DNA of 37,902 nt from a virus. Positions 1 to 37,902 of this stretch are shown piece by piece. How positions within the stretch are numbered: the first letter of the stretch is position 1; each line of letters begins with the position of its first letter. The translations under genes were made by a program, and so were the position numbers. Under the pieces are notes generated by a model that had not been told where the DNA came from, did no database searches, and was given only the letters and a program-made list of their open reading frames with translations. The DNA is taken from the IMG/VR virus record IMGVR_UViG_3300047172_000021, positions 1-37,902 of that record. One strand, given 5' to 3'.

Positions 1-127
1 TGCCCTGGATGCGCTGGGCCTTTTTCAGTGCCGCTGATTCGGTGCGGGCTTTTACTTCCAACATTTTCTCGCTAGGGCCAGAGATTCCGTATTCGATTAC
101 TTTGAATTTGAAGGTTTTCATTTTCGT
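1..127. repeat. Terminal direct repeat, copy 1 (identical to 37776..37902); circular-assembly overlap or short DTR
   Basis: Read directly: bases 1-127 (tgccctggatgcgctggg...aaggttttcattttcgt) recur base for base at 37776-37902. Unit genome length is 37,775 bp. Confidence 0.95.
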
Positions 128-365
128 CTCCTTGTTGAATACAGAATAGCAGTGTGTATAATAAAGCAAGGTCTTTTTTATACATTATCTCATTTTGTGC
201 CAAGTCCTCTATATTCGCCGTCATTTGCTAGACTCTCTCCTACAGTCTAAATTCTCATTACTTGTCCTCAAGGGATAGTTACCTTCCATTATTCCTCATC
301 CTTCCGACATCCGCGCACAAATACCAAGCATACCGAGACCAAAAAGACCCATAATACCAAATAAA

Positions 366-587
366 TCACCTAACCCATCCTTTGTAATTTAATGTATTTT
401 TGTAATGATTATTAAGCTCTTTAAGTTCTGGAATGGTTTTAATAAAAACACTCCATCTAGGCATAGATATTCTCAAAGCCCCAGCCGCTGATGACATAGA
501 CCCACCTTGTTCTATATGCTTTGTTACAATTGGAAGGAATGCCGGCTCCCATTTTATTACAGTGTTTCTTTTTGGTTTGTACGGCAT
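366..587 (-). CDS. Small HTH DNA-binding protein (HTH resembles terminase-small-subunit-like phage proteins); function uncertain
   Basis: ORF track 366..626 starts at GTG. I prefer the ATG at 585-587 because GGGGAGG lies 4 nt upstream (plus 591-600 acctccccgc). The segment GGSMSSAAGALRISMPRWSVFIKTIPELKE looks like an HTH. Confidence 0.5.
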   Translation of the reverse strand: MPYKPKRNTVIKWEPAFLPIVTKHIEQGGSMSSAAGALRISMPRWSVFIKTIPELKELNNHYKNTLNYKGWVR

Positions 588-625
588 TAAACCTCCCCGC
601 CTCTTGTGACGTTCAACCCTGTTCA

Positions 626-832
626 CTAAGATAGTTTGTCCTGTTTGATCATCGCAATGTGTGGGTTTGGTTTATCGAAACAGTCCCGACTTATCCAGCC
701 AGACACAAAAGCCTCTATTATAATTTCAGCTATAGTTCTGCTTGCCGCCCCCATAAGCGCCCCACGCAAATGAAGCTCTGCAAATTCATGCGCTATAATT
801 AATAAGTCTTTGTCTGTCATTGATTTCATCAT
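626..832 (-). CDS. Hypothetical protein
   Basis: ORF track, 68 aa. The ATGATG start overlaps the upstream stop (TAATGATG), which fits operon coupling. Confidence 0.5.
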   Translation of the reverse strand: MMKSMTDKDLLIIAHEFAELHLRGALMGAASRTIAEIIIEAFVSGWISRDCFDKPNPHIAMIKQDKLS

Positions 833-1050
833 TATTTAGATTGTTCTTTTTCTGGCTCAATAAACCAGTTGTATTGCATGTCTTTTAAATCCACCGATTT
901 AAATATCCTGACCCGCCCAAGTATTTTTAAAACCTCTTCCTCAACAATCGCACGAGAAGCTTCGTTAAGCCTAAACTTAATTGACTCTCTGAGGGTTATA
1001 ACCTCTTCATCCCAATTTGATGACCGGATCATGCTATGAATCGTTTTCAT
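832..1050 (-). CDS. Hypothetical protein
   Basis: ORF track 832..1074 starts at TTG. The ATG at 1048-1050 (MKTIHSM...) is preceded by AGGAG about 10 nt upstream. Confidence 0.5.
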   Translation of the reverse strand: MKTIHSMIRSSNWDEEVITLRESIKFRLNEASRAIVEEEVLKILGRVRIFKSVDLKDMQYNWFIEPEKEQSK

Positions 1051-1057
1051 ATTAAGA

Positions 1058-1279
1058 CTACTCCTGCTCGCCAAGCTCTTTTAAAACCATTTTAGCCTTT
1101 ATTATCGATGCGGCCGCTATGGAATCGTTTCGAATATCAAATCCAATGGATAATAATGAATTGCCATGATCTTTAGCCGGAATGACTGCCGATGGATTTG
1201 AATCATCCCAAAATTTGTCGATATCCTTAAGAAGCGCCGCTATGGCCTTGTCATAGGAGTCCTTCAAATAAGGGCACAT
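1058..1279 (-). CDS. Hypothetical protein
   Basis: ORF track 1058..1285 starts at GTG. An ATG at 1277-1279 gives MCPYLKD... and lies immediately after the stop of the Gly-repeat ORF. Confidence 0.5.
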   Translation of the reverse strand: MCPYLKDSYDKAIAALLKDIDKFWDDSNPSAVIPAKDHGNSLLSIGFDIRNDSIAAASIIKAKMVLKELGEQE

Positions 1280-1281
1280 GA

Positions 1282-1614
1282 TCACCAGCCTAAGCCGTTG
1301 CCGTCGCCGTTGCCGCCGTCGCCGTCGCCGCCGTAGCCGCCGCCGTCGCCGCCGCCGCCGCCGTGGCCGTAGCCGTTGCCGTGGCCGTTGCCGTGGCCGT
1401 TGCCGTTGCCGTGGCCGTGGCCGTCGCCGTAGCCGTTGCCGTCGCCGTAGCCGTTGCCGTTGCCGTTGCCGTTGCCGTCGCCGTAGCCGTTGCCGTCGCC
1501 GTTGCCGTTGCCGTTGCCGTTGCCGTGGCCGTAGCCGTCGCCGTCGCCGTAGCCGTTGCCGTGCTGCAAGCCTACGGTTTGCGCGTCCTCACCTTTTAAA
1601 GCAAACTTTTCCAT
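1282..1614 (-). CDS. Gly-X dipeptide-repeat protein (GN/GD/GY/GH)n, 110 aa
   Basis: ORF track. The ATG at 1612-1614 is preceded by GAGGAAAA. The ORF is on the same strand as the operon and overlaps neighbours in the coupled style. A 19-aa N-terminus (MEKFALKGEDAQTVGLQHG) is followed by about 90 residues with Gly at every second position, ending in GLGW. Confidence 0.5.
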   Translation of the reverse strand: MEKFALKGEDAQTVGLQHGNGYGDGDGYGHGNGNGNGNGDGNGYGDGNGNGNGNGYGDGNGYGDGHGHGNGNGHGNGHGNGYGHGGGGGDGGGYGGDGDGGNGDGNGLGW

Positions 1615-1985
1615 TTTTCCTCGTTAACTGCGATTGTCGCGACGATAGTGAGATAATCGAATTCCACCGTCCCGTTTGTTGGATCGAGCTTTGTATCTTT
1701 TGTCGGACCATCTTTTGCAATTTCACCGAGACCCTTTGTTGTTCCCCAATTTCTTATAACGGCGGCGCTATGGACCTTACATTCAGAACCAGTTTTTTCC
1801 ATTTTTCCAACAATCACCCAGCCTCGCTGAAGTACGATTATTTTCCAGTCGCCGGAATATTCTTGTTTTATATCTGGCGTTGAATAATAGGTTTTTCCGT
1901 TTACTGTAATTGTCTCTGCTGATATTTGCACACTCTCTCCTGTGTTTAGTTTACGATAATGGTGCCATAATTGATTAAAATTCAT
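1596..1985 (-). CDS. Hypothetical phage protein
   Basis: ORF track, 129 aa. ATGA overlap with the recT stop. Sequence composition looks globular (RNWGTTKGLGEIAKDGP). Confidence 0.6.
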   Translation of the reverse strand: MNFNQLWHHYRKLNTGESVQISAETITVNGKTYYSTPDIKQEYSGDWKIIVLQRGWVIVGKMEKTGSECKVHSAAVIRNWGTTKGLGEIAKDGPTKDTKLDPTNGTVEFDYLTIVATIAVNEEKWKSLL

Positions 1986-2851
1986 TTACTCTCGAGCTTC
2001 TTCATTACAGCCGCTAGCTGAAATTGCTTTATATGCATAGCTGAATCTATTCCCATGTTTTTTAGCCTTAAGTCAACGGCCTCTTTTCCTTGATTGTGCC
2101 AGACCTTACATTGTTCATAAAGTTTTTGATAGTCCGACATGCTTATTGGCGACTCGTTCCTAACTTCTTTTTCTGAAGCACCATTTCTTTTAGGGTCTTG
2201 TTGAGTCTGCGTGAGTGCTCCAGAAGGACCTCCAGCCGACGCTGATCCTTCAAGAGTTGGTTTATTATTTGATTCTTTTGGTCTATTGTTTCCTGTGGGT
2301 TTTGCATCGCTTGTTTCCTTTTCTGCTTGCTCCATTTCATCTGAGCTGTAAATCCCGCTTAAATCGTTTGGGAAAGCCTTTCGAAGGGCTAGGGACTCTG
2401 CGACTTTTGCAATCATGAGGGCGGGCATTTTATTCCACATGAAGGTCAAATCTCCATTAGCTTTATATCCAGCATATTCCTGGAAATGCGCTATGCCGTA
2501 AAGGGCTTCTCTAAATTTAGAACGATAGACGCCGACTCTAGCCGCCCACGGAGCTTTTTCATGCAACCAAACGTCTTTCCAGACCCCGTCCTCTCCGCAC
2601 CACTCAGTTTTGGTCTGTCCTTCATAGTCACCAGATCTTTCAGCAATTAGTCTGAACCCATCAATGCTAGATACAATTGTTACTTTGCCGTTATTGTCTT
2701 TGATAAAATAAATCTGCTTTGAAAATGGGTCTAGCCCTGTTCGTTTGCATTGGTTGATAAAAAGGTTGAATTCGTCACTAGACGCCCCTTTCGCTATTGT
2801 TTTCTTTAAAAGCTCAATTTGATCTTCTGAATACACAACAAGATTGCTCAT
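1982..2851 (-). CDS. recT: RecT/Bet-family single-strand annealing recombinase
   Basis: 289 aa. The N-terminal two thirds read like the RecT family (FNLFINQCKRTGLDPFSKQIYFI, SIDGFRLIAERSG, MWNKMPALMIAKVAESLALRKAFPNDLSGIY). The acidic/Ser-rich C-terminal tail is typical. Confidence 0.85.
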   Translation of the reverse strand: MSNLVVYSEDQIELLKKTIAKGASSDEFNLFINQCKRTGLDPFSKQIYFIKDNNGKVTIVSSIDGFRLIAERSGDYEGQTKTEWCGEDGVWKDVWLHEKAPWAARVGVYRSKFREALYGIAHFQEYAGYKANGDLTFMWNKMPALMIAKVAESLALRKAFPNDLSGIYSSDEMEQAEKETSDAKPTGNNRPKESNNKPTLEGSASAGGPSGALTQTQQDPKRNGASEKEVRNESPISMSDYQKLYEQCKVWHNQGKEAVDLRLKNMGIDSAMHIKQFQLAAVMKKLESK

Positions 2852-3672
2852 TTTGCGGCCCTCAATAGTTTTAATAATTTATCAGCAAATTTAACATAGG
2901 CATTTTGTCTAGCAGCAGCATCAGCAAAAGCAACAGCATCAGCAAAAGCAACAGCCGCATCAGCAACAGCAGCAGCATAAGCAGCAAAAGCAGCATCAGC
3001 AGCAGCATAAGCAGCAAAAGCAACAGCAGCATCAGCAGCAAAAGCAGCATCAGCAACAGCATCAGCATTATAAACAGCATAAGCAGCATAAGCATAAGCA
3101 GCAGCAGCAGCAAAAGCAGCATCAGCAACAGCAACAGCATCAGCATCATAAACAGCATAAGCAGCAAAAGCAGCAGCATCAGCAGCAGAATCATCAACAG
3201 CATCATAAACAGCATCAGCAGCATCAGCAGCAGCACGCCTAGCTATTAAAAGGTCATCATAATTTATTACATCTTTTTTAAGTTCTTTTAGAACACCATC
3301 AACTGCTTTTATGGATCGTTCATTTTTAGCAGACTCTCTTGCGCTCTCCACAATAAAGATCAGCATCGGTATTAAGCATTTTGAAAGGTCTGCTCCTGGT
3401 GTAATGGCCTCTAAGAATTCACCGGGCCAACTTATCGCTCGATCATTTGGCAATCCTTCAAAAATTCGATCTTCAAGTTTTGCAATCCACTGTGGAATGC
3501 CTAGCTCTTTCTCATAAGCAGCATGGTCTGAGCCGTGAATGGTACAGCCGACAGCGCAACCCTTTCCGCCTTGCCAATATTGACCCTTAATAATCTGATC
3601 AAGCTTTTGGTGTTTTAAAACTCGATTCAAGTATTTATCTTTAATCTCTTGTTTTCCATGAAACGCAATCAT
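2848..3672 (-). CDS. Protein with a globular N-domain and an Ala-rich (A/D/F/Y/V) low-complexity C-terminal repeat
   Basis: ORF track, 274 aa. ATGA overlaps on both sides. N-domain carries QGGKGCAVGCTIHGSDH...LGIPQWIAKLEDRIFEGL. About 110 residues are of the type AADAAFAAYAAAVADAAVAFADA, encoded almost entirely by GCT/GAT/TTT/TAT/GTT codons. Confidence 0.65.
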   Translation of the reverse strand: MIAFHGKQEIKDKYLNRVLKHQKLDQIIKGQYWQGGKGCAVGCTIHGSDHAAYEKELGIPQWIAKLEDRIFEGLPNDRAISWPGEFLEAITPGADLSKCLIPMLIFIVESARESAKNERSIKAVDGVLKELKKDVINYDDLLIARRAAADAADAVYDAVDDSAADAAAFAAYAVYDADAVAVADAAFAAAAAYAYAAYAVYNADAVADAAFAADAAVAFAAYAAADAAFAAYAAAVADAAVAFADAVAFADAAARQNAYVKFADKLLKLLRAAK

Positions 3673-4190
3673 GATCTAACCCCAGGAATGAGTTTATATG
3701 TTGTGTTTAATACTGCGCCAGGGATCTCATCAGAATGATTCAGCAGCGCCATTTTAATAGCAATCTTGTCGGGCTCTATAGTTATTTTCTCTCTGCAAAA
3801 CGTTGCAGGAATTTGTTTTATATCTAAAATCTCAACGCTAGGAGAGCCTTTAGCAAGCTTGTACTGATGTTCTATTCCATTTAACTCAGTAACCTGTAGC
3901 TCAATCATTGATTGTTTAAGTCGTGTTTTTAAAAACTCCAAGGACCTGTTGTAAATTCCCTTTTTTGCCTGGTGCTGTTTAATGAACAGCTCATGTTGCG
4001 CAATCTTAGATTCAAGGGTGAGCTGCATGTTTCTATAGTTGTCTATTTTTGATTCTAAATCTAAGGCATTTTCGTTCATCCAAATGGTTACAATGTCCTC
4101 AATCTCAACATTGGTCACCTCGCCACCAGATTCGTCTAATAGCTGATTAATGGCGTGTCTGTCGTTTACAAGGTCTAGAAGAGTTTTCAT
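3669..4190 (-). CDS. Gp157-like protein (Siphovirus Gp157 family, usually linked to RecT/Erf modules)
   Basis: ORF track 3669..4232. I start at ATG 4188-4190 (MKTLLDLVN...), which is preceded by AGGAG and overlaps the upstream TGA (ATGA). The coiled-coil N-half, the C-terminal ...IPGAVL... pattern and the adjacency to recT all fit Gp157. Confidence 0.65.
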   Translation of the reverse strand: MKTLLDLVNDRHAINQLLDESGGEVTNVEIEDIVTIWMNENALDLESKIDNYRNMQLTLESKIAQHELFIKQHQAKKGIYNRSLEFLKTRLKQSMIELQVTELNGIEHQYKLAKGSPSVEILDIKQIPATFCREKITIEPDKIAIKMALLNHSDEIPGAVLNTTYKLIPGVRS

Positions 4191-4435
4191 ATAGACTCCT
4201 TTCCAATATAATCGTCCACATAGCTTTGGCACTTTTCGGCTAATTTTTCATTTGGCCCATTGTGGGCCCATGAAGATGGCATTAAATACACCCAGTCATT
4301 AAACACAAAAGCCCCTTGAACACACGATAACCAAACAGCAATCTCTCTAACAATTCCACTTCCATCAAAGCCAATTGTTATTTTTTCCTCATCGACCTCG
4401 ATGGTTCTCTCGTTGTAAATAATGATTTGATTCAT
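4187..4435 (-). CDS. Hypothetical protein
   Basis: ORF track 4187..4465. The ATG at 4433-4435 (MNQIIIYN...) overlaps the XRE gene stop (ATGA). Confidence 0.5.
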   Translation of the reverse strand: MNQIIIYNERTIEVDEEKITIGFDGSGIVREIAVWLSCVQGAFVFNDWVYLMPSSWAHNGPNEKLAEKCQSYVDDYIGKESI

Positions 4436-4656
4436 AGTAACCCTTTCAGTTTCGTGACAGACCAAATGTTTCCAAGCTCTTCCTCTAATCGGACAAGAGT
4501 AGTAATAGAAAAGTCCCTCTTCCCGTTCTCGTAATTGGCAACGCTTGTTTGCCCCACACCAAGCTTTCTTCCAAGCTCTGCTTGCGTCAGCTTTCGTGCT
4601 TTTCTTAAATTCCGTATCGTATAACCAAGCTCTCGCCTAAATCTCTTCTCGTTCAT
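4432..4656 (-). CDS. XRE/Cro-CI family helix-turn-helix transcriptional regulator
   Basis: ORF track 4432..4704. The ATG at 4654-4656 is preceded by AAGGAG (plus 4661-4667 ctccttg). HTH signature: LTQAELGRKLGVGQTSVANYENGKR. Confidence 0.8.
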   Translation of the reverse strand: MNEKRFRRELGYTIRNLRKARKLTQAELGRKLGVGQTSVANYENGKRDFSITTLVRLEEELGNIWSVTKLKGLL

Positions 4657-4675
4657 AACTCTCCTTGTTGGAGAC

Positions 4676-4704
4676 AGTATCGCATAGCATGATACCACTG
4701 TCAA
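4676..4704 (-). promoter_or_regulatory. Sigma70-like promoter for the XRE/recombination operon (TTGACA-17 nt-GATACT)
   Basis: The minus strand reads TTGACAGTGGTATCATGCTATGCGATACT. The -35 is at 4699-4704 and the -10 at 4676-4681 with a 17-nt spacer. It sits about 20 nt upstream of the AAGGAG/ATG of the XRE gene. Confidence 0.45.
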
Positions 4705-4719
4705 GCATAATATATAATG

Positions 4720-5364
4720 TTATTTGATAGTATATGGGCTTGGGCCTTTCCCTAATGACCATAAAATGGCGGCGTTGTTTAATTCATCGTGTTTTTTGCG
4801 TATAATGGCCATTCTTTTTTCTTTGGCTTTGCTTCTTGCTTGTTTTTGAAAGGTTTTGGTTGCCCGCTTAAATTCCTTAAAAGGCTTTTTAAATTTGGTT
4901 TTAGGTTTTGGCTTATATATTGGTTCAACGGGAATATTAAGGATTTCATGTATTTTGTTTAAACAGCGAAAAGCACCCAATTCGTCATATGCCGTCACTC
5001 TTAAAACGGTATAGCCTGCTTTTGAAAACAACAGGTCGCGCCTTTGATCATATTCCTTTTGATCGTCGTGAATAGAGCCATCAATCTCAATGACTAGGCT
5101 TTGTTCAAAAATAAAAAAATCAGCAAAAAACCGATTCAAGATATTAAAATTCTTATGAACATTAAGATTTAAATGGCCAAATTTTAACTCTAATTTCTGT
5201 TGAAACCATACTTCAGAACGATACTTTTTTGCATTAAGCTCAAACCTTCTATTCTTCAAAATCTCCAGTGGGAGGCTGACTATGCCTAAAGACTTAGCTC
5301 TTTTATTCTCAATTCTCCATCTCTTAATTCTAAGCTTTGAAACTTCAATGAACCTTATTCCCAT
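4720..5364 (-). CDS. DUF559-type (Vsr-like, PD-(D/E)xK fold) endonuclease domain protein with a Lys-rich C-terminal tail; possible selfish nuclease
   Basis: ORF track, 214 aa. SD is TAAGGAGAAATTC-ATG. The core FFADFFIFEQSLVIEIDGSIHDDQKEYDQRRDLLFSKAGYTVLRV matches the DUF559 pattern (D..vvE.DG..H...D..R...L...G..vlR). Confidence 0.7.
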   Translation of the reverse strand: MGIRFIEVSKLRIKRWRIENKRAKSLGIVSLPLEILKNRRFELNAKKYRSEVWFQQKLELKFGHLNLNVHKNFNILNRFFADFFIFEQSLVIEIDGSIHDDQKEYDQRRDLLFSKAGYTVLRVTAYDELGAFRCLNKIHEILNIPVEPIYKPKPKTKFKKPFKEFKRATKTFQKQARSKAKEKRMAIIRKKHDELNNAAILWSLGKGPSPYTIK

Positions 5365-5689
5365 GAATTTCTCCTTAGATCCGAGTCCCGAAGGTATGGG
5401 TTCCCCCTACCCCCACAGAGTATAAAACCGAAGTAGTCCCAAGATTTCTCCTTGAGTCGTCGCCCTTCCGGCATATAGATGTCCACACTCGTTTAAAGCT
5501 TTCGCTTCGGAGTCAAGGTAGGTAGCTTCTATAAAGCATTTTCCCCCTCACGCCACATGGGTATTCCCATGAACAATCTGTGAGGATTTTGGCCCACTCC
5601 GTCTCTTTCTAGAGACAATAGCTAAAAATTTGACATTGAGGTTCTTAAGAATTAATCTCAGCCCAATGTGATTTCAGCCTTCACACTCT
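5365..5689 (-). other. Long non-coding, hairpin-rich region (candidate structured RNA/leader or origin)
   Basis: No ORF over 40 codons with an SD on either strand. Minus-strand hairpins: GTCTCT-AGAA-AGAGAC (5601-5616); CCTCAC...GTGAGG (5546-5585) enclosing CATGGG-AATA-CCCATG (5556-5571); AAGC-GAAA-GCTT (5496-5507); GCC-GGAAG-GGC (5462-5472); GGG-GGAA-CCC (5398-5407). There are two CC/AC-UUCG-GG/GU loops (5387-5394, 5427-5434). Confidence 0.3.
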
Positions 5690-5720
5690 ATGGCCCTTGC
5701 TCTTAATTGACAAGGGCCAT
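5690..5720 (-). terminator. Stable 10-bp hairpin ending the late (structural/lysis) operon
   Basis: ATGGCCCTTG-11 nt-CAAGGGCCAT lies 30 nt after the lipoprotein gene stop. The T-run (ttgtctttt) is on the plus-strand side only, so intrinsic termination for minus-strand transcripts is not certain. Confidence 0.4.
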
Positions 5721-5750
5721 TGTCTTTTGAAGCGGTGTCTATAAATAAAT

Positions 5751-6158
5751 TTATTGAAAAAGAGACGCGGCTTTTGCCTTTAAGGTGTCCACGTGATTGA
5801 AAAATTGCTTAGCTTGGGCTTTTTCTGTTGGAGTCATATATTGACATTCTCCATTTTCAAAAGAACAGAGCTTTTCTATAATTGCTTTTATGTCTGTTAA
5901 AGTATCAACACTTGTTGCAACCATCGGATGGGTTAGATCATTCCACATACCCCAAAACTCGGCAGTTGTAAGATTTGTTTGAATATTGTCTAAAGTACCG
6001 AATTGGACAGCGCCTTCGGGCCCTAGAGAGCCAATGAACTGATAGTCCTTTACTTGTACGGATGAACAACTAGGAAGGAATATTAGAGCTAGAGCCATTC
6101 CAATGAATGAGAGACCCGTACGCATTAGACGCATTTTGGACGGCTTGATTGATTGCAT
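5751..6158 (-). CDS. Putative lipoprotein (o-spanin-like or superinfection-exclusion type)
   Basis: ORF track, 135 aa. AAGGAG lies 6 nt before the ATG. Signal peptide MQSIKPSKMRLMRTGLSFIGMALALIFLPSC has a lipobox-like LPSC. It is the last gene of the lysis cassette and its 5' end overlaps the previous ORF out of frame. Confidence 0.6.
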   Translation of the reverse strand: MQSIKPSKMRLMRTGLSFIGMALALIFLPSCSSVQVKDYQFIGSLGPEGAVQFGTLDNIQTNLTTAEFWGMWNDLTHPMVATSVDTLTDIKAIIEKLCSFENGECQYMTPTEKAQAKQFFNHVDTLKAKAASLFQ

Positions 6159-6462
6159 CTTGATCTCCTTTGTTAATGGCTTCTTGCAAAGCTAGCGCGG
6201 CCTGAAGGCAACTTGATTCCTCTCCCTTAGTTTGAACGTCTATGACAATGGAAGTAAGCCCTTTTGCAACATAAGCATTTACAATTTGGCCTAGATATTG
6301 AACCCCCTGGTCAACCAATAGAGCTACTGGCGGAAGGGCTAAGATTGCAGGGTCAAGGGTCGTAATATAAGCCTCAGCCGCAACGTCCCCGCCCTTAATC
6401 AAAGCACTGATAATGTTATTGAAGAAATCTGCAACCGCATTATCAGTGCTAGGCGCGCTCAT
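6070..6462 (-). CDS. Hypothetical protein of the lysis cassette (Ala/Leu-rich)
   Basis: ORF track, 130 aa. Abuts the upstream gene. The 3' 89 nt overlap the lipoprotein gene start. Confidence 0.5.
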   Translation of the reverse strand: MSAPSTDNAVADFFNNIISALIKGGDVAAEAYITTLDPAILALPPVALLVDQGVQYLGQIVNAYVAKGLTSIVIDVQTKGEESSCLQAALALQEAINKGDQDAINQAVQNASNAYGSLIHWNGSSSNIPS

Positions 6463-6681
6463 TTATGAAACAACCGGAATTTTTGCAATTAAGCTCGCGA
6501 GCGCTGCTTGCAATGCTGGATTTACAACAGTCTCAACGGCTACCGCTGTCGCTTGATCAGCCGCCGGAAGCAGAGTGTTTGCTTCTTCTTCCAAAGCTGG
6601 CAAAAGGCCTGCCGCTAAAATTGGAAGGTCTGCGGCTTCAAGTTTTCCTAAAATAGCCATAACCTGTGGTGTAAGTGACAT
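6463..6681 (-). CDS. Hypothetical small Ala/Leu-rich protein
   Basis: ORF track, 72 aa. SD is AAGGAGAAATTGA-ATG (plus 6682-6700). Confidence 0.5.
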   Translation of the reverse strand: MSLTPQVMAILGKLEAADLPILAAGLLPALEEEANTLLPAADQATAVAVETVVNPALQAALASLIAKIPVVS

Positions 6682-6724
6682 TCAATTTCTCCTTGTTTGT
6701 TGTTGATCAATATAAATTCTGTGT

Positions 6725-7351
6725 TTAAGACAAGGACACTGTCAAACCGATTAAGGCATACAGGTCCTGAAGTGTGCCATTAAAATAATTCACGTCTACA
6801 TCGCCAGACACTCCGGGCACCGTGCCCTTTGAGGTGTGTTGCCAAAAGGTCCACTTGCTCCATATTTTTGGTAAAGTCGGAACAAAGGCATAGTCTGCAA
6901 GCCAAAGAGGGTATTTTTGAAAAGATTCTGGCAAATCCAAAGCGTCTAGCGAATAATGACCCGCATACACCATTGGAACCTTACCAGTCTGGCTTTGAAC
7001 ATAGTCTAAGAATTTCTGAGCCCCAGCCACATCAGCCGCAACCGTCGTTCCGTCCACCACTTCCCAGTCTAAAACATAAGGTAATGGGTTTTGAACTTTA
7101 GGGTTTATATGAGCTAAAAAGTGCTTTGCTTGAACAATTGGATCAAGCTCTGGTCGAAAGAAATGGTATGCTCCCTGTAAAAGGCCTTCTTGAATGCAAG
7201 ATTGACTAAATCCTTGGTATTTGGAATCGACTACAGCTTCGCCCTCTGTGCACTTAAGATAGACGAATTGATAATTGGCAGCCTTAATTGCCGCAAAACT
7301 TGTGACTTCTGACCAATGAGACAAATCGATTCCTTGAACTGTAGGTGTCAT
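6725..7351 (-). CDS. GH25-family muramidase (endolysin)
   Basis: 208 aa. GH25 hallmarks: GIDLSHW..., FVYLKCTEGEAVVDSKY and C-terminal GDVDVNYFNG. SD AAGGAAAAGC precedes the ATG. Confidence 0.85.
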   Translation of the reverse strand: MTPTVQGIDLSHWSEVTSFAAIKAANYQFVYLKCTEGEAVVDSKYQGFSQSCIQEGLLQGAYHFFRPELDPIVQAKHFLAHINPKVQNPLPYVLDWEVVDGTTVAADVAGAQKFLDYVQSQTGKVPMVYAGHYSLDALDLPESFQKYPLWLADYAFVPTLPKIWSKWTFWQHTSKGTVPGVSGDVDVNYFNGTLQDLYALIGLTVSLS

Positions 7352-7366
7352 GCTTTTCCTTTGTGT

Positions 7367-7540
7367 TTAACGACCAAAAAATATTACTACGACATAAGAG
7401 ACAAGAGCGCTGATGACAGCCGCCCCGCCCAATAACGCCATTCTAAAACCCAGTAATGATTTCACATCCTTTTGAATCTGTTCAAGTGATTTATTGGTCT
7501 GTTCCATAAAATAATGAAGAAGCTCGTCCTCAGACATCAT
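7367..7540 (-). CDS. Small tail-anchored membrane protein (holin candidate), 57 aa
   Basis: Not in the ORF track (under 60 aa). I translated MMSEDELLHYFMEQTNKSLEQIQKDVKSLLGFRMALLGGAAVISALVSYVVVIFFGR. AAGGA precedes the ATGATG. There is a single C-terminal TM segment and the gene is directly upstream of the endolysin. Confidence 0.5.
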   Translation of the reverse strand: MMSEDELLHYFMEQTNKSLEQIQKDVKSLLGFRMALLGGAAVISALVSYVVVIFFGR

Positions 7541-7546
7541 ATATCC

Positions 7547-8062
7547 TTAAAGTTCATACCAAGAAAGCTCTGCCGCAACCGATGAGGCAGAGCTATTTTG
7601 AACGGTTAATAACATTGTTTGGCCAGGATCTAAGATCACCAAGACTGAAGAAATGTCTGGATTAAATGCAGTACTTGCTAAAGCCGCAAGGAAAGTTCCA
7701 TTTGTTGAAACTGTTGGGCTCAGTGTGACCACAGACTTGCTTGTATTTGAACTTGCGAAACGTAAATTTGTTGGTGTTTGTGTAGTGCCGCCAGTGACGC
7801 CAGTTGGAGCTATATAAAATCTAAAAATGGATGAGTTTGAAGCCGTTAAACACGTTAATTTTCTGACGTTGTGAAACAATGAAATTGTGCTGGACACAGG
7901 ATTTGACAACACAATCAACGGCGTTTCGTTGGTACCAGCAATGGCCGTTGAATTTGTGCCATAGATAAATTGATTTCCTAAATATGTTTGCCGATTGTTA
8001 TTGTCTAAAATCGAGTTTGCGGCGACTTGTATGTTGGTAGGAAAATTATTTGGTAATGCCAT
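7547..8062 (-). CDS. Structural/fibre-associated protein (Ser/Thr/Asn-rich beta-type)
   Basis: ORF track, 171 aa. Follows the 793-aa fibre gene. It ends ...AELSWYEL, which echoes the ...SVLTAYEL C-terminus of the 395-aa fibre-like protein. Confidence 0.5.
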   Translation of the reverse strand: MALPNNFPTNIQVAANSILDNNNRQTYLGNQFIYGTNSTAIAGTNETPLIVLSNPVSSTISLFHNVRKLTCLTASNSSIFRFYIAPTGVTGGTTQTPTNLRFASSNTSKSVVTLSPTVSTNGTFLAALASTAFNPDISSVLVILDPGQTMLLTVQNSSASSVAAELSWYEL

Positions 8063-8076
8063 ATGTCCCCTTTATT

Positions 8077-10458
8077 TTATCGAACACGCCTTGCTTGAAT
8101 TATTGAATTTGCGCTCCAAGTGCCGCCGCCTAGGGTTGAGTAACTAACCTCCCCAGTTAAATATACTGTTGTAGTAGAGCTTATGTTAATTCTTCTTGGC
8201 GAAAGGGGAGCATAATAAGTTGATGCTGTAGAAAATGATTGCGTCAAGGACCAAATACCACCCAATGTGCCCGCATCAAAATTTCCACTTGTAAGAGAAA
8301 CGGCAGCTGCAGCATATGTGGCAACAGATGTTGAACCTGTTTGAAAAGCAACCGTCGCATAAACATCCCAATCGCCTGCAGTTAAAGAAATAGAAGCTAT
8401 GTTTTCAATTGCTCCAGAGGTTGCCCATGTAACACCAGCGGAATTAGCGCTTACAAATTCGCCGACATTTCCAGCAGTGGCATTTCCCCCAGCGGTTGTT
8501 CCAACTATCCCGCCCGTAGGAGTAATGGCGCCCGTTACCGCTAGAGTGCCAGAAAGAGTTTGTGATGCGGCCGCTATGGTTCCGGTCAATGTCGGGCTTG
8601 CAGAAAACACAGCATTTCCCGTTCCGGTAGACGTGGTCCAAACCGGAGCGGCTGAAACGGTGCCGGTGCCCGTTTGAGTTAGTACTGATAACGTTGCCGA
8701 AGTATTTCCAGCAAGCCTAGCCGGAGCAGGCGTTGCGTTTTCATAAATTATATCGCCCAATGTGGTCATTGGATTTGTTAAAACCGAACTCCAGGTCATT
8801 GAAGTAGATCCGCCAGCTTGCGACGTTAAAACCTGTCCAGCAGTTCCGGCCGTGATTGGTAAATTGAAATTATAACCCGTCGTTATATTCCCTAAATTCT
8901 GAAGCGTAATTGTTGTGCCGGAGGCGCCTCCATTGGCAAGCCCCAGCGTTCCAGCGGTCGTGGCGTTTACTCCTAAAGTCGGTGTATATGAAAAACTTGG
9001 ATTTGTTGCTGTGCCGGTTAGTATTTGTCCTGCTACACCAGCCGCAATAGATGAGATTGGACCGCCGGCCCCGCCGCCAACCACAAGACCATGATTTGTA
9101 ATAGCAGCTGATGACGCTATGGTCGATGTTGTATTAAAGTAAGGTATTCCGCCTGATGTGCCGGAAGCAAGCCCCGTTCCACCAAGCGCAACCCCCAAAG
9201 TGGCAGTGTTTGCACCTGTATATTCCCAAGACCATGAAGCGGTGCCCGTGCCGCCCGCGTTATTTGCAACCGTCAAAAATAAATTAGTGCTTGCGGCCAT
9301 TGCCTGCACGGTATTTGCGCCGGACGTTTGTACCGTCACAACGCCAGTGCTCAAATTTACAATTTGAAACTGTTGACCATTAGCAAGAGTGGTAACTACC
9401 GGCAAAGTTACTGTTTGAGTTGTACTTCCTGTAAAATATTGAATCTCAGTAGATCCAACCGATAAAACAGTGGTTCCGGCAGCTGTTGCCGTTGTTGTAT
9501 AACCTTGAATAAGGGAATTGGCGCTGAGATTTTTATTTGCGTCCCAACCGGCAAAGGATGTTGCCGTTGGCGCTGTCGTCACAGACGTTACAGAAGTGCC
9601 GCCATTTGCAATAGGCAATGCTGTCCCAGAATAAGTAATACCAAATGTCCCAGAAGTCGTAATTGTAGGAGGAGACACGCTCAAAAACGCTGGAACCGTC
9701 ATTCCAACACTTGTCACAGTTCCCGTGCCAGCCGGAAGATCCGCTGTCGTTAAAGCCCGAAACGTTGGGGACCCGGCGCCGCCAGTAGACGGTGCCGCAA
9801 ACACATAGTTTTGAGTAGTAGTTGTCGCATTAACGCCAGTTCCGCCATAAGCAACCCCAACTGCTGTTCCGTGCCACGTGCCTGTTGTTATCGTTCCAAT
9901 GCTTGAAAGAGATGACAATGTGGTAAGTGTCGCATTTGATGTAGCCACAAGGCCTGTCACTAAAGAACCAGCCGTCGTGGTTACGTCTCCAGTTAAGGCC
10001 GGAAACTGAGCCGCTTGAAGCGTTCCAGATAAAACCGTTGTCGGAATGGCAGTTGACGCCGTGAGAGCGGTTGCGCCGTTAGCGTACAAATAGCCCGTCA
10101 ATGACGATAAAATGGGAGCTGACGAAAGTGTTTTTACGCCGGCAAAAGTTTGAGCCGCTAGATTCACTAAGCCCGGCACCGTTGCCGAAGCTGATTGCAT
10201 AATTAGTTGATTAGCATTAATTGTGGCGCCATTTGCAGACGGTGTTTGGCTGTCAATTGTTCCAATACTTAAAACAGCCCCAGGACCGCCAATTGGAACC
10301 CAAGCTGCCCCGTTCCATTCATATAAAATGCCGGTATCAGCCGCAACCGCTAATTGGCCAGCCGTGGTTCCCGCCGGAAAAGCGCTAAATGTTGAATATA
10401 CCGAAACTCCGCCGCCAGACCCCCCGGCATATGGATAACTTGCATAGGTCGACGCCAT
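8077..10458 (-). CDS. Tail fibre protein (793 aa, Gly/Thr/Ser/Ala-rich)
   Basis: ORF track. TAATG coupling to the upstream gene. Composition and position (last large structural gene before lysis) are typical of fibres. Many spurious alternate-frame ORFs reflect compositional bias. Confidence 0.65.
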   Translation of the reverse strand: MASTYASYPYAGGSGGGVSVYSTFSAFPAGTTAGQLAVAADTGILYEWNGAAWVPIGGPGAVLSIGTIDSQTPSANGATINANQLIMQSASATVPGLVNLAAQTFAGVKTLSSAPILSSLTGYLYANGATALTASTAIPTTVLSGTLQAAQFPALTGDVTTTAGSLVTGLVATSNATLTTLSSLSSIGTITTGTWHGTAVGVAYGGTGVNATTTTQNYVFAAPSTGGAGSPTFRALTTADLPAGTGTVTSVGMTVPAFLSVSPPTITTSGTFGITYSGTALPIANGGTSVTSVTTAPTATSFAGWDANKNLSANSLIQGYTTTATAAGTTVLSVGSTEIQYFTGSTTQTVTLPVVTTLANGQQFQIVNLSTGVVTVQTSGANTVQAMAASTNLFLTVANNAGGTGTASWSWEYTGANTATLGVALGGTGLASGTSGGIPYFNTTSTIASSAAITNHGLVVGGGAGGPISSIAAGVAGQILTGTATNPSFSYTPTLGVNATTAGTLGLANGGASGTTITLQNLGNITTGYNFNLPITAGTAGQVLTSQAGGSTSMTWSSVLTNPMTTLGDIIYENATPAPARLAGNTSATLSVLTQTGTGTVSAAPVWTTSTGTGNAVFSASPTLTGTIAAASQTLSGTLAVTGAITPTGGIVGTTAGGNATAGNVGEFVSANSAGVTWATSGAIENIASISLTAGDWDVYATVAFQTGSTSVATYAAAAVSLTSGNFDAGTLGGIWSLTQSFSTASTYYAPLSPRRINISSTTTVYLTGEVSYSTLGGGTWSANSIIQARRVR

Positions 10459-10874
10459 TATTGCACCTTACCGTTTGCGGTAACAGTTAGCGTTCCGGTG
10501 CCGCTCGAATAAGTGTATAAAAGCCTGCATGCATAAGCCCCGGTGGACTCAATATCAATAAAAGCAGACCCTGTGTTTCCGGTAATCGGAATACTTGAAA
10601 CTGGCGAGCCATTAAGGCCTATAGTAACCGTGTTCCAAGTGCCAGCATTGTTGACAGTCCCGTTTGGGTTTAAAGAATAGTCATTTGAAAATTGAATCGA
10701 AGCCGTGCCAACAGGAGATGTCCCCGTCCACGAAAGACCATAACTTACCATTGATAAAGACTGCATAATGGTCGGCTGAGAGGCTATATTTGCCGCCATT
10801 GATCCAGTGTTGGCAGGAGTTGCAAGGGCGGCAGGAATGACAATTTGCGGCCGAAGGTTCGTGCGAGATGACAT
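10458..10874 (-). CDS. Structural protein, hypothetical (138 aa, beta-rich)
   Basis: ORF track. GGAGA lies 8 nt before the ATG. Preceded by a copy of the conserved 29-nt element. Confidence 0.5.
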   Translation of the reverse strand: MSSRTNLRPQIVIPAALATPANTGSMAANIASQPTIMQSLSMVSYGLSWTGTSPVGTASIQFSNDYSLNPNGTVNNAGTWNTVTIGLNGSPVSSIPITGNTGSAFIDIESTGAYACRLLYTYSSGTGTLTVTANGKVQ

Positions 10875-10909
10875 CTGGGGTCTCCATTCTTGAGGTTTAG
10901 GGGTCTCCT

Positions 10910-10938
10910 CCTCAATATTAGAGAAAACTATGCTTTTA
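10910..10938 (-). promoter_or_regulatory. Conserved 29-nt element, copy b (TAAAAGCATAGTTTTCTCTAATATTGAGG)
   Basis: Read directly on the minus strand. Intergenic, 36 nt upstream of the 10874 start. Confidence 0.45.
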
Positions 10939-10983
10939 AATTATTCGCGTGTGTGGTATTATGAATAAAACGATGGAGGATTT

Positions 10984-11139
10984 ATGTTAACATTTTTAGG
11001 GTATGTTGCTTTTGGAGTAAGCCTGTTTGTGGTTAGCGTTTTGCGGGATATTTTTTTTCCAGAGAAGCAAAAAGCTAACTCTTGTTCAGTCTGTCGACGC
11101 GCGCTTGGTCGTCCGTCTGATACTTCTGAGCTATTTTAG
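10984..11139 (+). CDS. Small membrane protein on the plus strand (51 aa)
   Basis: Not in the track (under 60 aa). ATG at 10984 is preceded by GGAGGA, and TGGTATTAT (extended -10-like) lies about 25 nt upstream. Translation: MLTFLGYVAFGVSLFVVSVLRDIFFPEKQKANSCSVCRRALGRPSDTSELF (N-terminal TM helix). The 3' 65 nt overlap the convergent 737-aa gene. Confidence 0.4.
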   Translation: MLTFLGYVAFGVSLFVVSVLRDIFFPEKQKANSCSVCRRALGRPSDTSELF

Positions 11140-13288
11140 ACATGGTCCCGGTTCCGCGCTTTGGTTTCCCGGCGGCCATTCCGGCTTGTTTTTCAGCGTT
11201 TTGTTGAGCAAAAACGCCTTGTGCCGCTTGAATTGAGGCTGGAGTCATTGAAGAATCAAGGGCTGATCCCAAAAAGAGACTTAAGCCCTGTCTCACCTTA
11301 TAGCTTGGCTTGGTCTCTCCAAGCTGAGACTCAGTGATTTTCTTGGTAATTTCTTTTGATAAATGATTATGAAGGTCTGGGTACATACCAGTCATATGCT
11401 GAACGTGTTCAGCCGTGAACTCTCCATTTTGAATATGCTCTAAAACACTCATCGGATCGTTTGCAATATTTATGGCCCTCATATAAGAGCGCTCTTTTGC
11501 TGGGTCTTTTTGACTCGTATCAAATGGCATCTTCATGCTTTGAGTGGGCTTTACGGTCGTTAAATAATTGCTCACTCGCATCCTTGCGGCATTCACTAAA
11601 ACATTCTGATCAGGGTAAATTTTAGCCAGTGGGTTTGGATCAGAAGCTTGTGGCTGAACGTCTCCGCCTTGTGCAAAAGCCGGTGTTTGATTTTCATCAG
11701 GCACCACTTCTTGTGGATTAATCACATCTCGATTCATGCCGCCAGAAGAAATAAAATCCATAAGTTTTTCACCAGCCCTTGTCTTATCTCCAGTTTGTTG
11801 CGTGGCTATTTTAGTGCCATCAAAAAGAGCATCAATACTTTTTGTGATCGCACGAGCGCCCATGGAAGCATTTTTGGCATATCGCAATTGACCCACTAAA
11901 TTATCAAAAGACCCTGTTTGGATTGCCTTTAAAATGACTGGATATGTGTATTTTTCAGCCGTCGGAGTCAGGTATTTATCTGCATATTTTCCAAGCATCT
12001 TTGCGACTTCTTTTTTAGCAAAAGCATAACCAAAAATACCCGTTCCCGTTGCAGCAGCTCCTGCCGCAGTCAACGCAGATGCCGTGCTATTCACGAGCTT
12101 ATCTTGCAAAGCTCCAGAATCGATATGACCAAAGCCCATCTTAAAAGCTGTCGGATCAAATGTTTTACCAACGGCCTCATGCTGAGCCGCCACGTCTTCC
12201 GCCGAATCGAGCATGGTTCCGCTTTGGCCAAATTTTAGCTTTGGCTTACCACCAAAAAGCGCTTCTTTTATAGCGGCCCTTTTAGCGGGATCTTCCTCGC
12301 TTGCTGCATAACCAACGCCCGCCATATATGAATCAAGCTTTGCCGCAAGTTTCGCATTATCGATAGCCTCTAAACCTTTCGCGGCACCTGACCCAACAGC
12401 TCCAAATAAGCCGCCAGCACCAAGACCAAAAAGCCCAGAAGCTCCGACATTAAAAAGAGCCGATGATACAGGATGATCAGGGTTTCCCATGCCAAGCATA
12501 GCCTTAGTGCCCTCATCACTTGCTTGAAACGCCATGTTTTCAATTCCAGCCGTTGCGGCTTTTGACAGAATCTGTCCGCCAATAGTGGTGGCTTCTGCCA
12601 GTTTTCCGATCATTGGAATGGCTTCAACAGATTTTGCAACTAATCCAGGCAGGCCTTCACCCGAGACAAGACCGCCAACAAGCCCGGTCCCCTCAGAAAT
12701 TCCGCTAATCAATGGGTTTTCTTCAGCGCGCCCCTTTTGAGCCTCAGCGCTTGTGTCCATTCCAAAAGCTTTATCAAGACCAACTTCATGTGCCGCAAGT
12801 TCCGCACCTGTGGCAATTGGACCCGCAAGACCTTTAGCCACACCTTCGGCGGCTGTTCCAATTTGCTGAGGAAGTGTGCTATATTTATCGGAATCTAATT
12901 GAACTTGATCATTTGGTATTTCGTCAGGCGAATCGATTTTTACTTGTGACGGGTCAATCGGCTCTTGATCAACCTGCACTTGATCTGGTGGTATAATATC
13001 GCCGCCAGCCAAATAATATTCGCAATCAGGCAAATGAGCATGAGCCCTTGAGCAAAATCGATCATCTTGAACATCTCCGCCTTCTGCATAGTTATTAAAA
13101 ATACCTTGCGCAAAAGGATTAGAATCTTTTTTCTTTCGACCGCCGCGATACTCGCTTGGCGTCTCGTACCCTTGAGACTCTAAAGATTGCAAAGCAGAAA
13201 GGCCAAGCTTGTCATAGCACTTACAATTAGGGTGGGACTTCCCATGTGATTTGCAATTAGGGTTTAGACAGGGAAGATAATTTGGCAT
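11075..13288 (-). CDS. Large internal-virion/ejection-like protein (737 aa)
   Basis: ORF track. TAATG coupling. It is the third of three consecutive large low-complexity proteins between the tail protein and the fibre, as in T7/P22-like podoviruses. N-terminus has a Cys/His cluster (CLNPNCKSHGKSHPNCKC). Carries YAEGGDV, LAGGDI and FAQGGDV motifs. Confidence 0.55.
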   Translation of the reverse strand: MPNYLPCLNPNCKSHGKSHPNCKCYDKLGLSALQSLESQGYETPSEYRGGRKKKDSNPFAQGIFNNYAEGGDVQDDRFCSRAHAHLPDCEYYLAGGDIIPPDQVQVDQEPIDPSQVKIDSPDEIPNDQVQLDSDKYSTLPQQIGTAAEGVAKGLAGPIATGAELAAHEVGLDKAFGMDTSAEAQKGRAEENPLISGISEGTGLVGGLVSGEGLPGLVAKSVEAIPMIGKLAEATTIGGQILSKAATAGIENMAFQASDEGTKAMLGMGNPDHPVSSALFNVGASGLFGLGAGGLFGAVGSGAAKGLEAIDNAKLAAKLDSYMAGVGYAASEEDPAKRAAIKEALFGGKPKLKFGQSGTMLDSAEDVAAQHEAVGKTFDPTAFKMGFGHIDSGALQDKLVNSTASALTAAGAAATGTGIFGYAFAKKEVAKMLGKYADKYLTPTAEKYTYPVILKAIQTGSFDNLVGQLRYAKNASMGARAITKSIDALFDGTKIATQQTGDKTRAGEKLMDFISSGGMNRDVINPQEVVPDENQTPAFAQGGDVQPQASDPNPLAKIYPDQNVLVNAARMRVSNYLTTVKPTQSMKMPFDTSQKDPAKERSYMRAINIANDPMSVLEHIQNGEFTAEHVQHMTGMYPDLHNHLSKEITKKITESQLGETKPSYKVRQGLSLFLGSALDSSMTPASIQAAQGVFAQQNAEKQAGMAAGKPKRGTGTMSKIAQKYQTDDQARVDRLNKS

Positions 13289-14991
13289 TATTTATATGTC
13301 CATTTTCCATTCTTAACGACAACTGGTTTTCCTTTATGGGTTCCGGTCTGTCCTTCTTGAAGAGAGTTGGACGCCTGTTTTTGAGCGCCGCCAGTATACT
13401 CCCCAAGACCAAGACCTTTAGTATAATCACCAATACGCCTCTTGTTATCATCTGAAATTGCCTTTAAACTTGGCACGACTCGAATGCTATTAAAGAATTT
13501 AGTCGGATCAGGATCAATCAGTTTTGAAATGAAATTCTGCTCGCCTTCTTTATAAACCCCACCGCGCGTGGCTTGACGATAAGCCCCTTGAAGATCTGCG
13601 GCCTTTGCTCTTCCTTCAGAATAATCAGAAAGACTTAACTTTCCAGAATGGTTTTTAGTCCAATCAATGAAATTATCTAGTTGGTTTTGAAAATCCGTTC
13701 CGGTTTGTAAAAACTGACGATCCTCTGGCTGTATTGTAGTGCTGGATCTTCCAGAAAATCCAGGCATATGATGTCCCTCTGCGACCTCTGCCATTTTCTC
13801 GCCCTCTGGCCCCATCATTCTTCTGCCCATGTTTTGTTGCTGAAACTGTTGCTCAGACCCTGATCCGCCACTGATGTCGCCCATCATGGCCTTAAATCTT
13901 GCCGATTGAGCCGCCGCAACACTTGCAAGATTTGCATTTTCAGCATTCACGGCTGGCGCCATCATGGCAATTGTTTGCTGCGCTTGCGCTTTTCTAGGAT
14001 CATTGTCTGGCAAGCTTTGATAAAGCTTAACGGCGTTATCTAAAACTGAACTATTCATTTTAATTCTTGAAATATTATATGCTTTTGCTTCCGCGTCGGC
14101 GCTCATAAGCTTTGTTTGTTGTTCCGTTAGCTTAATTCCCGCGCGCTGTGCTGCCATTTGAGATTCGTTCATCTGATGCTCTAATTGAAGCTTATAAATG
14201 TTTTGAGCATTCGTTTTTGATGCTTTTTGGGCGTCAAGGTTTTTCCCAATGGTATTATCCATCATTTGCATGATCGCATTAGGCTGATGTGTAAGCCCTG
14301 ATCCCATCCCTCCAAGCATTAGGCCAAACATAGTGCTGATTTTTCCTAATGTTCCCTTATCTTTCCATGAACCATCTGGTTGTTGTTCTTGCCACAAAAG
14401 CTTATGATAGGTTAAAGGATCAATCTTCCCGTCCTTTAGGTCTTGATCGATATTTGCAGATTCTTTTGCAATGTCATTTTGAACAATCGTTTTATGATCG
14501 TCTGGCGAAATAGCAGGATTAAAAAGAGATGGAACTTGTTGGGACTTATCAGGGGATAGATCCTCGGCCTCCGTTCCAGGGGTTGCCTGAACTGGGGCGT
14601 TGGCGGCAGCAGGGTCAATACCAGGGGCCGGATTTGTTTTTGCATCTTCTACCATATTAAAACCAGTTGGTTGAGAGGCTGGGTCTCGATTTGTGGCTGA
14701 GTCTTGAGAGCCTTTTTGTGAAAACCTATTTGAAGTTGCATCTCCTGCCAAAGCGCCAGCCGCTGAATCTATGGCATCGCCAATACCGCTCATCTCATCA
14801 GCACTTCCTGGATCATATTTCTGTGTATCAACGCCTTCAGCCGCATGAATTGGAAGCTTGTCTAATTGCGCGCGCATTTCTTTTGATAAAGAATTATGAG
14901 CAACCGTAATCTTATGGCCATTAGGCAAAGCAAAACAGCTTGAGTTTTTATCGCAAGATATTTTTTTAGCACCCTTAAATAGCTTTTCCAT
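13288..14991 (-). CDS. Internal-virion/ejection-like protein (567 aa)
   Basis: ORF track. TAATG coupling on both sides. Called by position and composition. Confidence 0.55.
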   Translation of the reverse strand: MEKLFKGAKKISCDKNSSCFALPNGHKITVAHNSLSKEMRAQLDKLPIHAAEGVDTQKYDPGSADEMSGIGDAIDSAAGALAGDATSNRFSQKGSQDSATNRDPASQPTGFNMVEDAKTNPAPGIDPAAANAPVQATPGTEAEDLSPDKSQQVPSLFNPAISPDDHKTIVQNDIAKESANIDQDLKDGKIDPLTYHKLLWQEQQPDGSWKDKGTLGKISTMFGLMLGGMGSGLTHQPNAIMQMMDNTIGKNLDAQKASKTNAQNIYKLQLEHQMNESQMAAQRAGIKLTEQQTKLMSADAEAKAYNISRIKMNSSVLDNAVKLYQSLPDNDPRKAQAQQTIAMMAPAVNAENANLASVAAAQSARFKAMMGDISGGSGSEQQFQQQNMGRRMMGPEGEKMAEVAEGHHMPGFSGRSSTTIQPEDRQFLQTGTDFQNQLDNFIDWTKNHSGKLSLSDYSEGRAKAADLQGAYRQATRGGVYKEGEQNFISKLIDPDPTKFFNSIRVVPSLKAISDDNKRRIGDYTKGLGLGEYTGGAQKQASNSLQEGQTGTHKGKPVVVKNGKWTYK

Positions 14992-16232
14992 TATTTCCCC
15001 ATTTTCCTTTTCGCAAGAACCGCCGCTACAAATTTAGCCGAAGCATTGCTTGGGTCTTTTGACTGAGTCTCGCTCCTTGGAACAATGACGCCGCCTTCTT
15101 TCAGGTTCTTTTTCACCGTATCGTTTGCATAAGAATTCACGGCCCCACCAACCTTTGGCTTACCCTTAATGGTCTCTCCAACCTTCATGGGATTGGCGCC
15201 TTTTTCAACGGCAGCAACAGCCTTTGGTGGTAAATACTTTTCACCAGGAGAGACGAGAGCTTTAACAGTGCCGCCCTTTGCCGCCATATCGCCCGATCCG
15301 ATCATGTCACCGCCGGTCGTGGTTGATGCTGGCGCCGGCGTATTAGGGTTTGATTTCATATGTGTGGCTATTGCGCCACTCAAAGCCGTCATACCCTGTT
15401 GCATAGAAGCATCAGGGCTATTTTGTGGCCTCATGTTTTTAAGAAATTTACCAAAAGCTGAACTTGGTTGATTTGGATCTGTCGTGAGTCCACCAGCACT
15501 AACGGTATCCATCACGGACCCGCCGTTTGCCATCGCGGCAGGTCCAGCCATCGCCATCGCGGCACCGCTTGCGGCCCCGCCAATCGCAGATCCAGCCATA
15601 CCCATTTCGGAACCGGCCAAACCAGCATTTGCCGAATTTATGCTTGCCTGATTCGATACATTGGATGAATTCACGCCCTGCTGAGCGTTCAGAAGAGCTT
15701 GTTGTTCTGCTTGTTGCGAAGCTGTGTTCGTGTTGGCTTGATTGATCTGATTTCCGGCCTGGGCGTTAGCCATTGCGCCAGCTGAATTAATAGCATTCAA
15801 AGACTGATTGGCCTGCATGGTTGCGGCCTGCCCAACGGCCTGCTGTTGAGTGTTGGCCCCCTGTTGAGCGGCTTGTCTTGCCATGAGGCCCACATTAGAA
15901 CTAGCCCCACGCTGGCCAGCCATGAGCGCAGCTTGATTAGCCACATTCTCGCCGGTTGATTGATTAAGCATGGCTTGTGCTGGATTTGGTCCCGTTCCAT
16001 TTGCCACGCCCTGGAGCTGGTTATAAACTTGAGATTGGTTGCCGAGTCCATTTTGACCTTGCAGCGCTTGCAACAGTTGTTGCTGAGAATTCATGGAATT
16101 TTGAGCCCCGGTATAGGCACCGCTTATTTGCCCAGCAGTGGTAGGATTTGTGATTGAAGCACTCTGGGGCCCAGAAAACCCAGTACCGCCAGCCCCGCCA
16201 TTTACGCCAAGCATCCCGCCAATTGCACCCAT
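14991..16232 (-). CDS. Gln/Asn/Ala/Gly-rich internal-virion-like protein (413 aa)
   Basis: ORF track. Has a long Q/N-rich low-complexity centre. Carries MANGGSV, AAKGGTV and LKEGGVI motifs. Confidence 0.55.
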   Translation of the reverse strand: MGAIGGMLGVNGGAGGTGFSGPQSASITNPTTAGQISGAYTGAQNSMNSQQQLLQALQGQNGLGNQSQVYNQLQGVANGTGPNPAQAMLNQSTGENVANQAALMAGQRGASSNVGLMARQAAQQGANTQQQAVGQAATMQANQSLNAINSAGAMANAQAGNQINQANTNTASQQAEQQALLNAQQGVNSSNVSNQASINSANAGLAGSEMGMAGSAIGGAASGAAMAMAGPAAMANGGSVMDTVSAGGLTTDPNQPSSAFGKFLKNMRPQNSPDASMQQGMTALSGAIATHMKSNPNTPAPASTTTGGDMIGSGDMAAKGGTVKALVSPGEKYLPPKAVAAVEKGANPMKVGETIKGKPKVGGAVNSYANDTVKKNLKEGGVIVPRSETQSKDPSNASAKFVAAVLAKRKMGK

Positions 16233-16622
16233 TTATATTTCCTTTTTGAAAACAATTAAATTATTGGTCGCACTATCAAGATGCATTCCATAACCCAGAA
16301 GAACACGAATACTTTGCGTACTGTTTTTCATGGATGGCGTCACCGTTCCAAGAACCTCCTTACAACCACGTTCTTTTGCAGTTTTTACGACCTGATCAGC
16401 CAAGCTTGAGGCAAGCCCCTCGGACCGAAGTTCTGGCTCAACATAAATGTCAATAATGTAGACTTGATTTGGATTTAAAAAACGAAATGTCACAAAACCA
16501 AAATGGGTCTCAATGATTTCGTCTGTGGTTTTTTCTAAGAGATATTTAGCATATTTGCTCATCGTCGGCAGATCGCCGATTGGAGCTGTTGGATCATTAG
16601 GATTTAATAGCTTTAAAGACAT
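16233..16622 (-). CDS. GNAT-family N-acetyltransferase (129 aa) embedded in the virion module
   Basis: ORF track. The acetyl-CoA-binding-like segment is YIIDIYVEPELRSEGLASSLADQVVKTAKERGCKEVLG. Preceded by a copy of the 29-nt element. Confidence 0.7.
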   Translation of the reverse strand: MSLKLLNPNDPTAPIGDLPTMSKYAKYLLEKTTDEIIETHFGFVTFRFLNPNQVYIIDIYVEPELRSEGLASSLADQVVKTAKERGCKEVLGTVTPSMKNSTQSIRVLLGYGMHLDSATNNLIVFKKEI

Positions 16623-16652
16623 AAATCTCCAAAATGAGGCGGTGTTAACAGG

Positions 16653-16681
16653 CCCTCATATATGTGAATAGTATGCTTTTA
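16653..16681 (-). promoter_or_regulatory. Conserved 29-nt element, copy c (TAAAAGCATACTATTCACATATATGAGGG)
   Basis: Read directly. Block 1 overlaps the TAA stop of the 1048-aa gene. Ends 31 nt upstream of the GNAT start. Confidence 0.4.
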
Positions 16682-19600
16682 TCTATTCCCAGTTTGACCG
16701 CCAGCAGATTGTGCCGCAGAAATCGTCCGCCAGCCTTTTTTCATTGCGTACACAATATTTATGCCAGACAAAGATAATCCCTGGCCCGGGCCGACGCCTA
16801 AAGATGAGTCATAAACTTCTGTAAGAATAATTTGAAAAGCCTGGCAGCGCTGTTTAGTTAAAAATATGCGCCATTGCTCTTGATCAGGGCTTGCCCCAAA
16901 AGGAGCTGATACGTCCCCGTATGGACTCGGAACCGATGAGCTGAAGTTACTAGGTAAAATAAGTGTCGATTGTATAGGGCTTGGATTGTAGTCATAAGCG
17001 ATCTGCAAATTCAATTTGTGCGGACTAAAGTACTGGCCCAATAAATAAAAGAAATAGGCCCGTTGATAGCCTTGAAGGCCCGCCATATTAATCCAAGACG
17101 TTATAAAGCTCAAAAGAACAGGATTGGATCCGTCTAAATATAAACCAGGCGATTCTTGATAAGTAACACCCGATGAATTTATAAAAGAGTGCAGTCCCTG
17201 ATAGATACATGATGATACGGACGGGACACCTGAAAACGTGCCCCACTGTTCGTAATAGTAATCGTACATGAGGGTCTGTCCGGTGCTCAGAGTTAGGCGT
17301 ATTTGATTGGTCTCGGGAACATTGACAGCGCTGTTAACATTTGATGAATTAAACGCCTCAACTGGTGCGCCTATGTAGTTGGTTGATAAGTCCCGACCCA
17401 ACAGCCATATGCCCTTGTCAGATTGAAACATCAGGCCGTTTTGCATAAGAACAACGCTTGCTTGATTTGAGCACCCAACGGTCGATGTCACAAATATTGG
17501 CTGACTGTATTGGTTATTTGCGCCCGTATTGTCAGGGCCAGAACCATTAATGTAATAGATCGCATCTTTTTTGAAAATTATTAACTTATCATCCATTGGA
17601 GCAAGAGCCGTTATGGGCCCCGTTGCGCCTGTGGTCCCTGTGTTTGGTGCAATATAAAACGTCAAAAGATCAGAAAACTCTACCGGCGTTCCTTCAATAA
17701 TTTGCTTTGAAAACCACAAAAGGTTTTGGTCCTCGGCGTCAACGACCCATTGTCTAGTGTCAAAAAGAGTTGTGATGTTATATCCGGGAGGGTTTACGTC
17801 CTCAAGGACTCCGCCGTTTGTGTAAATGATGCTATTTCCAACAATCGATGCGTCTGCCAATTTATCAACAAAAGCCACAGAATCACTGGATGTAGAGTTA
17901 AGCTCAGGCGACGTGATGCTAGTAACCTGATAATAAACTTGATTAGCAACAGACCATCTATAAATAACGATTTTCATTTGATTAGAAGTGCTTGCAACCT
18001 TATATGTGAGCCTTAGCGTCGGAACATTTACTGTTATGGAGCCCCCTGTCCCAGAACCCGTTGTTGTTACAAAAAATGGAATGGATGGCGCTGATCTAAA
18101 AATATTTCCTTGATTATCAGACCACTCATACACGGCCTGATAGGCATATGCGTTTGTATTGGTTGCGCCGTCTGGTTGCGCGTGTATAAACCCGCCACTG
18201 GTGGACCACGTGCACGACACATTGTCTGGCCACAAAAAGAAATTTTGTTCTACTGGCAAATATCCGTCATACATCCAGCCAAATCCGCCAGAAATATTTA
18301 AATTATTTCCAACCTCTGACGAATCTATATTTTCCGAACCAATAGAAAACAAACCTATGTTAACCCCGGTTTGACTGTAAACACCGCCAGTCGTTGTTTG
18401 TTGTGAATTGTTCAATGTCTCCAGGGCCTGGATTAAATCCTTGTATAAATAGGGAATGCTCGCTGTGTTTTCAAAAACGGAAACATTTGGAAGCCCTAGA
18501 GTCAAATAACCATTTCCGTTTTCATATGCGAGCTTTGCAATAACCAATGGATTTGCTTGAGTTGATGATGATGCATTTATAAGAAAATATGTTTGTTGTA
18601 CTGGATTTATGGTTTGAGCAGTTCCGCCATTATATGCGACCAACAAATAAACCACACCATTAACGATGAACGCTTTGCTCGCAATGCCAACGCCGCGAAC
18701 AACAGTATAATTAGACAAAGGGGTTCCGGCGCTCGAGATAAAGCCAGTAAAAATGGCATTTGTCACAACGCTATTATAAGAATATGTATTTGAGTTTTCG
18801 GCCAAAACTTGGCAGGACCCATTTTGTGCGGCGGCCGTTATGTTAGTAACAGACGGAAGGCTAAGCAATGAAGAAGGAGCAAAATTTTGAATTAATGTTC
18901 CGTTATAAACATAGGCCGAGGCAACATATACATAGGAATTGGCGTTGTTCCAAAAGCTAATGTAAACAGTTGGTGGCGTGACGGTTTGATCTATGCAAAC
19001 CGACAAAAGAGCCGCCACATTTGTAGGTCCATTAAAATCTAGAACCGTGCTTGTGGTTGAATTTAATGAAATTTGAATTTCTGATAAATAAGCCACATGC
19101 ACCCCTTGGGCGCCAGCAGTAGTATTATAAGAAACTATAAGGGCATTATTTGATGCGTTGTTAAGAGAGGCCGCGTCCCATCCTGGATTTGACGAAATTG
19201 CAACATAAACCTCAGAGACAAGGGTTTGCGAAGCCGATATAATCGATGGGTTTGCAATTGGAATGGACACATATATAAGCAGAGTCGATACGGGCGCCAC
19301 TATAACAAAATATGCACCAACAACATAGCATCTTGGTGATCCAGAAATTGATCCTGGAATTGCTGTTGGTGCCACTATGTTTTGGCCAGTAGTAGAATCG
19401 GCTATGGCGTATTTATAAACCGAAGATCCCGCCACAGTTTCCGTATAAACGGTAAGACACAGTCCGCTTGATGAGGTTACAGAATCACACTGAGTTTGAT
19501 TTACACTATTTCTAATTAGCGGTAACGTGTTGATTTCAACTGATGAGTATGTCCCCTTATTAACCCAGCTATTTGTTGAGGCCGATAGCGCCGCAATAGA

Positions 19601-19825
19601 TGTTCCAATCGCTGTCAGGTTGTCATTGAAAGTAGTTAAATATGAAAAAGAGTTATTGGGCAGGCTAGATAATTGTTGATAACCATTTCTTTTTTGAAGA
19701 AGGCCGCCCTTTGTAAACACGCTGTTTTGTAAAGCAAGAAAATTTCCAATTTCAACGCGCTTAGGATCAGTCTTTGTATCAAGGCCCTTTAGAAACGCGA
19801 TGTCTACATTTGTTTTTACTAACAC
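16679..19825 (-). CDS. Large tail structural protein (1048 aa; nozzle/tail-tube-B-like by position)
   Basis: ORF track. GTG start preceded by AGGAGG-4 nt. It is the largest ORF and lies between fibre-like genes and internal virion proteins. Confidence 0.5.
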   Translation of the reverse strand: MLVKTNVDIAFLKGLDTKTDPKRVEIGNFLALQNSVFTKGGLLQKRNGYQQLSSLPNNSFSYLTTFNDNLTAIGTSIAALSASTNSWVNKGTYSSVEINTLPLIRNSVNQTQCDSVTSSSGLCLTVYTETVAGSSVYKYAIADSTTGQNIVAPTAIPGSISGSPRCYVVGAYFVIVAPVSTLLIYVSIPIANPSIISASQTLVSEVYVAISSNPGWDAASLNNASNNALIVSYNTTAGAQGVHVAYLSEIQISLNSTTSTVLDFNGPTNVAALLSVCIDQTVTPPTVYISFWNNANSYVYVASAYVYNGTLIQNFAPSSLLSLPSVTNITAAAQNGSCQVLAENSNTYSYNSVVTNAIFTGFISSAGTPLSNYTVVRGVGIASKAFIVNGVVYLLVAYNGGTAQTINPVQQTYFLINASSSTQANPLVIAKLAYENGNGYLTLGLPNVSVFENTASIPYLYKDLIQALETLNNSQQTTTGGVYSQTGVNIGLFSIGSENIDSSEVGNNLNISGGFGWMYDGYLPVEQNFFLWPDNVSCTWSTSGGFIHAQPDGATNTNAYAYQAVYEWSDNQGNIFRSAPSIPFFVTTTGSGTGGSITVNVPTLRLTYKVASTSNQMKIVIYRWSVANQVYYQVTSITSPELNSTSSDSVAFVDKLADASIVGNSIIYTNGGVLEDVNPPGYNITTLFDTRQWVVDAEDQNLLWFSKQIIEGTPVEFSDLLTFYIAPNTGTTGATGPITALAPMDDKLIIFKKDAIYYINGSGPDNTGANNQYSQPIFVTSTVGCSNQASVVLMQNGLMFQSDKGIWLLGRDLSTNYIGAPVEAFNSSNVNSAVNVPETNQIRLTLSTGQTLMYDYYYEQWGTFSGVPSVSSCIYQGLHSFINSSGVTYQESPGLYLDGSNPVLLSFITSWINMAGLQGYQRAYFFYLLGQYFSPHKLNLQIAYDYNPSPIQSTLILPSNFSSSVPSPYGDVSAPFGASPDQEQWRIFLTKQRCQAFQIILTEVYDSSLGVGPGQGLSLSGINIVYAMKKGWRTISAAQSAGGQTGNR

Positions 19826-19833
19826 AGTCCCTC

Positions 19834-20994
19834 CTAAAGTTCATACGCCGTTAGGACGGAATAAAATATCCCAGCGACACAAGGGCCAGATACTTGCTTT
19901 AAAGCTATACTATAGGTGTAAGTGCCTGCTCCAACTGGATCGATATAAACAAATGATGACGGAAACCCTTCAAAGATCATCCCCGTTGTTACAACCTCAA
20001 GACCCGTGACAGCTATTACAGTGTTTCCCCGTAAAAGAGAAATTACCGTTTCGCATGTGACCGTGCCTGAATTAAGGCTGCTAACGATAAATAGGCCAAC
20101 GTTCCCCGACGGGTCAGGCTGAATGCTTACAATTACAGGCCGCCCAGATGTTGTAAGCGTCACGTTCAAATTTAATACAGGGACATTTGTATTGCTAATA
20201 GTAATAAAAGGTCCACAACTGGAGCTTATTTGTTGCCCGACAGCCACTTGATTTGATCTTGCGACAGTGGTGGAGGCGATATTAGCGCCAGCTATGGTCG
20301 CAGACGCTATGTTTCCACCAGTAATTGTGGCAGAGGCGATATTAGCGCCAGTTATGGTCGCAGGCGCTATATTTCCACCAGTAATGCCGCCAGAAACAGC
20401 ACAATACCCCGCCATATTCCCAGAAGTATCAATCGACATAAAAGACTGTGCTGACGGAATAGCAGGAAGAGTAAGGGGGTAGCTGCCAGAACTCAAAGCG
20501 CTAGGGGGTGATAATGTTACATAATTAGAGCCCGCAACATTTTGGCCAATCAACAAGGACCCGGCACTTATGTTGGCCGGCGTGTTGGTTGCAGAGTTTA
20601 CAGTTAAAACACCAGAGCTAAAAGATGCAGACGCAGAGCCTGAATTGATGCCGGACGACGTTGCATTAACTGTTCCGCCAGACGTGATTTTAATGTTATT
20701 GCTTGCGCCATCGTTATAATACAAGTTTCCATCTGTTCCTACATATATCGCCTGAATAGTGGAAAGTGATGTCTGTTGATTATATACCGTCGCCTGTAGG
20801 CCTACTGCGGAATAGTTATTAAATGCCAAGCTCGTGTTTATTTTAAATCCAGCAGGGGTAATTTGAACGCCATTTCCGGCAGAATGATTGTGCCCGTCAA
20901 TTATCGAAAGAGATGCGTTTAGATTTGTCTCCCAATTAAGACCGCTATCAACTCCGATGCTTGAAATGGAAAGGCCCATGTTTGGCGAACTCAT
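19834..20994 (-). CDS. Tail fibre/spike-like protein with 10-aa beta-helix-type repeats
   Basis: ORF track 19834..21021. The ATG at 20992-20994 overlaps the upstream TAA (TAATG). N-terminus is MSSPNMGLSISSIGVDSGLNWETNLNASLSIIDGHNHS. Internal repeat: ITGGNIAPATITGANIASATITGGNIASATIAGANIASTT. Confidence 0.55.
   Translation of the reverse strand: MSSPNMGLSISSIGVDSGLNWETNLNASLSIIDGHNHSAGNGVQITPAGFKINTSLAFNNYSAVGLQATVYNQQTSLSTIQAIYVGTDGNLYYNDGASNNIKITSGGTVNATSSGINSGSASASFSSGVLTVNSATNTPANISAGSLLIGQNVAGSNYVTLSPPSALSSGSYPLTLPAIPSAQSFMSIDTSGNMAGYCAVSGGITGGNIAPATITGANIASATITGGNIASATIAGANIASTTVARSNQVAVGQQISSSCGPFITISNTNVPVLNLNVTLTTSGRPVIVSIQPDPSGNVGLFIVSSLNSGTVTCETVISLLRGNTVIAVTGLEVVTTGMIFEGFPSSFVYIDPVGAGTYTYSIALKQVSGPCVAGIFYSVLTAYEL
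20275..20394. repeat. Tandem 2 x 60-nt repeat inside the fibre-like gene
   Basis: ggcgatattagcgccag(c/t)tatggtcgcag(a/g)cgctat(g/a)tttccaccagtaat... is repeated with period 60 (copies start at 20275 and 20335). It encodes the ITGxNIAxAT repeats. Confidence 0.7.
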
Positions 20995-21278
20995 TAAAAT
21001 ACTCCAATCGTCACAACACAAGCGGCGTTGCTTGTAAGAGTTAGTGTTTTGTCATTAAAAGGGGCGCTTCTATAGATCGTAGCTGCCGACGTTATGTCTA
21101 AAATGGTCCAGCCTTGCATTGTCTTCGCCAAGTTATGATTAATAACGGTCGAACCATTTGCCAATGCAATATTTTTTAAAATCCCCATATTTGTCATTGG
21201 CGACGCTATGATAGGGTTTAGTATTGCGGCCCATTTTGTGATCATTTGTGAAAATGGCAGGTTTGTGCTTAACTGCAT
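20994..21278 (-). CDS. Hypothetical structural protein (94 aa)
   Basis: ORF track 20994..21326. The ATG at 21276-21278 overlaps the upstream TGA (TGATG). Confidence 0.5.
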   Translation of the reverse strand: MQLSTNLPFSQMITKWAAILNPIIASPMTNMGILKNIALANGSTVINHNLAKTMQGWTILDITSAATIYRSAPFNDKTLTLTSNAACVVTIGVF

Positions 21279-22354
21279 CACCAACCACCATTTGATCCGT
21301 TGTTGCCGCCATTTGATCCGCCCCAAATACCGTCTTTTCTGGTTTCGCTGATCGTGTCAGCTTGTCCAATATCTCTATTTTGAGCCATTTGCTCAATACG
21401 GGTTTTTAAGAACAATAATTCTGCATCAAGCTTTGATGTGTCCGATCCTTCTTCTTTATCGAGCATATATTTGGCGGTTCTAACAATTACATACCTTAGC
21501 CATCCAGAAAACCCAATAGTTGTTAAATCGGTGTCTTTTAAAAGAGCGGCTAATTTTGAAGCATACCAAATATAAATGATCTGCCCGCCAGAAGGTGTCG
21601 GTATGAAATTTATTGTCTGATTGTTTCCAGCCGTTCCCATCATTCTATAGCGCATGTTAAACACGCCATAAATAGTAGAGTTTGAATTTGGATAAACGTA
21701 TTGATTTCTGTCAACGAAATCATAACGGTTAATTGTGACTCTGGCCGGCTGATTAAGGCTTGGATTAACTCCAAGATCAACGCCAGTAAGCTTATAAAGA
21801 GCTGGGGCCGGAGTTCCGGTTGTGCCCGTATATTGGCCGCCCAAATAGTTAGTCACCCCATCGGGCAGTGCATAGTTTTGGACTGAACCATTGGTTTGAA
21901 TTTGAACTTGATTAGAAGAAAAATAATCTTCGTATGAACCAATCAACAAATCATAAAGCTCATATAAAGCAAGCCTTGCAAAAGCATTGGCTTCTGGAAT
22001 TGTTACAAAATCAGACCCTAATCGATCAGCAGTCTGATAAGAACGCATCCTTAGTTCATATAACGACATTTCAGAAGGAGGAGCTGCAACCATTTGCACG
22101 ATTGTGCTATATGGGCTTGTGCCAGCGGCATTAACGCCTGCGACCTGGTAATAATACATGATGCCAATGCCGGGAAGTGAATCAACAAAGTACGCAATTG
22201 TCGCAACGGTTGCGTAATTAGAGAAATTCACTCCGTCTGTGCTTCTTTGAATTTGATAAGATGTAGCCCCTAATGACCCCTGCCAGCTGATGAGAATATT
22301 CCCATCAGCTTGCTCCGCAGTAACATTCTGAGGCTGGTAAGGGATTTGTGCCAC
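21278..22354 (-). CDS. Structural protein with an N-terminal fibronectin type III-like domain
   Basis: ORF track, 358 aa, GTG start. FN3-like segment: VTAEQADGNILISWQGSLGATSYQIQRSTDGVNFSNYATV...YYYQVAGVNAAGTSPYS. Gly/Asn-rich C-terminus ends in GGW. Confidence 0.55.
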   Translation of the reverse strand: MAQIPYQPQNVTAEQADGNILISWQGSLGATSYQIQRSTDGVNFSNYATVATIAYFVDSLPGIGIMYYYQVAGVNAAGTSPYSTIVQMVAAPPSEMSLYELRMRSYQTADRLGSDFVTIPEANAFARLALYELYDLLIGSYEDYFSSNQVQIQTNGSVQNYALPDGVTNYLGGQYTGTTGTPAPALYKLTGVDLGVNPSLNQPARVTINRYDFVDRNQYVYPNSNSTIYGVFNMRYRMMGTAGNNQTINFIPTPSGGQIIYIWYASKLAALLKDTDLTTIGFSGWLRYVIVRTAKYMLDKEEGSDTSKLDAELLFLKTRIEQMAQNRDIGQADTISETRKDGIWGGSNGGNNGSNGGW

Positions 22355-22357
22355 TCA

Positions 22358-23056
22358 TTATAACCCATCAATTGAAACTGTTGACCCATCAAATAAGAAC
22401 GTCAAAGCAACAACGGAGTTGTTAGCCGGAGCTGTTACAATTTGAGTTGTAACAGAAGAGCTGGTTGCTGCAAAAAACTGCACAAGAACAATGGCGCCAG
22501 AGTTTGTTGCAATACTTGTGTTGTTCAAAGTTTGATTTGGATCACCACAAACTGAAACTTCTGTAATTTGACTAACACCAGGAACGCCAACCGTGCCAGT
22601 TCCACCAAGCGAAGCAGTCGCGGCCGCTACAAATGATGTTCCTAGGTTTGGCGTAAAACCAGGGGTCAAACCCGCTGTCACCCATTGCGCGGTCGTTGTG
22701 GTTCCTAAAGATGTTATTTGATAAACATGGCCAGCAGTTAAAGAGGTAGTTGTGGTAGATGTGGGCGGCGCAATAATTCCATTAAACCCATCAATATAAG
22801 AAGTGAAGTTATTTGTAAATTGCACAAGGGCATAACCCGCAATTGGATTTGGATTTGTAGATCCACGACTTGTGCCAGGGGTTGCAGAGGTGTTCATGAA
22901 TACGTTATTGATGTACCCATTGGACTTTAGCGACCTGATCCCGAGACCATTTCCATTGGTGCTGTCAACAATAAAGCTACAGTTTACTTCCATTGGTTTT
23001 GCGATGTTTGTGTAGAATGATTTTCCGTTAAGTCCAAAGCCTCTAGGCTGTGACAT
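22358..23056 (-). CDS. Structural protein, hypothetical (232 aa; decoration or tail component)
   Basis: ORF track. AAGGAG lies 8 nt before the ATG. First gene after the capsid terminator and a copy of the 29-nt element. Confidence 0.5.
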   Translation of the reverse strand: MSQPRGFGLNGKSFYTNIAKPMEVNCSFIVDSTNGNGLGIRSLKSNGYINNVFMNTSATPGTSRGSTNPNPIAGYALVQFTNNFTSYIDGFNGIIAPPTSTTTTSLTAGHVYQITSLGTTTTAQWVTAGLTPGFTPNLGTSFVAAATASLGGTGTVGVPGVSQITEVSVCGDPNQTLNNTSIATNSGAIVLVQFFAATSSSVTTQIVTAPANNSVVALTFLFDGSTVSIDGL

Positions 23057-23144
23057 AAGGTTGTCTCCTTAAATAACCAGGGATTTCTCTCGGCAGGACC
23101 CTGGACCATCGGCTGCCGCAGTACGCTCAAAGTAAATCTTTGAA

Positions 23145-23173
23145 CCTCATAGTTAACGATTTCTATGCTTTTA
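23145..23173 (-). promoter_or_regulatory. Conserved 29-nt element, copy d (TAAAAGCATAGAAATCGTTAACTATGAGG)
   Basis: Read directly. Immediately downstream of the capsid-gene terminator and 89 nt upstream of the 23056 start. Confidence 0.45.
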
Positions 23174-23176
23174 ACG

Positions 23177-23206
23177 AAAAACAGGGTCCTTTTTTAAGGG
23201 ACCCTG
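23177..23206 (-). terminator. Rho-independent terminator after the major capsid gene
   Basis: The minus strand reads CAGGGTCC-CTTAAAAAA-GGACCCTG followed by TTTTT. Perfect 8-bp GC-rich stem (23182-23189 / 23199-23206). Confidence 0.7.
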
Positions 23207-23249
23207 ATGAAAACCTAAGCTAAACAACGAAGCCGGTTTTTATTTTAAA

Positions 23250-24545
23250 TTATGCTGATAGAGACACATTCATTGAATAGCCGGGCGCTGAGTTGATCAC
23301 GTTTCCGTAATTCGCAAGCCTGATTTCCAATGCATCGGCATTACCAACGCGCAACCCCTCAAGCCCTTCCATCCCGTAAGTCAAGATGTGTGGCGCTTTA
23401 CCTAAAGTTCTTAATTTCCAGGTGGAAGTATCAAGACAATAAGCGCTTTGCGGCGGTTGCGATCGGTCAGCCAGTACTGGGATCTTTCCATATGCTGAAT
23501 GGAAATGGATCGCCTCGAAACTTACCTCAACCTCATCATGATCAAGCTGAACATATTGCACTTTAGCACCTAGTTCATTGATCAGAGTCGAGTAAGAAAC
23601 GAAATCAAGCAAGATCAAATCAAAAGAAGCTCCTTCGCGGTTACCGAATGCCAAAGCGTTTGTTAATCCCTCAGAGATACTTTGAAGAGTAGCATTATAT
23701 CTAAGGCCCCCGAGTCTGGTTACATCAGCCGACCTATTTACGCCCCAGAAATTATCTGTAGATATAGGATCTGCCGCAGGGATCCAAGCGGCCATTCCAG
23801 ACAATCCCAACATTCCAGCGATTGTGGTGGCGCCTGCTGTTCCGATATCGCCCAATACTTGCAAATAGTTTCCTACAGCAAAGGTTGATCCGTTACCTTG
23901 AACAACTGTTCCGATGATAACACCAGTTCCGCGATTGACCGATGTCAACTGAATGGCATCAATAACGCTTGTCACCTGCAAAGCCGCTCCGCCGTCTGTT
24001 GCAGTGTTTTGAAGGATCATATTTCCTTCAAACTGAACAACTTGCTGAGAGTTTGTAAGTGTGATTGTAACGGTCGTTCCAACTACAGTGACCGCGCCGA
24101 TAACGCCTCGAGATGCTGTTCCGCCAGCAAACAATTCAAATGCCATGTTGTTAGAAAGGTTTCTAAAACCATTATCCATGGTTCGTGAAGCCTCGTCCAC
24201 AAACGCGCCAGCATTTGTTTTGGTTTGTTCCATCAAAAGATTCGTGATCGTGATCAACTGGTAATCTTGAGTCGCATACACGAAGTATGAAACAACTTCA
24301 GACGCCGTTTGTTGATTCTGAGCGTTCGCGAATTGATGGGCGCGACCTTGAGGATTTCCATATTCCAAAGGAACTGGAATGTATTTACCCGCAAATCCAT
24401 CTGGCGACTCATTTTTTGGAATCATGGCCATCCAAGGATTTTTCGCATAGACGATGTTTTTCATATAATCTTTATCGTCAGTATACAATTCGCGGAGAGC
24501 CGCGATCTGATTTGACGAGTTTGCATATTGTGCTGCAATTGCCAT
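23250..24545 (-). CDS. Major capsid protein (431 aa)
   Basis: ORF track. Order is portal, then scaffold, then this gene. A strong terminator follows directly. Size fits HK97-fold coat proteins. Called by synteny, not by a diagnostic motif. Confidence 0.7.
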   Translation of the reverse strand: MAIAAQYANSSNQIAALRELYTDDKDYMKNIVYAKNPWMAMIPKNESPDGFAGKYIPVPLEYGNPQGRAHQFANAQNQQTASEVVSYFVYATQDYQLITITNLLMEQTKTNAGAFVDEASRTMDNGFRNLSNNMAFELFAGGTASRGVIGAVTVVGTTVTITLTNSQQVVQFEGNMILQNTATDGGAALQVTSVIDAIQLTSVNRGTGVIIGTVVQGNGSTFAVGNYLQVLGDIGTAGATTIAGMLGLSGMAAWIPAADPISTDNFWGVNRSADVTRLGGLRYNATLQSISEGLTNALAFGNREGASFDLILLDFVSYSTLINELGAKVQYVQLDHDEVEVSFEAIHFHSAYGKIPVLADRSQPPQSAYCLDTSTWKLRTLGKAPHILTYGMEGLEGLRVGNADALEIRLANYGNVINSAPGYSMNVSLSA

Positions 24546-24582
24546 TTTGTTTTCCTTTATCCGATGTAAATCGGGTTAATGT

Positions 24583-25593
24583 TTATTTTAAAGACTCGTT
24601 CCAAGCCTTAAGTGCCCGCGCTCTTCGATCAAGAGGAGCAATAGCCGTGTCTCGGTTGGTTAAAGTTCGCATCTGATTCGGTTGCGTCTGTGGCTTCAGA
24701 CTTGCCGCTGGGGTTATGCGGCTTTGAATCTTTTTGACGTTTGCAATCTTAAGCGTTTCATTGACAAGATCTTCCTCAACCATGTCACATGCCGTTCTTG
24801 TGTCGATCACCCGCCCAGTTTCTTTGTAGATCCTGTGGATAAGTTTTACGACATCAGGAGAGCTGCCGGTTGCGCGAATCATCTCGTACGTATCGCCCTC
24901 AGCGACTAAACCGTCGGCCTCAAGCCTAATCTCAGAAAGCACTTGTGCTTCTGTTTGTTGATCCCGCTCACTAAAAGTCTTATCAACGCCTTCTTTAAGG
25001 GCTTTGACCTGTGCTTTTAGTTCTTCAAGCTCTGGATTAACTGGATTGGCCATTATAGCTTTGGTCAGGTCGTCATAAGTGACACCCGCTTCTTGCAACA
25101 CGCTCAGAGGATTGGCCTTAAGGCGAGTAAGTACAGTCTCAGATCCACCTTCTGTAGATCCGGCCGCAAGTCTTGCCTCTCGGTCTGCAATCTCCTTCTC
25201 TTTTACTTGGAGGGCGCGCCGCTGTTTGGCAAGCGCTGCAAACTGAGGACTCAAGGGCTGAGTGGCTTCAACAGTCCCGCTTTGAGTATCGTCAATATTA
25301 AGAGGGGCTATGCTTTTATCGTCAACCGGCGCCGCTGGTTCTTCAGCTTCTGCCTCAATAATCCCTCGGTCTGTTGAGAAATTGGTCTTCATTTGAATGC
25401 GTTTTTTGATACGATCGACCTGCTTATCTTCAACGGGAGGCGCTTCTCTGGGCCTAATCGAGAAGGTCTGATCCCCTTTTGCGATAGCTTTGGCTTGGGC
25501 TAGTCGATCGGATGATACTCTATCGTTTCCCGCGACGTTGATGGCTTGGCCTGCGGACGCTCCGCTTGGTTGCGCGATGGGCGATATCTTCAT
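24583..25593 (-). CDS. Scaffolding protein (336 aa, highly charged, helical)
   Basis: ORF track. Lies between the portal and capsid genes. E/K/A/Q-rich coiled-coil-like composition. Confidence 0.55.
   Translation of the reverse strand: MKISPIAQPSGASAGQAINVAGNDRVSSDRLAQAKAIAKGDQTFSIRPREAPPVEDKQVDRIKKRIQMKTNFSTDRGIIEAEAEEPAAPVDDKSIAPLNIDDTQSGTVEATQPLSPQFAALAKQRRALQVKEKEIADREARLAAGSTEGGSETVLTRLKANPLSVLQEAGVTYDDLTKAIMANPVNPELEELKAQVKALKEGVDKTFSERDQQTEAQVLSEIRLEADGLVAEGDTYEMIRATGSSPDVVKLIHRIYKETGRVIDTRTACDMVEEDLVNETLKIANVKKIQSRITPAASLKPQTQPNQMRTLTNRDTAIAPLDRRARALKAWNESLK
25290..25318 (-). promoter_or_regulatory. Conserved 29-nt element, copy f (TAAAAGCATAGCCCCTCTTAATATTGACG), intragenic
   Basis: Read directly. 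Lies inside the scaffold ORF, coding for DDKSIAPLNIDD. Confidence 0.35.
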
Positions 25594-25650
25594 GTTGTCT
25601 GTCCTTTATAGCCATCGATAACTTTCGTGGCTGGTTTCGGGTTGTTGTTT

Positions 25651-27576
25651 TTAAGCCGCAGCAGGTGCTGCGTTTGTGTTTGGAACTAATGGTGATGTCG
25701 CATTTGGTTGTGGGTTTGCCGTGGGTTGTGGCGCTTGAGGCATTGGCGGTGGCGTCATTGCCATTTTGATCGTTTGAACTTGAGCAAAGAAGTCGCGAAG
25801 CATGTCGGCCTTCTTCTCTTCAAGCTTCGCTGCCAAATAGAGATTGATGTATTGAGTGGTGAGCGTGGTTGCCAGGTTCAAATCCATGAAAGGATCTGGC
25901 GGCATGTATTTCCCGCTTTCCACAATGTTATCCAGAATCTGAAAGATGCGCTCTTCGGACGCATTATCGAGCTGTTCGTTTTGCTCTAGGTCCTGCGGTG
26001 TGCGCATGAGCCTTCGGCCTTCTTTTAGGGTGAGCATTCCGGCTTGAACCAATTCAGTAATGGTCTGTATTCGTCCGGCCGGAGTTCTTGGTAGTGAACT
26101 TTCTGTAAAGCATTGGATAACAAAGGGATCTTTTAAGAACTTCATGGCAGGAAGATCGATTTCCTTTGTGCCGTCTTTATTGGGATAAACAGTCTGATAC
26201 TTGCCGTCTCGCTCAGCTATTTCCATTGCTTGATCAGCGATGAGATAAGCGGCATCGACAAAAACATTGTCGTATTTCTTAGATAGGGCCGCAAATCTAT
26301 CAGTTGAGATATCGTCTGCTGATCGGATAGCCGCGCCCGAGTTTAAACCCTCTGGTTTTTGCGAGGTCGCCTGCATGGCCGAGACTCCGCATTGCTGAAA
26401 TCCATATTGAATAAGCTTATCGCGCTCACTGTATAATTCTGGAGCATTACAAGGGGCCACTTCATAGCTTGGCTTTGTCCCTGAATAGGTAACGATTACC
26501 CCTATTTCATTATTATTATGAGCCTTAACGACCTTAGATGACTGATCGATAAAGACCCTTGGAACACCAACAAGCGTAATGGACCTGGCTATCGTATAAA
26601 GGATACGGTTCAAAGTTAATTGCGTGCCAAAAAGCTGAGTCGCAAGGCTTTGGCCCCAAAATCCTAAGAAAGGATCTGAGTAATTCAAGAAAACGAACGG
26701 GTATTTGATCTTATGCCATGGCTCATCAAGGATCACTCCTTGAGTAGTTGCAATGACATGCCTTCCGGGCGTGTAGCCTGGGGCATATCTATCTGGACCT
26801 GATGCTAATTTCCAACCCTCCACAACCATGATTTGATCGGCCGTCGTTCTTCCTGAATCTGGCGCGTTATCAGGGTATGATTGCGGGGTTTCTTTAATGA
26901 TTGAGCCCACTTTTTTAGGGCTGTTGGCCAATAACTTGCCACGGTCCATAAGCTTTAACTGCAGCATCTGCTGAGGATCCGCATTTAGTGAATCGTTCTC
27001 ATCAATGAAAAGGTCTGTAACCATGACTCGGTCTACGCAAACCTTCGCGTTGTCGCCCTCATATATCTTTAAGCACCCGGTCCCCATGACGATACAATCG
27101 CGCAAAGCTTTGATTGCCTTTTCATAGAGCTTTGTTTGGTAAAACTCTCCTAAAATGAACTGGTTAAGCCTTTGAGCAAGGTGCCTTTGTTTATAATCAG
27201 CGTTGTCAGTTAAAAACTTTGGCTGTGGCTGAGCCTGGCCTAATCTGGATACTAGCGTATCCGTGCAAGCTTGGATTAGATTAAAGGTGGGTCTATCGTC
27301 TGGCAGAGTCTTGCTCTTATCCATTTTAGAGACGTTTGAACCAGCATAAGAATAGATTGAGAGGCCTGAATACATTCTTACGCCGACCGCAAGCTGTCGC
27401 ATGCGATATGTTTGATTGGTCTTAAGATAGGAAGCTGTTCCGCAAAGATCGACCGCCATTCTCTCTGGCGTCTCTGAGTTCCACCATTCGGCAAGCATAG
27501 CCATTTCATTAGTGCCAGAGGACTTAGTGATCATTTTAATTCTAGATGGGGACTCTTTGCGTGGACTAACCTTCAT
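25651..27576 (-). CDS. Portal protein (641 aa)
   Basis: ORF track. It is the large ORF between the terminase block and scaffold/capsid. The P/A/Q-rich C-terminal tail is common in portals. Call is by synteny and size. Confidence 0.7.
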   Translation of the reverse strand: MKVSPRKESPSRIKMITKSSGTNEMAMLAEWWNSETPERMAVDLCGTASYLKTNQTYRMRQLAVGVRMYSGLSIYSYAGSNVSKMDKSKTLPDDRPTFNLIQACTDTLVSRLGQAQPQPKFLTDNADYKQRHLAQRLNQFILGEFYQTKLYEKAIKALRDCIVMGTGCLKIYEGDNAKVCVDRVMVTDLFIDENDSLNADPQQMLQLKLMDRGKLLANSPKKVGSIIKETPQSYPDNAPDSGRTTADQIMVVEGWKLASGPDRYAPGYTPGRHVIATTQGVILDEPWHKIKYPFVFLNYSDPFLGFWGQSLATQLFGTQLTLNRILYTIARSITLVGVPRVFIDQSSKVVKAHNNNEIGVIVTYSGTKPSYEVAPCNAPELYSERDKLIQYGFQQCGVSAMQATSQKPEGLNSGAAIRSADDISTDRFAALSKKYDNVFVDAAYLIADQAMEIAERDGKYQTVYPNKDGTKEIDLPAMKFLKDPFVIQCFTESSLPRTPAGRIQTITELVQAGMLTLKEGRRLMRTPQDLEQNEQLDNASEERIFQILDNIVESGKYMPPDPFMDLNLATTLTTQYINLYLAAKLEEKKADMLRDFFAQVQTIKMAMTPPPMPQAPQPTANPQPNATSPLVPNTNAAPAAA

Positions 27577-27838
27577 TTAAAAGCCCTTCTGGCTCTTCGC
27601 CAGGCACTCCGCCTGCACTATAAAAAGCCAATGCTTCTGGACTTAAAATGCCTGATGGGAAATTAGAATAGGGATCCATCGGATCGCCCATGACGACATC
27701 TTCCTGAATTCTCTGACCGGCCTCAGTTGGAAGATCACCAAGCTTGCAAGAAAAGCCCGAAAGAGTGAACTCAGTCACTCCCTGGCGTCTGCATATCTTT
27801 AGTAATTTTTCGAGGTCCTTAAAGTCCTTGATATCCAT
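27566..27838 (-). CDS. Hypothetical protein (90 aa)
   Basis: ORF track. The 3' end overlaps the portal start by 11 nt. Confidence 0.5.
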   Translation of the reverse strand: MDIKDFKDLEKLLKICRRQGVTEFTLSGFSCKLGDLPTEAGQRIQEDVVMGDPMDPYSNFPSGILSPEALAFYSAGGVPGEEPEGLLNEG

Positions 27839-27841
27839 TCG

Positions 27842-28549
27842 TTACCGAATCTTTGGAAGACGATCTTTAAGTTTCTGAGAGCGCATGATTCTAGAAACAA
27901 TATCTTTGCGGTCCTCATCTTCTTGATGATCGCCTAATGAGTCGCCATTGTTGGCGCCATCACTTTTAGATTCCATATGGTCATCTAAAGCCAGGTCATC
28001 AAACTCATTTGGCTTGCCATCGGCAAGCATGTCGAGTTCATCTTCGCCGCTATTGGCAACCATTCCGCCTTCGGAATAGCCATGCTTTTTCATGATGCGA
28101 GAGAGCATATTGTCAGAGTAGCCTGATGCTTCTTCCTCGTCTACATAGCCGCCATCTGCCATTTTATTGCCACCAAATGTGGCCCCGTTCCCATCATCGC
28201 CATAAAAGGCTTTCCTTTTTTTCTCATGTTCCTTGGCAAGCTCAGTATTCCCTGCAAAACCACCCTTAGCTGGCATTTTAATTGCCTTTAATTTTCTTGC
28301 CATATCTGGATTCATTTTAGCCTCTGGGGCCAAATTAGGATCAACGGAACCACCCTCAGCAAAAGCCTTCATGGCCCGTTCTTTCTTAGTCATGGGCGCT
28401 TCATCCATGGACTCAGCTTCTTTTAATGGAGGGCAGTGAATAGCGCATTCAGGGTTATCCCCTTCGGCCTCATCACAACAGCAATGTTCAACACTGCCGC
28501 CTTTGGCCATTTTCTTTTTCATCGCATGAGCAATTGCAAATTTAGACAT
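27842..28549 (-). CDS. Highly charged protein with five A/S-x-GG-x-V motifs and a Cys/His cluster (235 aa)
   Basis: ORF track. Motifs: MAKGGSV, FAEGGSV, PAKGGFA, MADGGYV, YSEGGMV. Cys cluster: HCCCDEAEGDNPECAIHC. Confidence 0.5.
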   Translation of the reverse strand: MSKFAIAHAMKKKMAKGGSVEHCCCDEAEGDNPECAIHCPPLKEAESMDEAPMTKKERAMKAFAEGGSVDPNLAPEAKMNPDMARKLKAIKMPAKGGFAGNTELAKEHEKKRKAFYGDDGNGATFGGNKMADGGYVDEEEASGYSDNMLSRIMKKHGYSEGGMVANSGEDELDMLADGKPNEFDDLALDDHMESKSDGANNGDSLGDHQEDEDRKDIVSRIMRSQKLKDRLPKIR

Positions 28550-28552
28550 TTG

Positions 28553-28873
28553 TTATCCTATCGCTATTGTTGCTTTGATGACGTTGAGCATAGAGGTATC
28601 AACAGAATTGGCAGAGCTAAGAGCTATCGTCAGAGTATCGCCAGCCGTTGCATTGACTGTCGTTCGTGCACCCATGGCGCCGGCTGGACCCGTATAGATA
28701 ACCGTTGAATTCTGAGTAAGCGTCACAACCACAGATGAGTTGGCCGTTGAGCCTTCATCTATTGTTGGAACAGTCAGCTTGATATCAACCAGGTAGACCC
28801 CAGTCGTTGCAAAGGCTGTCGTGATTGAAGTAAGGCCCGTGATGACTAGATTTTGAGGTGTAGTAGATGCCAT
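28553..28873 (-). CDS. Small beta-rich protein, paralogue B (106 aa)
   Basis: ORF track. Aligns by eye with the neighbouring 110-aa protein (VTLTQNSTVIYTGP / VVQQNGSTVYTAP; DTLTIALSSANSVDTSMLNVIKATIAI / DVITVVYSSGAAIDSLLNSVKTNVSI). Confidence 0.5.
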   Translation of the reverse strand: MASTTPQNLVITGLTSITTAFATTGVYLVDIKLTVPTIDEGSTANSSVVVTLTQNSTVIYTGPAGAMGARTTVNATAGDTLTIALSSANSVDTSMLNVIKATIAIG

Positions 28874-29206
28874 TTAAGCTCCTTGGATAATGCTAACGTT
28901 GGTTTTTACTGAATTGAGAAGGCTATCGATTGCAGCACCGGACGAATACACAACTGTGATCACGTCATTGACTGCCGCTATGAATGAGAACTGAAAACTT
29001 ATTCCTAATTGCGTGGGACTTAAGACTGGCGCCGTGTAAACAGTCGATCCGTTTTGCTGAACGACAATGGCAAGACCCGACGGAGTCATGACAGACGATT
29101 CATTCTGAATTCTCACGAAGCCAGCTGTCGTCACCGTATAGGTCAAAGTGCCAAGACCATTTAGTATGTAGTTTTGATTAAGAACTAGTGTTGCGATTGT
29201 TGCCAT
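28874..29206 (-). CDS. Small beta-rich protein, paralogue A (110 aa)
   Basis: ORF track. Tandem paralogue of 28553..28873. Confidence 0.5.
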   Translation of the reverse strand: MATIATLVLNQNYILNGLGTLTYTVTTAGFVRIQNESSVMTPSGLAIVVQQNGSTVYTAPVLSPTQLGISFQFSFIAAVNDVITVVYSSGAAIDSLLNSVKTNVSIIQGA

Positions 29207-29449
29207 TTATTCACCCATTTCATTTGTGTGAGGACCTTCGGAGTGAGGCTCGGAATCAATAAGCTCAGACCCAGCTCGCCAAGCCGCTGCTATTGCTTTG
29301 AAATCTTTTTTTTGAATGGCGTGATAGAGGTCCTCGGCCGCTGCCTCTAAAGAATCATATTCCTCTGAACCTTCGTCCGGTTCTCTCTTGATGGTATCTG
29401 CTGGCAGGGAAACCGACGCGTCTTTGGTTTTCTTCAAGAAAGGAAGCAT
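29207..29449 (-). CDS. Small acidic protein (80 aa)
   Basis: ORF track 29207..29455 starts at GTG. The ATG at 29447-29449 has GAGGTGG 2 nt upstream (GAGG 5 nt before the ATG). Asp/Glu-rich. Confidence 0.5.
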   Translation of the reverse strand: MLPFLKKTKDASVSLPADTIKREPDEGSEEYDSLEAAAEDLYHAIQKKDFKAIAAAWRAGSELIDSEPHSEGPHTNEMGE

Positions 29450-29454
29450 TTCCA

Positions 29455-29483
29455 CCTCAATATTGAGGAAAACTATGCTTTTA
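29455..29483 (-). promoter_or_regulatory. Conserved 29-nt element, copy a (TAAAAGCATAGTTTTCCTCAATATTGAGG)
   Basis: Read directly in the 32-nt gap after the terminase stop. Block 2 forms the perfect palindrome CCTCAATATTGAGG, whose GAGG is the SD of the next gene. Confidence 0.45.
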
Positions 29484-29487
29484 TTGG

Positions 29488-30957
29488 CTAAAACATCCCA
29501 GAATCACTACTCCAACCAGAGCCATCATCCTCTGGCCAATTCTTAGATAAGTTCTCAATCAAGCGCTCGCGCTCTCTCTCCCAAATGCCGTCCGATTGCT
29601 TTTGATACCAGCCAGGCGACCCAACCGCTGGGAAGATTTCTTTAGGCGCCGAATGGTAATGATACGAATTCCGCCAATTATAAAGCATGGCATCTGTTCT
29701 GTGGTTTGGGAGAGATGGATGCTCTTTCTTTGGAATGGAGATTCTGTCTCCATCTGTCTTCCAAACGAGAGTGGTCAGCTCATTTATTAAGCCGACACAC
29801 CTCTCATGGATTTTGATCTTCCCTTGAATGAAGTCAGCGTTCATCATCTCAATGAAATCCACCTTGCCGTTTTTATCAGCATATTCGAATGGAATATTAG
29901 ATCTTTGCCTCATGGACTCCACGCCCTGCTTATTCGCGCCATCGATGATAATCCTAGAAGGAGATAAGAACGGGTGGGCCAGGTATTGATTAATCTTATC
30001 GGTCACCTGATCAAAGGTCATTTTAGGCTTAGCGAAGTCGTCAAAGATATAGAGATTCATGTCGTTCTCATGGAACATCGAATGAATGAACGCGTTATCA
30101 TCTTCCCATCCAGTGTCCACGCCTAATGTATAGGTCCAGCCATTGGGCGAGAGTCCTTTTGGGGGCTCTTTATAAAGGTTGCGGTCTGGGTTGAACTTAT
30201 AGACAAGCTTATCTTCTTCAATCGCCCATTGACCCAGATACATCTGCTTAAACATTGGAAGTTCTGTGATGTATGGCTGATTGGCCATAAGCTCTGCTAT
30301 TTCTTTAGCCCATTTGTCTTTCATATAAGGATTGTCAGCAGTGTTGGCTTTAACTAAATGCCAGCCGGGCTCTATTCCTGTTGTGATATCAAAGAATAGG
30401 CCACGGCAATAGTTCGATGGTGTTCCTATCATGCATATAGTTCCACCAAGATCGGCCATAGCTGGCTTTAGAATACCAAAGACCAGCTCTCGCATGTTGA
30501 TTGTAAAGGATGCGGCCTCATCGATAATAGCGACTTTAAACTTACGCCCTAGGATCTTGTTCTTATCGTCCTCTGATGAATCTGCGCCCATGAGATAGAT
30601 CACTGAGCCGTTCGGAAGGGTTGCGGTTAAGAGCGTCTCATTGAACTTCATATGAAGCTTATACTTTTGGTTTAGGACCTTTAGGATGTCCTTCCACATG
30701 ATACCTTTGGCTGAATCTCTCGTGAGCGCCACATAGAGGCAGCTTGTTCCTGGATGCTCTAATGCTTCCTTAATGAGATAGAGTCCTGCCGTATAGGATT
30801 TGCCGAAGCGTCTTGTGGCAAATAACGCTTTGAATTTAGCGGGATGGAGGATGAATTCAGTTTGAAGCGGGAAGTCTTTATCTAGCAGGTCTATGCCTTT
30901 TATCTCGCTATGAGATTTTGCAAGCCTTCTAGCTAAGATCCTTGCTGCGACATTCAT
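29488..30957 (-). CDS. terL: Terminase large subunit
   Basis: 489 aa. Walker A-like ATRRFGKSYT. Walker B-like KVAIIDEAASF. The C-terminal nuclease-like region has GVDTGWEDD. ATGA overlap with the MTase stop. Confidence 0.9.
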   Translation of the reverse strand: MNVAARILARRLAKSHSEIKGIDLLDKDFPLQTEFILHPAKFKALFATRRFGKSYTAGLYLIKEALEHPGTSCLYVALTRDSAKGIMWKDILKVLNQKYKLHMKFNETLLTATLPNGSVIYLMGADSSEDDKNKILGRKFKVAIIDEAASFTINMRELVFGILKPAMADLGGTICMIGTPSNYCRGLFFDITTGIEPGWHLVKANTADNPYMKDKWAKEIAELMANQPYITELPMFKQMYLGQWAIEEDKLVYKFNPDRNLYKEPPKGLSPNGWTYTLGVDTGWEDDNAFIHSMFHENDMNLYIFDDFAKPKMTFDQVTDKINQYLAHPFLSPSRIIIDGANKQGVESMRQRSNIPFEYADKNGKVDFIEMMNADFIQGKIKIHERCVGLINELTTLVWKTDGDRISIPKKEHPSLPNHRTDAMLYNWRNSYHYHSAPKEIFPAVGSPGWYQKQSDGIWERERERLIENLSKNWPEDDGSGWSSDSGMF

Positions 30958-32705
30958 TCAAGCCTTTTGCGCGCAATCTCCGCATATTCTGGGTTCATCT
31001 CAATGCCTATAAAAGCAAATCCTAGGCTCTTAGCTGCAACTCCCGTTGACCCAGATCCCATAAATGGATCAAGCACCGTTCCGTTTGGAGGCGTCACCAT
31101 CTTGATTAAGTATTCCATGAGCTTGATGGGCTTGACTGTAGGATGGAAATTCTCGTCAAAGGCTGGCGCACGAGCTAGTCCTTCACCAATTCCTGCATTG
31201 TGACGGCGCACAGCCCTCTTTGGCGTACCCTCACATCCACTATTCTTCTCAGATTTACTCGCCTTTGAGCAATAAAAGAATCGTGAGGCGCCGCCGGAGT
31301 CGCTATGTCCGCTTGAAGTTGCAGCGTGCCTTTTGAGAGAGCCAAACATGGCAACACTTTCTGAATCTTTGTTATTCCTAATTGCAGCCGATGATTTAGT
31401 AAATCCAATCTGCTCATCCAACATCGCCGCCGCTTCCTCGTCGAAGATGACGTTTGCAGGCCAGCGGCCTTGAGACGTCATCTCTCCGCTGTTGGTTTTT
31501 CCCGTTGATGTTCCAGACATAGAATTAGATCTGACAATTGTCTTCGTCCGAATCATCTTAGGGCGTTCCTCGCTACCAATCCGACTCGCATCCACATTGA
31601 TAGCACCCGTGCCATACTTCTGCACGTTTTGCGCAACGGTTAGGCCCTTCTCGAGAGGCTTGCGAGCTAAACAGATAGGTTCAACGTTTGGGGATAAGGC
31701 TATGGCCTTCGATGTAGCAGGCTCGTGAACAGAAGGTGTTTGGATGAAGTTTAATTTCTGTTCGAGAGCGCTCAAAAGACTTCCGACAGGTGAGGCACTC
31801 AACGGTTTTCCAAGCCCATCGTTTTGGAGCGTGTTCGGAGGCGTGCGCTTCAACAGACAAGACTTCAAGATTTTCAAGTCGGTTGTCAGACTTGATTCCA
31901 TTTCGGTGGTGAACGTGTTCGCGAGTTGCGAGGTCTCTTCCAAGATGTCGAGCCATGATAACTCGATGTTCAAGTTGGAATGCTTCTCCGATTCGGATCG
32001 CAACGTAACCATCGCTTCGGACAAAACGTCCGGTGTAAGCGTGATTTTTCCGGCAATCCATTGAGCAGTATTTAACTCCGTGCCGAACGCGCTTTGGTTT
32101 GACGCTGAATGATTTTTCGCAATTAACGCAAACAATAGTGATTGGCATTCACGAACCAAATTATCTATCAAAACCGCGCCAGTCAATGGTTTGGTGGCGA
32201 GGCAAATAATTTCCGCGGCTGGTTTTAAAGAAGTGCCCCAGCCTTGCCATTGTTTTGCGGCGTCGGTTGAAGGTACGGTTTCGAAATACTGACGGGCTGT
32301 AGTTTTTTTTTCTGATTGAAACGCTCTAGAATTAGAGCCTGCCCTGTTTGCATTACCAACAATCTCACGCTCAGCGCCCGCCGCCTTATCAATCGCTTTT
32401 GAGACATCCATAGACTTCGGAAACCCAGACCCATAAAGCCACATGATTTGGTCTCTGATTTCAAAGCCTGCATCTTCAATATTCACAGCCAAGCGGTGAT
32501 AAGTGCGAGTGCCGCCGAACGCGAGCAAATGACCGCCAGGTTTTAATACCCGTAAAGCCTCTCGCCATATTTCAACCGAAGGAACATCGCAATCCCACTT
32601 CTTTCCCATGAAGGAAAGGCCATAAGGAGGGTCCGTAACGATGGCCTCAACTGAGTTATCTTTTAATTCTTTCATCTGTTCTAGGCAGTCACCGATCATT
32701 ATCAT
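30954..32705 (-). CDS. DNA methyltransferase (beta-class N6A/N4C type, DPPY then FxGxG) carrying a ~177-aa internal insertion
   Basis: 583-aa uninterrupted ORF. Motif IV is IVTDPPYG at aa 22-29. Motif I is LDPFMGSGSTGVAA near the C-terminus. Also GTGAINVDASRIG, GRWPANVIFD and HPTVKPIKLMEYLI. The segment KPxxExICLAxKPL occurs twice (aa 161-174 and 338-351). Confidence 0.85.
   Translation of the reverse strand: MIMIGDCLEQMKELKDNSVEAIVTDPPYGLSFMGKKWDCDVPSVEIWREALRVLKPGGHLLAFGGTRTYHRLAVNIEDAGFEIRDQIMWLYGSGFPKSMDVSKAIDKAAGAEREIVGNANRAGSNSRAFQSEKKTTARQYFETVPSTDAAKQWQGWGTSLKPAAEIICLATKPLTGAVLIDNLVRECQSLLFALIAKNHSASNQSAFGTELNTAQWIAGKITLTPDVLSEAMVTLRSESEKHSNLNIELSWLDILEETSQLANTFTTEMESSLTTDLKILKSCLLKRTPPNTLQNDGLGKPLSASPVGSLLSALEQKLNFIQTPSVHEPATSKAIALSPNVEPICLARKPLEKGLTVAQNVQKYGTGAINVDASRIGSEERPKMIRTKTIVRSNSMSGTSTGKTNSGEMTSQGRWPANVIFDEEAAAMLDEQIGFTKSSAAIRNNKDSESVAMFGSLKRHAATSSGHSDSGGASRFFYCSKASKSEKNSGCEGTPKRAVRRHNAGIGEGLARAPAFDENFHPTVKPIKLMEYLIKMVTPPNGTVLDPFMGSGSTGVAAKSLGFAFIGIEMNPEYAEIARKRLE
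31681..32148 (-). CDS. HNH homing-type endonuclease (155 aa) nested in a different frame within the methyltransferase ORF
   Basis: ORF track. HNH core is EHRVIMARHLGRDLATREHVHHRNGIKSDNRLENLEVLSVEAHASEH. It is flanked by two zinc-knuckle-like units (CVNCEKSF...YCSMDC and CLTCRKSF...FCSRAC). Frame offset is 1 relative to the MTase. Confidence 0.8.
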   Translation of the reverse strand: MPITIVCVNCEKSFSVKPKRVRHGVKYCSMDCRKNHAYTGRFVRSDGYVAIRIGEAFQLEHRVIMARHLGRDLATREHVHHRNGIKSDNRLENLEVLSVEAHASEHAPKRWAWKTVECLTCRKSFERSRTEIKLHPNTFCSRACYIEGHSLIPKR

Positions 32706-32995
32706 TCGTCCTCAACTTCCTTAGCGCGCTCTTTTAGTTCATCGTCTGTGAGAGATTCCATTTCGATCTCCTCTTGGCGGATTAGTGTTGGCATCATCTT
32801 TATGCAATCCACGAGGGCTTTGATGTCATCCTTGCTCATCTGTTTATTGTAGGATCGATCGAGAAGCTCATCTGCTGTGCGGTTTAAAGTGTTTATAAGC
32901 TTCTTATGTAATTGACTCAAATTAACCTGTTTTAAGGATCGCGCCGCTCTAGAGCGTTTTTCATTTAAGGCTTTTTGAGTCGTTTTATCTGACAT
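32702..32995 (-). CDS. Hypothetical protein (97 aa; small-terminase position is possible but unsupported)
   Basis: ORF track. ATGA overlap with the MTase start. Charged and helical. Confidence 0.45.
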   Translation of the reverse strand: MSDKTTQKALNEKRSRAARSLKQVNLSQLHKKLINTLNRTADELLDRSYNKQMSKDDIKALVDCIKMMPTLIRQEEIEMESLTDDELKERAKEVEDE

Positions 32996-32996
32996 C

Positions 32997-33368
32997 CTAG
33001 AACTTCCTAGGTGACGTTCTGCCCGGTTCTGGTTTTCCTGATGCCGCTATCTGAATGGCTTGCTGTCTTGCTTGTAGTGCTGCTTGAGCAATCGGGCTTA
33101 CAACAACTGGTGCCATGGTCTGATCTTGAGGTGATGACTGCTGATTGCGCATTAGATCTGCTAGCTGAGCTTTTCCCATGCCTGGGTTTGCATCGATCAC
33201 TTCTTGAGGGATTGAGACCTGTGCAGATTTAGGTATTGGCCTTTGAATAGGGGCTGGCTGTAGATTCAGCTCCACTTCCTTGATTCTCTCAGCAATCAGC
33301 TTTTTAAGCTCTAATGGAGTGATGTCATTAAGCAACAGGTCTAGTAAGAATGATAATTCAGTCTTCAT
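32997..33368 (-). CDS. Hypothetical protein (123 aa)
   Basis: ORF track. In-operon spacing. Confidence 0.5.
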   Translation of the reverse strand: MKTELSFLLDLLLNDITPLELKKLIAERIKEVELNLQPAPIQRPIPKSAQVSIPQEVIDANPGMGKAQLADLMRNQQSSPQDQTMAPVVVSPIAQAALQARQQAIQIAASGKPEPGRTSPRKF

Positions 33369-33957
33369 GTTTCTTCCTCACTTGGCCGCCTGTGATCCAT
33401 TGCCATATTGCTTTGTACCAGGGCGCTTCAACCCAAACGACAGGCTTTGGCTGTTCTGTGACGATTGGCTTTAGGTTCACGGCTCTTTGTCTGATTTCTT
33501 CTTCTGTCACTTGAGCCGGCGGAGAGTAAAGGAAGGCCTGGATCCCTGACTCTTTCTTTTCGGCACTTGTAGCTGATAAATGCACGTCTGGAGGTAACAG
33601 CTTTTTATCAACCCATACCTTTGTATTGATCTGTTGTTCGTTTTTAGGCGATCGTCTGCGCTTCTCTTCGGTGAGTATTTCATCGACCGTCATGGATCTA
33701 ACGCCAACCATTTTAGCTAACACTGAGGTGTCCCCAGTTTTAACATAATGATCAACGGCGTCTTTATCCACATAGGCTGATAGTGGAACAACTCGAGCTT
33801 GGGCTTCAGCATCCTTCATTGGATCACGCTCTAGGATCGCCCTTGCTGAGGCCGGCTGACTGGCTAAGACTTTCGGATCCAGGTCAGCCGCAGTGATGGG
33901 CTTATCTAGGCGCTCAAAAAGATAGGGCTTGCTGTTTAATTCTTTAAGCTTTGCCAT
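33358..33957 (-). CDS. Hypothetical protein (~199 aa)
   Basis: ORF track 33358..33987. I prefer the ATG at 33955-33957 (MAKLKELN...), which is preceded by AAAGGAAGA. The longer start is not excluded. Confidence 0.45.
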   Translation of the reverse strand: MAKLKELNSKPYLFERLDKPITAADLDPKVLASQPASARAILERDPMKDAEAQARVVPLSAYVDKDAVDHYVKTGDTSVLAKMVGVRSMTVDEILTEEKRRRSPKNEQQINTKVWVDKKLLPPDVHLSATSAEKKESGIQAFLYSPPAQVTEEEIRQRAVNLKPIVTEQPKPVVWVEAPWYKAIWQWITGGQVRKKHED

Positions 33958-34303
33958 TCTTCCTTTGTGCTCCGACTTGTTGTGCATCGCTCACTTGGGC
34001 TGTTTTGAAGTTACCGACAACACTTGGATGACTGATGTTTTCAACGGGCTTTAAAGGCTCAGCTTTTGGGTATTTCATTTCATATTGCCAATCAGAATGT
34101 TTTTCAGCGATCATGCTAAGAACCGAAGGTTCCGGGACGACTGCAATCTCTCCGTTATATTCAACAAAAAGCCTGCCTTTTGCGTCATCAAACATGAGGG
34201 CTACGCCTTTAGTTTGTTCAGCCTTTATTTTTTCTCCGAAGTTTTTCCCTGCTACAAATAGCGGGGCATGGACTTGCACGAATTTTAGTTTCACTTTTGA
34301 CAT
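33944..34303 (-). CDS. Hypothetical protein (119 aa)
   Basis: ORF track. SD is AAAGGAGACAAT-ATG (plus 34304-34316). Confidence 0.5.
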   Translation of the reverse strand: MSKVKLKFVQVHAPLFVAGKNFGEKIKAEQTKGVALMFDDAKGRLFVEYNGEIAVVPEPSVLSMIAEKHSDWQYEMKYPKAEPLKPVENISHPSVVGNFKTAQVSDAQQVGAQRKNGKA

Positions 34304-34315
34304 ATTGTCTCCTTT

Positions 34316-34828
34316 TTAAGCAAATGGATCAAACACCACCAGGGGCTTGTCTGATTCAATGATTGGGTTGTTATTGTATTTAGAGGCCCATATCGATATC
34401 CCAATATGGGTAAGGTGGGTGATAATCATAAACGGGTCTTTTGTGAGCGCTCGGCCTATGCCCGTACGCCTGTAGTCCTTATTTACGTAGCAGTAATGAA
34501 GCTTATAGGGCTCAACCAAGGACCAACCAAGAACCGTGTCATAGTCGTCTGAAAGAACGGCAAGCTTTACGACAGCCCCAGGTCTTGCGAGCAATGATCT
34601 GATGTATCTTTGATAATTTTGGTAATAAGAATTGTTCTCAATTAGCTTAAAATACTCATTTCCGTATTTGAGGGATCTGAGCATTTTAGAGAGGATCATT
34701 GGTTCATAGTTTTTTGGAAGCAGGGATCCTGGATATAGGATTATGTCGAACGAACTTTGATCACCCTTTTTTTCTGAGGGTTCTCTTTGAGGTTCATCTG
34801 TTTCATGGTCCAGCTTCGAATCTTCCAT
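34316..34828 (-). CDS. GNAT-like acetyltransferase domain protein (start uncertain)
   Basis: ORF track, 170 aa. Motif-A-like segment: LGWSLVEPYKLHYCYVNKDYRRTGIGRAL. The first 88 nt overlap the upstream ORF. An alternative start is M44 (34699). Confidence 0.55.
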   Translation of the reverse strand: MEDSKLDHETDEPQREPSEKKGDQSSFDIILYPGSLLPKNYEPMILSKMLRSLKYGNEYFKLIENNSYYQNYQRYIRSLLARPGAVVKLAVLSDDYDTVLGWSLVEPYKLHYCYVNKDYRRTGIGRALTKDPFMIITHLTHIGISIWASKYNNNPIIESDKPLVVFDPFA

Positions 34829-35238
34829 AAGTGCTCAAACCTTCTCTTTTTATACATGATCGTCATACCATGTATTTTAAAACCCATGTTTTCTAAGCGC
34901 GCCCGAATCTCCGTATTGAATTTACCCTCAGCCGCCAAAGACATAATCATTTTATCGGCAGGGTCATTAAAGGCATAAGTCTCCGCCTTCTCTGAAACCA
35001 TTTGATAGTAAAGCTCCTTGGCTGAGAGGTTTATTATGTCCTCGGTTAAAATAACCGTGGGCTCTCTCAAGTTCCTAAAGCCTGTTGAGTCTGTGAACTC
35101 GGCGTCCTTGAATTCATTTTCTTCAAGCTTTTTGTCCCATTGTTTTGATAACTCTTTAAACTCCTCTGAATCAAAAGATGAGCTTCTTCGTCTCTTCCAA
35201 AGCTTATTGTGCTTTCTTTTCTTGTGGACTTGGATCAT
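34741..35238 (-). CDS. Basic protein with a C-terminal sigma-70 region-4/LuxR-like HTH (candidate transcription factor)
   Basis: ORF track 34741..35274. ATG at 35236-35238. The C-terminal DKMIMSLAAEGKFNTEIRARLENMGFKIHGMTIMYKKRRF has the spacing of a region-4-type HTH. This is my reading only. Confidence 0.4.
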   Translation of the reverse strand: MIQVHKKRKHNKLWKRRRSSSFDSEEFKELSKQWDKKLEENEFKDAEFTDSTGFRNLREPTVILTEDIINLSAKELYYQMVSEKAETYAFNDPADKMIMSLAAEGKFNTEIRARLENMGFKIHGMTIMYKKRRFEHLWKIRSWTMKQMNLKENPQKKRVIKVRST

Positions 35239-35647
35239 CAATAGCACCTGTTTCGGCTGTTGATGTCGCTGCATCTGTTTTTGATTTGTTTTCTAAAACT
35301 TTCGCGGCAGCTTTTGCAATTGAGGCATTCTTAATTTCCATAAGCTTTGCATGCGCTATTTGATTGCAAGCAGACTTCCGAAGATAGTGAATGAAATAAG
35401 CGTCTTCTTTAAAGTCCTCTGTCGGACCCAAGTGCATGATCATTTCGGCGAGTGCAAATTTTTGGCTGTCATGTTCTGCCTGACATAGCGCCCCTGAAAT
35501 GATCCGATCGGACCACTCTTCAAATTCAGTCATTCCCATTGGAAGCGGTCTTCGCTCTAAGAGCTGATCTGCAATCACTGCCGTTGGTGTGTTGACCGTG
35601 TTTTTGCCTATGATCTTTGATTTGATCTTATGGAATAGGTTTTTCAT
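35204..35647 (-). CDS. Hypothetical protein (147 aa)
   Basis: ORF track. SD is GAGGTAAAA-ATG. Confidence 0.5.
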   Translation of the reverse strand: MKNLFHKIKSKIIGKNTVNTPTAVIADQLLERRPLPMGMTEFEEWSDRIISGALCQAEHDSQKFALAEMIMHLGPTEDFKEDAYFIHYLRKSACNQIAHAKLMEIKNASIAKAAAKVLENKSKTDAATSTAETGAIDDPSPQEKKAQ

Positions 35648-35649
35648 TT

Positions 35650-35919
35650 TTACCTCACGACAGAAAGTTTAGAGGGTTCAATTGAGACTTGGTCCAATGG
35701 AAACCCGCAGTTGTATTTTTTGGCAAAATCGTCTTGATGTTCTGGCGGACGATCAACGGGCCACGCGACGGAGACCTCGTCACAAGACGCCGATATAACG
35801 CCACGAAAGGAAACGCCCGGAATCGTGGAGGGTACTTCCGTGAATTTTGCATTCTTCCCCAAGCGCTCCACGATCTTATCGATGTCTTTTTTTAGGCAAC
35901 GTCTAACCGGAACCGTCAT
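35650..35919 (-). CDS. Hypothetical protein (89 aa)
   Basis: ORF track. ATGA overlap with the upstream gene. Confidence 0.5.
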   Translation of the reverse strand: MTVPVRRCLKKDIDKIVERLGKNAKFTEVPSTIPGVSFRGVISASCDEVSVAWPVDRPPEHQDDFAKKYNCGFPLDQVSIEPSKLSVVR

Positions 35920-36194
35920 TGCACAGTCTCTTCTGGAGCAAGCGCTTTTTCGGCAACGGCTTTAGCCTGCTCTGCCTGTTCTTTTTGCATCTTTTTGTTT
36001 GTTTTCTCGATTTTGTCTGCGATATTTTCGATTTTAAGCATCAATTTATGCTGTCTCTCTTGTGCTTTTTGTTCCTCAAAGCACGAAATCCCATATTCTG
36101 CCGCCATTTGCGTAAATTGATTCAATAGGGTTTGGATTTCAGAAGGCTCATTTGGAGGCAACGGAATCTCACTGGTTTGTGCTTGAGTTTCCAT
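35916..36194 (-). CDS. Hypothetical coiled-coil protein (92 aa)
   Basis: ORF track. TAATG coupling. Confidence 0.5.
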   Translation of the reverse strand: METQAQTSEIPLPPNEPSEIQTLLNQFTQMAAEYGISCFEEQKAQERQHKLMLKIENIADKIEKTNKKMQKEQAEQAKAVAEKALAPEETVQ

Positions 36195-36454
36195 TATCGT
36201 TTGCCTTTTTTAGACACAATTTTTGCGGAATTGGCTTTTGCGATTGCATCTGCTTGTGCTTTTTGAAACGATTGCGCCTGCAGCATCTCAAATTCTTTAT
36301 GGAGATTCATGACCTTTTTTTTTGAGGCCTGAATAAGATTAGGAATGCGATCTAAGTTCGCCACATGCTCACCGAGCGTTGTGCATTCTTTGATGTATTC
36401 TTGCTGAACTTGAGAAATCAGCCGGTCTGGCGTTTGCGATGTTTGTTGATCCAT
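36194..36454 (-). CDS. Hypothetical coiled-coil protein (86 aa); first gene of the leftward early operon
   Basis: ORF track. SD is GAGGAGATTTA-ATG. Confidence 0.5.
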   Translation of the reverse strand: MDQQTSQTPDRLISQVQQEYIKECTTLGEHVANLDRIPNLIQASKKKVMNLHKEFEMLQAQSFQKAQADAIAKANSAKIVSKKGKR

Positions 36455-36484
36455 TAAATCTCCTCGAGGAAAGCGTTGTTTATT

Positions 36485-36513
36485 TCCATTAAGGATTCTG
36501 GATTATGCTTTTA
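36485..36513 (-). promoter_or_regulatory. Conserved element, copy e (TAAAAGCATAATCCAGAATCCTTAATGGA; block 1 perfect, block 2 degenerate)
   Basis: Read directly. Intergenic, ends 31 nt upstream of the 36454 start. Confidence 0.4.
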
Positions 36514-36547
36514 TTTCCAAGGTAAACCTGATTGTGAATATCATTTT

Positions 36548-36572
36548 CACCTTGATTATAGAATTCAAGGTG
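36548..36572. promoter_or_regulatory. Palindromic operator CACCTTGA-N9-TCAAGGTG overlapping -10-like boxes on both strands
   Basis: Perfect 8-bp inverted repeat. The spacer contains TATAAT on the minus strand (36555-36560) and TATAGAAT on the plus strand. A third half-site, CCAAGGT, is at 36517-36523. The operator lies 15 nt upstream of the plus-strand RHH gene. Confidence 0.5.
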
Positions 36573-36586
36573 TCTTTAATTGATGT

Positions 36587-36766
36587 ATGAAAGATGTGCC
36601 AAAGCTTAAAAGACATACGCTCACCGAGCGCTTTACTCTTCCAGTTGATAAGGGAATGCGTGATCAGCTTTATTCTTTAAAAGAGAATCATAATATAAAT
36701 ATATCGGAATGGGTTCGCAGAATCTTGCGAAGAGAGCTAGACTCTATATCTAAAGATCTAAAATAG
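36587..36766 (+). CDS. Ribbon-helix-helix (Arc/MetJ/CopG-like) DNA-binding protein, 59 aa
   Basis: Not in the track (under 60 aa). Translation: MKDVPKLKRHTLTERFTLPVDKGMRDQLYSLKENHNINISEWVRRILRRELDSISKDLK. It shows the pattern beta-strand (ERFTLPVD), helix, helix. It is one of only two convincing plus-strand genes. The 3' end overlaps the convergent gene by 17 nt. Confidence 0.65.
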   Translation: MKDVPKLKRHTLTERFTLPVDKGMRDQLYSLKENHNINISEWVRRILRRELDSISKDLK

Positions 36767-36953
36767 GTTTATTGTCCATTAGTCTAAAAATTACCTCAAA
36801 ACGTCTCATGTGTCCCTCTATAGCTTCAGAAATTATGGCTTTAGATTCTTTTGGATTTGAGTCAATGACTGTGACAGACAGGTCCGACTCTTCAATTTGA
36901 GCCCTGACCTCAACTTTAGACTTAAACTCCTTTAACAGATCGACTGCAGACAT
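36750..36953 (-). CDS. Hypothetical protein (67 aa)
   Basis: ORF track 36750..37004 starts at TTG. The ATG at 36951-36953 (MSAVDLL...) is preceded by GAAGGGA. Confidence 0.45.
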   Translation of the reverse strand: MSAVDLLKEFKSKVEVRAQIEESDLSVTVIDSNPKESKAIISEAIEGHMRRFEVIFRLMDNKPILDL

Positions 36954-37241
36954 ATTGCATCCCTTCTGTGAACTACAGAATAAAGCAATGACGCATAAAA
37001 GCAAGCGGTATTGGTCTAGTTTTTATGTCAAGGAATATATTTTCTTGATTTTCAAAAACGGCGCGACCCGGAACAAATCCTGCCAGCCGCGAGAAATTAT
37101 TTCTTAGTTGGCTTTTTGGTTTTAGCTTTTGCTTTTGCCATTTTTGACTCCTTTACAATTTTAATTGTTTTTGGTTTGGACATATCTTTAGCAATTTTGG
37201 TAACTATCCCTCAGCGACAAGTAGCTCATTTAGACCCCCCT

Positions 37242-37415
37242 TTAGAATATAAAAGTACGGTTGAGCGAGGCTTGCACAGCCCCGCGAGTCACATCAAACT
37301 TTTTCGAAATCTCAGCCAATGACTTTCCAGCCTTCCGCATTTTTCGCACTTTCGCGTCGTCGATTTTTTTAGGCCGTCCTTTGGTTGGCTCATGTCCACA
37401 GTTCGGGCATTTCAT
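37242..37415 (-). CDS. Zn-ribbon plus Hin/resolvase-type HTH small DNA-binding protein, 57 aa
   Basis: Not in the track (under 60 aa). Translation: MKCPNCGHEPTKGRPKKIDDAKVRKMRKAGKSLAEISKKFDVTRGAVQASLNRTFIF. ATGA overlap with the upstream gene stop at 37412-37415. Confidence 0.6.
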   Translation of the reverse strand: MKCPNCGHEPTKGRPKKIDDAKVRKMRKAGKSLAEISKKFDVTRGAVQASLNRTFIF

Positions 37416-37738
37416 TCCTCGCCCCTGACCTTGCTGTCTAAACGCATCAGGCGAATGGCTTCTGTCCTAATCCAATTGGCCGTTTCGATGTCGCCCTTGC
37501 GGCCCATGGTTTCCTCGCGCTCTAAAAGCATATTAAGTAACCGGACAGTGGGCTGAATTGATTCTAAAAGCTCAGGAGCCGCCGCGATCAATCTCGCGTT
37601 AGCATGGCATTCCGCAAGGCTCTCTAAACTGTTATCATGAACATCAAATTTTGCCCCCGTATAGGCTACAGGCGTTGCCTTTGGGCCTGCGTAGACAGTG
37701 CAATTATTATACTTCCATGGTCCTAGTGTGTATTTCAT
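37412..37738 (-). CDS. Hypothetical conserved phage protein (108 aa)
   Basis: ORF track 37412..37768. The ATG at 37736-37738 (MKYTLGPWKY...) overlaps the upstream TAA (TAATG). It contains the ANARLIAAAPELLE motif that I recall from many uncharacterised phage proteins. Confidence 0.55.
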   Translation of the reverse strand: MKYTLGPWKYNNCTVYAGPKATPVAYTGAKFDVHDNSLESLAECHANARLIAAAPELLESIQPTVRLLNMLLEREETMGRKGDIETANWIRTEAIRLMRLDSKVRGEE

Positions 37739-37896
37739 TAGGCAACCCCCACCAGGGAGATTGCCCACTCGCGATTGCCCTGGATGCGCTGGGCCTTTTT
37801 CAGTGCCGCTGATTCGGTGCGGGCTTTTACTTCCAACATTTTCTCGCTAGGGCCAGAGATTCCGTATTCGATTACTTTGAATTTGAAGGTTTTCAT
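37738..37896 (-). CDS. Hypothetical small protein (52 aa) spanning the repeat/circular junction
   Basis: Not in the track. Translation: MKTFKFKVIEYGISGPSEKMLEVKARTESAALKKAQRIQGNREWAISLVGVA. AAGGAG lies 6 nt before the ATG. The 5' 121 nt are also present as the duplicate at 1..121. Confidence 0.5.
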   Translation of the reverse strand: MKTFKFKVIEYGISGPSEKMLEVKARTESAALKKAQRIQGNREWAISLVGVA

Positions 37897-37902
37897 TTTC
37901 GT
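37776..37902. repeat. Terminal direct repeat, copy 2 (identical to 1..127)
   Basis: Read directly. See copy 1. Confidence 0.95.

Follow-up and report, generated by a model that had tools for sequence, protein, structure and literature searches.

Repeated phage-specific elements as candidate promoters in the morphogenesis operon of an uncultured podovirus lineage

Repeated elements in the genome and its relatives

The window, i.e. the whole stretch of 37,902 nucleotides that was analysed, holds the complete genome of a podovirus of about 37.8 kb with a terminal overlap of 127 bp. No cultured relatives were found; the uncultured lineage to which it belongs comprises at least 176 IMG/VR contigs, and its host is possibly a member of the Acidobacteriota. 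The capsid is distantly SU10/phiEco32-like (weak Pfam matches to SU10_MCP and SU10_adaptor), and the gene content includes the recombination genes RecT and Gp157 and no detectable DNA polymerase or primase. One operon has a conserved order, leading from a 147-aa core protein (459 homologues) through a helix-turn-helix (HTH) protein, a GNAT-like, a 119-aa and a small-terminase-like protein to the large terminase. Several large virion proteins lack annotation in PHROGs and Pfam. The 1048-aa virion protein is a probable nozzle or tail-tube protein, as judged by inspection of its alignment consensus and not by a database match; the 737-aa and 567-aa proteins are Ala/Gly-rich and of low complexity, as is typical of ejection proteins, and a 413-aa protein is Q/A/G-rich.

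The 10-mer TAAAAGCATA occurred in seven exact copies against 0.18 expected, a number reached in none of 100 dinucleotide shuffles; the chance expectation of 0.07 in the original prediction was of the right order of magnitude. Six copies lie on the minus strand where they had been listed, at 10929, 16672, 23164, 25309, 29474 and 36504, and a seventh was found on the plus strand. In five copies (a, b, c, d and f) a second block ending in GAGG or GACG is present. Allowing two mismatches, the two-block pattern was recovered at four sites (10910-10938, 23145-23173, 25290-25318 and 29455-29483) against 0.01 expected. Copy c (16654-16681) has both blocks with a spacing 1 nt shorter. The element is an asymmetric single site, neither a dyad nor a direct repeat, and the coding and intergenic copies of this genome all contain an identical extra 3 nt, equal to one codon. 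The copies are as follows.

Copy a, 29455..29483, minus strand: TAAAAGCATAGTTTTCCTCAATATTGAGG; predicted +1 at G 29458; in the gap of 32 nt that follows the large terminase gene
Copy f, 25290..25318, minus strand: TAAAAGCATAGCCCCTCTTAATATTGACG; predicted +1 at 25293; codon 92 of the 336-aa scaffold gene
Copy d, 23145..23173, minus strand: TAAAAGCATAGAAATCGTTAACTATGAGG; predicted +1 at 23148; directly after the capsid terminator
Copy c, 16654..16681, minus strand: TAAAAGCATACTATTCACATATATGAGG; predicted +1 at 16657; flanked by the genes of the 1048-aa virion protein and the 129-aa GNAT
Copy b, 10910..10938, minus strand: TAAAAGCATAGTTTTCTCTAATATTGAGG; predicted +1 at 10913; in the 200-nt gap before the 138-aa and tail-fibre genes
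Copy e, 36484..36513, minus strand: block 1 exact, block 2 degenerate (CTTAATGGAA)
Seventh exact block 1, 37523..37532, plus strand: opposite orientation, antisense within ORF 37412-37768, no clear block 2

As had been described, five copies occupy intergenic gaps (5 of the 12 gaps of at least 25 nt) and the sixth lies within the scaffold gene. The distance from the element to the next start codon ranges from 9 to about 113 nt. The GAGG of copy a also serves the following gene (ATG at 29449) as Shine-Dalgarno sequence, and in copies a, b and c GAGG is able to pair with a nearby CCTC. Copy e is situated where the operon encoding the HTH protein begins, in a divergent control region; a TATAAT hexamer lies on one side of it and the operon's first gene on the other. 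It could serve as a weak promoter or for autoregulation. Other details of the original prediction had to be revised. One-mismatch copies, including the near-match at 14078, were not clearly above chance (13 against 5.3 expected). The AT-rich palindromes of block 2 lack conservation; copy a does contain the palindrome CCTCAATATTGAGG, but neither the other copies nor the relatives keep it, and it is therefore incidental. The gene after copy c, described as a GNAT moron, does encode a true GNAT of 129 aa (Pfam 8e-11); as the relatives have kept this gene, it does not count as a moron. What had been taken for an early leftward operon at copy e is the beginning of the conserved late/packaging operon, which runs from the 147-aa protein to the large terminase.

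The word TAAAAGCATA was absent from relatives with 75-81% capsid identity, and in 1.14 Mb of relatives' sequence it gave one coding-strand and five opposite-strand matches. Each relative repeats a word of its own, 10-25 nt long and with few exceptions on the coding strand, at four shared positions: past the terminase gene (position 'C', copy a), in the scaffold gene ('B', copy f), just past the capsid terminator (copy d) and after the 1048-aa virion gene ('D', copy c; homologues at L027 13719, L037 18459, L018 19539 and L031 18038). The conservation of position that had been proposed as a check was thus found, with a sequence specific to each phage. Of the word copies in 16 relatives, 45 had coding-strand orientation and 4 the opposite one. 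The copy in the scaffold gene retains the phage's own word despite also encoding protein. Examples are:

L003: word AGTGCCATTCCAGATAC at 646, 5642 and 9242, with a variant at 11354
L111: word CCGACCTTTTGGATAAGA at 13659, 17551 and 19713
L039: a 21-mer in three copies
L013: an 18-mer in four copies

All versions have a common 3' core, typically CAT-N4-GAC-N6-T/GARG (the stroke precedes the predicted start), and across about 25 relatives the 3' end, T/GARG, is the invariant part. At the post-capsid position, terminator, element, hairpin and a conserved leader follow each other in this order, in this genome and in its relatives:

23174..23206, minus strand: intrinsic-terminator-like hairpin with T-run, which ends the capsid transcript and adjoins copy d
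23125..23145, minus strand: hairpin beginning at the fourth nucleotide of GAGG, the predicted 5'-terminal stem-loop of the copy d transcript

In an automated test, a strong hairpin with T-run abutted the element in 16 of 25 relatives. The hairpins downstream of the relatives' elements lie in the same place, starting at the fourth nucleotide of GARG, and differ in sequence. Because T/GARG is invariant and the hairpin lies at a fixed distance from it, we infer that transcription starts at the G of GAGG. Block 1 would then be located at about -25 to -15, which argues against the earlier suggestion of a -10-only promoter with block 1 (TAAAAG/CATAnT) as the -10 element. The element would begin with the block by which it is recognised, TAAAAGCATAG, which is specific to the phage and lies at about -25 to -15; a loosely pyrimidine-rich spacer and an A/T-rich stretch from -6 to -1 would come next, followed by the G of GAGG as the start. 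That it is not a canonical sigma-70 promoter was borne out: a TTGACA-like -35 and a TATAAT-like -10 separated by 16-18 bp were not found at the elements, consensus sites were no commoner in the genome than in shuffles, the sequences upstream of the copies have nothing in common, and TAnnnT is not conserved across the relatives' elements.

Candidate readers of the element

No RNA polymerase or sigma factor was detected in this complete genome with Pfam (E up to 10), PHROGs, or PDB sequence and profile searches. Scans for polymerase catalytic motifs gave no match, and sigma region 2 was found nowhere. The early regions of four relatives likewise contained no polymerase or sigma Pfam families; apart from replication or recombination functions, only small proteins are encoded there. 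The protein that had been proposed as a reader, there counted as 166 aa, is still the best candidate for a promoter-specificity factor, but the link is only suggestive:

34741..35238, minus strand: gene of the 165-aa protein with a C-terminal four-helix HTH of the LuxR/GerE/sigma-region-4 type

This protein is conserved (43 loci). This genome and the L081 phage have only six non-structural proteins in common, and the 165-aa protein is the only one with a DNA-binding fold. Its AlphaFold model shows helices at 63-87, 93-103, 108-117 and 124-137, with a pLDDT above 89 in the C-terminal domain. The profile matched the LuxR-type HTH of DesR/NarL/VraR in the PDB marginally (E = 2.7e-4) and sigma-H region 4 at 0.05, and Pfam matches to GerE, Sigma70_r4_2 and HTH_23 were obtained for only 2-3 of the 28 family members. 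A Foldseek search with the HTH model revealed no significant match in the PDB or in a viral library. For the neighbouring 147-aa protein a confident model was obtained, which has no known fold.

Along the 165-aa sequence, the correlation with promoter type peaked at the predicted recognition helix (r = 0.35-0.39; windows ranking 9, 17 and 25 of 816) and was near zero over most of the remaining protein. The best 12-aa windows overall were, however, in a structural protein, and a whole-protein Mantel test did not single out the HTH protein, whose r was 0.34, while the adaptor reached 0.35 and the 119-aa protein 0.37. Phage pairs with the same promoter type are not mutual closest relatives in their HTH proteins. 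In L111 the HTH gene lies in a divergent control region behind a sigma-70-like promoter and upstream of all phage-specific elements, a gene order that fits a regulatory cascade. Here the gene is downstream of copy e, which requires the extra assumption of read-through from a host-type promoter.

Rival readings and comparison with known systems

The comparison with the relatives is the decisive evidence: phage-specific words at conserved positions, combined with a shared core, are what would be expected of promoters co-evolving with a phage-encoded specificity factor. The repeats very probably represent transcription signals specific to the phage and not chance occurrences. From these sequence comparisons, the repeats are probably the phage's own middle and late promoters, read by the host polymerase with a phage-encoded specificity factor, for which the 165-aa protein is the candidate. 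Since no RNA polymerase was detectable among the encoded proteins, the host enzyme is presumably redirected by such a factor. With the five full copies a, f, d, c and b, transcription of the long morphogenesis operon would be started anew at five points: past the terminase gene, in the scaffold gene so as to boost capsid expression, past the capsid terminator, ahead of the GNAT/ejection-protein block and ahead of the fibre block. Copy f would be an internal promoter, some 750 nt ahead of where the capsid gene starts. The factor would itself come from the head of this operon, its HTH would read block 1, and copy e, before the factor's own operon, would provide feedback. A contiguous signal from about -25 to +4 is more like the promoter of a single-subunit polymerase than that of a bacterial holoenzyme, and to our knowledge this type has so far been seen only with single-subunit phage polymerases. 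It is conceivable, though unlikely, that the factor of this lineage (the 165-aa HTH protein, alone or with small conserved proteins of unknown fold) is unrelated to known sigmas and makes a multisubunit polymerase read such a promoter, or that a new RNA polymerase exists among the virion proteins.

The elements share much with the promoters of T7, T3 and SP6. These are contiguous, asymmetric signals of about 23 bp abutting the start. Their upstream part is specific to each phage and changes between close relatives, the stretch from -4 to -1 is A/T-rich and the starting G is followed by purines; copies lie before scaffold/capsid genes and after terminators. Characteristic of the T7 type is a contiguous conserved element of about 20-25 bp that ends shortly past a G start and recurs in one orientation before late genes; elements of this layout, with the G start predicted, were also found here. 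In several relatives, -9 to +4 reads GATACTATT/GAAG or GACACATAC/GAGG and nearly matches the SP6 core, GACACTATA/GAAG. The SP6 sequence ATTTAGGTGACACTATAG is confirmed in the literature. Such likenesses, with a phage-specific signal of about 22-29 bp and several large virion proteins unannotated, would suit promoters for an unrecognisable phage RNA polymerase, highly diverged and single-subunit or of a new kind, perhaps a virion or ejection protein delivered with the DNA. This reading is improbable: the cognate single-subunit gene (Pfam RNA_pol, PF00940) is absent from the complete genome, as are PDB and catalytic-motif matches, the large unannotated proteins look like ejection (737 and 567 aa), Q/A/G-rich (413 aa) and nozzle/tail-tube-like (1048 aa) proteins, and the relatives' early regions have nothing of the kind. 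Unlike the T7-type signals, the element is longer (-25 to +4) and most variable at -22 to -17, not at -12 to -8; unlike in Autographiviridae, DNA polymerase and primase were not found, and RecT and Gp157 are present.

That the elements are operators, at which a phage protein blocks, pauses or modifies passing transcription complexes (repressor roadblock or antiterminator loading), is distinctly improbable. Copy e, with block 1 but no good block 2 between a TATAAT hexamer and the operon's first gene, would fit this, as would the inverted in-gene seventh copy and a best candidate reader that is an ordinary-looking HTH protein; the family-wide T/GARG at a fixed distance, the hairpin from the fourth nucleotide of GARG and the strict co-orientation with genes would, however, stay unexplained, the sites are asymmetric and single, and directly past a terminator nothing is left to regulate. 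It is very improbable that the elements act in RNA, as processing or translation-start signals of a polycistronic late mRNA in the manner of T7 RNase III sites or of the start-associated sequences of mycobacteriophages. Every full copy is on the transcribed strand, and the Shine-Dalgarno role of GAGG in copy a and the GAGG-CCTC pairing in copies a, b and c agree with this, but the distance to the start codon varies, one copy is in-gene, the relatives' Shine-Dalgarno sequences are separate from the element, block 1 has no conserved pairing partner, and at the post-capsid site it lies directly past an intrinsic terminator and would be missing from most transcripts.

Systems that retain the host polymerase were also compared. 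T4 middle promoters combine a MotA box at -30 with a sigma-70 -10, together with AsiA. There too a phage-specific upstream box read by a phage protein replaces the -35, but no family-wide TAnnnT -10 is present here, the box is nearer the start and no MotA or AsiA homologues were detected. The T4 gp55 promoter is TATAAATA. That of phiEco32 gp36 has the consensus AATGTA centred at -11.5 (PMC12276001). Like these phage sigma systems, in which a small phage protein redirects the host polymerase to non-canonical promoters without a -35, the elements occur in many copies before middle and late genes, and the capsid is distantly SU10/phiEco32-like. Consensus and length differ, with no AATGTA at -11.5; no region-2 protein was found, and the candidate has only a region-4/LuxR-like HTH, and the predicted recognition block is placed at -25 to -15, away from the usual region 4 site (-35). 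The Ltr superfamily of Gram-positive phages (RinA, ArpU, LtrA-C) comprises small (about 100-140 aa), phage-specific late activators with a conserved C-terminal DNA-binding domain, the LtrA family resembling sigma-70 region 4; they are encoded just upstream of the packaging genes and show no cross-activation between phages, and their target is one late promoter ahead of terS, which they activate by way of three direct repeats of 7 nt (PMC3753634). The 165-aa protein is alike in size class, domain position and gene location, but no sequence match to these families was found, in Pfam or otherwise, and 5-6 dispersed single asymmetric sites abutting the start take the place of 7-nt direct repeats.

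This lineage of small phages offers dozens of natural, mutually distinct promoter specificities with no recognisable polymerase or sigma factor, and the predicted transcription map covers an uncultured group that was wholly unannotated. Phage-specific promoter sets co-evolving with their reader, as in T7, T3 and SP6, are the most useful orthogonal expression tools. If a protein of about 140-165 aa sets specificity on the host polymerase, the lineage would represent a ready-made library of orthogonal factor/promoter pairs and a new way to re-program bacterial RNA polymerase.

Leader RNA downstream of copy d

A further structure was predicted in the conserved leader that follows the post-capsid hairpin:

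23076..23118, minus strand: H-type pseudoknot downstream of copy d, upstream of the gene at 22358-23056

Pairing in the pseudoknot reached 91%, and compensatory cells numbered 133, compared with 38 in shuffles; there was no match in Rfam. Judged by this covariation, the region downstream of copy d is a functional RNA, which favours the promoter reading of the element, and the pseudoknot represents a new, strongly supported RNA motif in a late-gene leader.

Element copies in the window and their genomic setting

The 10-mer TAAAAGCATA, the first block of the element, was found in seven exact copies in the window, six on the minus strand and one on the plus strand; in dinucleotide-preserving shuffles it was expected 0.18 times on average and never more than once per shuffle. 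The six minus-strand copies of the original prediction were all recovered in place: after the terminase gene (copy a), within the scaffold gene (f), behind the capsid gene (d), before the GNAT gene (c), before the fibre block (b) and at the head of an operon (e). A search on their own strand for the two-block pattern TAAAAGCATAG-N8-WATWTTGAGG with at most two mismatches yielded four copies (0.01 expected). Both blocks were present in copy c with a spacing shorter by one base, and copy e showed only a degenerate second block. One-mismatch variants of the 10-mer were not clearly enriched (13 found, 5.3 expected), and the near-match at 14078 that had been listed beside the exact copies therefore carries no weight. 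All six minus-strand copies run in the same direction as the genes. Of the 12 intergenic gaps that measure 25 nt or more, 5 hold one copy each; the remaining copy lies in the scaffold gene, where it starts at codon 92. Expression of a nested short scaffold protein from this copy was unsupported, since no nearby Met with a Shine-Dalgarno sequence was found that could serve as an internal in-frame start. The seventh exact copy (37523-37532, plus strand), absent from the original prediction, lies in the opposite orientation, antisense inside the ORF 37412-37768, and has no clear second block; chance could account for it (about 0.09 copies expected per strand), or it may serve as an antisense promoter or binding site.

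The ends of the window (1-127 and 37776-37902) are identical over 127 bp. This marks the window as a complete genome of about 37.8 kb (~37,775 bp), circularly assembled or terminally redundant. Almost all of its genes are on the minus strand.

Genes assigned in the window, with the source of each assignment
30954-32705, DNA methyltransferase (PHROGs)
29488-30957, large terminase (PHROGs)
25651-27576, portal (PHROGs)
23250-24545, capsid, weakly SU10-like (Pfam)
21278-22354, SU10-adaptor-like protein (Pfam)
16679-19825, 1048-aa virion protein (PHROGs)
8077-10458, tail fibre (PHROGs)
6725-7351, GH25 lysozyme (Pfam)
4432-4704, XRE regulator (PHROGs, Pfam)
3669-4232, Gp157 (Pfam)
1982-2851, RecT (Pfam)
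34316-34828, minus strand, weak GNAT-like protein of 170 aa
16233-16622, minus strand, clear GNAT of 129 aa (Pfam, 8e-11)

Both acetyltransferase-like genes are kept across the relatives, so neither is a moron, as the GNAT gene had been called. A 274-aa protein encoded upstream of RecT (2848-3672, minus strand) has at its C terminus a long repeat (..AADAAFAAYAA..) in which residues other than Ala, Asp, Phe, Tyr and Val are nearly absent, and gave no family match.

Megablast of 22 kb and tblastn of capsid and portal, run on 50,697 deposited phage records in search of a cultured close relative, gave no match at the nucleotide or protein level. A related capsid was present in at least 176 IMG/VR contigs, many of them of 35-40 kb. 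One relative with 79% capsid identity (L093; CAVYVX010000006.1, 153256-174537) is embedded in a 360-kb contig from a metagenome-assembled genome of Acidobacteriaceae, which hints at the host range. It contains frameshifted genes and is lower in G+C than the final ~4 kb of the locus as fetched, the sole visible flank; this relative may be a prophage and so point to the host. Whole contigs of ~33-37 kb from other relatives were binned with Saccharibacteria.

Phage-specific words at homologous sites in relatives

The window's word TAAAAGCATA was absent as a repeat from the relatives, with one coding-strand and five opposite-strand matches in 1.14 Mb. Following up this absence showed that every relative has a word of its own. 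Downstream of the capsid gene the relatives share the layout of the window, i.e. a terminator hairpin with a T-run, an element of ~25 nt, a variable hairpin and a conserved leader. The 5′ half of this element varies by phage, while its 3′ end reads T-G-A-R-G; the sequence AAGTGCCATTCC of the relative L003 is the counterpart to TAAAAGCATAG of the window. When the 5′ half of each phage was used as a probe on that same phage, further copies were obtained, nearly all on the coding strand and at sites homologous to copies a, f, d and c. The conservation of position expected for the element thus holds in that each phage has its own word at the homologous sites, but it does not extend to the window's word itself.

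Phage-specific words and positions of their copies in relatives (L numbers denote loci of uncultured phages with a related capsid)
L003, word AGTGCCATTCCAGATAC, copies at 646, 5642 and 9242, variant at 11354
L010, word GAGCATTCCGGAC, copies at 5787, 9246 and 11368
L027, word AAACGCCATT, copies at 666, 5281, 7401 and 13718
L111, word CCGACCTTTTGGATAAGA, copies at 13659, 17551 and 19713
L039, a 21-mer word, three copies
L013, an 18-mer word, four copies

In 16 relatives, 45 copies were on the coding strand versus four on the opposite strand, the latter always involving the shortest words. The copy within the scaffold gene is under coding constraint (typically x-Ile-Pro/Ser-Asp-x), yet contains the phage's own word, and the same three extra bases, equal to one codon, recur in the window both in the in-gene copy and in every intergenic one. 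This argues that selection acts on a nucleic-acid signal, which co-evolves within each genome. Naive k-mer searches and loose searches for repeated pairs were too noisy in the relatives, whereas anchoring at homologous positions worked. Comparison of the post-capsid with the in-scaffold site in a 22-nt window placed only 12 of 39 close relatives above every shuffle, an effect of the degeneracy of the coding copy; counts of long words are the better statistic.

Further observations were made around these sites. A clade with ~60% capsid identity (L052, L056, L065, L069, L074 and L076) has a different conserved leader (..CCCTGAGATGTCCTC..CTTCCC..ACGGTGAGA..) upstream of the homologue of 22358-23056, and promoter-like elements of the form TAGGAC-N5-GACCCTAAT/AGATGCC, where the slash here and below marks the predicted start. 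In L076 (4249 and 15694) and L072 (about 4725), start codons are preceded at a distance of a few bases by the repeat GGGACTAAATAGCnCCGCTAGGAGCCCT, which resembles the sequence GGGATAGGAGCCC known as 'start-associated' in mycobacteriophages of cluster K. The interval from the capsid terminator to the promoter-like element contains inserted ORFs resembling homing endonucleases of the GIY-YIG or HNH type in L018, L022, L041, L019/L021, L029 and L015, and an inserted tRNA gene in L008 (about 11380-11450); it looks like a hotspot for mobile insertions.

Predicted start and leader pseudoknot

Aligned at their 3′ ends, most relatives read [4-8 phage-specific nt]-CAT-N4-GAC-N6-T/GARG; the version of the window is 3 nt longer and has no GAC. 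At the sites behind the capsid gene, the variable hairpin starts without exception at the fourth base of GARG, and it is a hairpin at the RNA level, as G-U pairs are used in its arms. Stable mRNAs of phages and bacteria classically have a stem-loop a few bases from their 5′ end. The predicted +1 is the G of GAGG (29458, 25293, 23148, 16657 and 10913), since a later start would fall inside the stem. Numbered from this G, block 1 lies at -25 to -15, and its original reading as a -10 sequence is not supported. Sigma-54 (-24/-12) and Bacteroidetes (-33/-7) geometries were ruled out by eye against the aligned copies. A conservative automated test detected a strong hairpin with a T-run directly adjoining the element in the window and in 16 of 25 relatives. 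This fits re-initiation after termination and is hard to reconcile with the element acting in RNA. From these sequence features, the elements are quite probably phage-specific promoters.

Within the leader transcribed from copy d (23054-23124), an H-type pseudoknot was found at 23076-23118 on the minus strand, a short way ahead of the Shine-Dalgarno sequence that serves gene 22358-23056. It consists of stem 1 (CGGCAG with CTGCCG), stem 2 (CCAGGG with CCCTGG), the conserved loop AGAGAAAT and a 5′ ACTG. In the alignment of 31 phage sequences, 91% of the cells of 13 pairs were paired, 133 cells were compensatory (38 in shuffles) and the covariation score was 0.89, compared with 0.10-0.15 for slid controls. 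This covariation shows the region downstream of the element to be a functional RNA, and the pseudoknot may be a translational operator. Rfam gave no match for the leader or elsewhere in the window, and the pseudoknot is a discovery in its own right.

Candidate readers and comparison with known systems

The elements resemble promoters of single-subunit polymerases in being contiguous, asymmetric, phage-specific and rich in A/T before a G start. Several relatives nearly match the SP6 core from -9 to +4, if the SP6 start position is as we assume. The elements are like the T7/SP6 type in their working and differ in the absence of a cognate polymerase gene, the defining test of that type: searches of Pfam (to an E of 10 for polymerase), of PHROGs and of PDB with phmmer and profiles, and scans for catalytic motifs, detected no RNA polymerase or sigma factor in the window, and none of the Pfam polymerase or sigma families was found in the early regions of four relatives. 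The large unannotated proteins of the window are ejection-, nozzle- or fibre-like. As no polymerase was detectable in the complete genome and in these early regions, host polymerase with a phage-encoded specificity factor is the more likely reader. Sigma-dependent promoters of phiEco32 and T4 are likewise non-canonical signals without a -35 element; they differ from the elements in consensus (AATGTA at -11.5 in phiEco32; PMC12276001), and no sigma region 2 was found here. The element set is best filed with phage-specific promoter sets that have a co-evolving phage-encoded reader.

Since the window and the phage L081 both have elements of the same family, a homologous reader should be among the structural proteins or the only six non-structural proteins shared in a comparison of their full non-structural gene sets: the 147-aa, 165-aa, GNAT-like, 119-aa, 123-aa and 97-aa small-terminase-like proteins. 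Among these six, a DNA-binding fold is predicted for the 165-aa protein (34741-35238) alone. AlphaFold gave it a confident four-helix C-terminal domain, and a profile of 28 homologues matched LuxR-type HTH proteins (DesR, E = 2.7e-4; NarL and VraR more weakly) and region 4 of sigma-H (E = 0.05); scattered homologues matched Pfam GerE, Sigma70_r4_2 and HTH_23. A single-sequence search retrieved only the protein itself, a profile search retrieved 17 unnamed proteins, and Foldseek of the model against PDB and viral structures gave nothing significant. The protein is present in 43 loci of both clades and is the most divergent conserved early protein (mean distance 0.62-0.65). In L111 the homologous gene is preceded by a sigma-70-like promoter within a divergent control region and lies upstream of all phage-specific elements, which is the order expected for a cascade. 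In size, phage specificity and position near the packaging genes the 165-aa protein is like the Ltr late activators, and like LtrA it resembles sigma region 4, if weakly; no homology to these proteins was detected, and RinA, ArpU and LtrA act on one promoter through direct repeats (PMC3753634).

Mantel tests of promoter-word against protein distance gave r = 0.34 for the HTH domain (p = 0.0015), 0.35 for the adaptor and 0.37 for the 119-aa protein. Since the latter two score similarly, most of this signal would reflect shared ancestry. Whole-protein tests were not specific to the HTH protein, and phage pairs with the same promoter type were not nearest HTH relatives. A sliding window of 12 residues was more informative. 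The correlation was about zero over most of the 165-aa protein and peaked at r = 0.35-0.39 on the predicted recognition helix; lower values, reaching about 0.27, were obtained near the first HTH helix and immediately beyond the recognition helix. Windows of the peak ranked 9, 17 and 25 among 816 windows of 14 proteins, the top ranks being held by adaptor windows; the link between HTH protein and promoter type is suggestive only. The 165-aa protein may be the reader, an assignment that we hold tentatively and at somewhat less than even chances.

Metagenomes contain 459 homologues of the neighbouring 147-aa core protein (35204-35647, minus strand), which has no Pfam domain. Its confident AlphaFold model (pLDDT 91) matches nothing in PDB, which suggests a conserved protein of no known fold; it was rejected as a sigma factor, as the model is not sigma-region-2-like. 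A sigma-70-like site (TTGTCA-17-TAGAGT; 5685-5713, minus strand) was also observed within the 264-nt gap 5487-5750, ahead of the recombination/regulator gene block. It overlaps with the inverted repeat GGCCCTTG..CAAGGGCC and is a candidate host-type early promoter or operator.

Follow-up and report, generated by a model that had tools for sequence, protein, structure and literature searches.

A probable ShiLan-type hidden HNH homing element, read through in the frame of its DNA methyltransferase host gene, in a phage outside the actinophages

Introduction

The 37,902-nt viral stretch analysed here (IMG/VR record IMGVR_UViG_3300047172_000021, positions 1 to 37,902; "the window") contains an HNH endonuclease ORF lying out of frame within an unbroken DNA methyltransferase (methylase) ORF. 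We consider it likely that this is a "hidden HNH" homing element of the ShiLan type, read through by ribosomes in the methylase frame and spreading by allele cutting. A preliminary description of this DNA had proposed a homing endonuclease cassette that entered a methyltransferase gene while the host frame stayed open; that proposal is supported by selection on the HNH frame only, by a stop-free methylase frame in 63 of 63 nested relatives and by the phage pair MISSy and Dusk. The phenomenon itself has already been described, in 2023-2025, as the ShiLan domain, and the window is a new, non-actinophage example.

Results

Two ORFs over the same DNA

The methyltransferase ORF (30954..32705, minus strand, 583 aa; beta-class N6_N4, PF01555) is stop-free through the whole cassette, and the HNH homing endonuclease ORF (31681..32148, minus strand, 155 aa) lies in its -1 frame, the offset (32705-32148) mod 3 being 2. 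DPPY occupies aa 25-28 and DPFMGSGST lies close to the C-terminus. In all these respects the arrangement is as first described. Profile searches of both frames matched PF01555 in the long ORF (E = 9e-34, split into two separated stretches) and PF13392 (HNH_3) in the nested ORF (E = 2e-10; 40.6 bits, with a curated cut-off of 24.8), the latter also matching PHROG HNH families at E-values down to 1e-18. The nested protein consists of an N-terminal CxxC...C...C zinc knuckle, an HNH_3 core (EHVHHRNGIKSDNRLENL...H) and a C-terminal CxxC...C...C knuckle. It is conserved as well as recognisable: H80, H81, N89, N93 and H102 are invariant in the HNH alignment, as are the zinc-knuckle cysteines.

The N-terminal catalytic half of the methyltransferase (aa 1-160; 32226..32705, minus strand) carries DPPY and a W-x-G-W-G-T motif, and the target-recognition region and AdoMet-binding half (aa 351-583; 30954..31655, minus strand) carry HPTVKP and DPFMGSGST. 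Insert-free relatives are about 350-445 aa long, in keeping with the roughly 400 aa given in the preliminary description, and alignments to them skip aa 164-341. The insertion site lies between ...ALKPx and EPIxxARKP, immediately before the latter, and is the same in MISSy, ShiLan and Cr-LKS3. The insert measures about 531 nt, only 63 of which fall outside the HNH ORF. Its methylase-frame reading over the HNH DNA (roughly aa 186-337; 31695..32148, minus strand) is an L/S/T-rich filler distinguished only by being stop-free.

A duplicated strand motif brackets the nuclease gene

The core strand motif KPxxExxxxAxKP is present in two copies, one on each side of the HNH ORF. Copy 1 (KPAAEIICLATKP, aa 161-173; 32187..32225, minus strand) is a degenerate extra copy that travels with the cassette, and copy 2 (SPNVEPICLARKP, aa 338-350; 31656..31694, minus strand) is the canonical strand. 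The longer duplicated segments that had been claimed are indeed found, as KPAAEIICLATKPLTGAVLIDNLV (aa 161-184, nt 32154..32225) and SPNVEPICLARKPLEKGLTVAQNV (aa 338-361, nt 31623..31694), and the HNH TGA (31681-31683) does lie within copy 2, overlapping the GTT GAA codons of V341 and E342. The first residues of the insert mirror those that follow the insertion site (AEIICLATKP vs VEPICLARKP), and all 49 of the loci that were aligned at the standard site carry the repeat.

Selection at the protein level acts on both strand copies. Across the 49 loci, copy 1 has E165 and K172 invariant and the consensus residue at P173 in 94%, only the third position of its codons is free to vary, the first two being fixed, and its residues co-vary with those of copy 2 in the same locus. 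Copy 2 is the one to retain EP and ARKP, which are canonical in insert-free homologues, and its A347, R348 and K349 are invariant. Among the residues that the two copies share (E, I, C, L, A, K, P, L), the codon is the same for E only, so that seven of the eight differ, as originally noted. The accompanying suggestion of target-site immunity through recoding is unsupported: at identical residues, copies 1 and 2 share codons at a frequency of 0.338 within a locus and 0.326 between loci. Because the within-locus value equals the between-locus background, the differing codons reflect ordinary synonymous saturation, and active recoding, recent duplication and gene conversion of the repeat were rejected.

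We modeled the 583-aa product in two AlphaFold runs that used different alignments, with and without insert-free sequences. The top Foldseek matches were CcrM, M.BceJIV, TTHA0409, M1.HpyAVI and M.RsrI, so the model resembles methylases of the CcrM and RsrI types. In both runs copy 2 was modeled as a strand (344-348) within the sheet, with block-mean pLDDT values of 74-92, and the insert (176-322) was looped out as low-confidence helices away from the core. Copy 1 received no confident structure in either run (pLDDT <50), although it is clearly under selection. We suspect that it evolves together with the core strand, for which it would substitute structurally, and that it helps the N-terminal half to fold.

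The methylase frame is kept open

The open methylase frame over the HNH gene is not due to chance. From the +1-frame stop density of 17 other genes of this phage, 8.3 stops would be expected per 155 codons, and when the HNH protein was resampled synonymously with phage codon usage, the mean was 7.0 methylase-frame stops and the probability of none was 0.0002. We used this genome-wide null model in place of synonymous shuffling within the gene (which gave a probability of 0.75 for the window), because the codon usage of the HNH gene has already been purged of risky codons and shuffling is thus too conservative. We also searched IMG/VR with the HNH alone, which recovered 63 loci with an HNH relative lodged between the two halves of a methylase. 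Every one of the 63 has its methylase frame at HNH frame +1 and free of stops across the HNH, as had been claimed for the window, and has 2-21 stops in the third frame. Free-standing HNH relatives have 1-7 stops in the equivalent (+1) frame, with at least one in each of 20 cases (Fisher p = 1e-19 for nested vs free-standing, the loci being related to one another). An antisense ORF within the HNH gene (31744..32064, plus strand) was rejected as a gene; it is not conserved, and nearly all relatives have stops in their antisense frames.

An open frame need not mean a working enzyme: the methylase could be dead or dispensable, with the frame kept open only against polarity on coupled downstream genes, here that for the terminase large subunit (29488..30957). 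The gene order would fit, since the methyltransferase stop overlaps the terminase ATG (ATGA) and the upstream gene's stop overlaps the methyltransferase start. The methylase is, moreover, not essential in some mycobacteriophage relatives (PMC11855218), and decayed copies exist, one with a stop in the linker (L013) and one with frameshifts in the flanks (L087). Against this, the catalytic and AdoMet-binding motifs and the two strand copies show little or no variation among 42 to 49 sequences with the insert. D25, P26, P27 and Y28 do not vary in 42 homologues that carry it, nor do D546, P547, F548, G550, S551 and G552 in the AdoMet half of insert-bearing homologues; such invariant motifs with free third codon positions imply continued selection on the methylase protein. 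The downstream gene context also varies among phages, yet the frame is open throughout. Selection for translational coupling or against polarity, instead of for methylase function, could explain the open frame, but we regard it as unlikely.

A second alternative is that the insert is removed, either spliced out as an unrecognised self-splicing intron or bypassed by the ribosome, with the copies marking its borders and a mature methylase of about 406 aa. The duplication of the border motif does resemble the exon/intron-start similarity of some group I introns (PMC11855218). A permissive Rfam scan (E-value mode) of 30700..33000, however, found no intron, its three matches being at chance level and to unrelated families, and the 63 nt outside the HNH ORF agree with the earlier argument against a group I intron. 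A spliced or bypassed segment needs no open, in-phase frame, yet all 63 nested relatives have both (window P = 2e-4). The copies are also alike in amino acids and not in codons, the opposite of what RNA guide pairing or matching take-off and landing codons would require. We give this explanation very little credence.

Only the nuclease reading is selected in the overlap

Within the overlap, only the HNH frame is under purifying selection, and the methylase-frame reading is filler that is kept stop-free. For the HNH, methylase and third frames, pairwise amino-acid identity is 0.50, 0.28 and 0.26, respectively, and across bins of divergence the methylase frame (0.24-0.50) follows the untranslatable third frame (0.23-0.48). 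The HNH codon-position pattern is 0.58/0.62/0.40. The overlap varies most at the third position of HNH codons, which corresponds to the second position of methylase codons. The off-frame appearance of the L/S/T-rich segment had been pointed out at the start, and these identities bear it out.

They also weigh on the idea that the insert is, in the methylase frame, a functional domain that is itself selected (an atypical intein, or a DNA-recognition or regulatory domain). Many homologues do carry the segment corresponding to aa 185-337 and align over its whole length, the frame is always open, and some of the modeled helix blocks at 176-322 reach a block-mean pLDDT of about 76. Nevertheless, methylase-frame identity tracks the third frame and lies far under the HNH frame, and methylase codon position 2 is the most variable, unlike in a selected protein frame. 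Pfam found no Hint or intein domain and indeed no domain at all in aa 164-340, and intein blocks are absent; the conserved "EC" with which the insert opens is only what the HNH start codon and its neighbors (GA-ATG-C) spell in the methylase frame. With the Pfam result, the codon-position pattern and the third-frame control all against it, a functional methylase-frame domain is highly improbable, and the exclusion of an intein in the preliminary description holds.

Initiation of the nested gene

The linker from copy 1 to the HNH start (aa 174-186; 32149..32186, minus strand) shares its last codon with the HNH ATG. In relatives this linker carries the HNH Shine-Dalgarno sequence: in 42 of 54 loci, with ShiLan and MISSy (actGGAGGacgaGTG) among them, GGAG or GAGG stands ahead of the HNH start, and the SD-led start falls at the conserved N-terminus. 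In the window this signal is degenerate, and the upstream region tttggttcgtgaATG has no GGAG/GAGG Shine-Dalgarno. The earlier remark that no such signal precedes the HNH ATG is thus correct for the window but does not extend to the family. Because the window copy lacks the signal that is typical of its relatives and of most phage genes (a Shine-Dalgarno is present for 25 of 34 window genes), it may be poorly expressed or heading for decay.

Two other ways of making the proteins were rejected. In the window, the HNH frame is closed by a TGA directly ahead of the ATG and by a TAA four codons upstream of that ATG, and in 48 of 54 relatives an HNH-frame stop lies 1-34 codons ahead of the HNH start; with stops so close upstream, a frameshift fusion of the methylase N-terminal half to the HNH is impossible. 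A separate, restarted C-terminal methylase fragment is disfavored because no in-phase start codon was seen near the HNH stop in the window, as previously reported, and because an open frame would then be needless.

Relatives and mobility

The nested HNH shares 58% identity with its nested counterpart in Cylindrospermopsis phage Cr-LKS3, and 41-42% with those of ShiLan, MISSy and related phages over 99% of its length (E = 2e-28 to 2e-29); against ShiLan gp65, tblastn aligned residues 3-155 at 41.9% identity (E = 2e-28). In GenBank phages, tblastn with the HNH gave 16 full-length matches, every one of them within an annotated methylase CDS. Other nested, open copies lie on contigs assigned to Betaproteobacteria, Pseudolabrys, Kribbella and Deltaproteobacteria, and the GC content of the HNH segment ranges from 37 to 67% across the element. 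By these sequence matches, the element extends far beyond actinophages and is widespread in environmental phages and prophages.

Footprints of homing are also seen in the family. MISSy, which has the insert, and Dusk, which has none, are 98.2-98.6% identical in the flanks, and a central block of about 1.1 kb is replaced; this pair shows presence and absence of the element with co-converted flanks. A megablast search of the window gene against GenBank phages gave no match, hence no near-identical insert-free relative of this phage, and the evidence of mobility therefore concerns the family, not this copy.

Two loci (L017 and L007) carry a second insertion, which encodes a Vsr-like nuclease in antisense and puts no stop into the methylase frame; with Pfam, this nuclease gave only sub-threshold Vsr and PvuRts1I-like matches.

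Discussion

Relation to the ShiLan domain and other known systems

A hidden, out-of-frame HNH was described in mycobacteriophage DNA methylases as the "ShiLan domain" (Gosselin et al., 2023, PMC9957025), and Arsenault, Gosselin and Gogarten (2025, PMC11855218) independently reached the same overall reading for mycobacteriophages; a hidden HNH has also been noted for phage Applejack (PMC12613952). The window shares with these the PF01555 host gene, insertion immediately before EPIxxARKP, the frame of the HNH relative to the methylase, the stop-free methylase frame, a homologous HNH and an insert start that repeats the residues following the insertion site. It differs in that the window phage has 44.6% GC and no nucleotide similarity to any GenBank phage, and its HNH is nearer to versions from environmental and cyanophage contigs (58-66% identity) and is without the 10 residues that actinophage versions have after the first zinc knuckle. 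The published work covers the insert in nine mycobacteriophage methylases only, saw no ribosome-binding site and suggested leaderless initiation at a GTG for a protein of 195 aa, whereas the window HNH has 155 aa and an ATG start, and most of the loci examined here, ShiLan and MISSy among them, have an SD-led start. New here, then, are the occurrence far outside actinophages, the Shine-Dalgarno sequence before the HNH start, and the finding that both strand copies are selected at the protein level and co-vary. The hidden HNH of Pacc40 gp60 likewise has an out-of-frame endonuclease ORF within an open methylase ORF, but it involves another methylase family, another insertion site and an unrelated endonuclease (PMC11855218).

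Inteins with homing endonucleases resemble the insert in lying in phase at a conserved host site and being translated within the host protein. Their nuclease, however, is encoded in the host frame and removed by protein splicing, whereas the window nuclease is encoded out of frame, and the host-frame reading of the insert lacks both a Hint domain and splice-junction residues. Real inteins do occur in the same methylase family, at WLYG|C...N|SGFPKS, in ShiLan and in two of our loci (L050 and L074). Also comparable are free-standing homing endonuclease genes that split host genes, and the T4 mobA and gene 60 bypass cassette. Such cases share with the window the absence of an intron or intein, an essential or conserved phage gene as target and a compensating trick that keeps the host gene working, but they yield two polypeptides or a 50-nt ribosomal hop, and the window has a stop-free alternative frame and one continuous polypeptide. 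I-HmuI of Bacillus phage SPO1 is an intron-encoded HNH homing endonuclease; that type shares the HNH_3-type nuclease with flanking DNA-binding modules, the conserved phage gene and the cutting of empty alleles. I-HmuI-type enzymes ride in self-splicing group I introns, whereas in the window no intron was detected and the host frame is read through. A structural match to an I-HmuI-type HNH has been reported for the hidden HNH (PMC11855218).

A model for the element

We propose that a formerly free-standing HNH_3 gene became lodged in a beta-class methyltransferase gene, just before the strand EPIxLARKP, and that it would be removed by neither RNA nor protein splicing. The HNH would be translated separately from an internal start in the -1 frame, SD-led in most relatives and weak here, and ribosomes in the methylase frame would traverse this DNA without interruption, every stop in that frame having been cleared by the choice of synonymous codons in the HNH gene. 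The product would be a single 583-aa polypeptide in which about 150 unselected filler residues loop out between copies 1 and 2, with copy 2 taking the strand position in the Rossmann-like sheet and copy 1 forming an extra, degenerate copy of that strand. The endonuclease would cut insert-free alleles, and repair from an insert-bearing genome would then copy the cassette together with flanking methylase sequence. In this model we infer the translation of both products, the methylase activity of the long form and the specificity of cleavage.

More speculatively, beta-class methyltransferases may host a whole class of self-neutralising "read-through" homing elements, in which one frame of the nuclease gene has been purged of stops and a duplicate of the strand co-evolves with the original. 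The duplicate would act as a stand-in, allowing the N-terminal half to fold before the ribosome crosses the 150-codon filler, and the purge would affect the sense -1 frame here and also the frame across the antisense Vsr-like nuclease of the two loci with a second insertion. If such a class exists, it would be a fourth general solution besides introns, inteins and gene splitting, and its structural logic would be designable and testable.

Implications

Gene callers annotate the long ORF alone and miss the nuclease, as in each of the 16 GenBank phage records with a full-length copy, and for this reason the lengths and "domains" given for methylases of this family mislead. The locus is probably a clean natural case of long same-strand dual coding over 468 nt, in which one frame is old and selected and the other is only non-terminating filler. 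It offers a tractable system for the tolerance of an unselected insertion by a Rossmann-fold enzyme and for the control of internal out-of-frame initiation. On this reading, a selfish nuclease gene can inhabit a coding gene without splicing machinery, by way of one stop-free alternative frame.

An HNH gene nested in an open methylase frame

The window, apparently a complete phage genome (44.6% GC), carries nearly all of its genes on the minus strand. Architecture and domains were established by ORF listing and profile searches, which bore out the two nested ORFs and the HNH identity of the preliminary description: the methylase ORF (30954..32705 (-), 583 codons) matches PF01555 N6_N4_Mtase (E = 9e-34) in two separated stretches, and the ORF nested on the same strand (31681..32148 (-), 155 codons) matches PF13392 HNH_3 (E = 2e-10, exceeding the curated cut-off) and several PHROG HNH families. 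Relative to the codons of the long ORF, the nested ATG is offset by two bases, so that the HNH ORF occupies the -1 frame. Both copies of the core-strand motif KPxxExxxxAxKP lie where first described: in the methylase frame, copy 1 (KPAAEIICLATKP..., aa 161-184) is just upstream of the HNH ATG, and copy 2 (SPNVEPICLARKP..., aa 338-361) contains the HNH TGA within its V341-E342 codons. Four-base ATGA overlaps join the methylase start to the stop of an upstream 97-aa gene (32702-32705) and its stop to the ATG of the terminase large subunit gene (30954-30957), which suggests translational coupling running through the methylase ORF. A 106-aa antisense ORF within the HNH region (31744-32064 (+)) is most likely spurious, since antisense frames contain stops in almost all relatives.

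Mycobacteriophage methylases were reported earlier to contain a third-frame HNH within a stop-free methylase frame, named the ShiLan domain (Gosselin et al., 2023, PMC9957025; Arsenault, Gosselin & Gogarten, 2025, PMC11855218); intron and intein searches failed there too, and the authors described a repeat of the first 11 residues, an AlphaFold model with the insert looped out and a disjunct distribution. ShiLan-domain HNHs are 41-42% identical to the window HNH over its full length and the insertion site is the same, so the window, which comes from an unrelated phage, represents an additional case of the ShiLan kind. Although genuinely unusual, the phenomenon was published in 2023-2025; for the window, the original observation is confirmed and its overall interpretation is supported by the sequence data. 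A full-text literature search found no published experimental test of the element.

The published BLASTP survey found the insert in nine phage methylases (PMC11855218); the family assembled here comprises >65 loci spread over widely differing phages and prophages, Cylindrospermopsis phage Cr-LKS3 among them, and this greater breadth is an addition of the present analysis. None of the 16 GenBank records with a full-length copy annotates the nuclease. Despite a methylase frame that is open from end to end, the annotation of the NCBI MAG contig JACQGO010000135.1 (L085/L088) calls the HNH as a gene, leaves the N-terminal methylase half uncalled and gives the C-terminal half just a 108-aa fragment; this contig shows gene callers choosing just one of two overlapping ORFs. 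A divergent methylase subfamily (L049, methylase-frame ORF 1869-3581; L052, 1908-3962), with DPPAGIGFMGK... and K-A-P-G instead of R-K-P-L, also has the nested HNH and the duplicated strand.

The open frame is not a chance occurrence

The open methylase frame across the window HNH is more than chance: across 17 other genes from the same phage, the equivalent +1 frame is interrupted by a stop once per 19 codons (8.3 expected per 155 codons), and when the HNH protein was re-encoded according to the codon usage of this phage, the methylase frame contained a mean of 7.0 stops, with zero stops in only 0.02% of 20,000 draws. Frame-locking is also family-wide. We searched IMG/VR with the HNH protein alone, a query unable to favour open methylase frames, and found 63 loci with an HNH relative between recognisable methylase halves; every one of the 63 has its methylase frame at HNH frame +1, crossing the HNH without a stop. 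The remaining same-strand frame of these loci contains 2-21 stops, and the equivalent frame of 20 free-standing HNH relatives (not between methylase halves) contains 1-7. As the GC content of the HNH segment spans 37% to 67% across the family, the open frame is not a high-GC effect. Further nested, open copies occur on contigs assigned to Betaproteobacteria, Pseudolabrys, Kribbella and a deltaproteobacterial MAG.

The frame relation holds even at a different insertion site: at L048:2019-3359, a related HNH (45% identity) lies 3′ of SGFPKS..GLWKG and 5′ of GTSLKPAWEPICLARKP, here too the HNH occupies the -1 frame and the methylase frame stays open, and there is one KPxxE strand, not two. The cassette appears pre-adapted for read-through in exactly one frame. 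Three HNH variants (L062, L065, L074) in which the C-terminus is shortened and the N-terminus has two additional zinc-finger repeats (CxxCGK...FCSxxC, twice) are nested and read through as well. Decayed copies are rare: L013 has a single methylase-frame stop (~2469) in the linker just upstream of the HNH, and in L087 (2200-4300) the methylase halves are frameshifted relative to the insert, with an intact HNH of 227 aa that includes an extra C-terminal zinc-finger extension.

Selection on the two frames and on the duplicated strand

At first, the insert looks like a conserved functional domain of the methylase, the case that the preliminary description had named as refuting its reading, as many homologues of 550-650 aa span the whole query and many insert-free ones have ~350-445 aa. 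In a codon alignment of 54 distinct nested HNH genes, however, pairs with ~50% HNH identity are only 28% identical in the methylase frame, no better than in the untranslatable third frame (26%). Nucleotide identity at HNH codon positions 1, 2 and 3 is 0.58, 0.62 and 0.40, so the most variable base is the second position of methylase codons. The apparent methylase-frame conservation peaks (TFTTE..SSL.TDLKILKS) come from reading the HNH motif HVHHRNG..DNRLENLEVL in the other frame, and the conserved "EC" opening the insert is the HNH start codon. The third-frame and codon-position data argue strongly against a methylase-frame domain: within the overlap, purifying protein selection is confined to the HNH frame, whose methylase-frame reading amounts to stop-free filler. 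Outside the overlap the methylase is clearly under selection in both halves, with DPPY, HPT.KP and DPF.GSG invariant in 42 insert-bearing methylases.

Both copies of the strand are under selection as well. Each keeps E...A.KP in the methylase frame with codon positions 1 and 2 fixed and position 3 free, implying protein-level selection on copy 1 despite its degeneracy (it has lost the canonical P that follows E and the R that precedes K). Copy-to-copy matches at variable positions number 104 within loci vs 66.9 +/- 5.1 between loci, and both copies in L052 carry subfamily-specific residues (HETWWCAQNP and HEIWWLAKAP). Codon sharing between copies is at background (0.338 within locus vs 0.326), so the co-variation is at the protein level; this argues against the target-site immunity through recoding that had been proposed and rules out recent conversion between copies. 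In two AlphaFold runs, copy 2 (aa 344-348) was placed within the sheet (block-mean pLDDT 74-92) and copy 1 was unmodelled; a structure search matched the methylase model to CcrM, M.BceJIV and M.RsrI. We infer that both copies see the same structural environment, and hypothesize that copy 1 might substitute for the core strand during folding of the N-terminal half.

Splicing or bypassing would leave the methylase frame free to accumulate stops, so a segment that is stop-free and in phase in every relative argues against both, and no known splicing signature is present. The initial exclusion of introns and inteins holds: a permissive Rfam scan of 2.3 kb around the feature found no intron model, the HNH ORF takes up all but 63 nt of the 531-nt insert, and Pfam found no Hint domain, with AlphaFold instead predicting low-confidence helices for aa 176-322.

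Probable translation start of the HNH gene

The earlier authors saw no RBS and proposed a leaderless GTG start 18 bp into the insert, giving a 195-aa product (PMC11855218). In our alignment the HNH N-terminus (x4-VCxxCGKEF) coincides with a start codon, and GGAG or GAGG stands upstream of it in 42 of the 54 loci, including those of ShiLan and MISSy (actGGAGGacgaGTG). In these two (L003:2970-3003 and L001:2470-2503, respectively), GGAGG lies 4 nt upstream of a GTG at the conserved N-terminus, which implies an HNH product of ~169 aa rather than the leaderless one. An HNH-frame stop precedes the start by 1-34 codons in 48/54 loci (<=10 codons in ~30); in the window, the ATG directly follows a TGA, and there is a TAA four codons before the ATG. 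Given the SDs and upstream stops, an SD-led internal start is the simplest reading. The lack of an SD before the HNH ATG, as first described, is correct for the window (25/34 of whose genes have one) but an exception in the family, and the window HNH may be weakly expressed.

Mobility and proposed mechanism

Presence/absence of the insert with co-conversion is seen between two cluster E mycobacteriophages, MISSy, which has it, and Dusk, which lacks it. Their flanks, 98.2-98.6% identical, match up to methylase codon ~124 and again from ~310 nt before the gene end; between these points ~1.1 kb in MISSy, comprising the HNH plus ~250 nt (left) and ~370 nt (right) of methylase sequence, replaces ~0.53 kb in Dusk. 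This is the footprint that would be expected of homing with co-conversion. A nucleotide search of GenBank phages found no close insert-free partner of the window phage.

In the proposed mechanism, the 583-aa methylase would be made and active with the filler looped out. Internal initiation would yield the HNH, probably in small amounts since methylase-frame ribosomes run over its start; the enzyme would cut insert-free alleles within or close to the KPxxEPIxLARKP coding sequence. A possible additional pressure for an open frame is translational coupling to the terminase gene.

Other mobile elements, some of them putative, occur among these relatives. A short HNH_3 relative found four times on one 3.4-Mb Dehalococcoidia MAG contig (L095-L098), never methylase-flanked, may be a multicopy mobile HNH. 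Two methylases of the same family (L017:951-1748 (-) and L007:1197-1952 (-)) have a second insertion, in frame and junk-like (~250-290 codons), at a site flanked by DPPYGL and FMGKKWD; its opposite strand carries a conserved ORF (251-265 aa, 31% identity, E = 1e-36 between loci) with N-terminal CxxC zinc fingers and a Vsr-like "VEVNGTFWH...IWEHD" motif, and for this ORF Pfam gave only sub-threshold Vsr and PvuRts1I-like matches. The arrangement resembles a hidden homing endonuclease encoded antisense to a methylase whose sense frame stays open. True inteins (WLYG|C...VTGN|SGFPKS) lie in the N-terminal half of three hidden-HNH methylases, ShiLan (where this was already known), L050 and L074, so that a single gene hosts several mobile elements.
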